Source of the DNA: Dudresnaya verticillata
Taxonomy: Eukaryota
Assembly: GCA_977862235.1 (NCBI GenBank)
Contig: OZ374565.1
Coordinates: 2,294,001-2,358,000, forward strand
DNA: 64,000 nucleotides
Direction: 5' to 3'
Part shown: positions 1 to 64,000 of the stretch, piece after piece
Layout: each line of letters begins with the position of its first letter
Position numbering within the stretch: position 1 is the stretch's first letter
Notes under the pieces: model-generated
The model's input: the letters and a program-made list of their open reading frames with translations, nothing else
What the model was told of the DNA's origin: nothing
Databases searched by the model: none
Made by a program: the position numbers and the translations under genes

Positions 1-2178
1 CCTCCCACGAGCTTGCGCATGCAAGCCTCAATCTTCTGGTCGAAGAGCTCGGCGCCCTTTGCCGTGGCGGATGATGGAACTACTCGCAGCAGGTAGTTCA
101 GCCGGCAGACTCCGGCACAGTTGCGGAGTAGAGTGATGGCCACGTGTAGGTCTTCTAGTCCCGAAATTGCGTCCAGCAGGGGCTGGATGGACTCGACATG
201 GCCATTCACGCTCTCCTCCATGTAGTTCTGCGTTCCAATCGGAGCCTGAAGTACTGTAGTGCCTTCTCCGTAGCTCTGCCCAAGATCCGACGGGTAGGCA
301 GCGCAGTCTTCTGGGTCGGGTGCAGTAGGCCACCAAACAGTACACTTGTCCATGCGCAGGTGGAAGCCATAGCCCTTAGCTTCCTCGGAGTCAAAGAAGG
401 ACAGAACCTTCCTGAGTACGGCGTGTTTCGCCACGATGACGCCGTCGTCCAGGTAGAACAGTGACAGCAGCAAGTTGTTCGCCCCCTCCGCTTGCTGATT
501 GCGGCCCGAGCGCCGCAGGTCGGCGGTGAGTTCCTTCAACTGTTTGATCAGTGCCTGCAGCACCAAAGCAAACAGTAACGGCCCGAGCGGGTCACCTTGC
601 TGTACACCAGTGACACTCCGCAGTAGAGTGTCACCCATCCACAGGTGCGGGCCCTCAGAGTCATAACAGTATCTGACCCACGGTAGTAGTTCAGGCATAT
701 GTCGGCGGACCTCCTTCATGAATGCTTTGCGGCTGACAAGGTTGAAGGCATTCTTCAAGTCCACTTGTAGCAACCCGTAGGACTTGTCATGGCCGTGAGA
801 CTTCTGCAGCTTCCGGACCGCGTGTACAATGGCTTCTGTGCCGCCCGAGGTTGCGACCCCGAGCTGAAGCGGTTCGAGGTATGCCTTGGCCTTGGGAGCG
901 ACTCTGGTCATGAGCATAGAGCTCACGAGTCGTCGGATTGTCTCTCCTACAGCAATGGGGCGGACACCGCCGGTGCGCTTCTTCAGAGCCGTGAGAGGAG
1001 CGCTGGCAATCCAAGGCGACAGCTCCGCAGGTCCTGCGCCGCTGGCCAGCACGTTGACCATTTTGGTGAGCCCGCCAAGCAGGCCCGTGTGCTCGTGAGT
1101 GGTCGGGACTGAGAGCAGTTCCTGCAGATGGGTCGGTGATAGTCCTGTTCCCCCCGAGGCCGAAGCCCGGGGGAACTTGGCCACTGCTTTTCGTACTTCG
1201 TCGGCTGTGAAAGGCACGAAGTCAGGCATGGTCGGCAGCGGTTCGGACTGGTCAAGCTCGTGGTCCGCGTCGGTTTGCGGTACGGACTGCGGGTGCTTGT
1301 CCTTCATGGACTGTATCACAGAGTCTGTGGCTGGGGCGATTCCATCAGAGTCTAGAGCTGCTGCTGCCTTACTGTAGGCGCCCTCCTTTGCAAGGCGAAG
1401 GGCTCGTGAGGCATTGATACGGCGTTGCTCTTCTGCGGAAGGCGCAGTCTGCTCACGGAATGTCGAGCCCTTCAAGGCCTCCTGCCATAGGGCGTCGTAA
1501 TCCTTGAGTCCCCAGCGTCGGATTCGATCGCGGAAGGTGCCGATCGAGGACGCAGAGGTTGACGCGCTGGCCCTTGCACTCGCGGCGGGAGGATTGGACA
1601 AGACGGCTGCTGGAAAAAGCAGGAATGCAGTGAGCTCTTTGGTGGCTTCCTGAGAGTTGGTTGCGTTCGTAAAAGCCCATACCGTCTTGGACAGTGCGTC
1701 GCGCACCTCGGCGCGGACGCGAGACGGTATATGTGTGACCATAGGGATATGCGAGCGACAGATGTCTTCGACCGCCGGCAGAAGCTGCCCTCCTGGACCC
1801 CGCGCAACGGGTGGGGTTTGCGCAGTTGGTACCTCTCGAGTAGCAGGTACCGGTGCAGGAGGCGGCTCCTGGCTGTCCGGGATTCGTCGCGGGGCTGGCA
1901 GGATATCGTCCGCTGGCTCGCCGTCCTCGGGTTGCGTCTCCGTGACCGCGTCCAGAGCAGGAGACTGTGATGGCGCGGCTACAGTTTCTTCACGGCTCGG
2001 TGTCGTCAATTGGTTGGACGGGACGTGGGAGAACGCCGGAGTGCGAGTAGCGGGACATGCGCTGCAATTCTTGTACCGCATACTGTACATGCCTTCACTG
2101 TTCATGCGGGAGCTACAGTGGGTGGGCATGTACTTGTTGTGAGTCACACAGTACCATACTCCATAGTCCAGGAGCTGC
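1..2178 (-). mobile_element. Copy E0: 5'-truncated CRE-like non-LTR retrotransposon (subfamily C), runs off the window start
   Basis: Matches the ORF region of copy E3. Similarity stops at ...GGAGCTGC (2178), followed by GGTCTGAGGT and target duplication CTGAGGTGAG, then the 5S 3' part. Lacks the 5' UTR and the first ~73 codons. Confidence 0.95.
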
Positions 2179-2198
2179 GGTCTGAGGTCTGAGGTGAG

Positions 2199-2229
2199 GG
2201 ATCACTCTGGAATCGCCAGTGCCGAATGT
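2199..2229 (+). rRNA. 5S: 5S rRNA gene 3' fragment (nt 90-120), gene disrupted by retrotransposon insertion
   Basis: GGATCACTCTGGAATCGCCAGTGCCGAATGT. The terminal GCCGAATGT is the exact complement of ACATTCGGC at 3319 (helix I). Followed by T runs. Joined to the 89-nt 5' part it gives 120 nt. Confidence 0.92.
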
Positions 2230-2241
2230 TTTTATTTTTTT
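2229..2241 (+). terminator. RNA polymerase III T-run terminator of the 5S gene
   Basis: T-runs separated by a single A, immediately after the 5S 3' end. Confidence 0.85.
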
Positions 2242-3318
2242 GCACCTCATTCCTTCCTCCCCGCCGCCCTCTGCGTACATTGCTGCCTTGCATACCTCTC
2301 CCACAGAATCCCCGACCCACTGCCTCTGTACAGCGTATTCTTTTCACTCGCACTTTTCCCCTTTTCTTGTAAGTGGGAGGGAGTCTGAGAGTGTTTGCAG
2401 GTGTCTAGGGGTTGTTTAGGGTTAGGTCTAGGGTTAGTTTGGTTACTGTGGTACGCGAGGGGCATGATATTGGGAGGGTAAAGGGTCTAGTGTTGGTGCA
2501 TGGAATGAATCATGGTGGTGGAAGGAATGGATCAGTGTGGTGGATGAATTGGATTTAGGGACATAGAATTGGATTAGATTTAGTACCCAGAAGATTGGAT
2601 CAAGGATCACCACAATCGGATCAAGTCTGGTGGCTGGGGTGAGGGTGGCTTGGACGTTTGTGCTCATAACTTTGGAACGGCTGGGGCTAGGGAGCTGCTC
2701 AGTAGCTGAATCGAAGCGTCTCGTTGCTGCGCATTGCGTAGCGCTCTTACCCTCCTAAATCGACTTTTTGGCGCGTTTCTATGGTGCAAAACGTCCCCAC
2801 GGGCCGTCGGCAGCTTTTGAGCAGATCAAATAGGGGTTTGGGGCATGTATGGTTATGGGTGGGTTTAGGGGTGTTAGGGATGTGTCATTTTAACGCGTTT
2901 AGGAGTGTAGGGAGTGGGAATGAAAGTAGTAAGGATGAGGAAATGGAAAGGGAAGGATGAGAAAGTATAGTACAATGCAGTAATACAAATCACGGAATGC
3001 ATCAGGTTGGGATCCAATAAGGGTGGATGGATTGGATCAACGGAAGTCAAGGCGTTATAGGATTGGATCTAGGGGCTCTGTAAATTAGATTGGGTGCTGG
3101 TTTCATTGAACCAAGGGGTCAGAACGTCCATGAGCTGGTTGACTGTATTTATATTGAATCCTGCGTTTAGAGTAAATGGTATACGGTTATGGGTCATTAC
3201 TTTAATGCTCCACGTGTACACTACAGTCGGATGGACATTGGACGCAGGAGTCTTTAGTCGATGACGGGGAGTGCAGTTGATGGCGCATTTAAATAGGGGT
3301 ACGGCGGGAACAGCAAGC
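2230..3318. other. 5S rDNA non-transcribed spacer (1089 bp; unit length 1209 bp)
   Basis: Lies between a 5S 3' end and the next 5S 5' start. Repeated apparently identically at 49813-50901. Confidence 0.88.
3288..3295 (+). promoter_or_regulatory. TATA-like element ~-30 of the 5S gene
   Basis: TTTAAATA at -31..-24 relative to 5S +1 (3319), the usual position for 5S upstream TATA-like elements. Confidence 0.6.
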
Positions 3319-3407
3319 ACATTCGGCCATACTACGCAGACATGCTCCGTATCCCATCCCGAACTGCGAAGATAAGTCTCGTCAGGCTGGTTTAGTACTG
3401 AGGTGAG
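3319..3407 (+). rRNA. 5S: 5S rRNA gene 5' fragment (nt 1-89), interrupted after ...AGTACTGAGGTGAG
   Basis: Eukaryotic 5S hallmarks: ACATTCGGCCATAC start, loop C CCCATCCCGAAC, GAAGATAAG, loop E TTAGTA. Helix IV GTGA-G|GGA-TCAC is completed by the 3' fragment. Confidence 0.93.
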
Positions 3408-3508
3408 TTCAACTTTATAACAGGTGATCATATTCTAATATTTTTCGACGTACAATCTACTCTAGTATCACACCAAAGTTAAACCCCAACTCAAGACAAC
3501 TTGCACAT

Positions 3509-6500
3509 CTACACCTCCTGTTGGATCCCTTCCATCAGGCACTTGACGTTGTTCTGCACCAGTCGCGCCGCGTGCCTGTGGAACAGAGCCGCTCGCGAAA
3601 CACCGCGAGTTACCATGGCCCGAGAAGCCACGGTATCCGCCAACTCTTGCATATACTTGTGCGCCTCCGGGTGCCAGCCACCTAGTGTGGTCATCGGCAC
3701 CGGCACAAGTCTTGCCCCCGGTCCGGCAGCCTGGATGAAGCCACGGTAAGTCCGCACCTTGTCAGCGTGGGCGTTCTTCAGCGTCCCTTGCGGGTTTGTT
3801 ATGCAGCTGAGAATGCGTTGTTCTGACGACAGTGGATGACTGATTGTGACGTCCAGGTAGTCCGTTCCTCCTTCTGTTCCAAGCGCCTTGATGTCCGGCC
3901 GATCCAGGTGAGCCCCCACAGGGCGGGGCTCCACAGTCGGGGTGCGTGTCGCACGTTTCAGATCCGAAGCCAGCAGACGAACCTGAGAGTCGTGGCGCCA
4001 CGACCGAGGAGATCCGCTGTTCCGCATGCCGTTCGGACAAATCAGCAGATGGTCGCCGTGAACATCCATCATCTTCTTGCACCCGGCCCGAGGACACTCC
4101 GTGTCGGGTTCCAGCAGTGGAATCCGACAGTAGAATCGAAGCCATACGCGGTAGTCCCGATCCGCAATGTACGTCTTCATGCCTGGTGCCGGCTGGCACT
4201 TGAGCCAGTCCTTGGCGCCCGGCACGCCAAGGGAAGCTCGGAAAGCTTGAGTCCGCCTGTCCCCGAGCGGCAGCTCGGCCTGCACCTTCTTCAGTACCAA
4301 CCGCGTCAAGTCCCGCTGGCGCGGGCACTCGTCGCTGTCGATCTTCTCCAGGTCCAGGGCATCCTCACTATGGCACTTGGCGCTCCAGTCTTCATGCGCT
4401 TCTACTGCAAAAGGATCATCAGAAAGAGCAGTGTTCACAGAAGCGGGTAAGATAGAACGCAGTAAGTTGCGGGTCAGTGAAAGGGACGCCAAAAACGCGC
4501 TCGAGTTCATGTCGCCAGCTCCCGAAATACCGATTCCGAAGCTGGGATCTTTCGTGCGCAGGGGAAGCTGAAGTTCGCGGAAGGTGTCCCTCGGTAGGAC
4601 TCCTCCCACGAGCTTGCGCATGCAAGCCTCAATCTTCTGGTCGAAGAGCTCGGCGCCCTTCGCCGTGGCGGATGATGGAACTACTCGCAGCAGGTAGTTC
4701 AGCCGGCAGACTCCGGCACAGTTGCGGAGTAGAGTTATGGCCACGTGTAGGTCTTCGAGTCCCGAAATTGCGTCCAGCAGGGGCTGGATGGACTCGACAT
4801 GGCCCTTCACGCTCTCCTCCATGTAGTTCTGCGTTCCAATCGGAGCCTGAAGTACTGTAGTGCCTTCTCCGTAGCTCTGCCCAAGATCCGACGGGTATGC
4901 AGCGCAGTCTTCTGGGTCGGGTGCAGTAGGCCACCAAACAGTACACTTGTCCATGCGCAGGTGGAAGCCGTAGCCCTTAGCTTCCTCGGAGTCAAAGAAG
5001 GACAGAACCTTCCTGAGTACGGCGTGTTTCGCCACGATGACGCCGTCGTCCAGGTAGAACAGTGACAGCAGCAAGTTGTTTGCTGCCTCCGCTTGCTGAT
5101 TGCGGCCCGAGCGCCGCAGGTCGGCGGTGAGTTCCTTCAACTGTTTGATCAGTGCCTGCAGCACCAAAGCAAACAGTAACGGCCCGAGCGGGTCACCTTG
5201 CTGTACACCAGTGACACTCCGCAGTAGAGTGTCACCCATCCACAGGTGCGGGCCCTCAGAGTCATAACAGTATCTGACCCACGATAGCAGTTCAGGCATA
5301 TGTCGGCGGACCTCCTTCATGAATGCTTTGCGGCTGACAAGGTTGAAGGCATTCTTCAAGTCCACTTGTAGCAACCCGTAGGACTTGTCATGGCCGTGAG
5401 AATTCTGCAGCTTCCGGACCGCGTGTACAATCGCTTCTGTGCCGCCCGAGGTTGCGACCCCGAGCTGAAGCGGTTCGAGGTATGCCTTGGCCTTGGGAGC
5501 GACTCTGGTCATGAGCATAGAGCTCACGAGTCGTCGGATTGTCTCTCCTACAGCAATGGGGCGGACACCGCCGGTGCGCTTCTTCAGAGCCGTGAGAGGA
5601 GCGCTGGCAATCCAAGGCGACAGCTCCGCAGGTCCTGCGCCGCTGGCCAGCACGTTGACCATTTTGGTGAGCCCGCCAAGCAGGCCCGTGTGCTCGTGGG
5701 TGGTCGGGACTGAGAGCAGTTCCTGCAGATGGGTCGGTGATAGTCCTGTGCCCCCCGAGGCCGAAGCCCGGGGGAACTTGGCCACTGCTTTTCGTACTTC
5801 GTCGGCTGTGAAAGGCACGAAGTCAGGGATGGTCGGCAGCGGTTCGGACTGGTCAAGCTCGTGGTCCGCGTCGGTTTGCGGTACGGACTGTGGGTGCTTG
5901 TCCGTCATGGACTGTATCACAGAGTCTGTGGCTGGGGCGATTCCATCAGAGTCTAGAGCTGCTGCTGCCTTACTGTAGGCGCCCTCCTTTGCGAGGCGAA
6001 GGGCTCGTGAGGCGTTGATACGGCGTTGCTCTTCTGCGGAAGGCGCAGTCTGCTCACGGAATGTCGAGCCCTTCAAGGCCTCCTGCCATAGGGAGTCGTA
6101 ATCCTTGAGTCCCCAGCGTCGGATTCGATCGCGGAAGGTGCCGATCGAGGACGCAGAGGTTGACGCGCCGGCCCTTGCACTCGCCGTGGGAGGATTGGAC
6201 AAGACGGCTGCTGGAAAAAGCAGGAATGCAGTGAGCTCTTTGGTGGCTTCCTGAGAGTTGTTTGCGTTCGTAAAAGCCCATACCGTCTTGGACAGTGCGT
6301 CGCGCACCTCTGCGCGGACGCGAGACGGTATATGTGTGACCATAGGGATATGCGAGCGACAGATATCTTCGACCGCCGGCAGAAGCTGCCCCCCCGGACC
6401 CCGCGCAGCGTGTCGGGTTTGCGCAGTTGGTACCTCTTGAGTAGCAGGTACCGGTGCAGGAGGCGGCTCCTGGCTGTCCGGGATTCGTCGCGGGGCTGGC

Positions 6501-6997
6501 AGGATATCGTCCGCTGGCTCGCCGTCCTCGGATTGCGTCTCCGTGACCACGTCCAGAGCAGGAGACTGTGATGGCGCGGCTACAGTTTCTTCACGGCTCG
6601 GTGTCGTCAATTGGTTGGACGGGACGTGGGAGAACGCCGGAGTGCGAGTAGCGGGACATGCGCTGCAATTCTTGTACCGCATACTGTACATGCCTTCACT
6701 GTTCATGCGGGAGCTACAGTGGGTGGGCATGTACTTGTTGTGAGTCACACAGTACCATACGCCATAGTCCAGGAGCTGCTGCTTGAGAGGCTCGATGTCG
6801 GTCCTCGTCGGTGGTCCTCGCCTGCCAGGAACATGCATCTTCCGCAGGTGCATGAGTAGCGCTTCTACAGTAGGCAGTGAGGACGACTGGCAGCCCAGAG
6901 GACAGCTGGTACTGTTTGTCGGGCGGTGTTTTGCCGAAGGCATAAAGCATGGAGAGAGCCATACCTTCGGCATGTCGGGGTGCTGCTGACCAATCAT
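3509..6997 (-). CDS. ZnF-RT-CCHC-RLE retrotransposon protein, 1162 aa
   Basis: CCHH finger CPLGC-x13-HLRKMH. RT motifs GGVRPIAVGETIRRL, QVDLKNAFN, GVQQGDPLGPLLF, FYLDDG. CCHC CPRAGC-x9-HLLIC. RLE motifs RHD, RPDI, YLDVTI, DKVRTY. ATG in AACCATG context. Confidence 0.95.
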   Translation of the reverse strand: MIGQQHPDMPKVWLSPCFMPSAKHRPTNSTSCPLGCQSSSLPTVEALLMHLRKMHVPGRRGPPTRTDIEPLKQQLLDYGVWYCVTHNKYMPTHCSSRMNSEGMYSMRYKNCSACPATRTPAFSHVPSNQLTTPSREETVAAPSQSPALDVVTETQSEDGEPADDILPAPRRIPDSQEPPPAPVPATQEVPTAQTRHAARGPGGQLLPAVEDICRSHIPMVTHIPSRVRAEVRDALSKTVWAFTNANNSQEATKELTAFLLFPAAVLSNPPTASARAGASTSASSIGTFRDRIRRWGLKDYDSLWQEALKGSTFREQTAPSAEEQRRINASRALRLAKEGAYSKAAAALDSDGIAPATDSVIQSMTDKHPQSVPQTDADHELDQSEPLPTIPDFVPFTADEVRKAVAKFPRASASGGTGLSPTHLQELLSVPTTHEHTGLLGGLTKMVNVLASGAGPAELSPWIASAPLTALKKRTGGVRPIAVGETIRRLVSSMLMTRVAPKAKAYLEPLQLGVATSGGTEAIVHAVRKLQNSHGHDKSYGLLQVDLKNAFNLVSRKAFMKEVRRHMPELLSWVRYCYDSEGPHLWMGDTLLRSVTGVQQGDPLGPLLFALVLQALIKQLKELTADLRRSGRNQQAEAANNLLLSLFYLDDGVIVAKHAVLRKVLSFFDSEEAKGYGFHLRMDKCTVWWPTAPDPEDCAAYPSDLGQSYGEGTTVLQAPIGTQNYMEESVKGHVESIQPLLDAISGLEDLHVAITLLRNCAGVCRLNYLLRVVPSSATAKGAELFDQKIEACMRKLVGGVLPRDTFRELQLPLRTKDPSFGIGISGAGDMNSSAFLASLSLTRNLLRSILPASVNTALSDDPFAVEAHEDWSAKCHSEDALDLEKIDSDECPRQRDLTRLVLKKVQAELPLGDRRTQAFRASLGVPGAKDWLKCQPAPGMKTYIADRDYRVWLRFYCRIPLLEPDTECPRAGCKKMMDVHGDHLLICPNGMRNSGSPRSWRHDSQVRLLASDLKRATRTPTVEPRPVGAHLDRPDIKALGTEGGTDYLDVTISHPLSSEQRILSCITNPQGTLKNAHADKVRTYRGFIQAAGPGARLVPVPMTTLGGWHPEAHKYMQELADTVASRAMVTRGVSRAALFHRHAARLVQNNVKCLMEGIQQEV

Positions 6998-7766
6998 GGT
7001 TACAGCGCTGGGTAAGGTACCTGTAAAGGTCCTCTACAGTAGGTTCCCTCGGGGCACAGACCTCCTAACCGGGACGCAAGCCTGTCGTCCGTCGTCAGTC
7101 TGTTCGGGACACCTCCAGAGGGTGCTACAGGTGGCCTTGCTGCGAGATGAAGGCCTCTTCGCAGCGTAGGGCGCGAGATCGCGCAATTTGCGCACGAGCT
7201 CGCGCAAAAGGGCGCACGTGTTAGCGTTCGCGCGCAGAGTTATCGGACGTTCCCTTCCCTGCCGCAGCTGAGAAGACTCTCTTCACTGCGGTCCTGTAAC
7301 GCGCGGTACTTCTCGTTTGCACAAGCTCTCAATGGGGTCGCAGAACCACCGTCTACCTGTGAGTGCCCACAGGATTTTTGGCCTCCCCCGAAGGTTCGCT
7401 GGCAGGACGTTCGCTCGATCTTAGAAGGGGTGGTTTCAAAACAGGATCCACCAGGCTTAAGCCACGTTACCCCAACTTCGACGTTGCTTGGCACGTTTCT
7501 GCGATGAGCTTGTGGGTCACGAGCCGCCTACCACTCAAGGTCGAGGGTCTTTGGCGATTCCCACACTTGTAGGTCTCTCGGCACTTCCCGAAGGAAGATT
7601 TTACAGGACAAGCCTGGCCTTTACCAATCTGTCAGTTGAAGGGTGTGAAACCCCTCTGTCGACAGTCCACGGCAGCCTAGACAGAGTCTAGGCTGTGCCG
7701 GGTACAAGCAAAACGCGTACAGGGCCAGGGAAAGAAAGATAAGTCAGTGGGGCCCGGGCAAATTTC

Positions 7767-7784
7767 AAGGTGAGGGATCACCTT
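7767..7784. other. Target-site mimic hairpin in the element 5' UTR (present in every full-length copy)
   Basis: AAGGTGA-GGGA-TCACCTT is a perfect 7-bp inverted repeat. AGGTGAGGGATCAC (7768-7781) is identical to 5S nt 83-96. Confidence 0.8.
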
Positions 7785-7818
7785 AAAAGTAAGCGCAAAA
7801 TAGGAAACGCGTGACCGT

Positions 7819-7861
7819 CGGCGACGACGGCGGCGGCGACGGCGGCGACGACGACGGCGTC
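7819..7861. repeat. Imperfect (GGC/GAC)n trinucleotide tract in the element 5' UTR (all full-length copies)
   Basis: CGGCGACGACGGCGGCGGCGACGGCGGCGACGACGACGGC. Confidence 0.85.
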
Positions 7862-8049
7862 GCGGCGCAGATCGGCGGCGCAAAAAGAGACAAAAGTAGA
7901 CCGCGCTCGCCCGCCCGCGAAGGTGAAGGGCTGAAAAACCCCGCACCGACGCGCCGTCGCGCGCTCGAACAGGCGGCACCGCCGCCGAAAAGATCGGTGC
8001 AGAACTTGTTGAGATATCCGCGAAACAAAATTTTCGGCAGATCGCGAGG

Positions 8050-8075
8050 AGTACTGAGGTGAGTACTGAGGTGAG
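8050..8075 (+). repeat. Inter-element junction: tandemly doubled 5S target sequence
   Basis: AGTACTGAGGTG x2 + AG, matching 5S nt 76-89. Confidence 0.9.
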
Positions 8076-11000
8076 TTCAACTTTATAACAGGTGATCATA
8101 TTCTAATATTTGTCGACGTACAATCTACTGTAGTATCACAACAAAGTTAAACCCCAACTCAAAACAACTTGCACATCTACACCTCCTGTTGGATCCCTTC
8201 CATCAGGCACTTGACGTTGTTCTGCACCAGTCGCGCCGCGTGCCTGTGGAATAGAGCCGCTCGCGAAACACCGCGAGTTACCATGGCCCGAGAAGCCACA
8301 GTATCCGCCAACTCTTGCATGTACTTGTGCGCCTCCGGGTGCCAGCCACCTAGTGTGGTCATCGGCACCGGCACAAGTCTTGCCCCCGGTCCGGCAGCCT
8401 GGATGAAGCCACGGTAAGTCCTCACCTTGTCAGCGTGGGCGTTCTTCAGCGTCCCTTGCGGGTTTGTTATGCAGCTGAGAACGCGTTGTTCTGACGACAG
8501 TGGATGACTGATTGTGACGTCCAGGTAGTCCGTTCCTCCTTCTGTTCCAAGCGCCTTGATGTCCGGCCGATCCAGGTGAGCCCCCACAGGGCGGGGCTCC
8601 ACAATCGGGGTGCGTGTTGCACGTTTCAGATCCGAAGCCAGCAGACGAACCTGAGAGTCGTGGCGCCACGACCGAGGAGATCCGCTGTTCCGCATGCCGT
8701 TCGGACAAATCAGCAGATGGTCGCCGTGAACATCCATCTTCTTCTTGCACCCGGCCCGAGGACACTCCGTGTCGGGTTCCAGCAGTGGAATCCGACAGTA
8801 GAATCGAAGCCATACGCGGTAGTCCCGATCCGCAATGTACGTCTTCATGCCTGGTGCCGGCTGGCACTTGAGCCAGTCCTTGGCGCCCGGCGCGCCAAGG
8901 GAAGCTCGGAAAGCTTGCGTCCGCCTGTCCCCGAGCGGCAGCTCGGCTTGCACTTTCTTCAGTACCAACCGCGTCAAGTCCCTCTGGCGTGGGCACTCGT
9001 CGCTGTCGATCTTCTCCAGGTCCAGAGCATCCTCACTATGGCACTTGGCGCTCCAGTCTTCGTGCGCTTCTACTGCAAAAGGATCGTCAGAAAGAGCAGT
9101 GTTCACAGAAGCGGGTAAGATAGAACGCAGTAAGTTGCGGGTCAGTGAAAGGGACGCCAAAAACGCGCTCGAGTTCATGTCGCCAGCTCCCGAAATACCG
9201 ATTCCGAAGCTGGGCTCTTTCGTGCGCAGGGGAAGCTGAAGTTCGCGGAAGGTGTCCCTCGGTAGGACTCCTCCCACGAGCTTGCGCATGCAAGCCTCAA
9301 TCTTCTGGTCGAAGAGCTCGGCGCCCTTCGCCGTGGCGGATGATGGAACTACTCGCAGCAGGTAGTTCAGCCGGCAGACTCCGGCACAGTTCCGGAGTAG
9401 AGTGATGGCCACGTGTAGGTCTTCTAGTCCCGAAATTGCGTCCAGCAGGGGCTGGATGGACTCTACATGGCCCTTCACGCTCTCCTCCATGTAGTTCTGC
9501 GTTCCAATCGGAGCCTGAAGTACTGTAGTGCCTTCTCCGTAGCTCTGCCCAAGATCCGACGGGTAGGCAGCGCAGTCTTCTGGGTCGGGTGCAGTAGGCC
9601 ACCAAACAGTACACTTGTCCATGCGCAGGTGGAAGCCATAGCCCTTAGCTTCCTCGGAGTCAAAGAAGGACAGAACCTTCCTGAGTACGGCGTGTTTCGC
9701 CACGATGACGCCGTCGTCCAGGTAGAACAGTGACAGCAGCAAGTTGTTCGCCCCCTCCGCTTGCTGATTGCGGCCCGAGCGCCGCAGGTCGGCGGTGAGT
9801 TCCTTCAACTGTTTGATCAGTGCCTGCAGCACCAAAGCAAACAGTAACGGCCCGAGCGGGTCACCTTGCTGTACACCAGTGACACTCCGCAGTAGAGTGT
9901 CACCCATCCACAGGTGCGGGCCCTCAGAGTCATAACAGTATCTGACCCACGGTAGTAGTTCAGGCATATGTCGGCGGACCTCCTTCATGAATGCTTTGCG
10001 GCTGACAAGGTTGAAGGCATTCTTCAAGTCCACTTGTAGCAACCCGTAGGACTTGTCATGGCCGTGAGACTTCTGCAGCTTCCGGACCGCGTGTACAATC
10101 GCTTCTGTGCCGCCCGAGGTTGCGACCCCGAGCTGAAGCGGTTCGAGGTATGCCTTGGCCTTGGGAGCGACTCTGGTCATGAGCATAGAGCTCACGAGTC
10201 GTCGGATTGTCTCTCCTACAGCAATGGGGCGGACACCGCCGGTGCGCTTCTTCAGAGCCGTGAGAGGAGCGCTGGCAATCCAAGGCGACAGCTCCGCAGG
10301 TCCTGCACCGTTGGCCAGCACGTTGACCATTTTGGTGAGCCCGCCAAGCAGGCCCGTGTGCTCGTGGGTGGTCGGGACTGAGAGCAGTTCCTGCAGATGG
10401 GTCGGTGATAGTCCTGTGCCCCCCGAGGCCGAAGCCCGGGGGAACTTGGCCACTGCTTTTCGTACTTCGTCGGCTGTGAAAGGCACGAAGTCAGGGATGG
10501 TCGGCAGCGGTTCGGACTGGTCAAGCTCGTGGTCCGCGTCGGTTTGCGGTACGGACTGTGGGTGCTTGTCCTTCATGGACTGTATCACAGAGTCTGTGGC
10601 TGGCGCGATTCCATCAGAGTCTAGAGCTGCTGCTGCCTTACTGTAGGCGCCCTCCTTTGCGAGGCGAAGGGCTCGTGAGGCGTTGATACGGCGTTGCTCT
10701 TCTGCGGAAGGCGCAGTCTGCTCACGGAATGTCGAGCCCTTCAAGGCCTCCTGCCATAGGGCGTCGTAATCCTTGAGTCCCCAGCGGCGGATTCGATCGC
10801 GGAAGGTCCCGATCGAGGACGCAGAGGTTGACGCGCCGGCCCTTGCACTCGCCGCGGGAGGATTGGACAAGACGGCTGCTGGAAAAAGCAGGAATGCAGT
10901 GAGCTCTTTGGTGGCTTCCTGAGAGTTGTTTGCGTTCGTAAAAGCCCATACCGTCTTGGACAGTGCGTCGCGCACCTCTGCGCGGACGCGAGACGGTATA

Positions 11001-12720
11001 TGTGTGACCATAGGGATATGCGAGCGACAGATATCTTCGACCGCCGGCAGAAGCTGCCCTCCTGGACCCCGCGCAGCGTGTCGGGTTTGCGCAGTTGGTA
11101 CCACTTGAGTAGCTGGTACCGGTGCAGGAGGCGGCTCCTGGCTGTCCGGGATTCGTCGCGGGGCTGGCAGGATATCGTCCGCCGGCTCGCCGTCCTCGGG
11201 TTGCGTCTCCGTGACCGCGTCCAGAGCAGGAGTCTGTGATGGCGCGGCTACAGTTTCTTCACGGCTCGGTGTCGTCAATTGGTTGGACGGGACGTGGGAG
11301 AACGCCGGAGTGCGAGTGGCGGGACATGCGCTGCAATTCTTGTACCGCATACTGTACATGCCTTCACTGTTCATGCGGGAGCTACAGTGGGTAGGCATGT
11401 ACTTGTTGTGAGTCACACAGTACCATACGCCATAGTCCAGGAGCTGCTGCTTGAGAGGCTCGATGTCGGTCCTCGTCGGTGGTCCTCGCCTGCCAGGAAC
11501 ATGCATCTTCCGCAGGTGCATGAGTAGCGCTTCTACAGTAGGCAGTGAGGACGACTGGCAGCCCAGAGGACAGCTGATACTGTTTGTCGGGCGGTGTTTT
11601 GCCGAAGGCATAAAGCATGGAGAGAGCCATACCTTCGGCATGTCGGGGTGCTGCTGACCAATCATGGTTACAGCGCTGGGTAAGGTACCTGTAAAGGTCC
11701 TCTACAGTAGGTTCCCACGGGGCACAGACCTCCTAACCGGGACGCAAGCCTGTCGTCCGTCGTCAGTCTGTTCGGGACACCTCCAGAGGGTGCTACAGGT
11801 GGCCTTGCTGCGAGATGAAGGCCTCTTCGCAGCGTAGGGCGCGAGATCGCGCAATTTGCGCACGAGCTCGCGCAAAAGGGCGCGCGTGTTAGCGTTCGTG
11901 CGCGCAGACTTATCGGACGTTCCCTTCCCTGCCGCAGCTGAGAAGACTCTCTTCACTGCGGTCCTGTAACGCGCGGTACTTCTCGTTTGCACAAGCTCTC
12001 AATGGGGTCGCAGAACCACCGTTTACCTGTGAGTGCCCACAGGATTTTTGGCCTCCCCCGAAGGTTCGCTGGCAGGACGTTCGCTCGATCTTAGAAGGGG
12101 TGGTTTCAAAACAGGATCCACCAGGCTTAAGCCACGTTACCCCAACTTCGACGTTGCTTGGCACGTTTCTGCGATGAGCTTGTGGGTCACGAGCCGCCTA
12201 CCACTCAAGGTCGAGGGTCTTTGGCGATTCCCACACTTGTAGGTCTCTCGGCACTTCCCGAAGGAAGATTTTACAGGACAAGCCTGGCCTTTACCAATCT
12301 GTCAGTTGAAGGGTGTGAAACCCCTCTGTCGACAGTCCACGGCAGCCTAGACAGAGTCTAGGCTGTGCCGGGTACAAGCAAAACGCGTACAGGGCCAGGG
12401 AAAGAAAGATAAGTCAGTGGGGCCCGGGCAAATTTCAAGGTGAGGGATCACCTTAAAAGTAAGCGCAAAATAGGAAACGCGTGACCGTCGGCGACGACGG
12501 CGGCGGCGACGGCGGCGACGACGACGGCGTCGCGGCGCAGATCGGCGGCGCAAAAAGAGACAAAAGTAGACCGCGCTCGCCCGCCGTCAAAGGTGAAGGG
12601 CTGAAAAACCCCGCACCGACGCGCCGTCGCGCGCTCGAACAGGCGGCACCGCCGCCGAAAAGATCGGTGCAGAACTTGCTGAGAAATCTCCGAAACAAAA
12701 AATTCGGCAGATCGCGAGGG
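8076..12720 (-). mobile_element. Copy E2: full-length (subfamily B)
   Basis: Same structure as E1. Followed by AGTACTGAGGTGAG (12721-12734). Confidence 0.95.
8177..11665 (-). CDS. ZnF-RT-CCHC-RLE protein, 1162 aa
   Basis: Intact ORF, same motifs as 3509-6997. Confidence 0.95.
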   Translation of the reverse strand: MIGQQHPDMPKVWLSPCFMPSAKHRPTNSISCPLGCQSSSLPTVEALLMHLRKMHVPGRRGPPTRTDIEPLKQQLLDYGVWYCVTHNKYMPTHCSSRMNSEGMYSMRYKNCSACPATRTPAFSHVPSNQLTTPSREETVAAPSQTPALDAVTETQPEDGEPADDILPAPRRIPDSQEPPPAPVPATQVVPTAQTRHAARGPGGQLLPAVEDICRSHIPMVTHIPSRVRAEVRDALSKTVWAFTNANNSQEATKELTAFLLFPAAVLSNPPAASARAGASTSASSIGTFRDRIRRWGLKDYDALWQEALKGSTFREQTAPSAEEQRRINASRALRLAKEGAYSKAAAALDSDGIAPATDSVIQSMKDKHPQSVPQTDADHELDQSEPLPTIPDFVPFTADEVRKAVAKFPRASASGGTGLSPTHLQELLSVPTTHEHTGLLGGLTKMVNVLANGAGPAELSPWIASAPLTALKKRTGGVRPIAVGETIRRLVSSMLMTRVAPKAKAYLEPLQLGVATSGGTEAIVHAVRKLQKSHGHDKSYGLLQVDLKNAFNLVSRKAFMKEVRRHMPELLPWVRYCYDSEGPHLWMGDTLLRSVTGVQQGDPLGPLLFALVLQALIKQLKELTADLRRSGRNQQAEGANNLLLSLFYLDDGVIVAKHAVLRKVLSFFDSEEAKGYGFHLRMDKCTVWWPTAPDPEDCAAYPSDLGQSYGEGTTVLQAPIGTQNYMEESVKGHVESIQPLLDAISGLEDLHVAITLLRNCAGVCRLNYLLRVVPSSATAKGAELFDQKIEACMRKLVGGVLPRDTFRELQLPLRTKEPSFGIGISGAGDMNSSAFLASLSLTRNLLRSILPASVNTALSDDPFAVEAHEDWSAKCHSEDALDLEKIDSDECPRQRDLTRLVLKKVQAELPLGDRRTQAFRASLGAPGAKDWLKCQPAPGMKTYIADRDYRVWLRFYCRIPLLEPDTECPRAGCKKKMDVHGDHLLICPNGMRNSGSPRSWRHDSQVRLLASDLKRATRTPIVEPRPVGAHLDRPDIKALGTEGGTDYLDVTISHPLSSEQRVLSCITNPQGTLKNAHADKVRTYRGFIQAAGPGARLVPVPMTTLGGWHPEAHKYMQELADTVASRAMVTRGVSRAALFHRHAARLVQNNVKCLMEGIQQEV

Positions 12721-12734
12721 AGTACTGAGGTGAG

Positions 12735-15700
12735 TTCAACTTTATAACAGGTGACCATATTCTAATATTTGTCGACGTACAATCTACTGTAGTATCACAA
12801 CAAAGTTAAACCCCAACTCAAAACAACCTGCACATCTACACCTCCTGTTGGATCCCTTCCATCAGGCACTTGACGTTGTTCTGCACCAGTCGCGCCGCGT
12901 GCCTGTGGAACAGAGCCGCTCGCGAAACACCGCGAGTTACCATGGCCCGAGAAGCCACGGTATCCGCCAACTCTTGCATATACTTGTGCGCCTCCGGGTG
13001 CCAGCCACCTAGTGTGGTCATCGGCACCGGCACAAGCCTTGCCCCCGGTCCGGCAGCCTGGATGAAGCCACGGTAAGTCCGCACCTTGTCAGCGTGGGCG
13101 TTCTTCAGCGTCCCTTGCGGGTTTGTTATGCAGCTGAGAATGCGTTGTTCTGACGACAGTGGATGACTGATTGTGACGTCCAGGTAGTCCGTTCCTCCTT
13201 CTGTTCCAAGCGCCTTGATGTCCGGCCGATCCAAGTGAGCCCCCACAGGGCGGGGCTCCACAATCGGGGTGCGTGTCGCACGTTTCAGATCCGAAGCCAG
13301 CAGACGAACCTGAGAGTCGTGGCGCCACGACCGAGGAGATCCGCTGTTCCGCATGCCGTTCGGACAAATCAGCAGATGGTCGCCGTGAACATCCATCATC
13401 TTCTTGCACCCGGCCCGAGGACACTCCGTGTCGGGTTCCAGCAGTGGAATCCGACAGTAGAATCGAAGCCATACGCGGTAGTCCCGATCCGCAATGTACG
13501 TCTTCATGCCTGGTGCCGGCTGGCACTTGAGCCAGTCCTTGGCGCCCGGCACGCCAAGGGAAGCTCGGAAAGCTTGCGTCCGCCTGTCCCCGAGCGGCAG
13601 CTCGGCTTGCACTTTCTTCAGAACCAACCGCGTCAAGTCCCGCTGGCGCGGGCACTCGTCGCTGTCGATCTTCTCCAGGTCCAGGGCATCCTCACTATGG
13701 CACTTGGCGCTCCAGTCTTCGTGCGCTTCTACTGCAAAAGGATCGTCAGAAAGAGCAGTGTTCACAGAAGCGGGTAAGATAGAACGCAGTAAGTTGCGGG
13801 TCAGTGAAAGGGACGCCAAAAACGCGCTCGAGTTCATGTCGCCAGCTCCCGAAATACCGATTCCGAAGCTGGGCTCTTTCGTGCGCAGGGGAAGCTGAAG
13901 TTCGCGGAAGGTGTCCCTCGGTAGGACTCCTCCCACGAGCTTGCGCATGCAAGCCTCAATCTTCTGGTCGAAGAGCTCGGCGCCCTTTGCCGTGGCGGAT
14001 GATGGAACTACTCGCAGCAGGTAGTTCAGCCGGCAGACTCCGGCACAGTTGCGGAGTAGAGTGATGGCCACGTGTAGGTCTTCTAGTCCCGAAATTGCGT
14101 CCAGCAGGGGCTGGATGGACTCGACATGGCCATTCACGCTCTCCTCCATGTAGTTCTGCGTTCCAATCGGAGCCTGAAGTACTGTAGTGCCTTCTCCGTA
14201 GCTCTGCCCAAGATCCGACGGGTAGGCAGCGCAGTCTTCTGGGTCGGGTGCAGTAGGCCACCAAACAGTACACTTGTCCATGCGCAGGTGGAAGCCATAG
14301 CCCTTAGCTTCCTCGGAGTCAAAGAAGGACAGAACCTTCCTGAGTACGGCGTGTTTCGCCACGATGACGCCGTCGTCCAGGTAGAACAGTGACAGCAGCA
14401 AGTTGTTCGCCCCCTCCGCTTGCTGATTGCGGCCCGAGCGCCGCAGGTCGGCGGTGAGTTCCTTCAACTGTTTGATCAGTGCCTGCAGCACCAAAGCAAA
14501 CAGTAACGGCCCGAGCGGGTCACCTTGCTGTACACCAGTGACACTCCGCAGTAGAGTGTCACCCATCCACAGGTGCGGGCCCTCAGAGTCATAACAGTAT
14601 CTGACCCACGGTAGTAGTTCAGGCATATGTCGGCGGACCTCCTTCATGAATGCTTTGCGGCTGACAAGGTTGAAGGCATTCTTCAAGTCCACTTGTAGCA
14701 ACCCGTAGGACTTGTCATGGCCGTGAGACTTCTGCAGCTTCCGGACCGCGTGTACAATGGCTTCTGTGCCGCCCGAGGTTGCGACCCCGAGCTGAAGCGG
14801 TTCGAGGTATGCCTTGGCCTTGGGAGCGACTCTGGTCATGAGCATAGAGCTCACGAGTCGTCGGATTGTCTCTCCTACAGCAATGGGGCGGACACCGCCG
14901 GTGCGCTTCTTCAGAGCCGTGAGAGGAGCGCTGGCAATCCAAGGCGACAGCTCCGCAGGTCCTGCGCCGCTGGCCAGCACGTTGACCATTTTGGTGAGCC
15001 CGCCAAGCAGGCCCGTGTGCTCGTGAGTGGTCGGGACTGAGAGCAGTTCCTGCAGATGGGTCGGTGATAGTCCTGTTCCCCCCGAGGCCGAAGCCCGGGG
15101 GAACTTGGCCACTGCTTTTCGTACTTCGTCGGCTGTGAAAGGCACGAAGTCAGGCATGGTCGGCAGCGGTTCGGACTGGTCAAGCTCGTGGTCCGCGTCG
15201 GTTTGCGGTACGGACTGCGGGTGCTTGTCCTTCATGGACTGTATCACAGAGTCTGTGGCTGGGGCGATTCCATCAGAGTCTAGAGCTGCTGCTGCCTTAC
15301 TGTAGGCGCCCTCCTTTGCAAGGCGAAGGGCTCGTGAGGCATTGATACGGCGTTGCTCTTCTGCGGAAGGCGCAGTCTGCTCACGGAATGTCGAGCCCTT
15401 CAAGGCCTCCTGCCATAGGGCGTCGTAATCCTTGAGTCCCCAGCGTCGGATTCGATCGCGGAAGGTGCCGATCGAGGACGCAGAGGTTGACGCGCTGGCC
15501 CTTGCACTCGCGGCGGGAGGATTGGACAAGACGGCTGCTGGAAAAAGCAGGAATGCAGTGAGCTCTTTGGTGGCTTCCTGAGAGTTGGTTGCGTTCGTAA
15601 AAGCCCATACCGTCTTGGACAGTGCGTCGCGCACCTCGGCGCGGACGCGAGACGGTATATGTGTGACCATAGGGATATGCGAGCGACAGATGTCTTCGAC

Positions 15701-17378
15701 CGCCGGCAGAAGCTGCCCTCCTGGACCCCGCGCAACGGGTGGGGTTTGCGCAGTTGGTACCTCTCGAGTAGCAGGTACCGGTGCAGGAGGCGGCTCCTGG
15801 CTGTCCGGGATTCGTCGCGGGGCTGGCAGGATATCGTCCGCTGGCTCGCCGTCCTCGGGTTGCGTCTCCGTGACCGCGTCCAGAGCAGGAGACTGTGATG
15901 GCGCGGCTACAGTTTCTTCACGGCTCGGTGTCGTCAATTGGTTGGACGGGACGTGGGAGAACGCCGGAGTGCGAGTAGCGGGACATGCGCTGCAATTCTT
16001 GTACCGCATACTGTACATGCCTTCACTGTTCATGCGGGAGCTACAGTGGGTGGGCATGTACTTGTTGTGAGTCACACAGTACCATACTCCATAGTCCAGG
16101 AGCTGCTGCTTGAGAGGCTCGATGTCGGTCCTCGTCGGTGGTCCTCGCCTGCCAGGAACATGCATCTTCCGCAGGTGCATGAGTAGCGCTTCTACAGTAG
16201 GCAGTGAGGACGACTGGCAGCCCAGAGGACAGCTGGTACTGTTTGTCGGGCGGTGTTTTGCCGAAGGCATAAAGCATGGAGAGAGCCATACCTTCGGCAT
16301 GTCGGGGTGCTGCTGACCAATCATGGTTACAGCGCTGGGTAAGGTACCTGTAAAGGTCCTCTACAGTAGGTTCCCACGGGGCACAGACCTCCTAACCGGG
16401 ACGCAAGCCTGTCGTCCGTCGTCAGTCTGTTCGGGACACCTCCAGAGGGTGCTACAGGTGGCCTTGCTGCGAGATGAGGGCCTCTTCGCAGCGTAGGGCG
16501 CGAGATCGCGCACTTTGCGCACGAGCTCGCGCAAAAGGGCGCGCGTGTTAGCGTTCGTGCGCGCAGAGTTATCGGACGTTCCCTTCCCTGCCGCAGCTGA
16601 GAAGACTCTCTTCACTGCGGTCCTGTAACGCGCGGTACTTCTCGTTTGCACAAGCTCTCAATGGGGTCGCAGAACCACCGTTTACCTGTGAGTGCCCACA
16701 GGATTTTTGGCCTCCCCCGAAGGTTCGCTGGCAGGACGTTCGCTCGATCTTAGAAGGGGTGGTTTCAAAACAGGATCCACCAGGCTTAAGCCACGTTACC
16801 CCAACTTCGACGTTGCTTGGCACGTTTCTGCGATGAGCTTGTGGGTCACGAGCCGCCTACCACTCAAGGTCGAGGGTCTTTGGCGATTCCCACACTTGTA
16901 GGTCTCTCGGCACTTCCCGAAGGAAGATTTTACAGGACAAGCCTGGCCTTTACCAATCTGTCAGTTGAAGGGTGTGAAACCCCTCTGTCGACAGTCCACG
17001 GCAGCCTAGACAGAGTCTAGGCTGTGCCGGGTACAAGCAAAACGCGTACAGGGCCAGGGAAAGAAAGATAAGTCAGTGGGGCCCGGGCAAATTTCAAGGT
17101 GAGGGATCACCTTAAAAGTAAGCGCAAAATAGGAAACGCGTGACCGTCGGCGACGACGGCGGCGGCGACGGCGGCGACGACGACGGCGTCGCGGCGCAGA
17201 TCGGCGGCGCGGAAAGAGACAAAAGTAGACCGCGCTCGCCCGCCCGCGAAGGTGAAGGGCTGAAAAACCCCGCACCGACGCGCCGTCGCGCGCTCGAACA
17301 GGCGGCACCGCCGCCGAAAAGATCGGTGCAGAACTTGCTGAGAAATCTCCGAAACAAAAAATTCGGCAGATCGCGAGG
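12735..17378 (-). mobile_element. Copy E3: full-length (subfamily C)
   Basis: Followed by AGTACTGAGGTGAG (17379-17392). Confidence 0.95.
12836..16324 (-). CDS. ZnF-RT-CCHC-RLE protein, 1162 aa
   Basis: Intact ORF, same motifs. Confidence 0.95.
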   Translation of the reverse strand: MIGQQHPDMPKVWLSPCFMPSAKHRPTNSTSCPLGCQSSSLPTVEALLMHLRKMHVPGRRGPPTRTDIEPLKQQLLDYGVWYCVTHNKYMPTHCSSRMNSEGMYSMRYKNCSACPATRTPAFSHVPSNQLTTPSREETVAAPSQSPALDAVTETQPEDGEPADDILPAPRRIPDSQEPPPAPVPATREVPTAQTPPVARGPGGQLLPAVEDICRSHIPMVTHIPSRVRAEVRDALSKTVWAFTNATNSQEATKELTAFLLFPAAVLSNPPAASARASASTSASSIGTFRDRIRRWGLKDYDALWQEALKGSTFREQTAPSAEEQRRINASRALRLAKEGAYSKAAAALDSDGIAPATDSVIQSMKDKHPQSVPQTDADHELDQSEPLPTMPDFVPFTADEVRKAVAKFPRASASGGTGLSPTHLQELLSVPTTHEHTGLLGGLTKMVNVLASGAGPAELSPWIASAPLTALKKRTGGVRPIAVGETIRRLVSSMLMTRVAPKAKAYLEPLQLGVATSGGTEAIVHAVRKLQKSHGHDKSYGLLQVDLKNAFNLVSRKAFMKEVRRHMPELLPWVRYCYDSEGPHLWMGDTLLRSVTGVQQGDPLGPLLFALVLQALIKQLKELTADLRRSGRNQQAEGANNLLLSLFYLDDGVIVAKHAVLRKVLSFFDSEEAKGYGFHLRMDKCTVWWPTAPDPEDCAAYPSDLGQSYGEGTTVLQAPIGTQNYMEESVNGHVESIQPLLDAISGLEDLHVAITLLRNCAGVCRLNYLLRVVPSSATAKGAELFDQKIEACMRKLVGGVLPRDTFRELQLPLRTKEPSFGIGISGAGDMNSSAFLASLSLTRNLLRSILPASVNTALSDDPFAVEAHEDWSAKCHSEDALDLEKIDSDECPRQRDLTRLVLKKVQAELPLGDRRTQAFRASLGVPGAKDWLKCQPAPGMKTYIADRDYRVWLRFYCRIPLLEPDTECPRAGCKKMMDVHGDHLLICPNGMRNSGSPRSWRHDSQVRLLASDLKRATRTPIVEPRPVGAHLDRPDIKALGTEGGTDYLDVTISHPLSSEQRILSCITNPQGTLKNAHADKVRTYRGFIQAAGPGARLVPVPMTTLGGWHPEAHKYMQELADTVASRAMVTRGVSRAALFHRHAARLVQNNVKCLMEGIQQEV

Positions 17379-17392
17379 AGTACTGAGGTGAG

Positions 17393-20300
17393 TTCAACTT
17401 TATAACAGGTGATCATATATTCTAATATTTTTCGACGTACAATCTACTCTAGTATCACACCAAAGTTAAACCCCAACTCAAGACAACTTGCACATCTACA
17501 CCTCCTGTTGGATCCCTTCCATCAGGCACTTGACGTTGTTCTGCACCAGTCGCGCCGCGTGCCTGTGGAACAGAGCCGCTCGCGAAACACCGCGAGTTAC
17601 CATGGCCCGAGAAGCCACGGTATCCGCCAACTCTTGCATATACTTGTGCGCCTCCGGGTGCCAGCCACCTAGTGTGGTCATCGGCACCGGCACAAGTCTT
17701 GCCCCCGGTCCGGCAGCCTGGATGAAGCCACGGTAAGTCCGCACCTTGTCAGCGTGGGCGTTCTTCAGCGTCCCTTGCGGGTTTGTTATGCAGCTGAGAA
17801 TGCGTTGTTCTGACGACAGTGGATGACTGATTGTGACGTCCAGGTAGTCCGTTCCTCCTTCTGTTCCAAGCGCCTTGATGTCCGGCCGATCCAGGTGAGC
17901 CCCCACAGGGCGGGGCTCCACAGTCGGGGTGCGTGTCGCACGTTTCAGATCCGAAGCCAGCAGACGAACCTGAGAGTCGTGGCGCCACGACCGAGGAGAT
18001 CCGCTGTTCCGCATGCCGTTCGGACAAATCAGCAGATGGTCGCCGTGAACATCCATCATCTTCTTGCACCCGGCCCGAAGGCACTCCGTGTCGGGTTCCA
18101 GCAGTGGAATCCGACAGTAGAATCGAAGCCATACGCGGTAGTCCCGATCCGCAATGTACGTCTTCATGCCTGGTGCCGGCTGGCACTTGAGCCAGTCCTT
18201 GGCGCCCGGCACGCCAAGGGAAGCTCGGAAAGCTTGAGTCCGCCTGTCCCCGAGCGGCAGCTCGGCCTGCACCTTCTTCAGTACCAACCGCGTCAAGTCC
18301 CGCTGGCGCGGGCACTCGTCGCTGTCGATCTTCTCGAGGTCCAGGGCATCCTCACTATGGCACTTGGCGCTCCAGTCTTCATGCGCTTCTACTGCAAAAG
18401 GATCGTCAGAAAGAGCAGTGTTCACAGAAGCGGGTAAGATAGAACGCAGTAAGTTGCGGGTCAGTGAAAGGGACGCCAAAAACGCGCTCGAGTTCATGTC
18501 GCCAGCTCCCGAAATACCGATTCCGAAGCTGGGATCTTTCGTGCGCAGGGGAAGCTGAAGTTCGCGGAAGGTGTCCCTCGGTAGGACTCCTCCCACGAGC
18601 TTGCGCGTGCAAGCCTCAATCTTCTGGTCGAAGAGCTCGGCGCCCTTTGCCGTGGCGGATGATGGAACTACTCGCAGCAGGTAGTTCAGCCGGCAGACTC
18701 CGGCACAGTTGCGGAGTAGAGTGATGGCCACGTGTAGGTCTTCTAGTCCCGAAATTGCGTCCAGCAGGGGCTGGATGGACTCTACATGGCCCTTCACGCT
18801 CTCCTCCATGTAGTTCTGCGTTCCAATCGGAGCCTGAAGTACTGTAGTGCCTTCTCCGTAGCTCTGCCCAAGATCCGACGGGTATGCAGCGCAGTCTTCT
18901 GGGTCGGGTGCAGTAGGCCACCAAACAGTACACTTGTCCATGCGCAGGTGGAAGCCGTAGCCCTTAGCTTCCTCGGAGTCAAAGAAGGACAGAACCTTCC
19001 TGAGTACGGCGTGTTTCGCCACGATGACGCCGTCGTCCAGGTAGAACAGTGACAGCAGCAAGTTGTTTGCTGCCTCCGCTTGCTGATTGCGGCCCGAGCG
19101 CCGCAGGTCGGCGGTGAGTTCCTTCAACTGTTTGATCAGTGCCTGCAGCACCAAAGCAAACAGTAACGGCCCGAGCGGGTCACCTTGCTGTACACCAGTG
19201 ACACTCCGCAGTAGAGTGTCACCCATCCACAGGTGCGGGCCCTCAGAGTCATAACAGTATCTGACCCACGATAGCAGTTCAGGCATATGTCGGCGGACCT
19301 CCTTCATGAATGCTTTGCGGCTGACAAGGTTGAAGGCATTCTTCAAGTCCACTTGTAGCAACCCGTAGGACTTGTCATGGCCGTGAGAATTCTGCAGCTT
19401 CCGGACCGCGTGTACAATCGCTTCTGTGCCGCCCGAGGTTGCGACCCCGAGCTGAAGCGGTTCGAGGTATGCCTTGGCCTTGGGAGCGACTCTGGTCATG
19501 AGCATAGAGCTCACGAGTCGTCGGATTGTCTCTCCTACAGCAATGGGGCGGACACCGCCGGTGCGCTTCTTCAGAGCCGTGAGAGGAGCGCTGGCAATCC
19601 AAGGCGACAGCTCCGCAGGTCCTGCGCCGCTGGCCAGCACGTTGACCATTTTGGTGAGCCCGCCAAGCAGGCCCGTGTGCTCGTGGGTGGTCGGGACTGA
19701 GAGCAGTTCCTGCAGATGGGTCGGTGATAGTCCTGTGCCCCCCGAGGCCGAAGCCCGGGGGAACTTGGCCACTGCTTTTCGTACTTCGTCGGCTGTGAAA
19801 GGCACGAAGTCAGGGATGGTCGGCAGCGGTTCGGACTGGTCAAGCTCGTGGTCCGCGTCGGTTTGCGGTACGGACTGTGGGTGCTTGTCCGTCATGGACT
19901 GTATCACAGAGTCTGTGGCTGGGGCGATTCCATCAGAGTCTAGAGCTGCTGCTGCCTTACTGTAGGCGCCCTCCTTTGCGAGGCGAAGGGCTCGTGAGGC
20001 GTTGATACGGCGTTGCTCTTCTGCGGAAGGCGCAGTCTGCTCACGGAATGTCGAGCCCTTCAAGGCCTCCTGCCATAGGGAGTCGTAATCCTTGAGTCCC
20101 CAGCGTCGGATTCGATCGCGGAAGGTGCCGATCGAGGACGCAGAGGTTGACGCGCCGGCCCTTGCACTCGCCGTGGGAGGATTGGACAAGACGGCTGCTG
20201 GAAAAAGCAGGAATGCAGTGAGCTCTTTGGTGGCTTCCTGAGAGTTGTTTGCGTTCGTAAAAGCCCATACCGTCTTGGACAGTGCGTCGCGCACCTCTGC

Positions 20301-22036
20301 GCGGACGCGAGACGGTATATGTGTGACCATAGGGATATGCGAGCGACAGATATCTTCGACCGCCGGCAGAAGCTGCCCCCCCGGACCCCGCGCAGCGTGT
20401 CGGGTTTGCGCAGTTGGTACCTCTTGAGTAGCAGGTACCGGTGCAGGAGGCGGCTCCTGGCTGTCCGGGATTCGTCGCGGGGCTGGCAGGATATCGTCCG
20501 CTGGCTCGCCGTCCTCGGATTGCGTCTCCGTGACCACGTCCAGAGCAGGAGACTGTGATGGCGCGGCTACAGTTTCTTCACGGCTCGGTGTCGTCAATTG
20601 GTTGGACGGGACGTGGGAGAACGCCGGAGTGCGAGTAGCGGGACATGCGCTGCAATTCTTGTACCGCATACTGTACATGCCTTCACTGTTCATGCGGGAG
20701 CTACAGTGGGTGGGCATGTACTTGTTGTGAGTCACACAGTACCATACGCCATAGTCCAGGAGCTGCTGCTTGAGAGGCTCGATGTCGGTCCTCGTCGGTG
20801 GTCCTCGCCTGCCAGGAACATGCATCTTCCGCAGGTGCATGAGTAGCGCTTCTACAGTAGGCAGTGAGGACGACTGGCAGCCCAGAGGACAGCTGGTACT
20901 GTTTGTCGGGCGGTGTTTTGCCGAAGGCATAAAGCATGGAGAGAGCCATACCTTCGGCATGTCGGGGTGCTGCTGACCAATCATGGTTACAGCGCTGGGT
21001 AAGGTACCTGTAAAGGTCCTCTACAGTAGGTTCCCTCGGGGCACAGACCTCCTAACCGGGACGCAAGCCTGTCGTCCGTCGTCCGTCTGTTCGGGACACC
21101 TCCAGAGGGTGCTACAGGTGGCCTTGCTGCGAGATGAAGGCCTCTTCGCAGCGTAGGGCGCGAGATCGCGCAATTTGCGCACGAGCTCGCGCAAAAGGGC
21201 GCACGTGTTAGCGTTCGCGCGCAGAGTTATCGGACGTTCCCTTCCCTGCCGCAGCTGAGAAGACTCTCTTCACTGCGGTCCTGTAACGCGCGGTACTTCT
21301 CGTTTGCACAAGCTCTCAATGGGGTCGCAGAACCACCGTCTACCTGTGAGTGCCCACAGGATTTTTGGCCTCCCCCGAAGGTTCGCTGGCAGGACGTTCG
21401 CTCGATCTTAGAAGGGGTGGTTTCAAAACAGGATCCACCAGGCTTAAGCCACGTTACCCCAACTTCGACGTTGCTTGGCACGTTTCTGCGATGAGCTTGT
21501 GGGTCACGAGCCGCCTACCACTCAAGGTCGAGGGTCTTTGGCGATTCCCACACTTGTAGGTCTCTCGGCACTTCCCGAAGGAAGATTTTACAGGACAAGC
21601 CTGGCCTTTACCAATCTGTCAGTTGAAGGGTGTGAAACCCCTCTGTCGACAGTCCACGGCAGCCTAGACAGAGTCTAGGCTGTGCCGGGTACAAGCAAAA
21701 CGCGTACAGGGCCAGGGAAAGAAAGATAAGTCAGTGGGGCCCGGGCAAATTTCAAGGTGAGGGATCACCTTAAAAGTAAGCGCAAAATAGGAAACGCGTG
21801 ACCGTCGGCGACGACGGCGGCGGCGACGGCGGCGACGACGACGGCGTCGCGGCGCAGATCGGCGGCGCAAAAAGAGACAAAAGTAGACCGCGCTCGCCCG
21901 CCCGCGAAGGTGAAGGGCTGAAAAACCCCGCACCGACGCGCCGTCGCGCGCTCGAACAGGCGGCACCGCCGCCGAAAAGATCGGTGCAGAACTTGTTGAG
22001 ATATCCGCGAAACAAAATTTTCGGCAGATCGCGAGG
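17393..22036 (-). mobile_element. Copy E4: full-length (subfamily A)
   Basis: Followed by AGTACTGAGGTGAG (22037-22050). Confidence 0.95.
17496..20984 (-). CDS. ZnF-RT-CCHC-RLE protein, 1162 aa
   Basis: Intact ORF, same motifs. Confidence 0.95.
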   Translation of the reverse strand: MIGQQHPDMPKVWLSPCFMPSAKHRPTNSTSCPLGCQSSSLPTVEALLMHLRKMHVPGRRGPPTRTDIEPLKQQLLDYGVWYCVTHNKYMPTHCSSRMNSEGMYSMRYKNCSACPATRTPAFSHVPSNQLTTPSREETVAAPSQSPALDVVTETQSEDGEPADDILPAPRRIPDSQEPPPAPVPATQEVPTAQTRHAARGPGGQLLPAVEDICRSHIPMVTHIPSRVRAEVRDALSKTVWAFTNANNSQEATKELTAFLLFPAAVLSNPPTASARAGASTSASSIGTFRDRIRRWGLKDYDSLWQEALKGSTFREQTAPSAEEQRRINASRALRLAKEGAYSKAAAALDSDGIAPATDSVIQSMTDKHPQSVPQTDADHELDQSEPLPTIPDFVPFTADEVRKAVAKFPRASASGGTGLSPTHLQELLSVPTTHEHTGLLGGLTKMVNVLASGAGPAELSPWIASAPLTALKKRTGGVRPIAVGETIRRLVSSMLMTRVAPKAKAYLEPLQLGVATSGGTEAIVHAVRKLQNSHGHDKSYGLLQVDLKNAFNLVSRKAFMKEVRRHMPELLSWVRYCYDSEGPHLWMGDTLLRSVTGVQQGDPLGPLLFALVLQALIKQLKELTADLRRSGRNQQAEAANNLLLSLFYLDDGVIVAKHAVLRKVLSFFDSEEAKGYGFHLRMDKCTVWWPTAPDPEDCAAYPSDLGQSYGEGTTVLQAPIGTQNYMEESVKGHVESIQPLLDAISGLEDLHVAITLLRNCAGVCRLNYLLRVVPSSATAKGAELFDQKIEACTRKLVGGVLPRDTFRELQLPLRTKDPSFGIGISGAGDMNSSAFLASLSLTRNLLRSILPASVNTALSDDPFAVEAHEDWSAKCHSEDALDLEKIDSDECPRQRDLTRLVLKKVQAELPLGDRRTQAFRASLGVPGAKDWLKCQPAPGMKTYIADRDYRVWLRFYCRIPLLEPDTECLRAGCKKMMDVHGDHLLICPNGMRNSGSPRSWRHDSQVRLLASDLKRATRTPTVEPRPVGAHLDRPDIKALGTEGGTDYLDVTISHPLSSEQRILSCITNPQGTLKNAHADKVRTYRGFIQAAGPGARLVPVPMTTLGGWHPEAHKYMQELADTVASRAMVTRGVSRAALFHRHAARLVQNNVKCLMEGIQQEV

Positions 22037-22050
22037 AGTACTGAGGTGAG

Positions 22051-25000
22051 TTCAACTTTATAACAGGTGATCATATTCTAATATTTGTCGACGTACAATC
22101 TACTGTAGTATCACAACAAAGTTAAACCCCAACTCAAAACAACTTGCACATCTACACCTCCTGTTGGATCCCTTCCATCAGGCACTTGACGTTGTTCTGC
22201 ACCAGTCGCGCCGCGTGCCTGTGGAATAGAGCCGCTCGCGAAACACCGCGAGTTACCATGGCCCGAGAAGCCACAGTATCCGCCAACTCTTGCATGTACT
22301 TGTGCGCCTCCGGGTGCCAGCCACCTAGTGTGGTCATCGGCACCGGCACAAGTCTTGCCCCCGGTCCGGCAGCCTGGATGAAGCCACGGTAAGTCCTCAC
22401 CTTGTCAGCGTGGGCGTTCTTCAGCGTCCCTTGCGGGTTTGTTATGCAGCTGAGAATGCGTTGTTCTGACGACAGTGGGTGACTGATTGTGACGTCCAGG
22501 TAGTCCGTTCCTCCTTCTGTTCCAAGCGCCTTGATGTCCGGCCGATCCAGGTGAGCCCCCACAGGGCGGGGCTCCACAATCGGGGTGCGTGTCGCACGTT
22601 TCAGATCCGAAGCCAGCAGACGAACCTGAGAGTCGTGGCGCCACGACCGAGGAGATCCGCTGTTCCGCATGCCGTTCGGACAAATCAGCAGATGGTCGCC
22701 GTGAACATCCATCATCTTCTTGCACCCGGCCCGAGGACACTCCGTGTCGGGTTCCAGCAGTGGAATCCGACAGTAGAATCGAAGCCATACGCGGTAGTCC
22801 CGATCCGCAATGTACGTCTTCATGCCTGGTGCCGGCTGGCACTTGAGCCAGTCCTTGGCGCCCGGCGCGCCAAGGGAAGCTCGGAAAGCTTGAGTCCGCC
22901 TGTCCCCGAGCGGCAGCTCGGCTTGCACTTTCTTCAGTACCAACCGTGTCAAGTCGCTCTGGCGTGGGCACTCGTCGCTGTCGATCTTCTCGAGATCCAG
23001 AGCATCCTCACTATGGCACTTGGCGCTCCAGTCTTCGTGCGCTTCTACTGCAAAAGGATCGTCAGAAAGAGCAGTGTTCACAGAAGTGGGTAAGATAGAA
23101 CGCAGTAAGTTGCGGGTCAGTGAAAGGGACGCCAAAAACGCGCTCGAGTTCATGTCGCCAGCTCCCGAAATACCGATACCGAAGCTGGGCTCTTTCGTGC
23201 GCAGGGGAAGCTGAAGTTCGCGGAAGGTGTCCCTCGGTAGGACGCCTCCCACGAGCTTGCGCATGCAAGCCTCAATCTTCTGGTCGAAGAGCTCGGCGCC
23301 CTTCGCCGTGGCGGATGATGGAACTACTCGCAGCAGGTAGTTCAGCCGGCAGACTCCGGCACAGTTCCGGAGTAGAGTGATGGCCACGTGTAGGTCTTCT
23401 AGTCCCGAAATTGCGTCCAGCAGGGGCTGGATGGACTCGACATGGCCATTCACGCTCTCCTCCATGTAGTTCTGCGTTCCAATCGGAGCCTGAAGTACTG
23501 TAGTGCCTTCTCCGTAGCTCTGCCCAAGATCCGACGGGTAGGCAGCGCAGTCTTCTGGGTCGGGTGCAGTAGGCCACCAAACAGTACACTTGTCCATGCG
23601 CAGGTGGAAGCCATAGCCCTTAGCTTCCTCGGAGTCAAAGAAGGACAGAACCTTCCTGAGTACGGCGTGTTTCGCCACGATGACGCCGTCGTCCAGGTAG
23701 AACAGTGACAGCAGCAAGTTGTTTGCTGCCTCCGCTTGCTGATTGCGGCCCGAGCGCCGCAGGTCGGCGGTGAGTTCCTTCAACTGTTTGATCAGTGCCT
23801 GCAGCACCAAAGCAAACAGTAACGGCCCGAGCGGGTCACCTTGCTGTACACCAGTGACACTCCGCAGTAGAGTGTCACCCATCCACAGGTGCGGGCCCTC
23901 AGAGTCATAACAGTATCTGACCCACGGTAGTAGTTCAGGCATATGTCGGCGGACCTCCTTCATGAATGCTTTGCGGCTGACAAGGTTGAAGGCATTCTTC
24001 AAGTCCACTTGTAGCAACCCGTAGGACTTGTCATGGCCGTGAGACTTCTGCAGCTTCCGGACCGCGTGTACAATCGCTTCTGTGCCGCCCGAGGTTGCGA
24101 CCCCGAGCTGAAGCGGTTCGAGGTATGCCTTGGCCTTGGGAGCGACTCTGGTCATGAGCATAGAGCTCACGAGTCGTCGGATTGTCTCTCCTACAGCAAT
24201 GGGGCGGACACCGCCGGTGCGCTTCTTCAGAGCCGTGAGAGGAGCGCTGGCAATCCAAGGCGACAGCTCCGCAGGTCCTGCACCGTTGGCCAGCACGTTG
24301 ACCATTTTGGTGAGCCCGCCAAGCAGGCCCGTGTGCTCGTGGGTGGTCGGGACTGAGAGCAGTTCCTGCAGATGGGTCGGTGATAGTCCTGTGCCCCCCG
24401 AGGCCGAAGCCCGGGGGAACTTGGCCACTGCTTTTCGTACTTCGTCGGCTGTGAAAGGCACGAAGTCAGGGATGGTCGGCAGCGGTTCGGACTGGTCAAG
24501 CTCGTGGTCCGCGTCGGTTTGCGGTACGGACTGTGGGTGCTTGTCCTTCATGGACTGTATCACAGAGTCTGTGGCTGGCGCGATTCCATCAGAGTCTAGA
24601 GCTGCTGCTGCCTTACTGTAGGCGCCCTCCTTTGCGAGGCGAAGGGCTCGTGAGGCGTTGATACGGCGTTGCTCTTCTGCGGAAGGCGCAGTCTGCTCAC
24701 GGAATGTCGAGCCCTTCAAGGCCTCCTGCCATAGGGCGTCGTAATCCTTGAGTCCCCAGCGGCGGATTCGATCGCGGAAGGTGCCGATCGAGGACGCAGA
24801 GGTTGACGCGCCGGCCCTTGCACTCGCCGCGGGAGGATTGGACAAGACGGCTGCTGGAAAAAGCAGGAATGCAGTGAGCTCTTTGGTGGCTTCCTGAGAG
24901 TTGTTTGCGTTCGTAAAAGCCCATACCGTCTTGGACAGTGCGTCGCGCACCTCTGCGCGGACGCGAGACGGTATATGTGTGACCATAGGGATATGCGAGC

Positions 25001-26693
25001 GACAGATATCTTCGACCGGCGGCAGAAGCTGCCCTCCTGGACCCCGCGCAGCGTGTCGGGTTTGCGCAGTTGGTACCACTTGAGTAGCTGGTACCGGTGC
25101 AGGAGGCGGCTCCTGGCTGTCCGGGATTCGTCGCGGGGCTGGCAGGATATCGTCCGCCGGCTCGCCGTCCTCGGGTTGCGTCTCCGTGACCGCGTCCAGA
25201 GCAGGAGTCTGTGATGGCGCGGCTACAGTTTCTTCACGGCTCGGTGTCGTCAATTGGTTGGACGGGACGTGGGAGAACGCCGGAGTGCGAGTGGCGGGAC
25301 ATGCGCTGCAATTCTTGTACCGCATACTGTACATGCCTTCACTGTTCATGCGGGAGCTACAGTGGGTAGGCATGTACTTGTTGTGAGTCACACAGTACCA
25401 TACTCCATAGTCCAGGAGCTGCTGCTTGAGAGGCTCGATGTCGGTCCTCGTCGGTGGTCCTCGCCTGCCAGGAACATGCATCTTCCGCAGGTGCATGAGT
25501 AGCGCTTCTACAGTAGGCAGTGAGGACGACTGGCAGCCCAGAGGACAGCTGGTACTGTTTGTCGGGCGGTGTTTTGCCGAAGGCATAAAGCATGGAGAGA
25601 GCCATACCTTCGGCATGTCGGGGTGCTGCTGACCAATCATGGTTACAGCGCTGGGTAAGGTACCTGTAAAGGTCCTCTACAGTAGGTTCCCACGGGGCAC
25701 AGACCTCCTAACCGGGACGCAAGCCTGTCGTCCGTCGTCAGTCTGTTCGGGACACCTCCAGAGGGTGCTACAGGTGGCCTTGCTGCGAGATGAAGGCCTC
25801 TTCGCAGCGTAGGGCGCGAGATCGCGCAATTTGCGCACGAGCTCGCGCAAAAGGGCGCGCGTGTTAGCGTTCGTGCGCGCAGACTTATCGGACGTTCCCT
25901 TCCCTGCCGCAGCTGAGAAGACTCTCTTCACTGCGGTCCTGTAACGCGCGGTACTTCTCGTTTGCACAAGCTCTCAATGGGGTCGCAGAACCACCGTTTA
26001 CCTGTGAGTGCCCACAGGATTTTTGGCCTCCCCCGAAGGTTCGCTGGCAGGACGTTCGCTCGATCTTAGAAGGGGTGGTTTCAAAACAGGATCCACCAGG
26101 CTTAAGCCACGTTACCCCAACTTCGACGTTGCTTGGCACGTTTCTGCGATGAGCTTGTGGGTCACGAGCCGCCTACCACTCAAGGTCGAGGGTCTTTGGC
26201 GATTCCCACACTTGTAGGTCTCTCGGCACTTCCCGAAGGAAGATTTTACAGGACAAGCCTGGCCTTTACCAATCTGTCAGTTGAAGGGTGTGAAACCCCT
26301 CTGTCGACAGTCCACGGCAGCCTAGACAGAGTCTAGGCTGTGCCGGGTACAAGCAAAACGCGTACAGGGCCAGGGAAAGAAAGATAAGTCAGTGGGGCCC
26401 GGGCAAATTTCAAGGTGAGGGATCACCTTAAAAGTAAGCGCAAAATAGGAAACGCGTGACCGTCGGCGACGACGGCGGCGGCGACGGCGGCGACGACGAC
26501 GGCGTCGCGGCGCAGATCGGCGGCGCAAAAAGAGACAAAAGTAGACCGCGCTCGCCCGCCGTCAAACGTGAAGGGCTGAAAAACCCCGCACCGACGCGCC
26601 GTCGCGCGCTCGAACAGGCGGCACCGCCGCCGAAAAGATCGGTGCAGAACTTGCTGAGAAATCTCCGAAACAAAAAATTCGGCAGATCGCGAG
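22051..26693 (-). mobile_element. Copy E5: full-length (B-like, mosaic)
   Basis: 5' junction GATCGCGAG-CTCGAAACCTC-GAGGTGAG. Confidence 0.95.
22152..25640 (-). CDS. ZnF-RT-CCHC-RLE protein, 1162 aa
   Basis: Intact ORF, same motifs. Confidence 0.95.
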   Translation of the reverse strand: MIGQQHPDMPKVWLSPCFMPSAKHRPTNSTSCPLGCQSSSLPTVEALLMHLRKMHVPGRRGPPTRTDIEPLKQQLLDYGVWYCVTHNKYMPTHCSSRMNSEGMYSMRYKNCSACPATRTPAFSHVPSNQLTTPSREETVAAPSQTPALDAVTETQPEDGEPADDILPAPRRIPDSQEPPPAPVPATQVVPTAQTRHAARGPGGQLLPPVEDICRSHIPMVTHIPSRVRAEVRDALSKTVWAFTNANNSQEATKELTAFLLFPAAVLSNPPAASARAGASTSASSIGTFRDRIRRWGLKDYDALWQEALKGSTFREQTAPSAEEQRRINASRALRLAKEGAYSKAAAALDSDGIAPATDSVIQSMKDKHPQSVPQTDADHELDQSEPLPTIPDFVPFTADEVRKAVAKFPRASASGGTGLSPTHLQELLSVPTTHEHTGLLGGLTKMVNVLANGAGPAELSPWIASAPLTALKKRTGGVRPIAVGETIRRLVSSMLMTRVAPKAKAYLEPLQLGVATSGGTEAIVHAVRKLQKSHGHDKSYGLLQVDLKNAFNLVSRKAFMKEVRRHMPELLPWVRYCYDSEGPHLWMGDTLLRSVTGVQQGDPLGPLLFALVLQALIKQLKELTADLRRSGRNQQAEAANNLLLSLFYLDDGVIVAKHAVLRKVLSFFDSEEAKGYGFHLRMDKCTVWWPTAPDPEDCAAYPSDLGQSYGEGTTVLQAPIGTQNYMEESVNGHVESIQPLLDAISGLEDLHVAITLLRNCAGVCRLNYLLRVVPSSATAKGAELFDQKIEACMRKLVGGVLPRDTFRELQLPLRTKEPSFGIGISGAGDMNSSAFLASLSLTRNLLRSILPTSVNTALSDDPFAVEAHEDWSAKCHSEDALDLEKIDSDECPRQSDLTRLVLKKVQAELPLGDRRTQAFRASLGAPGAKDWLKCQPAPGMKTYIADRDYRVWLRFYCRIPLLEPDTECPRAGCKKMMDVHGDHLLICPNGMRNSGSPRSWRHDSQVRLLASDLKRATRTPIVEPRPVGAHLDRPDIKALGTEGGTDYLDVTISHPLSSEQRILSCITNPQGTLKNAHADKVRTYRGFIQAAGPGARLVPVPMTTLGGWHPEAHKYMQELADTVASRAMVTRGVSRAALFHRHAARLVQNNVKCLMEGIQQEV

Positions 26694-26712
26694 CTCGAAA
26701 CCTCGAGGTGAG

Positions 26713-29700
26713 TTCAACTTTATAACAGGTGACCATATTCTAATATTTGTCGACGTACAATCTACTGTAGTATCACAACAAAGTTAAACCCCAACTCAAA
26801 ACAACCTGCACATCTACACCTCCTGTTGGATCCCTTCCATCAGGCACTTGACGTTGTTCTGCACCAGTCGCGCCGCGTGCCTGTGGAACAGAGCCGCTCG
26901 CGAAACACCGCGAGTTACCATGGCCCGAGAAGCCACGGTATCCGCCAACTCTTGCATATACTTGTGCGCCTCCGGGTGCCAGCCACCTAGTGTGGTCATC
27001 GGCACCGGCACAAGCCTTGCCCCCGGTCCGGCAGCCTGGATGAAGCCACGGTAAGTCCGCACCTTGTCAGCGTGGGCGTTCTTCAGCGTCCCTTGCGGGT
27101 TTGTTATGCAGCTGAGAATGCGTTGTTCTGACGACAGTGGATGACTGATTGTGACGTCCAGGTAGTCCGTTCCTCCTTCTGTTCCAAGCGCCTTGATGTC
27201 CGGCCGATCCAAGTGAGCCCCCACAGGGCGGGGCTCCACAATCGGGGTGCGTGTCGCACGTTTCAGATCCGAAGCCAGCAGACGAACCTGAGAGTCGTGG
27301 CGCCACGACCGAGGAGATCCGCTGTTCCGCATGCCGTTCGGACAAATCAGCAGATGGTCGCCGTGAACATCCATCATCTTCTTGCACCCGGCCCGAGGAC
27401 ACTCCGTGTCGGGTTCCAGCAGTGGAATCCGACAGTAGAATCGAAGCCATACGCGGTAGTCCCGATCCGCAATGTACGTCTTCATGCCTGGTGCCGGCTG
27501 GCACTTGAGCCAGTCCTTGGCGCCCGGCACGCCAAGGGAAGCTCGGAAAGCTTGCGTCCGCCTGTCCCCGAGCGGCAGCTCGGCTTGCACTTTCTTCAGA
27601 ACCAACCGCGTCAAGTCCCGCTGGCGCGGGCACTCGTCGCTGTCGATCTTCTCCAGGTCCAGGGCATCCTCACTATGGCACTTGGCGCTCCAGTCTTCGT
27701 GCGCTTCTACTGCAAAAGGATCGTCAGAAAGAGCAGTGTTCACAGAAGCGGGTAAGATAGAACGCAGTAAGTTGCGGGTCAGTGAAAGGGACGCCAAAAA
27801 CGCGCTCGAGTTCATGTCGCCAGCTCCCGAAATACCGATTCCGAAGCTGGGCTCTTTCGTGCGCAGGGGAAGCTGAAGTTCGCGGAAGGTGTCCCTCGGT
27901 AGGACTCCTCCCACGAGCTTGCGCATGCAAGCCTCAATCTTCTGGTCGAAGAGCTCGGCGCCCTTTGCCGTGGCGGATGATGGAACTACTCGCAGCAGGT
28001 AGTTCAGCCGGCAGACTCCGGCACAGTTGCGGAGTAGAGTGATGGCCACGTGTAGGTCTTCTAGTCCCGAAATTGCGTCCAGCAGGGGCTGGATGGACTC
28101 GACATGGCCATTCACGCTCTCCTCCATGTAGTTCTGCGTTCCAATCGGAGCCTGAAGTACTGTAGTGCCTTCTCCGTAGCTCTGCCCAAGATCCGACGGG
28201 TAGGCAGCGCAGTCTTCTGGGTCGGGTGCAGTAGGCCACCAAACAGTACACTTGTCCATGCGCAGGTGGAAGCCATAGCCCTTAGCTTCCTCGGAGTCAA
28301 AGAAGGACAGAACCTTCCTGAGTACGGCGTGTTTCGCCACGATGACGCCGTCGTCCAGGTAGAACAGTGACAGCAGCAAGTTGTTCGCCCCCTCCGCTTG
28401 CTGATTGCGGCCCGAGCGCCGCAGGTCGGCGGTGAGTTCCTTCAACTGTTTGATCAGTGCCTGCAGCACCAAAGCAAACAGTAACGGCCCGAGCGGGTCA
28501 CCTTGCTGTACACCAGTGACACTCCGCAGTAGAGTGTCACCCATCCACAGGTGCGGGCCCTCAGAGTCATAACAGTATCTGACCCACGGTAGTAGTTCAG
28601 GCATATGTCGGCGGACCTCCTTCATGAATGCTTTGCGGCTGACAAGGTTGAAGGCATTCTTCAAGTCCACTTGTAGCAACCCGTAGGACTTGTCATGGCC
28701 GTGAGACTTCTGCAGCTTCCGGACCGCGTGTACAATGGCTTCTGTGCCGCCCGAGGTTGCGACCCCGAGCTGAAGCGGTTCGAGGTATGCCTTGGCCTTG
28801 GGAGCGACTCTGGTCATGAGCATAGAGCTCACGAGTCGTCGGATTGTCTCTCCTACAGCAATGGGGCGGACACCGCCGGTGCGCTTCTTCAGAGCCGTGA
28901 GAGGAGCGCTGGCAATCCAAGGCGACAGCTCCGCAGGTCCTGCGCCGCTGGCCAGCACGTTGACCATTTTGGTGAGCCCGCCAAGCAGGCCCGTGTGCTC
29001 GTGAGTGGTCGGGACTGAGAGCAGTTCCTGCAGATGGGTCGGTGATAGTCCTGTTCCCCCCGAGGCCGAAGCCCGGGGGAACTTGGCCACTGCTTTTCGT
29101 ACTTCGTCGGCTGTGAAAGGCACGAAGTCAGGCATGGTCGGCAGCGGTTCGGACTGGTCAAGCTCGTGGTCCGCGTCGGTTTGCGGTACGGACTGCGGGT
29201 GCTTGTCCTTCATGGACTGTATCACAGAGTCTGTGGCTGGGGCGATTCCATCAGAGTCTAGAGCTGCTGCTGCCTTACTGTAGGCGCCCTCCTTTGCAAG
29301 GCGAAGGGCTCGTGAGGCATTGATACGGCGTTGCTCTTCTGCGGAAGGCGCAGTCTGCTCACGGAATGTCGAGCCCTTCAAGGCCTCCTGCCATAGGGCG
29401 TCGTAATCCTTGAGTCCCCAGCGTCGGATTCGATCGCGGAAGGTGCCGATCGAGGACGCAGAGGTTGACGCGCTGGCCCTTGCACTCGCGGCGGGAGGAT
29501 TGGACAAGACGGCTGCTGGAAAAAGCAGGAATGCAGTGAGCTCTTTGGTGGCTTCCTGAGAGTTGGTTGCGTTCGTAAAAGCCCATACCGTCTTGGACAG
29601 TGCGTCGCGCACCTCGGCGCGGACGCGAGACGGTATATGTGTGACCATAGGGATATGCGAGCGACAGATGTCTTCGACCGCCGGCAGAAGCTGCCCTCCT

Positions 29701-31352
29701 GGACCCCGCGCAACGGGTGGGGTTTGCGCAGTTGGTACCTCTCGAGTAGCAGGTACCGGTGCAGGAGGCGGCTCCTGGCTGTCCGGGATTCGTCGCGGGG
29801 CTGGCAGGATATCGTCCGCTGGCTCGCCGTCCTCGGGTTGCGTCTCCGTGACCGCGTCCAGAGCAGGAGACTGTGATGGCGCGGCTACAGTTTCTTCACG
29901 GCTCGGTGTCGTCAATTGGTTGGACGGGACGTGGGAGAACGCCGGAGTGCGAGTAGCGGGACATGCGCTGCAATTCTTGTACCGCATACTGTACATGCCT
30001 TCACTGTTCATGCGGGAGCTACAGTGGGTGGGCATGTACTTGTTGTGAGTCACACAGTACCATACTCCATAGTCCAGGAGCTGCTGCTTGAGAGGCTCGA
30101 TGTCGGTCCTCGTCGGTGGTCCTCGCCTGCCAGGAACATGCATCTTCCGCAGGTGCATGAGTAGCGCTTCTACAGTAGGCAGTGAGGACGACTGGCAGCC
30201 CAGAGGACAGCTGGTACTGTTTGTCGGGCGGTGTTTTGCCGAAGGCATAAAGCATGGAGAGAGCCATACCTTCGGCATGTCGGGGTGCTGCTGACCAATC
30301 ATGGTTACAGCGCTGGGTAAGGTACCTGTAAAGGTCCTCTACAGTAGGTTCCCACGGGGCACAGGCCTCCTAACCGGGACGCAAGCCTGTCGTCCGTCGT
30401 CAGTCTGTTCGGGACACCTCCAGAGGGTGCTACAGGTGGCCTTGCTGCGAGATGAGGGCCTCTTCGCAGCGTAGGGCGCGAGATCGCGCACTTTGCGCAC
30501 GAGCTCGCGCAAAAGGGCGCGCGTGTTAGCGTTCGTGCGCGCAGAGTTATCGGACGTTCCCTTCCCTGCCGCAGCTGAGAAGACTCTCTTCACTGCGGTC
30601 CTGTAACGCGCGGTACTTCTCGTTTGCACAAGCTCTCAATGGGGTCGCAGAACCACCGTCTACCTGTGAGTGCCCACAGGATTTTTGGCCTCCCCCGAAG
30701 GTTCGCTGGCAGGACGTTCGCTCGATCTTAGAAGGGGTGGTTTCAAAACAGGATCCACCAGGCTTAAGCCACGTTACCCCAACTTCGACGTTGCTTGGCA
30801 CGTTTCTGCGATGAGCTTGTGGGTCACGAGCCGCCTACCACTCAAGGTCGAGGGTCTTTGGCGATTCCCACACTTGTAGGTCTCTCGGCACTTCCCGAAG
30901 GAAGATTTTACAGGACAAGCCTGGCCTTTACCAATCTGTCAGTTGAAGGGTGTGAAACCCCTCTGTCGACAGTCCACGGCAGCCTAGACAGAGTCTAGGC
31001 TGTGCCGGGTACAAGCAAAACGCGTACAGGGCCAGGGAAAGAAAGATAAGTCAGTGGGGCCCGGGCAAATTTCAAGGTGAGGGATCACCTTAAAAGTAAG
31101 CGCAAAATAGGAAACGCGTGACCGTCGGCGACGACGGCGGCGGCGACGGCGGCGACGACGACGGCGTCGCGGCGCAGATCGGCGGCGCGGAAAGAGACAA
31201 AAGTAGACCGCGCTCGCCCGCCCGCGAAGGTGAAGGGCTGAAAAACCCCGCACCGACGCGCCGTCGCGCGCTCGAACAGGCGGCACCGCCGCCGAAAAGA
31301 TCGGTGCAGAACTTGTTGAGATATCCGCGAAACAAAAATTTCGGCAGATCGC
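26713..31352 (-). mobile_element. Copy E6: full-length (subfamily C)
   Basis: 5' junction GATCGC-TGAGGTGAG. Confidence 0.95.
26814..30302 (-). CDS. ZnF-RT-CCHC-RLE protein, 1162 aa
   Basis: Intact ORF, same motifs. Confidence 0.95.
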   Translation of the reverse strand: MIGQQHPDMPKVWLSPCFMPSAKHRPTNSTSCPLGCQSSSLPTVEALLMHLRKMHVPGRRGPPTRTDIEPLKQQLLDYGVWYCVTHNKYMPTHCSSRMNSEGMYSMRYKNCSACPATRTPAFSHVPSNQLTTPSREETVAAPSQSPALDAVTETQPEDGEPADDILPAPRRIPDSQEPPPAPVPATREVPTAQTPPVARGPGGQLLPAVEDICRSHIPMVTHIPSRVRAEVRDALSKTVWAFTNATNSQEATKELTAFLLFPAAVLSNPPAASARASASTSASSIGTFRDRIRRWGLKDYDALWQEALKGSTFREQTAPSAEEQRRINASRALRLAKEGAYSKAAAALDSDGIAPATDSVIQSMKDKHPQSVPQTDADHELDQSEPLPTMPDFVPFTADEVRKAVAKFPRASASGGTGLSPTHLQELLSVPTTHEHTGLLGGLTKMVNVLASGAGPAELSPWIASAPLTALKKRTGGVRPIAVGETIRRLVSSMLMTRVAPKAKAYLEPLQLGVATSGGTEAIVHAVRKLQKSHGHDKSYGLLQVDLKNAFNLVSRKAFMKEVRRHMPELLPWVRYCYDSEGPHLWMGDTLLRSVTGVQQGDPLGPLLFALVLQALIKQLKELTADLRRSGRNQQAEGANNLLLSLFYLDDGVIVAKHAVLRKVLSFFDSEEAKGYGFHLRMDKCTVWWPTAPDPEDCAAYPSDLGQSYGEGTTVLQAPIGTQNYMEESVNGHVESIQPLLDAISGLEDLHVAITLLRNCAGVCRLNYLLRVVPSSATAKGAELFDQKIEACMRKLVGGVLPRDTFRELQLPLRTKEPSFGIGISGAGDMNSSAFLASLSLTRNLLRSILPASVNTALSDDPFAVEAHEDWSAKCHSEDALDLEKIDSDECPRQRDLTRLVLKKVQAELPLGDRRTQAFRASLGVPGAKDWLKCQPAPGMKTYIADRDYRVWLRFYCRIPLLEPDTECPRAGCKKMMDVHGDHLLICPNGMRNSGSPRSWRHDSQVRLLASDLKRATRTPIVEPRPVGAHLDRPDIKALGTEGGTDYLDVTISHPLSSEQRILSCITNPQGTLKNAHADKVRTYRGFIQAAGPGARLVPVPMTTLGGWHPEAHKYMQELADTVASRAMVTRGVSRAALFHRHAARLVQNNVKCLMEGIQQEV

Positions 31353-31361
31353 TGAGGTGAG

Positions 31362-31595
31362 TTCAACTTTATAACAGGTGACCATATTCTAATATTTGTC
31401 GACGTACAATCTACTGTAGTATCACAACAAAGTTAAACCCCAACTCAAAACAACCTGCACATCTACACCTCCTGTTGGATCCCTTCCATCAGGCACTTGA
31501 CGTTGTTCTGCACCAGTCGCGCCGCGTGCCTGTGGAACAGAGCCGCTCGCGAAACACCGCGAGTTACCATGGCCCGAGAAGCCACAGTATCCGCC
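31362..31595 (-). mobile_element. Copy E7: severely 5'-truncated (234 bp; 3' UTR plus last ~44 codons)
   Basis: Element 3' end up to GTATCCGCC, then AGGTGAG (31596-31602) and the next copy. Confidence 0.93.
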
Positions 31596-31602
31596 AGGTG
31601 AG

Positions 31603-34600
31603 TTCAACTTTATAACAGGTGACCATATTCTAATATTTGTCGACGTACAATCTACTGTAGTATCACAACAAAGTTAAACCCCAACTCAAAACAACCTGCA
31701 CATCTACACCTCCTGTTGGATCCCTTCCATCAGGCACTTGACGTTGTTCTGCACCAGTCGCGCCGCGTGCCTGTGGAACAGAGCCGCTCGCGAAACACCG
31801 CGAGTTACCATGGCCCGAGAAGCCACGGTATCCGCCAACTCTTGCATATACTTGTGCGCCTCCGGGTGCCAGCCACCTAGTGTGGTCATCGGCACCGGCA
31901 CAAGCCTTGCCCCCGGTCCGGCAGCCTGGATGAAGCCACGATAAGTCCGCACCTTGTCAGCGTGGGCGTTCTTCAGCGTCCCTTGCGGGTTTGTTATGCA
32001 GCTGAGAATGCGTTGTTCTGACGACAGTGGGTGACTGATTGTGACGTCCAGGTAGTCCGTTCCTCCTTCTGTTCCAAGCGCCTTGATGTCCGGCCGATCC
32101 AAGTGAGCCCCCACAGGGCGGGGCTCCACAATCGGGGTGCGTGTCGCACGTTTCAGATCCGAAGCCAGCAGACGAACCTGAGAGTCGTGGCGCCACGACC
32201 GAGGAGATCCGCTGTTCCGCATGCCGTTCGGACAAATCAGCAGATGGTCGCCGTGAACATCCATCATCTTCTTGCACCCGGCCCGAGGACACTCCGTGTC
32301 GGGTTCCAGCAGTGGAATCCGACAGTAGAATCGAAGCCATACGCGGTAGTCCCGATCCGCAATGTACGTCTTCATGCCTGGTGCCGGCTGGCACTTGAGC
32401 CAGTCCTTGGCGCCCGGCACGCCAAGGGAAGCTCGGAAAGCTTGCGTCCGCCTGTCCCCGAGCGGCAGCTCGGCTTGCACTTTCTTCAGAACCAACCGCG
32501 TCAAGTCCCGCTGGCGCGGGCACTCGTCGCTGTCGATCTTCTCCAGGTCCAGGGCATCCTCACTATGGCACTTGGCGCTCCAGTCTTCGTGCGCTTCTAC
32601 TGCAAAAGGATCGTCAGAAAGAGCAGTGTTCACAGAAGCGGGTAAGATAGAACGCAGTAAGTTGCGGGTCAGTGAAAGGGACGCCAAAAACGCGCTCGAG
32701 TTCATGTCGCCAGCTCCCGAAATACCGATTCCGAAGCTGGGCTCTTTCGTGCGCAGGGGAAGCTGAAGTTCGCGGAAGGTGTCCCTCGGTAGGACTCCTC
32801 CCACGAGCTTGCGCATGCAAGCCTCAATCTTCTGGTCGAAGAGCTCGGCGCCCTTTGCCGTGGCGGATGATGGAACTACTCGCAGCAGGTAGTTCAGCCG
32901 GCAGACTCCGGCACAGTTGCGGAGTAGAGTGATGGCCACGTGTAGGTCTTCTAGTCCCGAAATTGCGTCCAGCAGGGGCTGGATGGACTCGACATGGCCA
33001 TTCACGCTCTCCTCCATGTAGTTCTGCGTTCCAATCGGAGCCTGAAGTACTGTAGTGCCTTCTCCGTAGCTCTGCCCAAGATCCGACGGGTAGGCAGCGC
33101 AGTCTTCTGGGTCGGGTGCAGTAGGCCACCAAACAGTACACTTGTCCATGCGCAGGTGGAAGCCATAGCCCTTAGCTTCCTCGGAGTCAAAGAAGGACAG
33201 AACCTTCCTGAGTACGGCGTGTTTCGCCACGATGACGCCGTCGTCCAGGTAGAACAGTGACAGCAGCAAGTTGTTCGCCCCCTCCGCTTGCTGATTGCGG
33301 CCCGAGCGCCGCAGGTCGGCGGTGAGTTCCTTCAACTGTTTGATCAGTGCCTGCAGCACCAAAGCAAACAGTAACGGCCCGAGCGGGTCACCTTGCTGTA
33401 CACCAGTGACACTCCGCAGTAGAGTGTCACCCATCCACAGGTGCGGGCCCTCAGAGTCATAACAGTATCTGACCCACGGTAGTAGTTCAGGCATATGTCG
33501 GCGGACCTCCTTCATGAATGCTTTGCGGCTGACAAGGTTGAAGGCATTCTTCAAGTCCACTTGTAGCAACCCGTAGGACTTGTCATGGCCGTGAGACTTC
33601 TGCAGCTTCCGGACCGCGTGTACAATGGCTTCTGTGCCGCCCGAGGTTGCGACCCCGAGCTGAAGCGGTTCGAGGTATGCCTTGGCCTTGGGAGCGACTC
33701 TGGTCATGAGCATAGAGCTCACGAGTCGTCGGATTGTCTCTCCTACAGCAATGGGGCGGACACCGCCGGTGCGCTTCTTCAGAGCCGTGAGAGGAGCGCT
33801 GGCAATCCAAGGCGACAGCTCCGCAGGTCCTGCGCCGCTGGCCAGCACGTTGACCATTTTGGTGAGCCCGCCAAGCAGGCCCGTGTGCTCGTGAGTGGTC
33901 GGGACTGAGAGCAGTTCCTGCAGATGGGTCGGTGATAGTCCTGTTCCCCCCGAGGCCGAAGCCCGGGGGAACTTGGCCACTGCTTTTCGTACTTCGTCGG
34001 CTGTGAAAGGCACGAAGTCAGGCATGGTCGGCAGCGGTTCGGACTGGTCAAGCTCGTGGTCCGCGTCGGTTTGCGGTACGGACTGCGGGTGCTTGTCCTT
34101 CATGGACTGTATCACAGAGTCTGTGGCTGGGGCGATTCCATCAGAGTCTAGAGCTGCTGCTGCCTTACTGTAGGCGCCCTCCTTTGCAAGGCGAAGGGCT
34201 CGTGAGGCATTGATACGGCGTTGCTCTTCTGCGGAAGGCGCAGTCTGCTCACGGAATGTCGAGCCCTTCAAGGCCTCCTGCCATAGGGCGTCGTAATCCT
34301 TGAGTCCCCAGCGTCGGATTCGATCGCGGAAGGTGCCGATCGAGGACGCAGAGGTTGACGCGCTGGCCCTTGCACTCGCGGCGGGAGGATTGGACAAGAC
34401 GGCTGCTGGAAAAAGCAGGAATGCAGTGAGCTCTTTGGTGGCTTCCTGAGAGTTGGTTGTGTTCGTAAAAGCCCATACCGTCTTGGACAGTGCGTCGCGC
34501 ACCTCGGCGCGGACGCGAGACGGTATATGTGTGACCATAGGGATATGCGAGCGACAGATGTCTTCGACCGCCGGCAGAAGCTGCCCTCCTGGACCCCGCG

Positions 34601-36246
34601 CAACGGGTGGGGTTTGCGCAGTTGGTACCTCTCGAGTAGCAGGTACCGGTGCAGGAGGCGGCTCCTGGCTGTCCGGGATTCGTCGCGGGGCTGGCAGGAT
34701 ATCGTCCGCTGGCTCGCCGTCCTCGGGTTGCGTCTCCGTGACCGCGTCCAGAGCAGGAGACTGTGATGGCGCGGCTACAGTTTCTTCACGGCTCGGTGTC
34801 GTCAATTGGTTGGACGGGACGTGGGAGAACGCCGGAGTGCGAGTAGCGGGACATGCGCTGCAATTCTTGTACCGCATACTGTACATGCCTTCACTGTTCA
34901 TGCGGGAGCTACAGTGGGTGGGCATGTACTTGTTGTGAGTCACACAGTACCATACTCCATAGTCCAGGAGCTGCTGCTTGAGAGGCTCGATGTCGGTCCT
35001 CGTCGGTGGTCCTCGCCTGCCAGGAACATGCATCTTCCGCAGGTGCATGAGTAGCGCTTCTACAGTAGGCAGTGAGGACGACTGGCAGCCCAGAGGACAG
35101 CTGGTACTGTTTGTCGGGCGGTGTTTTGCCGAAGGCATAAAGCATGGAGAGAGCCATACCTTCGGCATGTCGGGGTGCTGCTGACCAATCATGGTTACAG
35201 CGCTGGGTAAGGTACCTGTAAAGGTCCTCTACAGTAGGTTCCCACGGGGCACAGGCCTCCTAACCGGGACGCAAGCCTGTCGTCCGTCGTCAGTCTGTTC
35301 GGGACACCTCCAGAGGGTGCTACAGGTGGCCTTGCTGCGAGATGAGGGCCTCTTCGCAGCGTAGGGCGCGAGATCGCGCACTTTGCGCACGAGCTCGCGC
35401 AAAAGGGCGCGCGTGTTAGCGTTCGTGCGCGCAGAGTTATCGGACGTTCCCTTCCCTGCCGCAGCTGAGAAGACTCTCTTCACTGCGGTCCTGTAACGCG
35501 CGGTACTTCTCGTTTGCACAAGCTCTCAATGGGGTCGCAGAACCACCGTCTACCTGTGAGTGCCCACAGGATTTTTGGCCTCCCCCGAAGGTTCGCTGGC
35601 AGGACGTTCGCTCGATCTTAGAAGGGGTGGTTTCAAAACAGGATCCACCAGGCTTAAGCCACGTTACCCCAACTTCGACGTTGCTTGGCACGTTTCTGCG
35701 ATGAGCTTGTGGGTCACGAGCCGCCTACCACTCAAGGTCGAGGGTCTTTGGCGATTCCCACACTTGTAGGTCTCTCGGCACTTCCCGAAGGAAGATTTTA
35801 CAGGACAAGCCTGGCCTTTACCAATCTGTCAGTTGAAGGGTGTGAAACCCCTCTGTCGACAGTCCACGGCAGCCTAGACAGAGTCTAGGCTGTGCCGGGT
35901 ACAAGCAAAACGCGTACAGGGCCAGGGAAAGAAAGATAAGTCAGTGGGGCCCGGGCAAATTTCAAGGTGAGGGATCACCTTAAAAGTAAGCGCAAAATAG
36001 GAAACGCGTGACCGTCGGCGACGACGGCGGCGGCGACGGCGGCGACGACGACGGCGTCGCGGCGCAGATCGGCGGCGCGGAAAGAGACAAAAGTAGACCG
36101 CGCTCGCCCGCCCGCGAAGGTGAAGGGCTGAAAAACCCCGCACCGACGCGCCGTCGCGCGCTCGAACAGGCGGCACCGCCGCCGAAAAGATCGGTGCAGA
36201 ACTTGCTGAGAAATCTCCGAAACAAAAAATTCGGCAGATCGCGAGG
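31603..36246 (-). mobile_element. Copy E8: full-length (subfamily C)
   Basis: 5' junction GATCGCGAGG-GGTTCTCCC-AGGTGAG. Confidence 0.95.
31704..35192 (-). CDS. ZnF-RT-CCHC-RLE protein, 1162 aa
   Basis: Intact ORF, same motifs. Confidence 0.95.
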   Translation of the reverse strand: MIGQQHPDMPKVWLSPCFMPSAKHRPTNSTSCPLGCQSSSLPTVEALLMHLRKMHVPGRRGPPTRTDIEPLKQQLLDYGVWYCVTHNKYMPTHCSSRMNSEGMYSMRYKNCSACPATRTPAFSHVPSNQLTTPSREETVAAPSQSPALDAVTETQPEDGEPADDILPAPRRIPDSQEPPPAPVPATREVPTAQTPPVARGPGGQLLPAVEDICRSHIPMVTHIPSRVRAEVRDALSKTVWAFTNTTNSQEATKELTAFLLFPAAVLSNPPAASARASASTSASSIGTFRDRIRRWGLKDYDALWQEALKGSTFREQTAPSAEEQRRINASRALRLAKEGAYSKAAAALDSDGIAPATDSVIQSMKDKHPQSVPQTDADHELDQSEPLPTMPDFVPFTADEVRKAVAKFPRASASGGTGLSPTHLQELLSVPTTHEHTGLLGGLTKMVNVLASGAGPAELSPWIASAPLTALKKRTGGVRPIAVGETIRRLVSSMLMTRVAPKAKAYLEPLQLGVATSGGTEAIVHAVRKLQKSHGHDKSYGLLQVDLKNAFNLVSRKAFMKEVRRHMPELLPWVRYCYDSEGPHLWMGDTLLRSVTGVQQGDPLGPLLFALVLQALIKQLKELTADLRRSGRNQQAEGANNLLLSLFYLDDGVIVAKHAVLRKVLSFFDSEEAKGYGFHLRMDKCTVWWPTAPDPEDCAAYPSDLGQSYGEGTTVLQAPIGTQNYMEESVNGHVESIQPLLDAISGLEDLHVAITLLRNCAGVCRLNYLLRVVPSSATAKGAELFDQKIEACMRKLVGGVLPRDTFRELQLPLRTKEPSFGIGISGAGDMNSSAFLASLSLTRNLLRSILPASVNTALSDDPFAVEAHEDWSAKCHSEDALDLEKIDSDECPRQRDLTRLVLKKVQAELPLGDRRTQAFRASLGVPGAKDWLKCQPAPGMKTYIADRDYRVWLRFYCRIPLLEPDTECPRAGCKKMMDVHGDHLLICPNGMRNSGSPRSWRHDSQVRLLASDLKRATRTPIVEPRPVGAHLDRPDIKALGTEGGTDYLDVTISHPLSSEQRILSCITNPQGTLKNAHADKVRTYRGFIQAAGPGARLVPVPMTTLGGWHPEAHKYMQELADTVASRAMVTRGVSRAALFHRHAARLVQNNVKCLMEGIQQEV

Positions 36247-36262
36247 GGTTCTCCCAGGTGAG

Positions 36263-37215
36263 TTCAACTTTATAACAGGTGACCATATTCTAATATTTGT
36301 CGACGTACAATCTACTGTAGTATCACAACAAAGTTAAACCCCAACTCAAAACAACCTGCACATCTACACCTCCTGTTGGATCCCTTCCATCAGGCACTTG
36401 ACGTTGTTCTGCACCAGTCGCGCCGCGTGCCTGTGGAACAGAGCCGCTCGCGAAACACCGCGAGTTACCATGGCCCGAGAAGCCACGGTATCCGCCAACT
36501 CTTGCATATACTTGTGCGCCTCCGGGTGCCAGCCACCTAGTGTGGTCATCGGCACCGGCACAAGCCTTGCCCCCGGTCCGGCAGCCTGGATGAAGCCACG
36601 GTAAGTCCGCACCTTGTCAGCGTGGGCGTTCTTCAGCGTCCCTTGCGGGTTTGTTATGCAGCTGAGAATGCGTTGTTCTGACGACAGTGGATGACTGATT
36701 GTGACGTCCAGGTAGTCCGTTCCTCCTTCTGTTCCAAGCGCCTTGATGTCCGGCCGATCCAAGTGAGCCCCCACAGGGCGGGGCTCCACAATCGGGGTGC
36801 GTGTCGCACGTTTCAGATCCGAAGCCAGCAGACGAACCTGAGAGTCGTGGCGCCACGACCGAGGAGATCCGCTGTTCCGCATGCCGTTCGGACAAATCAG
36901 CAGATGGTCGCCGTGAACATCCATCATCTTCTTGCACCCGGCCCGAGGACACTCCGTGTCGGGTTCCAGCAGTGGAATCCGACAGTAGAATCGAAGCCAT
37001 ACGCGGTAGTCCCGATCCGCAATGTACGTCTTCATGCCTGGTGCCGGCTGGCACTTGAGCCAGTCCTTGGCGCCCGGCACGCCAAGGGAAGCTCGGAAAG
37101 CTTGCGTCCGCCTGTCCCCGAGCGGCAGCTCGGCTTGCACTTTCTTCAGAACCAACCGCGTCAAGTCCCGCTGGCGCGGGCACTCGTCGCTGTCGATCTT
37201 CTCCAGGTCCAGGGC
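36263..37215 (-). mobile_element. Copy E9: 5'-truncated (953 bp; only CCHC/RLE coding part plus 3' UTR)
   Basis: Element similarity ends at ...TCCAGGGC, then AGGTGAG and 5S 3' sequence. Confidence 0.93.
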
Positions 37216-37222
37216 AGGTGAG

Positions 37223-37250
37223 GGATCACTCTGGAATCGCCAGTGCCGAA
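37223..37250 (+). pseudogene. 5S: Orphan 5S rRNA fragment (nt 90-117) between two elements
   Basis: GGATCACTCTGGAATCGCCAGTGCCGAA, preceded by AGGTGAG and followed by CCTCGAGGTGAG. No terminator, spacer or 5' half follows. Confidence 0.88.
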
Positions 37251-37262
37251 CCTCGAGGTGAG

Positions 37263-40200
37263 TTCAACTTTATAACAGGTGACCATATTCTAATATTTGT
37301 CGACGTACAATCTACTGTAGTATCACAACAAAGTTAAACCCCAACTCAAAACAACCTGCACATCTACACCTCCTGTTGGATCCCTTCCATCAGGCACTTG
37401 ACGTTGTTCTGCACCAGTCGCGCCGCGTGCCTGTGGAACAGAGCCGCTCGCGAAACACCGCGAGTTACCATGGCCCGAGAAGCCACGGTATCCGCCAACT
37501 CTTGCATATACTTGTGCGCCTCCGGGTGCCAGCCACCTAGTGTGGTCATCGGCACCGGCACAAGCCTTGCCCCCGGTCCGGCAGCCTGGATGAAGCCACG
37601 GTAAGTCCGCACCTTGTCAGCGTGGGCGTTCTTCAGCGTCCCTTGCGGGTTTGTTATGCAGCTGAGAATGCGTTGTTCTGACGACAGTGGATGACTGATT
37701 GTGACGTCCAGGTAGTCCGTTCCTCCTTCTGTTCCAAGCGCCTTGATGTCCGGCCGATCCAAGTGAGCCCCCACAGGGCGGGGCTCCACAATCGGGGTGC
37801 GTGTCGCACGTTTCAGATCCGAAGCCAGCAGACGAACCTGAGAGTCGTGGCGCCACGACCGAGGAGATCCGCTGTTCCGCATGCCGTTCGGACAAATCAG
37901 CAGATGGTCGCCGTGAACATCCATCATCTTCTTGCACCCGGCCCGAGGACACTCCGTGTCGGGTTCCAGCAGTGGAATCCGACAGTAGAATCGAAGCCAT
38001 ACGCGGTAGTCCCGATCCGCAATGTACGTCTTCATGCCTGGTGCCGGCTGGCACTTGAGCCAGTCCTTGGCGCCCGGCACGCCAAGGGAAGCTCGGAAAG
38101 CTTGCGTCCGCCTGTCCCCGAGCGGCAGCTCGGCTTGCACTTTCTTCAGAACCAACCGCGTCAAGTCCCGCTGGCGCGGGCACTCGTCGCTGTCGATCTT
38201 CTCCAGGTCCAGGGCATCCTCACTATGGCACTTGGCGCTCCAGTCTTCGTGCGCTTCTACTGCAAAAGGATCTTCAGAAAGAGCAGTGTTCACAGAAGCG
38301 GGTAAGATAGAACGCAGTAAGTTGCGGGTCAGTGAAAGGGACGCCAAAAACGCGCTCGAGTTCATGTCGCCAGCTCCCGAAATACCGATTCCGAAGCTGG
38401 GCTCTTTCGTGCGCAGGGGAAGCTGAAGTTCGCGGAAGGTGTCCCTCGGTAGGACTCCTCCCACGAGCTTGCGCATGCAAGCCTCAATCTTCTGGTCGAA
38501 GAGCTCGGCGCCCTTTGCCGTGGCGGATGATGGAACTACTCGCAGCAGGTAGTTCAGCCGGCAGACTCCGGCACAGTTGCGGAGTAGAGTGATGGCCACG
38601 TGTAGGTCTTCTAGTCCCGAAATTGCGTCCAGCAGGGGCTGGATGGACTCGACATGGCCATTCACGCTCTCCTCCATGTAGTTCTGCGTTCCAATCGGAG
38701 CCTGAAGTACTGTAGTGCCTTCTCCGTAGCTCTGCCCAAGATCCGACGGGTAGGCAGCGCAGTCTTCTGGGTCGGGTGCAGTAGGCCACCAAACAGTACA
38801 CTTGTCCATGCGCAGGTGGAAGCCATAGCCCTTAGCTTCCTCGGAGTCAAAGAAGGACAGAACCTTCCTGAGTACGGCGTGTTTCGCCACGATGACGCCG
38901 TCGTCCAGGTAGAACAGTGACAGCAGCAAGTTGTTCGCCCCCTCCGCTTGCTGATTGCGGCCCGAGCGCCGCAGGTCGGCGGTGAGTTCCTTCAACTGTT
39001 TGATCAGTGCCTGCAGCACCAAAGCAAACAGTAACGGCCCGAGCGGGTCACCTTGCTGTACACCAGTGACACTCCGCAGTAGAGTGTCACCCATCCACAG
39101 GTGCGGGCCCTCAGAGTCATAACAGTATCTGACCCACGGTAGTAGTTCAGGCATATGTCGGCGGACCTCCTTCATGAATGCTTTGCGGCTGACAAGGTTG
39201 AAGGCATTCTTCAAGTCCACTTGTAGCAACCCGTAGGACTTGTCATGGCCGTGAGACTTCTGCAGCTTCCGGACCGCGTGTACAATCGCTTCTGTGCCGC
39301 CCGAGGTTGCGACCCCGAGCTGAAGCGGTTCGAGGTATGCCTTGGCCTTGGGAGCGACTCTGGTCATGAGCATAGAGCTCACGAGTCGTCGGATTGTCTC
39401 TCCTACAGCAATGGGGCGGACACCGCCGGTGCGCTTCTTCAGAGCCGTGAGAGGAGCGCTGGCAATCCAAGGCGACAGCTCCGCAGGTCCTGCGCCGCTG
39501 GCCAGCACGTTGACCATTTTGGTGAGCCCGCCAAGCAGGCCCGTGTGCTCGTGAGTGGTCGGGACTGAGAGCAGTTCCTGCAGATGGGTCGGTGATAGTC
39601 CTGTTCCCCCCGAGGCCGAAGCCCGGGGGAACTTGGCCACTGCTTTTCGTACTTCGTCGGCTGTGAAAGGCACGAAGTCAGGCATGGTCGGCAGCGGTTC
39701 GGACTGGTCAAGCTCGTGGTCCGCGTCGGTTTGCGGTACGGACTGCGGGTGCTTGTCCTTCATGGACTGTATCACAGAGTCTGTGGCTGGGGCGATTCCA
39801 TCAGAGTCTAGAGCTGCTGCTGCCTTACTGTAGGCGCCCTCCTTTGCAAGGCGAAGGGCTCGTGAGGCATTGATACGGCGTTGCTCTTCTGCGGAAGGCG
39901 CAGTCTGCTCACGGAATGTCGAGCCCTTCAAGGCCTCCTGCCATAGGGCGTCGTAATCCTTGAGTCCCCAGCGTCGGATTCGATCGCGGAAGGTGCCGAT
40001 CGAGGACGCAGAGGTTGACGCGCTGGCCCTTGCACTCGCGGCGGGAGGATTGGACAAGACGGCTGCTGGAAAAAGCAGGAATGCAGTGAGCTCTTTGGTG
40101 GCTTCCTGAGAGTTGGTTGCGTTCGTAAAAGCCCATACCGTCTTGGACAGTGCGTCGCGCACCTCGGCGCGGACGCGAGACGGTATATGTGTGACCATAG

Positions 40201-41902
40201 GGATATGCGAGCGACAGATGTCTTCGACCGCCGGCAGAAGCTGCCCTCCTGGACCCCGCGCAACGGGTGGGGTTTGCGCAGTTGGTACCTCTCGAGTAGC
40301 AGGTACCGGTGCAGGAGGCGGCTCCTGGCTGTCCGGGATTCGTCGCGGGGCTGGCAGGATATCGTCCGCTGGCTCGCCGTCCTCGGGTTGCGTCTCCGTG
40401 ACCGCGTCCAGAGCAGGAGACTGTGATGGCGCGGCTACAGTTTCTTCACGGCTCGGTGTCGTCAATTGGTTGGACGGGACGTGGGAGAACGCCGGAGTGC
40501 GAGTAGCGGGACATGCGCTGCAATTCTTGTACCGCATACTGTACATGCCTTCACTGTTCATGCGGGAGCTACAGTGGGTGGGCATGTACTTGTTGTGAGT
40601 CACACAGTACCATACTCCATAGTCCAGGAGCTGCTGCTTGAGAGGCTCGATGTCGGTCCTCGTCGGTGGTCCTCGCCTGCCAGGAACATGCATCTTCCGC
40701 AGGTGCATGAGTAGCGCTTCTACAGTAGGCAGTGAGGACGACTGGCAGCCCAGAGGACAGCTGGTACTGTTTGTCGGGCGGTGTTTTGCCGAAGGCATAA
40801 AGCATGGAGAGAGCCATACCTTCGGCATGTCGGGGTGCTGCTGACCAATCATGGTTACAGCGCTGGGTAAGGTACCTGTAAAGGTCCTCTACAGTAGGTT
40901 CCCACGGGGCACAGGCCTCCTAACCGGGACGCAAGCCTGTCGTCCGTCGTCAGTCTGTTCGGGACACCTCCAGAGGGTGCTACAGGTGGCCTTGCTGCGA
41001 GATGAGGGCCTCTTCGCAGCGTAGGGCGCGAGATCGCGCACTTTGCGCACGAGCTCGCGCAAAAGGGCGCGCGTGTTAGCGTTCGTGCGCGCAGAGTTAT
41101 CGGACGTTCCCTTCCCTGCCGCAGCTGAGAAGACTCTCTTCACTGCGGTCCTGTAACGCGCGGTACTTCTCGTTTGCACAAGCTCTCAATGGGGTCGCAG
41201 AACCACCGTTTACCTGTGAGTGCCCACAGGATTTTTGGCCTCCCCCGAAGGTTCGCTGGCAGGACGTTCGCTCGATCTTAGAAGGGGTGGTTTCAAAACA
41301 GGATCCACCAGGCTTAAGCCACGTTACCCCAACTTCGACGTTGCTTGGCACGTTTCTGCGATGAGCTTGTGGGTCACGAGCCGCCTACCACTCAAGGTCG
41401 AGGGTCTTTGGCGATTCCCACACTTGTAGGTCTCTCGGCACTTCCCGAAGGAAGATTTTACAGGACAAGCCTGGCCTTTACCAATCTGTCAGTTGAAGGG
41501 TGTGAAACCCCTCTGTCGACAGTCCACGGCAGCCTAGACAGAGTCTAGGCTGTGCCGGGTACAAGCAAAACGCGTACAGGGCCAGGGAAAGAAAGATAAG
41601 TCAGTGGGGCCCGGGCAAATTTCAAGGTGAGGGATCACCTTAAAAGTAAGCGCAAAATAGGAAACGCGTGACCGTCGGCGACGACGGCGGCGGCGACGGC
41701 GGCGACGACGACGGCGTCGCGGCGCAGATCGGCGGCGCGGAAAGAGACAAAAGTAGACCGCGCTCGCCCGCCCGCGAAGGTGAAGGGCTGAAAAACCCCG
41801 CACCGACGCGCCGTCGCGCGCTCGAACAGGCGGCACCGCCGCCGAAAAGATCGGTGCAGAACTTGTTGAGATATCCGCGAAACAAAAATTTCGGCAGATC
41901 GC
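37263..41902 (-). mobile_element. Copy E10: full-length (subfamily C) with complex 5' junction (41903-41970)
   Basis: Junction contains a second copy of the terminal AAACAAAAATTTCGGCAGATCGC. Confidence 0.95.
37364..40852 (-). CDS. ZnF-RT-CCHC-RLE protein, 1162 aa
   Basis: Intact ORF, same motifs. Confidence 0.95.
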   Translation of the reverse strand: MIGQQHPDMPKVWLSPCFMPSAKHRPTNSTSCPLGCQSSSLPTVEALLMHLRKMHVPGRRGPPTRTDIEPLKQQLLDYGVWYCVTHNKYMPTHCSSRMNSEGMYSMRYKNCSACPATRTPAFSHVPSNQLTTPSREETVAAPSQSPALDAVTETQPEDGEPADDILPAPRRIPDSQEPPPAPVPATREVPTAQTPPVARGPGGQLLPAVEDICRSHIPMVTHIPSRVRAEVRDALSKTVWAFTNATNSQEATKELTAFLLFPAAVLSNPPAASARASASTSASSIGTFRDRIRRWGLKDYDALWQEALKGSTFREQTAPSAEEQRRINASRALRLAKEGAYSKAAAALDSDGIAPATDSVIQSMKDKHPQSVPQTDADHELDQSEPLPTMPDFVPFTADEVRKAVAKFPRASASGGTGLSPTHLQELLSVPTTHEHTGLLGGLTKMVNVLASGAGPAELSPWIASAPLTALKKRTGGVRPIAVGETIRRLVSSMLMTRVAPKAKAYLEPLQLGVATSGGTEAIVHAVRKLQKSHGHDKSYGLLQVDLKNAFNLVSRKAFMKEVRRHMPELLPWVRYCYDSEGPHLWMGDTLLRSVTGVQQGDPLGPLLFALVLQALIKQLKELTADLRRSGRNQQAEGANNLLLSLFYLDDGVIVAKHAVLRKVLSFFDSEEAKGYGFHLRMDKCTVWWPTAPDPEDCAAYPSDLGQSYGEGTTVLQAPIGTQNYMEESVNGHVESIQPLLDAISGLEDLHVAITLLRNCAGVCRLNYLLRVVPSSATAKGAELFDQKIEACMRKLVGGVLPRDTFRELQLPLRTKEPSFGIGISGAGDMNSSAFLASLSLTRNLLRSILPASVNTALSEDPFAVEAHEDWSAKCHSEDALDLEKIDSDECPRQRDLTRLVLKKVQAELPLGDRRTQAFRASLGVPGAKDWLKCQPAPGMKTYIADRDYRVWLRFYCRIPLLEPDTECPRAGCKKMMDVHGDHLLICPNGMRNSGSPRSWRHDSQVRLLASDLKRATRTPIVEPRPVGAHLDRPDIKALGTEGGTDYLDVTISHPLSSEQRILSCITNPQGTLKNAHADKVRTYRGFIQAAGPGARLVPVPMTTLGGWHPEAHKYMQELADTVASRAMVTRGVSRAALFHRHAARLVQNNVKCLMEGIQQEV

Positions 41903-41970
41903 TGAGGGAGTACTCGAGGTGCAACAAAACAAAAATTTCGGCAGATCGCGGAGGGAGTCCTCGAGGTGAG

Positions 41971-44900
41971 TTCAACTTTATAACAGGTGATCATATTCTA
42001 ATATTTGTCGACGTACAATCTACTGTAGTATCACAACAAAGTTAAACCCCAACTCAAAACAACTTGCACATCTACACCTCCTGTTGGATCCCTTCCATCA
42101 GGCACTTGACGTTGTTCTGCACCAGTCGCGCCGCGTGCCTGTGGAATAGAGCCGCTCGCGAAACACCGCGAGTTACCATGGCCCGAGAAGCCACAGTATC
42201 CGCCAACTCTTGCATGTACTTGTGCGCCTCCGGGTGCCAGCCACCTAGTGTGGTCATCGGCACCGGCACAAGTCTTGCCCCCGGTCCGGCAGCCTGGATG
42301 AAGCCACGGTAAGTCCTCACCTTGTCAGCGTGGGCGTTCTTCAGCGTCCCTTGCGGGTTTGTTATGCAGCTGAGAACGCGTTGTTCTGACGACAGTGGAT
42401 GACTGATTGTGACGTCCAGGTAGTCCGTTCCTCCTTCTGTTCCAAGCGCCTTGATGTCCGGCCGATCCAGGTGAGCCCCCACAGGGCGGGGCTCCACAAT
42501 CGGGGTGCGTGTTGCACGTTTCAGATCCGAAGCCAGCAGACGAACCTGAGAGTCGTGGCGCCACGACCGAGGAGATCCGCTGTTCCGCATGCCGTTCGGA
42601 CAAATCAGCAGATGGTCGCCGTGAACATCCATCTTCTTCTTGCACCCGGCCCGAGGACACTCCGTGTCGGGTTCCAGCAGTGGAATCCGACAGTAGAATC
42701 GAAGCCATACGCGGTAGTCCCGATCCGCAATGTACGTCTTCATGCCTGGTGCCGGCTGGCACTTGAGCCAGTCCTTGGCGCCCGGCGCGCCAAGGGAAGC
42801 TCGGAAAGCTTGCGTCCGCCTGTCCCCGAGCGGCAGCTCGGCTTGCACTTTCTTCAGTACCAACCGCGTCAAGTCCCTCTGGCGTGGGCACTCGTCGCTG
42901 TCGATCTTCTCCAGGTCCAGAGCATCCTCACTATGGCACTTGGCGCTCCAGTCTTCGTGCGCTTCTACTGCAAAAGGATCGTCAGAAAGAGCAGTGTTCA
43001 CAGAAGCGGGTAAGATAGAACGCAGTAAGTTGCGGGTCAGTGAAAGGGACGCCAAAAACGCGCTCGAGTTCATGTCGCCAGCTCCCGAAATACCGATTCC
43101 GAAGCTGGGCTCTTTCGTGCGCAGGGGAAGCTGAAGTTCGCGGAAGGTGTCCCTCGGTAGGACTCCTCCCACGAGCTTGCGCATGCAAGCCTCAATCTTC
43201 TGGTCGAAGAGCTCGGCGCCCTTCGCCGTGGCGGATGATGGAACTACTCGCAGCAGGTAGTTCAGCCGGCAGACTCCGGCACAGTTCCGGAGTAGAGTGA
43301 TGGCCACGTGTAGGTCTTCTAGTCCCGAAATTGCGTCCAGCAGGGGCTGGATGGACTCTACATGGCCCTTCACGCTCTCCTCCATGTAGTTCTGCGTTCC
43401 AATCGGAGCCTGAAGTACTGTAGTGCCTTCTCCGTAGCTCTGCCCAAGATCCGACGGGTAGGCAGCGCAGTCTTCTGGGTCGGGTGCAGTAGGCCACCAA
43501 ACAGTACACTTGTCCATGCGCAGGTGGAAGCCATAGCCCTTAGCTTCCTCGGAGTCAAAGAAGGACAGAACCTTCCTGAGTACGGCGTGTTTCGCCACGA
43601 TGACGCCGTCGTCCAGGTAGAACAGTGACAGCAGCAAGTTGTTCGCCCCCTCCGCTTGCTGATTGCGGCCCGAGCGCCGCAGGTCGGCGGTGAGTTCCTT
43701 CAACTGTTTGATCAGTGCCTGCAGCACCAAAGCAAACAGTAACGGCCCGAGCGGGTCACCTTGCTGTACACCAGTGACACTCCGCAGTAGAGTGTCACCC
43801 ATCCACAGGTGCGGGCCCTCAGAGTCATAACAGTATCTGACCCACGGTAGTAGTTCAGGCATATGTCGGCGGACCTCCTTCATGAATGCTTTGCGGCTGA
43901 CAAGGTTGAAGGCATTCTTCAAGTCCACTTGTAGCAACCCGTAGGACTTGTCATGGCCGTGAGACTTCTGCAGCTTCCGGACCGCGTGTACAATCGCTTC
44001 TGTGCCGCCCGAGGTTGCGACCCCGAGCTGAAGCGGTTCGAGGTATGCCTTGGCCTTGGGAGCGACTCTGGTCATGAGCATAGAGCTCACGAGTCGTCGG
44101 ATTGTCTCTCCTACAGCAATGGGGCGGACACCGCCGGTGCGCTTCTTCAGAGCCGTGAGAGGAGCGCTGGCAATCCAAGGCGACAGCTCCGCAGGTCCTG
44201 CACCGTTGGCCAGCACGTTGACCATTTTGGTGAGCCCGCCAAGCAGGCCCGTGTGCTCGTGGGTGGTCGGGACTGAGAGCAGTTCCTGCAGATGGGTCGG
44301 TGATAGTCCTGTGCCCCCCGAGGCCGAAGCCCGGGGGAACTTGGCCACTGCTTTTCGTACTTCGTCGGCTGTGAAAGGCACGAAGTCAGGGATGGTCGGC
44401 AGCGGTTCGGACTGGTCAAGCTCGTGGTCCGCGTCGGTTTGCGGTACGGACTGTGGGTGCTTGTCCTTCATGGACTGTATCACAGAGTCTGTGGCTGGCG
44501 CGATTCCATCAGAGTCTAGAGCTGCTGCTGCCTTACTGTAGGCGCCCTCCTTTGCGAGGCGAAGGGCTCGTGAGGCGTTGATACGGCGTTGCTCTTCTGC
44601 GGAAGGCGCAGTCTGCTCACGGAATGTCGAGCCCTTCAAGGCCTCCTGCCATAGGGAGTCGTAATCCTTGAGTCCCCAGCGTCGGATTCGATCGCGGAAG
44701 GTGCCGATCGAGGACGCAGAGGTTGACGCGCCGGCCCTTGCACTCGCCGTGGGAGGATTGGACAAGACGGCTGCTGGAAAAAGCAGGAATGCAGTGAGCT
44801 CTTTGGTGGCTTCCTGAGAGTTGTTTGCGTTCGTAAAAGCCCATACCGTCTTGGACAGTGCGTCGCGCACCTCTGCGCGGACGCGAGACGGTATATGTGT

Positions 44901-46615
44901 GACCATAGGGATATGCGAGCGACAGATATCTTCGACCGCCGGCAGAAGCTGCCCTCCTGGACCCCGCGCAGCGTGTCGGGTTTGCGCAGTTGGTACCACT
45001 TGAGTAGCTGGTACCGGTGCAGGAGGCGGCTCCTGGCTGTCCGGGATTCGTCGCGGGGCTGGCAGGATATCGTCCGCCGGCTCGCCGTCCTCGGGTTGCG
45101 TCTCCGTGACCGCGTCCAGAGCAGGAGTCTGTGATGGCGCGGCTACAGTTTCTTCACGGCTCGGTGTCGTCAATTGGTTGGACGGGACGTGGGAGAACGC
45201 CGGAGTGCGAGTGGCGGGACATGCGCTGCAATTCTTGTACCGCATACTGTACATGCCTTCACTGTTCATGCGGGAGCTACAGTGGGTAGGCATGTACTTG
45301 TTGTGAGTCACACAGTACCATACGCCATAGTCCAGGAGCTGCTGCTTGAGAGGCTCGATGTCGGTCCTCGTCGGTGGTCCTCGCCTGCCAGGAACATGCA
45401 TCTTCCGCAGGTGCATGAGTAGCGCTTCTACAGTAGGCAGTGAGGACGACTGGCAGCCCAGAGGACAGCTGATACTGTTTGTCGGGCGGTGTTTTGCCGA
45501 AGGCATAAAGCATGGAGAGAGCCATACCTTCGGCATGTCGGGGTGCTGCTGACCAATCATGGTTACAGCGCTGGGTAAGGTACCTGTAAAGGTCCTCTAC
45601 AGTAGGTTCCCACGGGGCACAGACCTCCTAACCGGGACGCAAGCCTGTCGTCCGTCGTCAGTCTGTTCGGGACACCTCCAGAGGGTGCTACAGGTGGCCT
45701 TGCTGCGAGATGAAGGCCTCTTCGCAGCGTAGGGCGCGAGATCGCGCAATTTGCGCACGAGCTCGCGCAAAAGGGCGCGCGTGTTAGCGTTCGTGCGCGC
45801 AGACTTATCGGACGTTCCCTTCCCTGCCGCAGCTGAGAAGACTCTCTTCACTGCGGTCCTGTAACGCGCGGTACTTCTCGTTTGCACAAGCTCTCAATGG
45901 GGTCGCAGAACCACCGTTTACCTGTGAGTGCCCACAGGATTTTTGGCCTCCCCCGAAGGTTCGCTGGCAGGACGTTCGCTCGATCTTAGAAGGGGTGGTT
46001 TCAAAACAGGATCCACCAGGCTTAAGCCACGTTACCCCAACTTCGACGTTGCTTGGCACGTTTCTGCGATGAGCTTGTGGGTCACGAGCCGCCTACCACT
46101 CAAGGTCGAGGGTCTTTGGCGATTCCCACACTTGTAGGTCTCTCGGCACTTCCCGAAGGAAGATTTTACAGGACAAGCCTGGCCTTTACCAATCTGTCAG
46201 TTGAAGGGTGTGAAACCCCTCTGTCGACAGTCCACGGCAGCCTAGACAGAGTCTAGGCTGTGCCGGGTACAAGCAAAACGCGTACAGGGCCAGGGAAAGA
46301 AAGATAAGTCAGTGGGGCCCGGGCAAATTTCAAGGTGAGGGATCACCTTAAAAGTAAGCGCAAAATAGGAAACGCGTGACCGTCGGCGACGACGGCGGCG
46401 GCGACGGCGGCGACGACGACGGCGTCGCGGCGCAGATCGGCGGCGCAAAAAGAGACAAAAGTAGACCGCGCTCGCCCGCCGTCAAAGGTGAAGGGCTGAA
46501 AAACCCCGCACCGACGCGCCGTCGCGCGCTCGAACAGGCGGCACCGCCGCCGAAAAGATCGGTGCAGAACTTGCTGAGAAATCTCCGAAACAAAAAATTC
46601 GGCAGATCGCGAGGG
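41971..46615 (-). mobile_element. Copy E11: full-length (B with A-type patch)
   Basis: 5' junction GATCGCGAGGG-AGTACT-C-GAGGTGAG. Confidence 0.95.
42072..45560 (-). CDS. ZnF-RT-CCHC-RLE protein, 1162 aa
   Basis: Intact ORF, same motifs. Confidence 0.95.
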   Translation of the reverse strand: MIGQQHPDMPKVWLSPCFMPSAKHRPTNSISCPLGCQSSSLPTVEALLMHLRKMHVPGRRGPPTRTDIEPLKQQLLDYGVWYCVTHNKYMPTHCSSRMNSEGMYSMRYKNCSACPATRTPAFSHVPSNQLTTPSREETVAAPSQTPALDAVTETQPEDGEPADDILPAPRRIPDSQEPPPAPVPATQVVPTAQTRHAARGPGGQLLPAVEDICRSHIPMVTHIPSRVRAEVRDALSKTVWAFTNANNSQEATKELTAFLLFPAAVLSNPPTASARAGASTSASSIGTFRDRIRRWGLKDYDSLWQEALKGSTFREQTAPSAEEQRRINASRALRLAKEGAYSKAAAALDSDGIAPATDSVIQSMKDKHPQSVPQTDADHELDQSEPLPTIPDFVPFTADEVRKAVAKFPRASASGGTGLSPTHLQELLSVPTTHEHTGLLGGLTKMVNVLANGAGPAELSPWIASAPLTALKKRTGGVRPIAVGETIRRLVSSMLMTRVAPKAKAYLEPLQLGVATSGGTEAIVHAVRKLQKSHGHDKSYGLLQVDLKNAFNLVSRKAFMKEVRRHMPELLPWVRYCYDSEGPHLWMGDTLLRSVTGVQQGDPLGPLLFALVLQALIKQLKELTADLRRSGRNQQAEGANNLLLSLFYLDDGVIVAKHAVLRKVLSFFDSEEAKGYGFHLRMDKCTVWWPTAPDPEDCAAYPSDLGQSYGEGTTVLQAPIGTQNYMEESVKGHVESIQPLLDAISGLEDLHVAITLLRNCAGVCRLNYLLRVVPSSATAKGAELFDQKIEACMRKLVGGVLPRDTFRELQLPLRTKEPSFGIGISGAGDMNSSAFLASLSLTRNLLRSILPASVNTALSDDPFAVEAHEDWSAKCHSEDALDLEKIDSDECPRQRDLTRLVLKKVQAELPLGDRRTQAFRASLGAPGAKDWLKCQPAPGMKTYIADRDYRVWLRFYCRIPLLEPDTECPRAGCKKKMDVHGDHLLICPNGMRNSGSPRSWRHDSQVRLLASDLKRATRTPIVEPRPVGAHLDRPDIKALGTEGGTDYLDVTISHPLSSEQRVLSCITNPQGTLKNAHADKVRTYRGFIQAAGPGARLVPVPMTTLGGWHPEAHKYMQELADTVASRAMVTRGVSRAALFHRHAARLVQNNVKCLMEGIQQEV

Positions 46616-46630
46616 AGTACTCGAGGTGAG

Positions 46631-49600
46631 TTCAACTTTATAACAGGTGATCATATTCTAATATTTGTCGACGTACAATCTACTGTAGTATCACAACAAA
46701 GTTAAACCCCAACTCAAAACAACTTGCACATCTACACCTCCTGTTGGATCCCTTCCATCAGGCACTTGACGTTGTTCTGCACCAGTCGCGCCGCGTGCCT
46801 GTGGAATAGAGCCGCTCGCGAAACACCGCGAGTTACCATGGCCCGAGAAGCCACAGTATCCGCCAACTCTTGCATGTACTTGTGCGCCTCCGGGTGCCAG
46901 CCACCTAGTGTGGTCATCGGCACCGGCACAAGTCTTGCCCCCGGTCCGGCAGCCTGGATGAAGCCACGGTAAGTCCTCACCTTGTCAGCGTGGGCGTTCT
47001 TCAGCGTCCCTTGCGGGTTTGTTATGCAGCTGAGAACGCGTTGTTCTGACGACAGTGGATGACTGATTGTGACGTCCAGGTAGTCCGTTCCTCCTTCTGT
47101 TCCAAGCGCCTTGATGTCCGGCCGATCCAGGTGAGCCCCCACAGGGCGGGGCTCCACAATCGGGGTGCGTGTTGCACGTTTCAGATCCGAAGCCAGCAGA
47201 CGAACCTGAGAGTCGTGGCGCCACGACCGAGGAGATCCGCTGTTCCGCATGCCGTTCGGACAAATCAGCAGATGGTCGCCGTGAACATCCATCTTCTTCT
47301 TGCACCCGGCCCGAGGACACTCCGTGTCGGGTTCCAGCAGTGGAATCCGACAGTAGAATCGAAGCCATACGCGGTAGTCCCGATCCGCAATGTACGTCTT
47401 CATGCCTGGTGCCGGCTGGCACTTGAGCCAGTCCTTGGCGCCCGGCGCGCCAAGGGAAGCTCGGAAAGCTTGCGTCCGCCTGTCCCCGAGCGGCAGCTCG
47501 GCTTGCACTTTCTTCAGTACCAACCGCGTCAAGTCCCTCTGGCGTGGGCACTCGTCGCTGTCGATCTTCTCCAGGTCCAGAGCATCCTCACTATGGCACT
47601 TGGCGCTCCAGTCTTCGTGCGCTTCTACTGCAAAAGGATCGTCAGAAAGAGCAGTGTTCACAGAAGCGGGTAAGATAGAACGCAGTAAGTTGCGGGTCAG
47701 TGAAAGGGACGCCAAAAACGCGCTCGAGTTCATGTCGCCAGCTCCCGAAATACCGATTCCGAAGCTGGGCTCTTTCGTGCGCAGGGGAAGCTGAAGTTCG
47801 CGGAAGGTGTCCCTCGGTAGGACTCCTCCCACGAGCTTGCGCATGCAAGCCTCAATCTTCTGGTCGAAGAGCTCGGCGCCCTTCGCCGTGGCGGATGATG
47901 GAACTACTCGCAGCAGGTAGTTCAGCCGGCAGACTCCGGCACAGTTGCGGAGTAGAGTTATGGCCACGTGTAGGTCTTCGAGTCCCGAAATTGCGTCCAG
48001 CAGGGGCTGGATGGACTCGACATGGCCCTTCACGCTCTCCTCCATGTAGTTCTGCGTTCCAATCGGAGCCTGAAGTACTGTAGTGCCTTCTCCGTAGCTC
48101 TGCCCAAGATCCGACGGGTATGCAGCGCAGTCTTCTGGGTCGGGTGCAGTAGGCCACCAAACAGTACACTTGTCCATGCGCAGGTGGAAGCCATAGCCCT
48201 TAGCTTCCTCGGAGTCAAAGAAGGACAGAACCTTCCTGAGTACGGCGTGTTTCGCCACGATGACGCCGTCGTCCAGGTAGAACAGTGACAGCAGCAAGTT
48301 GTTTGCTGCCTCCGCTTGCTGATTGCGGCCCGAGCGCCGCAGGTCGGCGGTGAGTTCCTTCAACTGTTTGATCAGTGCCTGCAGCACCAAAGCAAACAGT
48401 AACGGCCCGAGCGGGTCACCTTGCTGTACACCAGTGACACTCCGCAGTAGAGTGTCACCCATCCACAGGTGCGGGCCCTCAGAGTCATAACAGTATCTGA
48501 CCCACGATAGCAGTTCAGGCATATGTCGGCGGACCTCCTTCATGAATGCTTTGCGGCTGACAAGGTTGAAGGCATTCTTCAAGTCCACTTGTAGCAACCC
48601 GTAGGACTTGTCATGGCCGTGAGAATTCTGCAGCTTCCGGACCGCGTGTACAATGGCTTCTGTGCCGCCCGAGGTTGCGACCCCGAGCTGAAGCGGTTCG
48701 AGGTATGCCTTGGCCTTGGGAGCGACTCTGGTCATGAGCATAGAGCTCACGAGTCGTCGGATTGTCTCTCCTACAGCAATGGGGCGGACACCGCCGGTGC
48801 GCTTCTTCAGAGCCGTGAGAGGAGCGCTGGCAATCCAAGGCGACAGCTCCGCAGGTCCTGCGCCGCTGGCCAGCACGTTGACCATTTTGGTGAGCCCGCC
48901 AAGCAGGCCCGTGTGCTCGTGGGTGGTCGGGACTGAGAGCAGTTCCTGCAGATGGGTCGGTGATAGTCCTGTGCCCCCCGAGGCCGAAGCCCGGGGGAAC
49001 TTGGCCACTGCTTTTCGTACTTCGTCGGCTGTGAAAGGCACGAAGTCAGGGATGGTCGGCAGCGGTTCGGACTGGTCAAGCTCGTGGTCCGCGTCGGTTT
49101 GCGGTACGGACTGTGGGTGCTTGTCCGTCATGGACTGTATCACAGAGTCTGTGGCTGGGGCGATTCCATCAGAGTCTAGAGCTGCTGCTGCCTTACTGTA
49201 GGCGCCCTCCTTTGCGAGGCGAAGGGCTCGTGAGGCGTTGATACGGCGTTGCTCTTCTGCGGAAGGCGCAGTCTGCTCACGGAATGTCGAGCCCTTCAAG
49301 GCCTCCTGCCATAGGGAGTCGTAATCCTTGAGTCCCCAGCGTCGGATTCGATCGCGGAAGGTGCCGATCGAGGACGCAGAGGTTGACGCGCCGGCCCTTG
49401 CACTCGCCGTGGGAGGATTGGACAAGACGGCTGCTGGAAAAAGCAGGAATGCAGTGAGCTCTTTGGTGGCTTCCTGAGAGTTGTTTGCGTTCGTAAAAGC
49501 CCATACCGTCTTGGACAGTGCGTCGCGCACCTCTGCGCGGACGCGAGACGGTATATGTGTGACCATAGGGATATGCGAGCGACAGATATCTTCGACCGCC

Positions 49601-49769
49601 GGCAGAAGCTGCCCCCCCGGACCCCGCGCAGCGTGTCGGGTTTGCGCAGTTGGTACCTCTTGAGTAGCAGGTACCGGTGCAGGAGGCGGCTCCTGGCTGT
49701 CCGGGATTCGTCGCGGGGCTGGCAGGATATCGTCCGCTGGCTCGCCGTCCTCGGATTGCGTCTCCGTGA
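46631..49769 (-). mobile_element. Copy E12: 5'-truncated (A/B chimera), lacks 5' UTR and zinc finger region
   Basis: Similarity ends at ...TCTCCGTGA, then ACTC and GAGGTGAG (49774-49781), then the 5S 3' part. Confidence 0.94.
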
Positions 49770-49781
49770 ACTCGAGGTGAG

Positions 49782-49812
49782 GGATCACTCTGGAATCGCC
49801 AGTGCCGAATGT
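49782..49812 (+). rRNA. 5S: 5S rRNA gene 3' fragment (nt 90-120)
   Basis: Identical to 2199-2229, followed by T runs. Confidence 0.92.
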
Positions 49813-49824
49813 TTTTATTTTTTT
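49812..49824 (+). terminator. Pol III T-run terminator
   Basis: T-runs directly after the 5S 3' end. Confidence 0.85.
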
Positions 49825-50901
49825 GCACCTCATTCCTTCCTCCCCGCCGCCCTCTGCGTACATTGCTGCCTTGCATACCTCTCCCACAGAATCCCCGACC
49901 CACTGCCTCTGTACAGCGTATTCTTTTCACTCGCACTTTTCCCCTTTTCTTGTAAGTGGGAGGGAGTCTGAGAGTGTTTGCAGGTGTCTAGGGGTTGTTT
50001 AGGGTTAGGTCTAGGGTTAGTTTGGTTACTGTGGTACGCGAGGGGCATGATATTGGGAGGGTAAAGGGTCTAGTGTTGGTGCATGGAATGAATCATGGTG
50101 GTGGAAGGAATGGATCAGTGTGGTGGATGAATTGGATTTAGGGACATAGAATTGGATTAGATTTAGTACCCAGAAGATTGGATCAAGGATCACCACAATC
50201 GGATCAAGTCTGGTGGCTGGGGTGAGGGTGGCTTGGACGTTTGTGCTCATAACTTTGGAACGGCTGGGGCTAGGGAGCTGCTCAGTAGCTGAATCGAAGC
50301 GTCTCGTTGCTGCGCATTGCGTAGCGCTCTTACCCTCCTAAATCGACTTTTTGGCGCGTTTCTATGGTGCAAAACGTCCCCACGGGCCGTCGGCAGCTTT
50401 TGAGCAGATCAAATAGGGGTTTGGGGCATGTATGGTTATGGGTGGGTTTAGGGGTGTTAGGGATGTGTCATTTTAACGCGTTTAGGAGTGTAGGGAGTGG
50501 GAATGAAAGTAGTAAGGATGAGGAAATGGAAAGGGAAGGATGAGAAAGTATAGTACAATGCAGTAATACAAATCACGGAATGCATCAGGTTGGGATCCAA
50601 TAAGGGTGGATGGATTGGATCAACGGAAGTCAAGGCGTTATAGGATTGGATCTAGGGGCTCTGTAAATTAGATTGGGTGCTGGTTTCATTGAACCAAGGG
50701 GTCAGAACGTCCATGAGCTGGTTGACTGTATTTATATTGAATCCTGCGTTTAGAGTAAATGGTATACGGTTATGGGTCATTACTTTAATGCTCCACGTGT
50801 ACACTACAGTCGGATGGACATTGGACGCAGGAGTCTTTAGTCGATGACGGGGAGTGCAGTTGATGGCGCATTTAAATAGGGGTACGGCGGGAACAGCAAG
50901 C
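49813..50901. other. 5S rDNA non-transcribed spacer (1089 bp)
   Basis: Same length as 2230-3318 and no differences noticed by eye. Confidence 0.88.
50871..50878 (+). promoter_or_regulatory. TATA-like element ~-30 of the 5S gene
   Basis: TTTAAATA at -31..-24 of 50902. Confidence 0.6.
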
Positions 50902-50990
50902 ACATTCGGCCATACTACGCAGACATGCTCCGTATCCCATCCCGAACTGCGAAGATAAGTCTCGTCAGGCTGGTTTAGTACTGAGGTGAG
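50902..50990 (+). rRNA. 5S: 5S rRNA gene 5' fragment (nt 1-89), interrupted at the same base as 3407
   Basis: Identical to 3319-3407. Confidence 0.93.
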
Positions 50991-53900
50991 TTCAACTTTA
51001 TAACAGGGGACCATATTCTAATATTTGTCGACGTACAATCTACTGTAGTATCACAACAAAGTTAAACCCCCAACTCAAAACAACTTGCACATCTACACCT
51101 CCTGTTGGATCCCTTCCATCAGGCACTTGACGTTGTTCTGTACCAGTCGCGCCGCGTGCCTGTGGAATAGAGCCGCTCGCGAAACACCGCGAGTTACCAT
51201 GGCCCGAGAAGCCACGGTATCCGCCAACTCTTGCATATACTTGTGCGCCTCCGGGTGCCAGCCACCTAGTGTGGTCATCGGCACCGGCACAAGCCTTGCC
51301 CCCGGTCCGGCAGCCTGGATGAAGCCACGGTAAGTCCGCACCTTGTCAGCGTGGGCGTTCTTCAGCGTCCCTTGCGGGTTTGTTATGCAGCTGAGAATGC
51401 GTTGTTCTGACGACAGTGGATGACTGATTGTGACGTCCAGGTAGTCCGTTCCTCCTTCTGTTCCAAGCGCCTTGATGTCTGGCCGATCCAGGTGAGCCCC
51501 CACCGGGCGGGGCTCCACAATCGGGGTGCGTGTCGCACGTTTCAGATCCGAAGCCAGCAGACGAACCTGAGAGTCGTGGCGCCACGACCGAGGAGAACCG
51601 CTGTTCCGCATGCCGTTCGGACAAATCAGCAGATGGTCGCCGTGAACATCCATCTTCTTCTTGCACCCGGCCCGAGGACACTCCGTGTCGGGTTCCAGCA
51701 GTGGGATCTGACAGTAGAATCGAAGCCATACGCGGTAGTCCCGATCCGCAATGTACGTCTTCATGCCTGGTGCCGGCTGGCACTTGAGCCAGTCCTTGGC
51801 GCCCGGCACGCCAAGGGAAGCTCGGAAAGCTTGAGTCCGCCTGTCCCCGAGCGGCAGCTCGGCTTGCACTTTCTTCAGTACCAACCGCGTCAAGTCCCGC
51901 TGGCGCGGGCACTCGTCGCTGTCGATCTTCTCCAGGTCCAGGGCATCCTCACTATGGCACTTGGCGCTCCAGGCTTCGTGCGCTTCTACTGCAAAAGGAT
52001 CGTCAGAAAGAGCAGTGTTCACAGAAGCGGGTAAGATAGAACGCAGTAAGTTGCGGGTCAGTGAAAGGGATGCCAAAAACGCGCTCGAGTTCATGTCTCC
52101 AGCTCCCGAAATACCGATTCCGAAGCTGGGCTCTTTCGTGCGCAGGGGAAGCTGAAGTTCGCGGAAGGTGTCCCTCGGTAGGACTCCTCCCACGAGCTTG
52201 CGCGTGCAAGCCTCAATCTTCTGGTCGAAGAGCTCGGCGCCCTTTGCCGTGGCGGATGATGGAACTACTCGCAGCAGGTAGTTCAGCCGGCAGACTCCGG
52301 CACAGTTGCGGAGTAGAGTGATGGCCACGTGTAGGTCTTCTAGTCCCGAAATTGCGTCCAGCAGGGGCTGGATGGACTCGACATGGCCATTCACGCTCTC
52401 CTCCATGTAGTTCTGCGTTCCAATCGGAGCCTGAAGTACTGTAGTGCCTTCTCCGTAGCTCTGCCCAAGATCCGACGGGTAGGCAGCGCAGTCTTCTGGG
52501 TCGGGTGCAGTAGGCCACCAAACAGTACACTTGTCCATGCGCAGGTGGAAGCCATAGCCCTTAGCTTCCTCGGAGTCAAAGAAGGACAGAACCTTCCTGA
52601 GTACGGCGTGTTTCGCCACGATGACGCCGTCGTCCAGGTAGAACAGTGACAGCAGCAAGTTGTTCGCCCCCTCCGCTTGCTGATTGCGGCCCGAGCGCCG
52701 CAGGTCGGCGGTGAGTTCCTTCAACTGTTTGATCAGTGCCTGCAGCACCAAAGCAAACAGTAACGGCCCGAGCGGGTCACCTTGCTGTACACCAGTGACA
52801 CTCCGCAGTAGAGTGTCACCCATCCACAGGTGCGGGCCCTCAGAGTCATAACAGTATCTGACCCACGGTAGTAGTTCAGGCATATGTCGGCGGACCTCCT
52901 TCATGAATGCTTTGCGGCTGACAAGGTTGAAGGCATTCTTCAAGTCCACTTGTAGCAACCCGTAGGACTTGTCATGGCCGTGAGACTTCTGCAGCTTCCG
53001 GACCGCGTGTACAATGGCTTCTGTGCCGCCCGAGGTTGCGACCCCGAGCTGAAGCGGTTCGAGGTATGCCTTGGCCTTGGGAGCGACTCTGGTCATGAGC
53101 ATAGAGCTCACGAGTCGTCGGATTGTCTCTCCTACAGCAATGGGGCGGACACCGCCGGTGCGCTTCTTCAGAGCCGTGAGAGGAGCGCTGGCAATCCAAG
53201 GCGACAGCTCCGCAGGTCCTGCGCCGCTGGCCAGCACGTTGACCATTTTGGTGAGCCCGCCAAGCAGGCCCGTGTGCTCGTGAGTGGTCGGGACTGAGAG
53301 CAGTTCCTGCAGATGGGTCGGTGATAGTCCTGTTCCCCCCGAGGCCGAAGCCCGGGGGAACTTGGCCACTGCTTTTCGTACTTCGTCGGCTGTGAAAGGC
53401 ACGAAGTCAGGCATGGTCGGCAGCGGTTCGGACTGGTCAAGCTCGTGGTCCGCGTCGGTTTGCGGTACGGACTGCGGGTGCTTGTCCTTCATGGACTGTA
53501 TCACAGAGTCTGTGGCTGGGGCGATTCCATCAGAGTCTAGAGCTGCTGCTGCCTTACTGTAGGCGCCCTCCTTTGCAAGGCGAAGGGCTCGTGAGGCATT
53601 GATACGGCGTTGCTCTTCTGCGGAAGGCGCAGTCTGCTCACGGAATGTCGAGCCCTTCAAGGCCTCCTGCCATAGGGCGTCGTAATCCTTGAGTCCCCAG
53701 CGTCGGATTCGATCGCGGAAGGTGCCGATCGAGGACGCAGAGGTTGACGCGCTGGCCCTTGCACTCGCCGCGGGAGGATTGGACAAGACGGCTGCTGGAA
53801 AAAGCAGGAATGCAGTGAGCTCTTTGGTGGCTTCCTGAGAGTTGGTTGCGTTCGTAAAAGCCCATACCGTCTTGGACAGTGCGTCGCGCACCTCGGCGCG

Positions 53901-55635
53901 GACGCGAGACGGTATATGTGTGACCATAGGGATATGCGAGCGACAGATGTCTTCGACCGCCGGCAGAAGCTGCCCTCCTGGACCCCGCGCAACGGGTGGG
54001 GTTTGCGCAGTTGGTACCTCTCGAGTAGCAGGTACCGGTGCAGGAGGCGGCTCCTGGCTGTCCGGGATTCGTCGCGGGGCTGGCAGGATATCGTCCGCTG
54101 GCTCGCCGTCCTCGGGTTGCGTCTCCGTGACCGCGTCCAGAGCAGGAGACTGTGATGGCGCGGCTACAGTTTCTTCACGGCTCGGTGTCGTCAATTGGTT
54201 GGACGGGACGTGGGAGAACGCCGGAGTGCGAGTAGCGGGACATGCGCTGCAATTCTTGTACCGCATACTGTACATGCCTTCACTGTTCATGCGGGAGCTA
54301 CAGTGGGTGGGCATGTACTTGTTGTGAGTCACACAGTACCATACTCCATAGTCCAGGAGCTGCTGCTTGAGAGGCTCGATGTCGGTCCTCGTCGGTGGTC
54401 CTCGCCTGCCAGGAACATGCATCTTCCGCAGGTGCATGAGTAGCGCTTCTACAGTAGGCAGTGAGGACGACTGGCAGCCCAGAGGACAGCTGGTACTGTT
54501 TGTCGGGCGGTGTTTTGCCGAAGGCATAAAGCATGGAGAGAGCCATACCTTCGGCATGTCGGGGTGCTGCTGACCAATCATGGTTACAGCGCTGGGTAAG
54601 GTACCTGTAAAGGTCCTCTACAGTAGGTTCCCACGGGGCACAGACCTCCTAACCGGGACGCAAGCCTGTCGTCCGTCGTCAGTCTGTTCGGGACACCTCC
54701 AGAGGGTGCTACAGGTGGCCTTGCTGCGAGATGAGGGCCTCTTCGCAGCGTAGGGCGCGAGATCGCGCACTTTGCGCACGAGCTCGCGCAAAAGGGCGCG
54801 CGTGTTAGCGTTCGTGCGCGCAGAGTTATCGGACGTTCCCTTCCCTGCCGCAGCTGAGAAGACTCTCTTCACTGCGGTCCTGTAACGCGCGGTACTTCTC
54901 GTTTGCACAAGCTCTCAATGGGGTCGCAGAACCACCGTTTACCTGTGAGTGCCCACAGGATTTTTGGCCTCCCCCGAAGGTTCGCTGGCAGGACGTTCGC
55001 TCGATCTTAGAAGGGGTGGTTTCAAAACAGGATCCACCAGGCTTAAGCCACGTTACCCCAACTTCGACGTTGCTTGGCACGTTTCTGCGATGAGCTTGTG
55101 GGTCACGAGCCGCCTACCACTCAAGGTCGAGGGTCTTTGGCGATTCCCACACTTGTAGGTCTCTCGGCACTTCCCGAAGGAAGATTTTACAGGACAAGCC
55201 TGGCCTTTACCAATCTGTCAGTTGAAGGGTGTGAAACCCCTCTGTCGACAGTCCACGGCAGCCTAGACAGAGTCTAGGCTGTGCCGGGTACAAGCAAAAC
55301 GCGTACAGGGCCAGGGAAAGAAAGATAAGTCAGTGGGGCCCGGGAAAATTTCAAGGTGAGGGATCACCTTAAAAGTAAGCGCAAAATAGGAAACGCGTGA
55401 CCGTCGGCGACGACGGCGGCGGCGACGGCGGCGACGACGACGGCGTCGCGGCGCAGATCGGCGGCGCGGAAAGAGACAAAAGTAGACCGCGCTCGCCCGC
55501 CCGCGAAGGTGAAGGGCTGAAAAACCCCGCACCGACGCGCCGTCGCGCGCTCGAACAGGCGGCACCGCCGCCGAAAAGATCGGTGCAGAACTTGCTGAGA
55601 AATCTCCGAAACAAAAAATTCGGCAGATCGCGAGG
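50991..55635 (-). mobile_element. Copy E13: full-length (C-type 5' part, privately diverged 3' part)
   Basis: 3' end abuts 5S nt 89. 5' junction GAGGGGTACTGAGGTCGAGTACTGAGGTGAG. Confidence 0.95.
51093..54581 (-). CDS. ZnF-RT-CCHC-RLE protein, 1162 aa
   Basis: Intact ORF with private changes (HEAW, YCQI). Confidence 0.95.
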   Translation of the reverse strand: MIGQQHPDMPKVWLSPCFMPSAKHRPTNSTSCPLGCQSSSLPTVEALLMHLRKMHVPGRRGPPTRTDIEPLKQQLLDYGVWYCVTHNKYMPTHCSSRMNSEGMYSMRYKNCSACPATRTPAFSHVPSNQLTTPSREETVAAPSQSPALDAVTETQPEDGEPADDILPAPRRIPDSQEPPPAPVPATREVPTAQTPPVARGPGGQLLPAVEDICRSHIPMVTHIPSRVRAEVRDALSKTVWAFTNATNSQEATKELTAFLLFPAAVLSNPPAASARASASTSASSIGTFRDRIRRWGLKDYDALWQEALKGSTFREQTAPSAEEQRRINASRALRLAKEGAYSKAAAALDSDGIAPATDSVIQSMKDKHPQSVPQTDADHELDQSEPLPTMPDFVPFTADEVRKAVAKFPRASASGGTGLSPTHLQELLSVPTTHEHTGLLGGLTKMVNVLASGAGPAELSPWIASAPLTALKKRTGGVRPIAVGETIRRLVSSMLMTRVAPKAKAYLEPLQLGVATSGGTEAIVHAVRKLQKSHGHDKSYGLLQVDLKNAFNLVSRKAFMKEVRRHMPELLPWVRYCYDSEGPHLWMGDTLLRSVTGVQQGDPLGPLLFALVLQALIKQLKELTADLRRSGRNQQAEGANNLLLSLFYLDDGVIVAKHAVLRKVLSFFDSEEAKGYGFHLRMDKCTVWWPTAPDPEDCAAYPSDLGQSYGEGTTVLQAPIGTQNYMEESVNGHVESIQPLLDAISGLEDLHVAITLLRNCAGVCRLNYLLRVVPSSATAKGAELFDQKIEACTRKLVGGVLPRDTFRELQLPLRTKEPSFGIGISGAGDMNSSAFLASLSLTRNLLRSILPASVNTALSDDPFAVEAHEAWSAKCHSEDALDLEKIDSDECPRQRDLTRLVLKKVQAELPLGDRRTQAFRASLGVPGAKDWLKCQPAPGMKTYIADRDYRVWLRFYCQIPLLEPDTECPRAGCKKKMDVHGDHLLICPNGMRNSGSPRSWRHDSQVRLLASDLKRATRTPIVEPRPVGAHLDRPDIKALGTEGGTDYLDVTISHPLSSEQRILSCITNPQGTLKNAHADKVRTYRGFIQAAGPGARLVPVPMTTLGGWHPEAHKYMQELADTVASRAMVTRGVSRAALFHRHAARLVQNNVKCLMEGIQQEV

Positions 55636-55662
55636 GGTACTGAGGTCGAGTACTGAGGTGAG

Positions 55663-58600
55663 TTCAACTTTATAACAGGTGATCATATATTCTAATATTT
55701 TTCGACGTACAATCTACTCTAGTATCACACCAAAGTTAAACCCCAACTCAAGACAACTTGCACATCTACACCTCCTGTTGGATCCCTTCCATCAGGCACT
55801 TGACGTTGTTCTGCACCAGTCGCGCCGCGTGCCTGTGGAACAGAGCCGCTCGCGAAACACCGCGAGTTACCATGGCCCGAGAAGCCACGGTATCCGCCAA
55901 CTCTTGCATATACTTGTGCGCCTCCGGGTGCCAGCCACCTAGTGTGGTCATCGGCACCGGCACAAGTCTTGCCCCCGGTCCGGCAGCCTGGATGAAGCCA
56001 CGGTAAGTCCGCACCTTGTCAGCGTGGGCGTTCTTCAGCGTCCCTTGCGGGTTTGTTATGCAGCTGAGAATGCGTTGTTCTGACGACAGTGGATGACTGA
56101 TTGTGACGTCCAGGTAGTCCGTTCCTCCTTCTGTTCCAAGCGCCTTGATGTCCGGCCGATCCAGGTGAGCCCCCACAGGGCGGGGCTCCACAGTCGGGGT
56201 GCGTGTCGCACGTTTCAGATCCGAAGCCAGCAGACGAACCTGAGAGTCGTGGCGCCACGACCGAGGAGATCCGCTGTTCCGCATGCCGTTCGGACAAATC
56301 AGCAGATGGTCGCCGTGAACATCCATCATCTTCTTGCACCCGGCCCGAAGGCACTCCGTGTCGGGTTCCAGCAGTGGAATCCGACAGTAGAATCGAAGCC
56401 ATACGCGGTAGTCCCGATCCGCAATGTACGTCTTCATGCCTGGTGCCGGCTGGCACTTGAGCCAGTCCTTGGCGCCCGGCACGCCAAGGGAAGCTCGGAA
56501 AGCTTGAGTCCGCCTGTCCCCGAGCGGCAGCTCGGCCTGCACCTTCTTCAGTACCAACCGCGTCAAGTCCCGCTGGCGCGGGCACTCGTCGCTGTCGATC
56601 TTCTCGAGGTCCAGGGCATCCTCACTATGGCACTTGGCGCTCCAGTCTTCATGCGCTTCTACTGCAAAAGGATCGTCAGAAAGAGCAGTGTTCACAGAAG
56701 CGGGTAAGATAGAACGCAGTAAGTTGCGGGTCAGTGAAAGGGACGCCAAAAACGCGCTCGAGTTCATGTCGCCAGCTCCCGAAATACCGATTCCGAAGCT
56801 GGGATCTTTCGTGCGCAGGGGAAGCTGAAGTTCGCGGAAGGTGTCCCTCGGTAGGACTCCTCCCACGAGCTTGCGCATGCAAGCCTCAATCTTCTGGTCG
56901 AAGAGCTCGGCGCCCTTCGCCGTGGCGGATGATGGAACTACTCGCAGCAGGTAGTTCAGCCGGCAGACTCCGGCACAGTTGCGGAGTAGAGTTATGGCCA
57001 CGTGTAGGTCTTCGAGTCCCGAAATTGCGTCCAGCAGGGGCTGGATGGACTCGACATGGCCCTTCACGCTCTCCTCCATGTAGTTCTGCGTTCCAATCGG
57101 AGCCTGAAGTACTGTAGTGCCTTCTCCGTAGCTCTGCCCAAGATCCGACGGGTATGCAGCGCAGTCTTCTGGGTCGGGTGCAGTAGGCCACCAAACAGTA
57201 CACTTGTCCATGCGCAGGTGGAAGCCGTAGCCCTTAGCTTCCTCGGAGTCAAAGAAGGACAGAACCTTCCTGAGTACGGCGTGTTTCGCCACGATGACGC
57301 CGTCGTCCAGGTAGAACAGTGACAGCAGCAAGTTGTTTGCTGCCTCCGCTTGCTGATTGCGGCCCGAGCGCCGCAGGTCGGCGGTGAGTTCCTTCAACTG
57401 TTTGATCAGTGCCTGCAGCACCAAAGCAAACAGTAACGGCCCGAGCGGGTCACCTTGCTGTACACCAGTGACACTCCGCAGTAGAGTGTCACCCATCCAC
57501 AGGTGCGGGCCCTCAGAGTCATAACAGTATCTGACCCACGATAGCAGTTCAGGCATATGTCGGCGGACCTCCTTCATGAATGCTTTGCGGCTGACAAGGT
57601 TGAAGGCATTCTTCAAGTCCACTTGTAGCAACCCGTAGGACTTGTCATGGCCGTGAGAATTCTGCAGCTTCCGGACCGCGTGTACAATCGCTTCTGTGCC
57701 GCCCGAGGTTGCGACCCCGAGCTGAAGCGGTTCGAGGTATGCCTTGGCCTTGGGAGCGACTCTGGTCATGAGCATAGAGCTCACGAGTCGTCGGATTGTC
57801 TCTCCTACAGCAATGGGGCGGACACCGCCGGTGCGCTTCTTCAGAGCCGTGAGAGGAGCGCTGGCAATCCAAGGCGACAGCTCCGCAGGTCCTGCGCCGC
57901 TGGCCAGCACGTTGACCATTTTGGTGAGCCCGCCAAGCAGGCCCGTGTGCTCGTGGGTGGTCGGGACTGAGAGCAGTTCCTGCAGATGGGTCGGTGATAG
58001 TCCTGTGCCCCCCGAGGCCGAAGCCCGGGGGAACTTGGCCACTGCTTTTCGTACTTCGTCGGCTGTGAAAGGCACGAAGTCAGGGATGGTCGGCAGCGGT
58101 TCGGACTGGTCAAGCTCGTGGTCCGCGTCGGTTTGCGGTACGGACTGTGGGTGCTTGTCCGTCATGGACTGTATCACAGAGTCTGTGGCTGGGGCGATTC
58201 CATCAGAGTCTAGAGCTGCTGCTGCCTTACTGTAGGCGCCCTCCTTTGCGAGGCGAAGGGCTCGTGAGGCGTTGATACGGCGTTGCTCTTCTGCGGAAGG
58301 CGCAGTCTGCTCACGGAATGTCGAGCCCTTCAAGGCCTCCTGCCATAGGGAGTCGTAATCCTTGAGTCCCCAGCGTCGGATTCGATCGCGGAAGGTGCCG
58401 ATCGAGGACGCAGAGGTTGACGCGCCGGCCCTTGCACTCGCCGTGGGAGGATTGGACAAGACGGCTGCTGGAAAAAGCAGGAATGCAGTGAGCTCTTTGG
58501 TGGCTTCCTGAGAGTTGTTTGCGTTCGTAAAAGCCCATACCGTCTTGGACAGTGCGTCGCGCACCTCTGCGCGGACGCGAGACGGTATATGTGTGACCAT

Positions 58601-60308
58601 AGGGATATGCGAGCGACAGATATCTTCGACCGCCGGCAGAAGCTGCCCCCCCGGACCCCGCGCAGCGTGTCGGGTTTGCGCAGTTGGTACCTCTTGAGTA
58701 GCAGGTACCGGTGCAGGAGGCGGCTCCTGGCTGTCCGGGATTCGTCGCGGGGCTGGCAGGATATCGTCCGCTGGCTCGCCGTCCTCGGATTGCGTCTCCG
58801 TGACCACGTCCAGAGCAGGAGACTGTGATGGCGCGGCTACAGTTTCTTCACGGCTCGGTGTCGTCAATTGGTTGGACGGGACGTGGGAGAACGCCGGAGT
58901 GCGAGTAGCGGGACATGCGCTGCAATTCTTGTACCGCATACTGTACATGCCTTCACTGTTCATGCGGGAGCTACAGTGGGTGGGCATGTACTTGTTGTGA
59001 GTCACACAGTACCATACGCCATAGTCCAGGAGCTGCTGCTTGAGAGGCTCGATGTCGGTCCTCGTCGGTGGTCCTCGCCTGCCAGGAACATGCATCTTCC
59101 GCAGGTGCATGAGTAGCGCTTCTACAGTAGGCAGTGAGGACGACTGGCAGCCCAGAGGACAGCTGGTACTGTTTGTCGGGCGGTGTTTTGCCGAAGGCAT
59201 AAAGCATGGAGAGAGCCATACCTTCGGCATGTCGGGGTGCTGCTGACCAATCATGGTTACAGCGCTGGGTAAGGTACCTGTAAAGGTCCTCTACAGTAGG
59301 TTCCCTCGGGGCACAGACCTCCTAACCGGGACGCAAGCCTGTCGTCCGTCGTCAGTCTGTTCGGGACACCTCCAGAGGGTGCTACAGGTGGCCTTGCTGC
59401 GAGATGAAGGCCTCTTCGCAGCGTAGGGCGCGAGATCGCGCAATTTGCGCACGAGCTCGCGCAAAAGGGCGCACGTGTTAGCGTTCGCGCGCAGAGTTAT
59501 CGGACGTTCCCTTCCCTGCCGCAGCTGAGAAGACTCTCTTCACTGCGGTCCTGTAACGCGCGGTACTTCTCGTTTGCACAAGCTCTCAATGGGGTCGCAG
59601 AACCACCGTCTACCTGTGAGTGCCCACAGGATTTTTGGCCTCCCCCGAAGGTTCGCTGGCAGGACGTTCGCTCGATCTTAGAAGGGGTGGTTTCAAAACA
59701 GGATCCACCAGGCTTAAGCCACGTTACCCCAACTTCGACGTTGCTTGGCACGTTTCTGCGATGAGCTTGTGGGTCACGAGCCGCCTACCACTCAAGGTCG
59801 AGGGTCTTTGGCGATTCCCACACTTGTAGGTCTCTCGGCACTTCCCGAAGGAAGATTTTACAGGACAAGCCTGGCCTTTACCAATCTGTCAGTTGAAGGG
59901 TGTGAAACCCCTCTGTCGACAGTCCACGGCAGCCTAGACAGAGTCTAGGCTGTGCCGGGTACAAGCAAAACGCGTACAGGGCCAGGGAAAGAAAGATAAG
60001 TCAGTGGGGCCCGGGCAAATTTCAAGGTGAGGGATCACCTTAAAAGTAAGCGCAAAATAGGAAACGCGTGACCGTCGGCGACGACGGCGGCGGCGACGGC
60101 GGCGACGACGACGGCGTCGCGGCGCAGATCGGCGGCGCAAAAAGAGACAAAAGTAGACCGCGCTCGCCCGCCCGCGAAGGTGAAGGGCTGAAAACCCCCG
60201 CACCGACGCGCCGTCGCGCGCTCGAACAGGCGGCACCGCCGCCGAAAAGATCGGTGCAGAACTTGTTGAGATATCCGCGAAACAAAAATTTCGGCAGATC
60301 GCTGAGGG
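55663..60308 (-). mobile_element. Copy E14: full-length (subfamily A)
   Basis: Followed by AGTACTGAGGTGAG (60309-60322). Confidence 0.95.
55766..59254 (-). CDS. ZnF-RT-CCHC-RLE protein, 1162 aa
   Basis: Intact ORF, same motifs. Confidence 0.95.
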   Translation of the reverse strand: MIGQQHPDMPKVWLSPCFMPSAKHRPTNSTSCPLGCQSSSLPTVEALLMHLRKMHVPGRRGPPTRTDIEPLKQQLLDYGVWYCVTHNKYMPTHCSSRMNSEGMYSMRYKNCSACPATRTPAFSHVPSNQLTTPSREETVAAPSQSPALDVVTETQSEDGEPADDILPAPRRIPDSQEPPPAPVPATQEVPTAQTRHAARGPGGQLLPAVEDICRSHIPMVTHIPSRVRAEVRDALSKTVWAFTNANNSQEATKELTAFLLFPAAVLSNPPTASARAGASTSASSIGTFRDRIRRWGLKDYDSLWQEALKGSTFREQTAPSAEEQRRINASRALRLAKEGAYSKAAAALDSDGIAPATDSVIQSMTDKHPQSVPQTDADHELDQSEPLPTIPDFVPFTADEVRKAVAKFPRASASGGTGLSPTHLQELLSVPTTHEHTGLLGGLTKMVNVLASGAGPAELSPWIASAPLTALKKRTGGVRPIAVGETIRRLVSSMLMTRVAPKAKAYLEPLQLGVATSGGTEAIVHAVRKLQNSHGHDKSYGLLQVDLKNAFNLVSRKAFMKEVRRHMPELLSWVRYCYDSEGPHLWMGDTLLRSVTGVQQGDPLGPLLFALVLQALIKQLKELTADLRRSGRNQQAEAANNLLLSLFYLDDGVIVAKHAVLRKVLSFFDSEEAKGYGFHLRMDKCTVWWPTAPDPEDCAAYPSDLGQSYGEGTTVLQAPIGTQNYMEESVKGHVESIQPLLDAISGLEDLHVAITLLRNCAGVCRLNYLLRVVPSSATAKGAELFDQKIEACMRKLVGGVLPRDTFRELQLPLRTKDPSFGIGISGAGDMNSSAFLASLSLTRNLLRSILPASVNTALSDDPFAVEAHEDWSAKCHSEDALDLEKIDSDECPRQRDLTRLVLKKVQAELPLGDRRTQAFRASLGVPGAKDWLKCQPAPGMKTYIADRDYRVWLRFYCRIPLLEPDTECLRAGCKKMMDVHGDHLLICPNGMRNSGSPRSWRHDSQVRLLASDLKRATRTPTVEPRPVGAHLDRPDIKALGTEGGTDYLDVTISHPLSSEQRILSCITNPQGTLKNAHADKVRTYRGFIQAAGPGARLVPVPMTTLGGWHPEAHKYMQELADTVASRAMVTRGVSRAALFHRHAARLVQNNVKCLMEGIQQEV

Positions 60309-60322
60309 AGTACTGAGGTGAG

Positions 60323-63300
60323 TTCAACTTTATAACAGGTGATCATATTCTAATATTTGTCGACGTACAATCTACTGTAGTATCACAACAAAGTTAAACC
60401 CCAACTCAAAACAACTTGCACATCTACACCTCCTGTTGGATCCCTTCCATCAGGCACTTGACGTTGTTCTGCACCAGTCGCGCCGCGTGCCTGTGGAATA
60501 GAGCCGCTCGCGAAACACCGCGAGTTACCATGGCCCGAGAAGCCACAGTATCCGCCAACTCTTGCATGTACTTGTGCGCCTCCGGGTGCCAGCCACCTAG
60601 TGTGGTCATCGGCACCGGCACAAGTCTTGCCCCCGGTCCGGCAGCCTGGATGAAGCCACGGTAAGTCCTCACCTTGTCAGCGTGGGCGTTCTTCAGCGTC
60701 CCTTGCGGGTTTGTTATGCAGCTGAGAATGCGTTGTTCTGACGACAGTGGGTGACTGATTGTGACGTCCAGGTAGTCCGTTCCTCCTTCTGTTCCAAGCG
60801 CCTTGATGTCCGGCCGATCCAGGTGAGCCCCCACAGGGCGGGGCTCCACAATCGGGGTGCGTGTCGCACGTTTCAGATCCGAAGCCAGCAGACGAACCTG
60901 AGAGTCGTGGCGCCACGACCGAGGAGATCCGCTGTTCCGCATGCCGTTCGGACAAATCAGCAGATGGTCGCCGTGAACATCCATCATCTTCTTGCACCCG
61001 GCCCGAGGACACTCCGTGTCGGGTTCCAGCAGTGGAATCCGACAGTAGAATCGAAGCCATACGCGGTAGTCCCGATCCGCAATGTACGTCTTCATGCCTG
61101 GTGCCGGCTGGCACTTGAGCCAGTCCTTGGCGCCCGGCGCGCCAAGGGAAGCTCGGAAAGCTTGCGTCCGCCTGTCCCCGAGCGGCAGCTCGGCTTGCAC
61201 TTTCTTCAGTACCAACCGCGTCAAGTCGCTCTGGCGTGGGCACTCGTCGCTGTCGATCTTCTCCAGGTCCAGAGCATCCTCACTATGGCACTTGGCGCTC
61301 CAGTCTTCGTGCGCTTCTACTGCAAAAGGATCGTCAGAAAGAGCAGTGTTCACAGAAGCGGGTAAGATAGAACGCAGTAAGTTGCGGGTCAGTGAAAGGG
61401 ACGCCAAAAACGCGCTCGAGTTCATGTCGCCAGCTCCCGAAATACCGATTCCGAAGCTGGGCTCTTTCGTGCGCAGGGGAAGCTGAAGTTCGCGGAAGGT
61501 GTCCCTCGGTAGGACTCCCCCCACGAGCTTGCGCATGCAAGCCTCAATCTTCTGGTCGAAGAGCTCGGCGCCCTTCGCCGTGGCGGATGATGGAACTACT
61601 CGCAGCAGGTAGTTCAGCCGGCAGACTCCGGCACAGTTGCGGAGTAGAGTGATGGCCACGTGTAGGTCTTCTAGTCCCGAAATTGCGTCCAGCAGGGGCT
61701 GGATGGACTCGACATGGCCATTCACGCTCTCCTCCATGTAGTTCTGCGTTCCAATCGGAGCCTGAAGTACTGTAGTGCCTTCTCCGTAGCTCTGCCCAAG
61801 ATCCGACGGGTAGGCAGCGCAGTCTTCTGGGTCGGGTGCAGTAGGCCACCAAACAGTACACTTGTCCATGCGCAGGTGGAAGCCATAGCCCTTAGCTTCC
61901 TCGGAGTCAAAGAAGGACAGAACCTTCCTGAGTACGGCGTGTTTCGCCACGATGACGCCGTCGTCCAGGTAGAACAGTGACAGCAGCAAGTTGTTCGCCC
62001 CCTCCGCTTGCTGATTGCGGCCCGAGCGCCGCAGGTCGGCGGTGAGTTCCTTCAACTGTTTGATCAGTGCCTGCAGCACCAAAGCAAACAGTAACGGCCC
62101 GAGCGGGTCACCTTGCTGTACACCAGTGACACTCCGCAGTAGAGTGTCACCCATCCACAGGTACGGGCCCTCAGAGTCATAACAGTATCTGACCCACGGT
62201 AGTAGTTCAGGCATGTGTCGGCGGACCTCCTTCATGAATGCTTTGCGGCTGACAAGGTTGAAGGCATTCTTCAAGTCCACTTGTAGCAACCCGTAGGACT
62301 TGTCATGGCCGTGAGACTTCTGCAGCTTCCGGACCGCGTGTACAATCGCTTCTGTGCCGCCCGAGGTTGCGACCCCGAGCTGAAGCGGTTCGAGGTATGC
62401 CTTGGCCTTGGGAGCGACTCTGGTCATGAGCATAGAGCTCACGAGTCGTCGGATTGTCTCTCCTACAGCAATGGGGCGGACACCGCCGGTGCGCTTCTTC
62501 AGAGCCGTGAGAGGAGCGCTGGCAATCCAAGGCGACAGCTCCGCAGGTCCTGCGCCGCTGGCCAGCACGTTGACCATTTTGGTGAGCCCGCCAAGCAGGC
62601 CCGTGTGCTCGTGAGTGGTCGGGACTGAGAGCAGTTCCTGCAGATGGGTCGGTGATAGTCCTGTGCCCCCCGAGGCCGAAGCCCGGGGGAACTTGGCAAC
62701 TGCTTTTCGTACTTCGTCGGCTGTGAAAGGCACGAAGTCAGGGATGGTCGGCAGCGGTTCGGACTGGTCAAGCTCGTGGTCCGCGTCGGTTTGCGGTACG
62801 GACTGTGGGTGCTTGTCCGTCATGGACTGTATCACAGAGTCTGTGGCTGGGGCGATTCCATCAGAGTCTAGAGCTGCTGCTGCCTTACTGTAGGCGCCCT
62901 CCTTTGCGAGGCGAAGGGCTCGTGAGGCGTTGATACGGCGTTGCTCTTCTGCGGAAGGCGCAGTCTGCTCACGGAATGTCGAGCCCTTCAAGGCCTCCTG
63001 CCATAGGGAGTCGTAATCCTTGAGTCCCCAGCGTCGGATTCGATCGCGGAAGGTGCCGATCGAGGACGCAGAGGTTGACGCGCCGGCCCTTGCACTCGCC
63101 GTGGGAGGATTGGACAAGACGGCTGCTGGAAAAAGCAGGAATGCAGTGAGCTCTTTGGTGGCTTCCTGAGAGTTGTTTGCGTTCGTAAAAGCCCATACCG
63201 TCTTGGACAGTGCGTCGCGCACCTCTGCGCGGACGCGAGACGGTATATGTGTGACCATAGGGATATGCGAGCGACAGATATCTTCGACCGCCGGCAGAAG

Positions 63301-64000
63301 CTGCCCTCCTGGACCCCGCGCAGCGTGTCGGGTTTGCGCAGTTGGTACCACTTGAGTAGCTGGTACCGGTGCAGGAGGCGGCTCCTGGCTGTCCGGGATT
63401 CGTCGCGGGGCTGGCAGGATATCGTCCGCCGGCTCGCCGTCCTCGGGTTGCGTCTCCGTGACCGCGTCCAGAGCAGGAGTCTGTGATGGCGCGGCTACAG
63501 TTTCTTCACGGCTCGGTGTCGTCAATTGGTTGGACGGGACGTGGGAGAACGCCGGAGTGCGAGTGGCGGGACATGCGCTGCAATTCTTGTACCGCATACT
63601 GTACATGCCTTCACTGTTCATGCGGGAGCTACAGTGGGTAGGCATGTACTTGTTGTGAGTCACACAGTACCATACTCCATAGTCCAGGAGCTGCTGCTTG
63701 AGAGGCTCGATGTCGGTCCTCGTCGGTGGTCCTCGCCTGCCAGGAACATGCATCTTCCGCAGGTGCATGAGTAGCGCCTCTACAGTAGGCAGTGAGGACG
63801 ACTGGCAGCCCAGAGGACAGCTGGTACTGTTTGTCGGGCGGTGTTTTGCCGAAGGCATAAAGCATGGAGAGAGCCATACCTTCGGCATGTCGGGGTGCTG
63901 CTGACCAATCATGGTTACAGCGCTGGGTAAGGTACCTGTAAAGGTCCTCTACAGTAGGTTCCCTCGGGGCACAGACCTCCTAACCGGGACGCAAGCCTGT
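60323..64000 (-). mobile_element. Copy E15: ORF complete, 5' UTR runs off the window end (mosaic)
   Basis: Same 3' junction, intact ORF. Confidence 0.94.
60424..63912 (-). CDS. ZnF-RT-CCHC-RLE protein, 1162 aa
   Basis: Intact ORF, same motifs. Confidence 0.95.
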   Translation of the reverse strand: MIGQQHPDMPKVWLSPCFMPSAKHRPTNSTSCPLGCQSSSLPTVEALLMHLRKMHVPGRRGPPTRTDIEPLKQQLLDYGVWYCVTHNKYMPTHCSSRMNSEGMYSMRYKNCSACPATRTPAFSHVPSNQLTTPSREETVAAPSQTPALDAVTETQPEDGEPADDILPAPRRIPDSQEPPPAPVPATQVVPTAQTRHAARGPGGQLLPAVEDICRSHIPMVTHIPSRVRAEVRDALSKTVWAFTNANNSQEATKELTAFLLFPAAVLSNPPTASARAGASTSASSIGTFRDRIRRWGLKDYDSLWQEALKGSTFREQTAPSAEEQRRINASRALRLAKEGAYSKAAAALDSDGIAPATDSVIQSMTDKHPQSVPQTDADHELDQSEPLPTIPDFVPFTADEVRKAVAKFPRASASGGTGLSPTHLQELLSVPTTHEHTGLLGGLTKMVNVLASGAGPAELSPWIASAPLTALKKRTGGVRPIAVGETIRRLVSSMLMTRVAPKAKAYLEPLQLGVATSGGTEAIVHAVRKLQKSHGHDKSYGLLQVDLKNAFNLVSRKAFMKEVRRHMPELLPWVRYCYDSEGPYLWMGDTLLRSVTGVQQGDPLGPLLFALVLQALIKQLKELTADLRRSGRNQQAEGANNLLLSLFYLDDGVIVAKHAVLRKVLSFFDSEEAKGYGFHLRMDKCTVWWPTAPDPEDCAAYPSDLGQSYGEGTTVLQAPIGTQNYMEESVNGHVESIQPLLDAISGLEDLHVAITLLRNCAGVCRLNYLLRVVPSSATAKGAELFDQKIEACMRKLVGGVLPRDTFRELQLPLRTKEPSFGIGISGAGDMNSSAFLASLSLTRNLLRSILPASVNTALSDDPFAVEAHEDWSAKCHSEDALDLEKIDSDECPRQSDLTRLVLKKVQAELPLGDRRTQAFRASLGAPGAKDWLKCQPAPGMKTYIADRDYRVWLRFYCRIPLLEPDTECPRAGCKKMMDVHGDHLLICPNGMRNSGSPRSWRHDSQVRLLASDLKRATRTPIVEPRPVGAHLDRPDIKALGTEGGTDYLDVTISHPLSSEQRILSCITNPQGTLKNAHADKVRTYRGFIQAAGPGARLVPVPMTTLGGWHPEAHKYMQELADTVASRAMVTRGVSRAALFHRHAARLVQNNVKCLMEGIQQEV

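What the first reader, a model, noticed from the sequence alone, without database searches (positions are those of the whole stretch)
3408..49781. Twelve elements (~46 kb) stacked head-to-tail between two halves of a 5S gene
Seen: between the 5S 5' half (ends 3407) and the next complete 3' half (49782) lie 9 full-length and 3 truncated copies. They are separated only by short junctions ending in AGGTGAG, and almost every junction has its own sequence. A second stack starts at 50991. Inference: insertion does not destroy the target, so one half-site plus the duplication is enough for re-cleavage at the same bond. Distinct junctions and truncation points favour serial retrotransposition over pure unequal crossing-over or assembly artefact.
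Basis: partly seen in the sequence, partly recalled or inferred. Interest (0 to 1): 0.8.

Follow-up and report, generated by a model that had tools for sequence, protein, structure and literature searches.

The report
Retrotransposon stack growing inside 5S genes
Twelve copies of one mobile element sit head-to-tail inside a single broken 5S ribosomal RNA gene, and their junctions suggest they were added one at a time because each insertion likely rebuilds the landing site; such stacking is known for other elements, but this target and depth appear to be new.

Summary
The stack is real: 9 full-length and 3 5'-truncated copies of a 4.64-kb single-ORF non-LTR retrotransposon (zinc finger, RT, restriction-like endonuclease; CRE-like) lie antisense between nt 89 and 90 of a 120-nt 5S gene. 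All 12 full ORFs in the window are open (pN/pS 0.10-0.24), and no copy-plus-junction block repeats.

The junctions give the direction. Right-hand junctions copy non-5S letters from their left neighbour, and a 40-bp duplication of the target likely created a second growth point. New copies therefore likely insert at the element-5'/duplication/5S-3'-half junction. Seven 5S bases on the primer side and at most 28 on the other appear enough; a 7+7 copy in the element's own 5' UTR is never used (0 of 11).

Stacking by re-insertion at the 5' duplication is published for Drosophila R1 (2-3 per unit). What looks new is an RLE element targeting the 5S gene, the depth, and a readable insertion order. 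No spanning reads or genome were available. New variant of a known kind; interest 0.5.

The parts
1..2198 (-). End of an upstream stack: 5'-truncated copy a0 (cut by the window start) plus junction 2179-2198
2199..3407 (+). 5S repeat unit remnant: 3' half (2199-2229), spacer, 5' half; identical (0 of 1209 differences) to 49782-50990
3319..3407 (+). 5S rRNA gene 5' half, nt 1-89, ending at the first-strand cut site
3408..8075 (-). Copy c1 (full, haplotype A) plus junction J1, which has a 12-nt tandem repeat of the duplication
3509..7033 (-). ORF of c1, 1174 codons stop to stop: C2H2 finger (aa 44-67), RT (PF00078, aa 484-700, YLDD at 660), CCHC knuckle and RHD..E..RPD..D endonuclease (from aa 980)
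7768..7781 (+). Exact 14-nt copy of the uncut target core (7 nt each side of the cut) in the element 5' UTR, inside an 11-bp-stem predicted hairpin; present in 11 copies, never interrupted
8076..12734 (-). Copy c2 (full, haplotype B) plus J2
12735..17392 (-). Copy c3 (full, haplotype C) plus J3
17393..22050 (-). Copy c4 (full, haplotype A) plus J4
22051..26712 (-). Copy c5 (full, haplotype B') plus J5, the first junction that has lost the 14-nt 5S match
26699..26712 (+). Last 14 nt of J5, identical to 37249-37262; 6 of the 14 are not 5S letters
26713..31361 (-). Copy c6 (full, C) plus J6
31362..31602 (-). Copy c7 (235 nt, truncated, C) plus J7
31603..36262 (-). Copy c8 (full, C) plus J8
36263..37222 (-). 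Copy c9 (954 nt, truncated, C) plus J9a
37223..37262 (+). 28-nt piece of the 5S 3' half (37223-37250) plus J9b (37251-37262): trace of an inferred 40-bp tandem duplication of the target
37263..41970 (-). Copy c10 (full, C) plus double junction J10
41971..46630 (-). Copy c11 (full, B) plus J11
46631..49781 (-). Copy c12 (3139 nt, truncated, B/A mosaic) plus J12; flanked on both sides by the same 12 nt, which depart from 5S
49782..49812 (+). 5S rRNA gene 3' half, nt 90-120, followed by a T-run
50902..50990 (+). Next 5S 5' half
50991..64000 (-). Second stack: d1 (50991), d2 (55663), d3 (60323, cut by the window end)

Best explanation
A recently active CRE-like non-LTR retrotransposon sits in twelve head-to-tail copies in one 5S gene, most likely because each insertion duplicates 7-14 bp of the site and so rebuilds a cuttable target at the element-5'/5S-3'-half junction, where the next copy would insert. 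Steps: (1) The protein recognises mainly the 5S 3' half, which is upstream in element orientation (inferred). (2) It nicks the 5S sense strand after nt 89 and primes reverse transcription there (the cut position is shown by 15 of 15 identical 3' junctions; the chemistry is inferred from R2). (3) The other strand is cut or joined 7-14 nt away, with microhomology, extra bases and repeated joining attempts (junction sequences shown; process inferred). (4) The duplication restores the 7-nt core next to an intact 3' half, so the stack grows toward the 3' half and each new junction copies the previous one (inferred from junction inheritance for copies 6-12). (5) After copy 5, a 40-bp duplication of junction plus 3'-half piece made two targets, which received copies 6-9 and 10-12 (inferred).
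For: Protein: RT, endonuclease motif order, and a model (mean pLDDT 81) whose top 7 PDB matches are R2 proteins. 12 of 12 full ORFs are open, with pN/pS 0.10-0.24 in 7 of 7 pairs compared.

Junction inheritance: the right flank matches the left flank better than it matches 5S for c8 (9 v 7 nt), c9 (8 v 7), c10 (12 v 8), c11 (11 v 8) and c12 (12 v 8). c12 is truncated, so its junction cannot come from the RNA 5' end. J5 and J9b share 14 nt. The four 14-nt 5S-type junctions are the first four of 13 (permutation p 0.0014); same-class neighbours number 9 (p 0.0004).

The 7+7 core in the 5' UTR is uninterrupted in 11 of 11 copies, while 16 copies in the window sit at 5S-derived sites. For R2Bm, upstream target is required and downstream target is dispensable for cleavage (PMC10499050 passages). 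Tandem R1 is explained by insertion into the 5' duplication (PMC2718515).
Against: The junction classes were defined after seeing the data, so the p-values are optimistic. Of 12 copies only 5 are informative: c1, c5 and c7 tie, and c2-c4 match through shared element ends. Part of the match for c9 and c11 is element-templated, and the CCTC letters arose once without a template (J5), so they could recur. c6 matches 5S better than its left flank (10 v 8); this is explained only by its own 5'-end variant.

The order of c1-c5 cannot be read. Junction clustering alone does not separate growth at the right end from cutting of internal junctions. Haplotypes run A,B,C,A,B,C over c1-c6 and mosaics exist, so recombination has acted. 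There is no age gradient. All evidence comes from one window, with no biochemistry and no spanning reads.
Confidence: 0.72

Rival explanations
1. Growth at the other end: the 5S-5'-half/element-3' junction is re-cut, and every duplication is copied from the true 5S 5' half.
For: J1-J4, K1 and K2 carry a 14-nt 5S match; c6 matches 5S better than its left flank. Not excluded for c1-c5 or d1-d3.
Against: It needs the non-5S letters shared by J5/J9b/J10, J11/J12 and J7/J8 to arise independently, or the 5S 5' half to change state three times. It does not explain why a J5 copy lies next to a 5S 3'-half piece. The two 5S units in view are identical.
Confidence: 0.08
2. Unequal crossing-over or gene conversion amplified a small founder array.
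For: A,B,C,A,B,C order in c1-c6; J3 equals J4; J1 equals J4 plus a 12-nt repeat; c12 is a B/A mosaic (0 differences to B over nt 1-1040, 3 to A over nt 1041-3139). Recombination is known to reshape MoTeR and R1 arrays (PMC7367193 and 10.1101/158386 passages).
Against: c1/c4, c2/c5 and c3/c6 differ at 10, 22 and 7 substitutions, and five of the six have a closer relative elsewhere; c5's closest is c2, at 22. J2 differs from J5 and J3 from J6. The three truncation points differ. The spacer units are identical while neighbouring elements differ at about 60 sites.
Confidence: 0.07
3. Internal element/element junctions are also cut, with only the 7-14 bp duplication needed, so copies land anywhere in the stack.
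For: Copying of the left junction would give the same clustering; it cannot be excluded copy by copy for c7-c9.
Against: The 14-nt core in the 5' UTR is unused (0 of 11). The 40-bp duplication and c12 both place events at a 3'-half junction.
Confidence: 0.06
4. Several copies arrive in one event, by RT jumping between RNAs whose 3' tails carry target sequence, or by reverse transcription of read-through multimers.
For: R2 RT template-jumps in vitro and R1 transcripts carry flanking target (passages). Mosaics and the double join at J10 show a jumping enzyme. Five consecutive copies (c6-c10) are haplotype C.
Against: Left junctions are not tied to haplotype (the seven C copies with a visible left junction have seven different ones). 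Matching left and right flanks need copying from the DNA at the site. No neighbour pair with its junction recurs in the window.
Confidence: 0.05
5. Assembly artefact from a collapsed or mis-joined repeat.
For: 96% of the window is one repeat; no spanning read was seen.
Against: Copies differ by 0-76 substitutions with open ORFs and mostly synonymous changes, and the junctions form a consistent left-to-right genealogy that an assembler would not invent.
Confidence: 0.02

Closest known systems
Tandem R1 arrays in Drosophila 28S genes (Stage and Eickbush 2009, PMC2718515; McGurk and Barbash, 10.1101/158386)
   Same: Head-to-tail copies at one rRNA-gene site, separated by the target duplication; proposed to form by insertion at the 5' duplication; 16-27 nt target rearrangements resemble J9.
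   Different: R1 targets 28S and has an apurinic-type endonuclease (recalled). Its duplication is mostly a fixed 14 bp and averages 2-3 copies per unit at most; the very large melanogaster array has identical junctions from recombination. Here there are 12 copies with mostly distinct, drifting junctions.
CRE-group RLE elements (CRE1/2, SLACS, MoTeR, FoTeR, GilM/T)
   Same: N-terminal C2H2 finger, RT, CCHC plus RHD..E..PD..D endonuclease in the same order; head-to-tail arrays with variable separators are described for MoTeR (PMC7367193); the only retrotransposon names among the listed protein hits are SLACS (automatic annotation).
   Different: Their targets are telomere repeats (passages read) or spliced-leader genes (recalled), not 5S. 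The CCHC spacing 4/9/3/13 is slightly outside the published SLACS/CRE ranges. The element and its 23 closest hits form their own branch (100/99).
Mutsu (zebrafish 5S-targeting LINE; PMC5340908)
   Same: Sequence-specific insertion that disrupts 5S rRNA genes in a tandem array.
   Different: Mutsu has two ORFs and a poly(A) stretch and inserts about 20 nt from the 5S 5' end; this element has one ORF, no poly(A), and inserts after nt 89. Mutsu is a Tx1-clade, apurinic-endonuclease element (recalled).
Utopia-1_NVit (RLE element in U2 genes; PMC4640811) and R2Bm (PMC10499050)
   Same: RLE elements that target RNA genes; Utopia is occasionally tandem; R2 needs upstream but not downstream target; R2 proteins are the best structural matches.
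   Different: Different targets; Utopia tandems are occasional; most Drosophila R2 junctions show no duplication or a deletion (PMC2718515), so the site is not rebuilt.

Membership tests
RLE-type non-LTR retrotransposon | Reverse transcriptase domain | tested here: met
   PF00078, E 5e-17, aa 484-700
RLE-type non-LTR retrotransposon | C-terminal CCHC knuckle plus PD..D/ExK endonuclease | tested here: met
   Motif from aa 980, conserved across 21 sequences; top fold matches are R2 proteins
RLE-type non-LTR retrotransposon | Fixed 3' junction, variable 5' truncation, target alteration, no LTRs | tested here: met
   15 of 15 identical 3' ends; 4 truncations in the window; no terminal repeat in self-BLAST
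RLE-type non-LTR retrotransposon | Target-primed reverse transcription activity | not testable with these tools
   Needs biochemistry
CRE clade | RT phylogeny groups with curated CRE/SLACS/CZAR references to the exclusion of R2, NeSL, R4 and HERO | tested here: inconclusive
   The tree of 50 hits has no outgroup or curated reference, and the SLACS-named rows do not form one compact clade. SLACS-named hits score 211-238 bits against 75 for R2 (different query type).
CRE clade | SLACS/CRE endonuclease motif spacing as quoted in PMC12857005 | tested here: inconclusive
   Order met; spacings 19, 9, 13 and 3 fit; 4, 9 and 13 in the knuckle exceed the quoted 1-3, 7-8 and 9-10
CRE clade | N-terminal C2H2 zinc finger | tested here: met
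   aa 44-67 by pattern; not reported by Pfam
Mutsu | Insertion into the 5S rRNA gene | tested here: met
Mutsu | Site about 20 nt from the 5S 5' end | tested here: not met
   Site after nt 89 versus PMC5340908
Mutsu | [quoted passage not shown] | tested here: not met
   One long ORF; no A-tail
R2 | 28S rDNA target | tested here: not met
   Only 5S found in the window
R2 | Myb domain after the zinc finger(s) | tested here: inconclusive
   No Pfam hit; the N-terminal model has low to moderate confidence
R1-type tandem array (works-like test) | Copies separated by target duplication at the normal site | tested here: met
   All junctions end in the 7-nt core, with 7-14 nt of 5S match
R1-type tandem array (works-like test) | New copies enter at the 5' end of existing copies | tested here: inconclusive
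   Supported by inheritance for c6-c12, unreadable for c1-c5

The most novel reading that the evidence does not exclude
The element is the first restriction-endonuclease retrotransposon specialised on the 5S gene, its stack is a one-directional record of successive insertions, and it finds or processes its site with help from its own RNA: the 5' UTR holds an exact complement of the first-cut strand spanning 7 nt on each side of the cut, which could act as an internal guide. That would make it a naturally RNA-assisted, self-renewing landing-pad integrase.
Probability: 0.12. Interest if true: 0.82.

Novelty: new variant of a known kind. Interest (0 to 1): 0.5.

Why it matters
It adds a probable second, independent invasion of the 5S rRNA gene, by a different enzyme class and at a different site than Mutsu. 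The stack also works as a natural mutagenesis series that narrows the target to about 7 bp plus 8-28 bp, giving direct predictions for a CRE-like enzyme; the only solved non-LTR retrotransposon proteins among the listed matches were R2 and L1. An insertion that rebuilds its own site is of interest for serial gene stacking. It shows how a 1.2-kb 5S repeat can be swollen to 47 kb per unit, and that Rfam calls these broken genes 5S above threshold. The stacking principle itself is already in print.

Tried and rejected
No whole genome is held, so no genome-wide census of stacks or intact 5S genes. One public run shares 8% of the words (no RNA holder listed); laid twice, it gave short pieces on the spacer and RT region and nothing across a junction, so it says nothing about the array.

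80 related metagenome loci (about a third of the collection scanned; best 27-48% identity) showed no convincing 5S flank by BLAST or nhmmer (80 of 80, best 16/17-nt matches at E 0.34) or by Rfam (20 of 80). Most are short contigs, so whether the closest relatives target 5S is open. The cluster look-up for names of the ten close relatives chosen could not be made. A 5S pattern scan of viral contigs gave 0. A full-text search for the 5S 5' end gave 0 papers, so the host stays unidentified; 'red alga' is only recalled resemblance.

No divergence gradient along the stack. Rfam found no ribozyme or other RNA in the element (three chance-level hits). ESM Atlas gave only RT clusters. Three look-ups of earlier scan findings were empty. 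A trimer duplication of c1-c3 was considered and rejected. A cap-derived C as the source of the CTCG junctions was considered; it cannot explain truncated c12 or J9b. The 2025 survey of site-specific RLE elements by Fell et al. is not held.
Full report
OBSERVATION. The window is 96% one repeat (61,582 of 64,000 nt, junctions included). Rfam finds two 5S 5' halves, 3319-3407 and 50902-50990. The matching 3' half (31 nt, closing a perfect 9-bp terminal helix and followed by a T-run) is at 2199 and 49782. The two 1209-nt units between stacks are identical. All 15 element 3' ends in view start at the same base after AGGTGAG.

THE ELEMENT. It is about 4.64 kb, antisense to 5S, with no poly(A) and no terminal repeat. 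One ORF of 1174 codons stop to stop is open in 12 of 12 copies that contain it whole. It encodes a C2H2 finger, an RT and a CCHC-RHD..E..RPD..D endonuclease. The model (pLDDT 81, pTM 0.75) has R2 proteins as its top seven PDB matches. Of 216 protein hits, 120 were listed; the best 23 (36-57% identity) form one branch with it (100/99) in a tree of 50 of the 121 sequences. The only retrotransposon names among the hits are SLACS, so the element is CRE-like, but membership was not shown because curated references and outgroups were lacking. Copies fall into three haplotype groups about 60 substitutions apart: A (c1, c4, d2), B (c2, c5, c11, d3) and C (a0, c3, c6-c10, d1); c12 is a B/A mosaic. pN/pS is 0.10-0.24 in the 7 pairs compared, so the lineages diverged under selection for a working protein. 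Private variants are 0-7 per copy in the main stack with no gradient, so the stack is young. The host is not identified; the 5S resembles red-algal 5S from memory only, and a full-text search did not confirm it. The cut lies in the region of the 5S internal promoter box C (recalled).

READING THE JUNCTIONS. The + strand is the first cDNA strand, so each junction is what was added after the element 5' end was reached. If new copies entered at the 5S 5' half, every junction would be an independent copy of true 5S. If they entered next to the 3' half, each junction would copy its left neighbour. One search shows the second pattern. J1-J4 keep 14 nt of 5S and none of the nine later junctions does (p 0.0014); same-class neighbours number 9 of 13 (p 0.0004; classes defined after the fact). 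c12, a truncated copy, is flanked on both sides by the same 12 nt, of which only 8 match 5S. c10 (12 v 8), c11 (11 v 8), c8 (9 v 7) and c9 (8 v 7) point the same way, though c9 and c11 partly through element-templated letters. c1, c5 and c7 tie; c2-c4 are uninformative; c6 goes the other way (8 v 10), but its extra letters are its own 5'-end variant, shared with c10 and d2. J9b repeats the last 14 nt of J5 although four copies lie between them. The simplest account is a 40-bp tandem duplication (12 nt of J5 plus 28 nt of 3' half, with AA microhomology) made while J5 touched the 3' half, possibly during insertion of c6. Copies 6-9 then filled the first target and 10-12 the second. At least c7-c9 would thus have entered a site with only 7-10 nt of 5S on one side and 28 on the other. 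The 14-nt core alone is not enough: it occurs in the 5' UTR of 11 copies (0.03 matches expected by chance per shuffled window) and is never interrupted.

MECHANISM AND RIVALS. Shown: structure, fixed first cut, variable 7-14 nt duplications, open ORFs, inheritance pattern. Inferred: recognition of the 3' half, re-cleavage, order of events. The inference matches R2Bm, where mutating upstream DNA abolishes cleavage and mutating downstream DNA does not (PMC10499050, passages). Against the reading: only 5 of 12 copies are informative, c1-c5 cannot be ordered, cutting of internal junctions gives similar clustering, and the A,B,C,A,B,C run plus mosaics show that recombination or template switching has contributed. 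A trimer duplication is unlikely because junctions and nearest relatives do not repeat. No read spans any junction and no genome was available.

WHAT IS KNOWN. Stage and Eickbush (PMC2718515; passages and section 15) describe tandem R1 arrays separated by the 14-bp duplication, attribute them to insertion into the duplication at the 5' end of existing copies, give 2-3 per unit as the highest average, and describe 16-27 nt target rearrangements. McGurk and Barbash (10.1101/158386; passages) generalise double insertion. Utopia-1_NVit is occasionally tandem in U2 genes (PMC4640811; passages and section 6), Dada-U1 is tandem in U1 genes (PMC3706591; passages), and MoTeR arrays are head-to-tail with variable separators (PMC7367193; passages). 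The stacking principle is therefore known. For 5S, the only sequence-specific retrotransposon I found is Mutsu: two ORFs, about 20 nt from the 5' end (PMC5340908; passages). A 2024 review (PMC10946416; passages) says no TE insertion within the 5S gene had been reported, although its own table lists Mutsu and a FISH-based Rex3 case as 'into 5S'. Jockey-like elements interrupt Tribolium 5S arrays (PMC11202950; passages). Passages of PMC10088271, PMC12857005, PMC13580325 and PMC3747384 added motif definitions and no 5S-targeting RLE element. Ten searches found no RLE or CRE element in 5S genes.

VERDICT. Real, well explained by serial target-primed insertion with target regeneration at the element 5' end (confidence 0.72). 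New variant of a known kind: new target and enzyme pairing, unusual depth, and a junction genealogy that maps the minimal site.

Noticed in passing
window 7768-7781 and ten homologous sites (12438, 17097, 21755, 26413, 31075, 35965, 41625, 46333, 55354, 60025): The element 5' UTR holds an exact 14-nt copy of the uncut target, 7 nt each side of the cut, inside a predicted 11-bp-stem hairpin; the last 369 nt fold better than shuffles (z -3.75). Relic of an old junction, protein-binding site or guide: unexplained.
   Followed up: partly
window 3319-3436 and 50902-51019: Rfam scores the broken 5S 5' half plus element 3' end above the gathering threshold as full-length 5S, so automatic annotation would count these as intact genes.
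   Followed up: yes
window 46631-49769: Copy c12 is haplotype B for about 1040 nt from the 3' end and haplotype A beyond; c11 differs from c2 only in an A-like patch. Template switching or gene conversion.
   Followed up: partly
window 41880-41970: J10 reads as a first join to the target, a return about 35 nt into the element 5' end, and a second join; J1, the junction before 55663 and 2179-2198 also show repeated partial target copies.
   Followed up: partly
window 3408-31361 and 50991-64000: Haplotype order A,B,C,A,B,C in c1-c6 and C,A,B in the second stack; A is followed by B in 3 of 3 cases. Junctions do not repeat, so chance or old duplication plus conversion.
   Followed up: partly
window 2199-3407, 49782-50990: All three 5S sites in view are occupied; the 1209-nt repeat units are identical while neighbouring elements differ by about 1.3%.
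   Followed up: yes
protein P0006: A close relative carries an extra N-terminal domain with precomputed Pfam PF02902 (Ulp1-type protease, name recalled).
   Followed up: no
L022, L024, L025, L030, L031: Five loci hold 97-99% identical copies of a 3.2-kb distant relative (32-35% protein identity) as single copies on different contigs, some beside local repeats; no 5S or other Rfam hit.
   Followed up: partly

Follow-up and report, generated by a model that had tools for sequence, protein, structure and literature searches.

Sequence evidence for a captured 5S internal control region in the leader of a probably CRE-like retrotransposon that inserts into 5S rRNA genes

The leader of a retrotransposon that interrupts host 5S rRNA genes contains what its sequence identifies as a captured 5S internal control region, lying in the orientation of the host gene and antisense to the element's own reading frame. 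Two blocks of exact identity to the host gene, a Box A block at 7736..7745 (plus strand, 5S nt 51-60) and a 14-mer at 7768-7781 (nt 83-96), fall on one ungapped 5S diagonal with a 22-nt spacer in 11/11 full copies of the element. The initial annotation had described the 14-mer as a copy of the element's target site, with 7 nt from each side of the insertion point; that match is confirmed, while the framing proves too narrow, the 14-mer being half of a larger feature whose second exact block had been missed. The exact blocks, their spacing, the matches at promoter positions and the copied host departures from consensus together identify the region, which we regard as real, non-random and a captured 5S promoter region; any function must be read from the near-identical copies of one host.

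Correspondence between leader and host 5S gene

The host 5S reference was assembled from a left half (3319-3407) and a right half (2199-2229), and we take it to resemble red-algal 5S. In Xenopus 5S the boxes lie at nt 50-64 (A), 67-72 (intermediate element, IE) and 80-97 (C). Consensus strings for the three boxes (PMC3369914) were set at offsets from these coordinates; on the host 5S their best placement starts from nt 52 (15/21 specified positions, the next 11), an offset of +2. The matched blocks span 5S nt 51-96, which at this offset agrees with the limits given for the internal control region of yeast (bp 50-94, PMC10245719) and for the boxes of Xenopus (+50-60, +67-72 and +80-90, PMC7279448).

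Within the 120-nt 5S-equivalent frame of the element (7686..7805, plus strand; projected Pol III +1 at 7686), the consensus Box A spans 7737-7751, and all 6 of its specified positions fall inside 7736-7745, where the element matches host nt 51-60 at 10/10 positions and the general consensus at 4/6, as does the host itself. An IE-like hexamer at 7754..7759 (plus strand, nt 69-74) agrees with 3/3 specified positions (host 2/3), three positions being weak evidence when taken alone. The Box C span at 7767..7784 (plus strand, nt 82-99) is exactly the 18-nt interval that had originally been marked; its 12 specified positions are all identical to the host, and both element and host match the general consensus at 9/12. 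Taken together, the element equals the host at 20/21 consensus-specified promoter positions and at 25/99 others (Fisher p 1.7e-9), and it follows the host at 5 of the 6 positions where the host departs from consensus.

Identity is confined to the two blocks. Along the ungapped 5S it runs 9/50, 10/10, 6/22, 14/14 and 6/24, so that positions outside the blocks stand at chance level (21/96). Shuffling the element produced an exact 14-nt match somewhere in 5S in 2/1000 cases, and none of 1000 shuffles reached the sum of 24 given by runs of 14 and 10 on one diagonal (largest sum 17); given the 14-mer, a second run of 10 arose in 12/200000 trials. Uniform decay of a 5S copy to 45 matches in 120 yielded runs of 14 and 10 in 0/200000 trials. 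The suggestion that the motif is a fossil 5' junction may thus describe its origin and does not describe its present state, whereas the suggestion of a captured Box C is favoured by sequence and extends to the whole region from Box A through IE to Box C. Nothing is left of a 5S fold in the element copy, and Rfam RF00001 has no match in 6950-8200 at E up to 10. Positions -35..-1 of the projected +1 lack an AT-rich or TATA-like box, unlike the host 5S gene, which has one at 3287..3295 (plus strand, -32..-24 of the gene). Two 10-nt matches to 5S on the opposite strand were without a partner block and were taken as chance, and a 9/10 partial copy of the Box C start at 7920-7929, 153 nt from the main one and altered in one copy, is probably chance as well.

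The 14-mer has 14 exact matches in the window, i.e. the whole 64-kb stretch of DNA analysed here, against a shuffle mean of 0.43 at <=2 mismatches. Three of these are true 5' junctions (2192, 37216, 49775) and the other 11 are internal, one per full 5' UTR, in keeping with the original observation that every visible 5' UTR carries the motif (11/11 full copies; Box C at 12437, 17096, 21754, 26412, 31074, 35964, 41624, 46332, 55353 and 60024 in the ten copies beyond copy 1). We reject this identity as a sign of selection because the 11 full copies are 98.4-99.9% alike and most nearby windows are invariant too (765/1022 18-nt windows of the element 5' region). The motif spans 261-278 nt from the element end at 8045, in line with the ~270 nt first given for the hairpin that contains it. 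That hairpin is present, though its stated length of 7 bp was too short: in element RNA it is predicted as an 11-bp stem with one U-G pair and a 4-nt loop (7763..7788, minus strand; arms 7763-7773 and 7778-7788), at -11.4 kcal/mol compared with -8.9 on the opposite strand and -5.4 for the host 5S helix. Outside the loop the 14-mer has a predicted unpaired probability of 0.0-0.17, and the priming-side half of the motif is predicted to be fully paired. A pairing of the hairpin's 5' arm with 3' UTR positions 3420-3430, noticed by eye, was dropped since the 3' UTR site varies among copies.

The element, its array and its insertion site

Across the whole window, copies of a 4.64-kb CRE/SLACS-like non-LTR retrotransposon follow one another head to tail on the minus strand; 11 are full (~4640 bp), four are 5'-truncated and one is cut by the window end. 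SLACS and CRE elements target spliced-leader genes. Each full copy has one long reading frame; in copy 1 (3408..8045, minus strand) this single ORF occupies 3509..6997 (minus strand) and encodes C2H2 finger, RT (PF00078), CCHC and restriction-like endonuclease motifs. Domain content was read on the ORF of copy 2 (8177-11701), in which the RT domain matches PF00078 at E 1e-16, there is one C2H2 finger, and a CCHC plus a restriction-like endonuclease motif (RHD..E..RPD..D) occupies residues 980-1061, the latter located with the published pattern of PMC12857005 after widening three spacers. The element shares with the CRE group a single ORF of ~1160 aa with RT, C-terminal CCHC and restriction-like endonuclease, as well as site-specific insertion with target duplication (7-14 nt here), 5' truncation (4 copies here) and the lack of LTRs. 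Its nearest 23 proteins are unannotated (32-55% identity over the alignment), its named protein matches are labelled SLACS (27-34%), and its closest relatives, P0002-P0006, reach 47-57% protein identity. A quick tree of 34/121 proteins, unrooted and built without an R2/R4/NeSL outgroup, places it in an unnamed clade of 24 proteins, apart from the rows labelled SLACS (clade definitions from PMC4640811). The element is thus likely CRE-like, and its intact ORFs and 99% alike copies suggest that it is apparently active. In one relative, P0006, the N-terminal part includes an additional protease domain (PF02902); judged by eye, the sequence at 5100-5750 of locus L002, upstream of the match, could encode a similar domain.

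Host 5S sequence occurs in the window as two left halves (nt 1-89), one at 3319..3407, where the array has its 3' end, the other at 50902-50990, and as two right halves (nt 90-120), one at 2199..2229, with a T-run terminator after it, the other from 49782, all on the plus strand. A 1089-bp 5S spacer with strong G/T skew is identical at 2230-3318 and 49813-50901, and telomere-like motifs occur in it near 2400-2440. Insertion takes place after 5S nt 89, the same base to which 15/15 visible 3' ends are joined, and target-site duplications of 7-14 nt of 5S lie across the junctions, as at 8046..8075 (plus strand), where the 5' junction of copy 1 meets the 3' end of copy 2. The element 3' end (3408-3440) lacks a poly(A) tail. 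Together with the adjoining 5S left half it still scores as a full 5S in Rfam at 51.8 bits, which lets a broken 5S gene pass for an intact one in annotation. Within a single 5S gene, 12 copies lie head to tail (9 full, 3 truncated; 3408-49781), mostly with distinct 5' junctions, and the 5' junction at 41880-41970 has the terminal ~25 nt of the element in duplicate, as is typical when a template jump has occurred.

The junctions themselves bear on what the element requires of its target. We compared, for 12 of 14 copies with both junctions visible (two abutting 5S on the 3' side were excluded), the letters that a 5' junction shares with its own 3' junction and with 5S, capping the shared length at 20. 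The 5' junction shares more with its own 3' junction in 9/12 copies, fewer in 1/12 and equally many in 2/12, with 11 of 46934 valid permutations scoring as high. Recurring snap-back additions, and also unequal crossing-over, could inflate such sharing. In the clearest case, the truncated copy at 46631-49781, the same 12 nt, including one non-5S base, stand on both sides. Positions 26712 and 37262 share 14 nt and bracket a block that has 5S nt 83-117 inside it, at a 5' junction within the array (37216..37250, plus strand). The one contrary junction fits a block at 26713-37250 that would have arrived with nt 83-117 on its 5' end and been followed by later insertions. The bracketed block is likely a copy that brought its upstream flank along and so created a new internal target, and nt 83-117 at 37216-37250 likely served as target for those later insertions, an order of events that we infer.

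These patterns indicate that new copies enter a site that retains the 3' half of 5S and has no Box A, and the array appears to have grown by repeated insertion at that end. On our reading the enzyme would need, besides the 3' half of 5S, ~7 nt on the other side of the cut, and not Box A, so that the Box A block in the leader is left without a targeting role. For R2 proteins, target DNA is read by N-terminal fingers and the flank upstream of the 5' end is recognised, according to the available text of PMC12503042. No insertion is seen at the internal sites (0/11), as previously noted, which supports the earlier view that the 14 bp are not sufficient for targeting. The internal copy would go unused because only 7 nt of the 5S 3' half are present there; the junctions point to nt 97-117 as the missing part, and to a target of ~35 bp (nt 83-117).

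The leader and the possible roles of the boxes

The 5' UTR (6998..8045, minus strand) is 1048 nt long, free of AUG in 11/11 copies and structured on the sense strand. Shuffles carry a mean of 5.9 AUGs and none in 3/5000 cases, folding is stronger for the sense (z -5.4) than for the antisense strand (z -1.6), and U-runs are frequent near the leader start (within 360 nt the plus strand has 8 A4+ runs). A leader of this kind, AUG-free, well folded and with many U-runs, is what one would expect a Pol II mRNA to have. Were the antisense 5S intact, it would contribute four AUGs, a possible reason why the rest of the 5S copy decayed. A search of the 5' UTR against Rfam at E up to 10 gave one chance-level match and no ribozyme. 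The minus strand at 7050-8045 has many predicted stems and two C-UUCG-G loops; a 10-bp perfect stem at 7673-7695 sits on the projected Pol III +1, and similar hairpins at 7634-7654 and 7921-7941 flank the boxes. Haplotypes can be told apart by six linked substitutions at 8009-8032, the very 5' end, other parts of the leader being nearly invariant.

Short boxes held at exact spacing around a free spacer are characteristic of sites where a protein binds double-stranded DNA, and host factors probably bind the boxes in some form. We lean, by a modest degree, towards the reading that host TFIIIA/TFIIIC bind them on the DNA of inserted copies and keep the promoter region of the element open. A 5S gene would once have been copied into the element's 5' end, a kind of capture that is visible at 37216-37250, and all but the factor-binding positions would then have decayed. 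The TFIIIA/TFIIIC complex would sit ~260-310 bp downstream of the element 5' end and act as a non-transcribing platform, either a barrier or a nucleosome-free seat, for sense transcription by Pol II; the element would in effect bring along the Box C that its insertion breaks. TFIIIA, the reader of the 5S boxes, recruits TFIIIC (PMC10245719, PMC12409998), and TFIIIC occupies sites without TFIIIB or Pol III and acts as a barrier (PMC12409998). The platform is proposed by analogy with these sites, and the non-transcribed TFIIIC sites described in the available text of PMC12409998 are B-box sites, not TFIIIA sites. The hairpin would likely be a secondary fix that hides bases complementary to the nicked primer end and so prevents mis-priming in the leader; no leader-only insertions are seen in the window, which is consistent with this role but weak as evidence for it. 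A stronger version, in which an autonomous element that cuts the TFIIIA site carries a host-tracking replacement promoter and TFIIIA/TFIIIC license its own Pol II transcription, strikes us as possible yet doubtful.

The same exact blocks, spacing and host-matching positions could also form a working Pol III type-1 promoter. An antisense RNA would then start from ~7686, traverse the first 360 nt of the element and, beyond the junction, the 3' half of 5S as far as the native terminator, and the RNA or the act of transcription would limit the element or open the next target site. Promoters of the SINE3 type do not depend on a fixed upstream flank. Cassandra is transcribed by Pol III from its captured 5S boxes (PMC10886601, bioRxiv 10.1101/2023.07.14.548913), and 9/11 copies have no T4 run between the projected +1 and the junction. 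We rejected that scarcity of plus-strand T-runs as support, however, because composition explains it (1 seen, 0.2 expected). A point against such a promoter is that the first T4 run is >2.6 kb away in 6/11 arrayed copies. The host gene's upstream AT box has no counterpart in the element, and folding favours the opposite, sense strand; the documented requirement for a TATA box concerns tRNA genes of plants and S. pombe (PMC7279448) rather than the 5S of this host. The absent AT box, together with the AUG-free, folded and U-run-bearing sense leader, favours a bound but non-transcribing seat, and we regard antisense Pol III transcription as unlikely.

The remaining explanations fare worse. A Box C match alone cannot separate a host factor from the element's own protein, because Box C is also the element's target, and the blocks might form a two-part site for that protein, with Box A and cut site read together for autoregulation or as a decoy. 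The motif does cover the cut site at 7+7, the shortest duplication is the same 7 nt, and the protein's single C2H2 finger recalls the target-reading fingers of R2 (PMC12503042). An internal copy would on this account be a full target, yet none of 11 is used; the re-used sites appear from the junction comparison (9/12; 11/46934 permutations) to keep the 5S 3' half without Box A, and the flank that R2 reads, upstream of the 5' end, corresponds here to the 5S 3' half, not to Box A. The target-decoy option of the initial annotation is weakened accordingly, and we hold an element-protein site to be improbable. Its option of RNA-guided pairing loses more ground. The complementarity of element RNA to the nicked strand is borne out at -7..+7 and recurs at -39..-30, in favour of a guide during targeting; the motif is nevertheless predicted to be locked in its 11-bp stem, priming-side half included, pairing would not require a fixed 22-nt unmatched spacer, and the re-used targets would offer no Box A partner. 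New copies entering sites without Box A thus disfavour guide and decoy alike, and the guide seems to us very unlikely. Nor is a functionless relic much to be expected. Such a relic could be a 5S gene captured long ago, or a SINE3-like element nested in the leader, with selection on its boxes predating the capture; alternatively, neighbouring 5S genes might have been the source of recently copied patches. Pieces of 5S do get captured at 5' junctions (37216-37250), a 21-nt direct repeat of 71% brackets the region (7634, 7921), and the 5S part of Ajax has been proposed to derive from SINE3 (PMC10886601). Against a relic, uniform decay does not reproduce the pattern (0/200000), both boxes are perfect to the present host amid surroundings at chance level, and the start of the bracketing repeat lies 52 nt upstream of the projected +1, with no tail evident.

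If TFIIIA/TFIIIC do bind the boxes as proposed, intact genes would also face competition for TFIIIA from arrays that number a dozen copies per broken 5S gene, and factors thought dedicated to 5S at such boxes would gain another use. TFIIIA would then have a role outside 5S synthesis, and expression of the parasite would be tied to a factor of its target gene. The case is also relevant to the transcription of site-specific elements whose orientation is opposite to that of the host gene, and a precise 5S-targeting element with a restriction-like endonuclease is of interest for retrotransposon-based insertion tools.

Relatives and known systems

Three scans for relatives gave 138 loci (80, 57 and 1, the 80 being the best 80 of at least 468 metagenome loci), which are distant (24-48% protein identity) and for the most part short. 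Across these 138 loci, including the best 80 of at least 468 from metagenomes, nhmmer found no 5S, neither the bipartite nor a generic box pattern occurred, and homology to the 5' UTR was limited to low-complexity matches; Rfam found no 5S in 20 of the loci. The bipartite pattern was found in 0 viral contigs. Among the sequencing runs listed for the element, none was of RNA, and one DNA run (0.07 share) did not cover the motif. Fifty-seven loci in prokaryote genome assemblies (L081-L137) encode relatives of this eukaryote-type RT and are probably host or food DNA binned in; one of them, L084, has long inverted repeats at both ends.

In the literature searched, which lay outside Repbase Reports and most subscription journals, we found no autonomous element with an antisense 5S control region and no CRE-like element in 5S. 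Already known are captured 5S promoters in small non-autonomous elements, used for their own transcription; new here are backward boxes in a protein-coding element that destroys the same boxes on insertion. The carriers of 5S promoters tabulated in a 2024 review are all SINEs or TRIMs, as far as its available text goes (PMC10946416).

Known systems, as described in the accessible text of the papers cited, each share part of this arrangement; those nearest to it, Ajax, Cassandra and SINE3, are all non-autonomous. The Ajax TRIM of nemerteans has likewise retained Box A, IE and Box C as the sole remains of 5S, without the 5S fold, with box function inferred from conservation; it is, however, a short non-autonomous LTR element with its boxes in the LTRs, read as driving its own RNA (PMC10886601), whereas the present carrier is an autonomous non-LTR element with boxes against its ORF that inserts into Box C of the same gene. 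The plant TRIM Cassandra resembles it in a fixed box spacing without indels, in mirroring host box variants and in mutations gathered between the boxes, and differs in having ~70 bp or more of 5S similarity, Pol III transcription, LTRs and no ORF (bioRxiv 10.1101/2023.07.14.548913); the present match is limited to 10+14 nt, and the mirroring is observed in a single host. The lack of LTRs and the intact RT-endonuclease ORF set the element apart from the Cassandra/Ajax (TRIMp3) type. SINE3 is also a retroelement carrying a 5S type-1 promoter, in its case as the sense 5' head of a short non-coding element (PMC10886601, PMC10946416), while the present boxes lie ~260-310 nt inside and antisense, with no duplication adjoining the projected +1. 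Sequence-specific insertion into 5S genes is shared with zebrafish Mutsu, a two-ORF element whose insertion point lies ~20 nt from the 5' end of 5S (PMC5340908), and with Dada-5S, a DNA transposon (PMC8869645); the available text mentions an internal 5S promoter for neither, and the present element differs from both in combining one ORF, a restriction-like endonuclease and insertion after nt 89. The CRE group (SLACS, CRE1/2, CZAR, Cnl1, MoTeR, FoTeR) shares the single ORF with RT, CCHC and RHD..E..RPD..D endonuclease and the site-specific insertion in a repeat (PMC12857005), but its known targets are spliced-leader genes and telomeres, whereas the element described here targets 5S.
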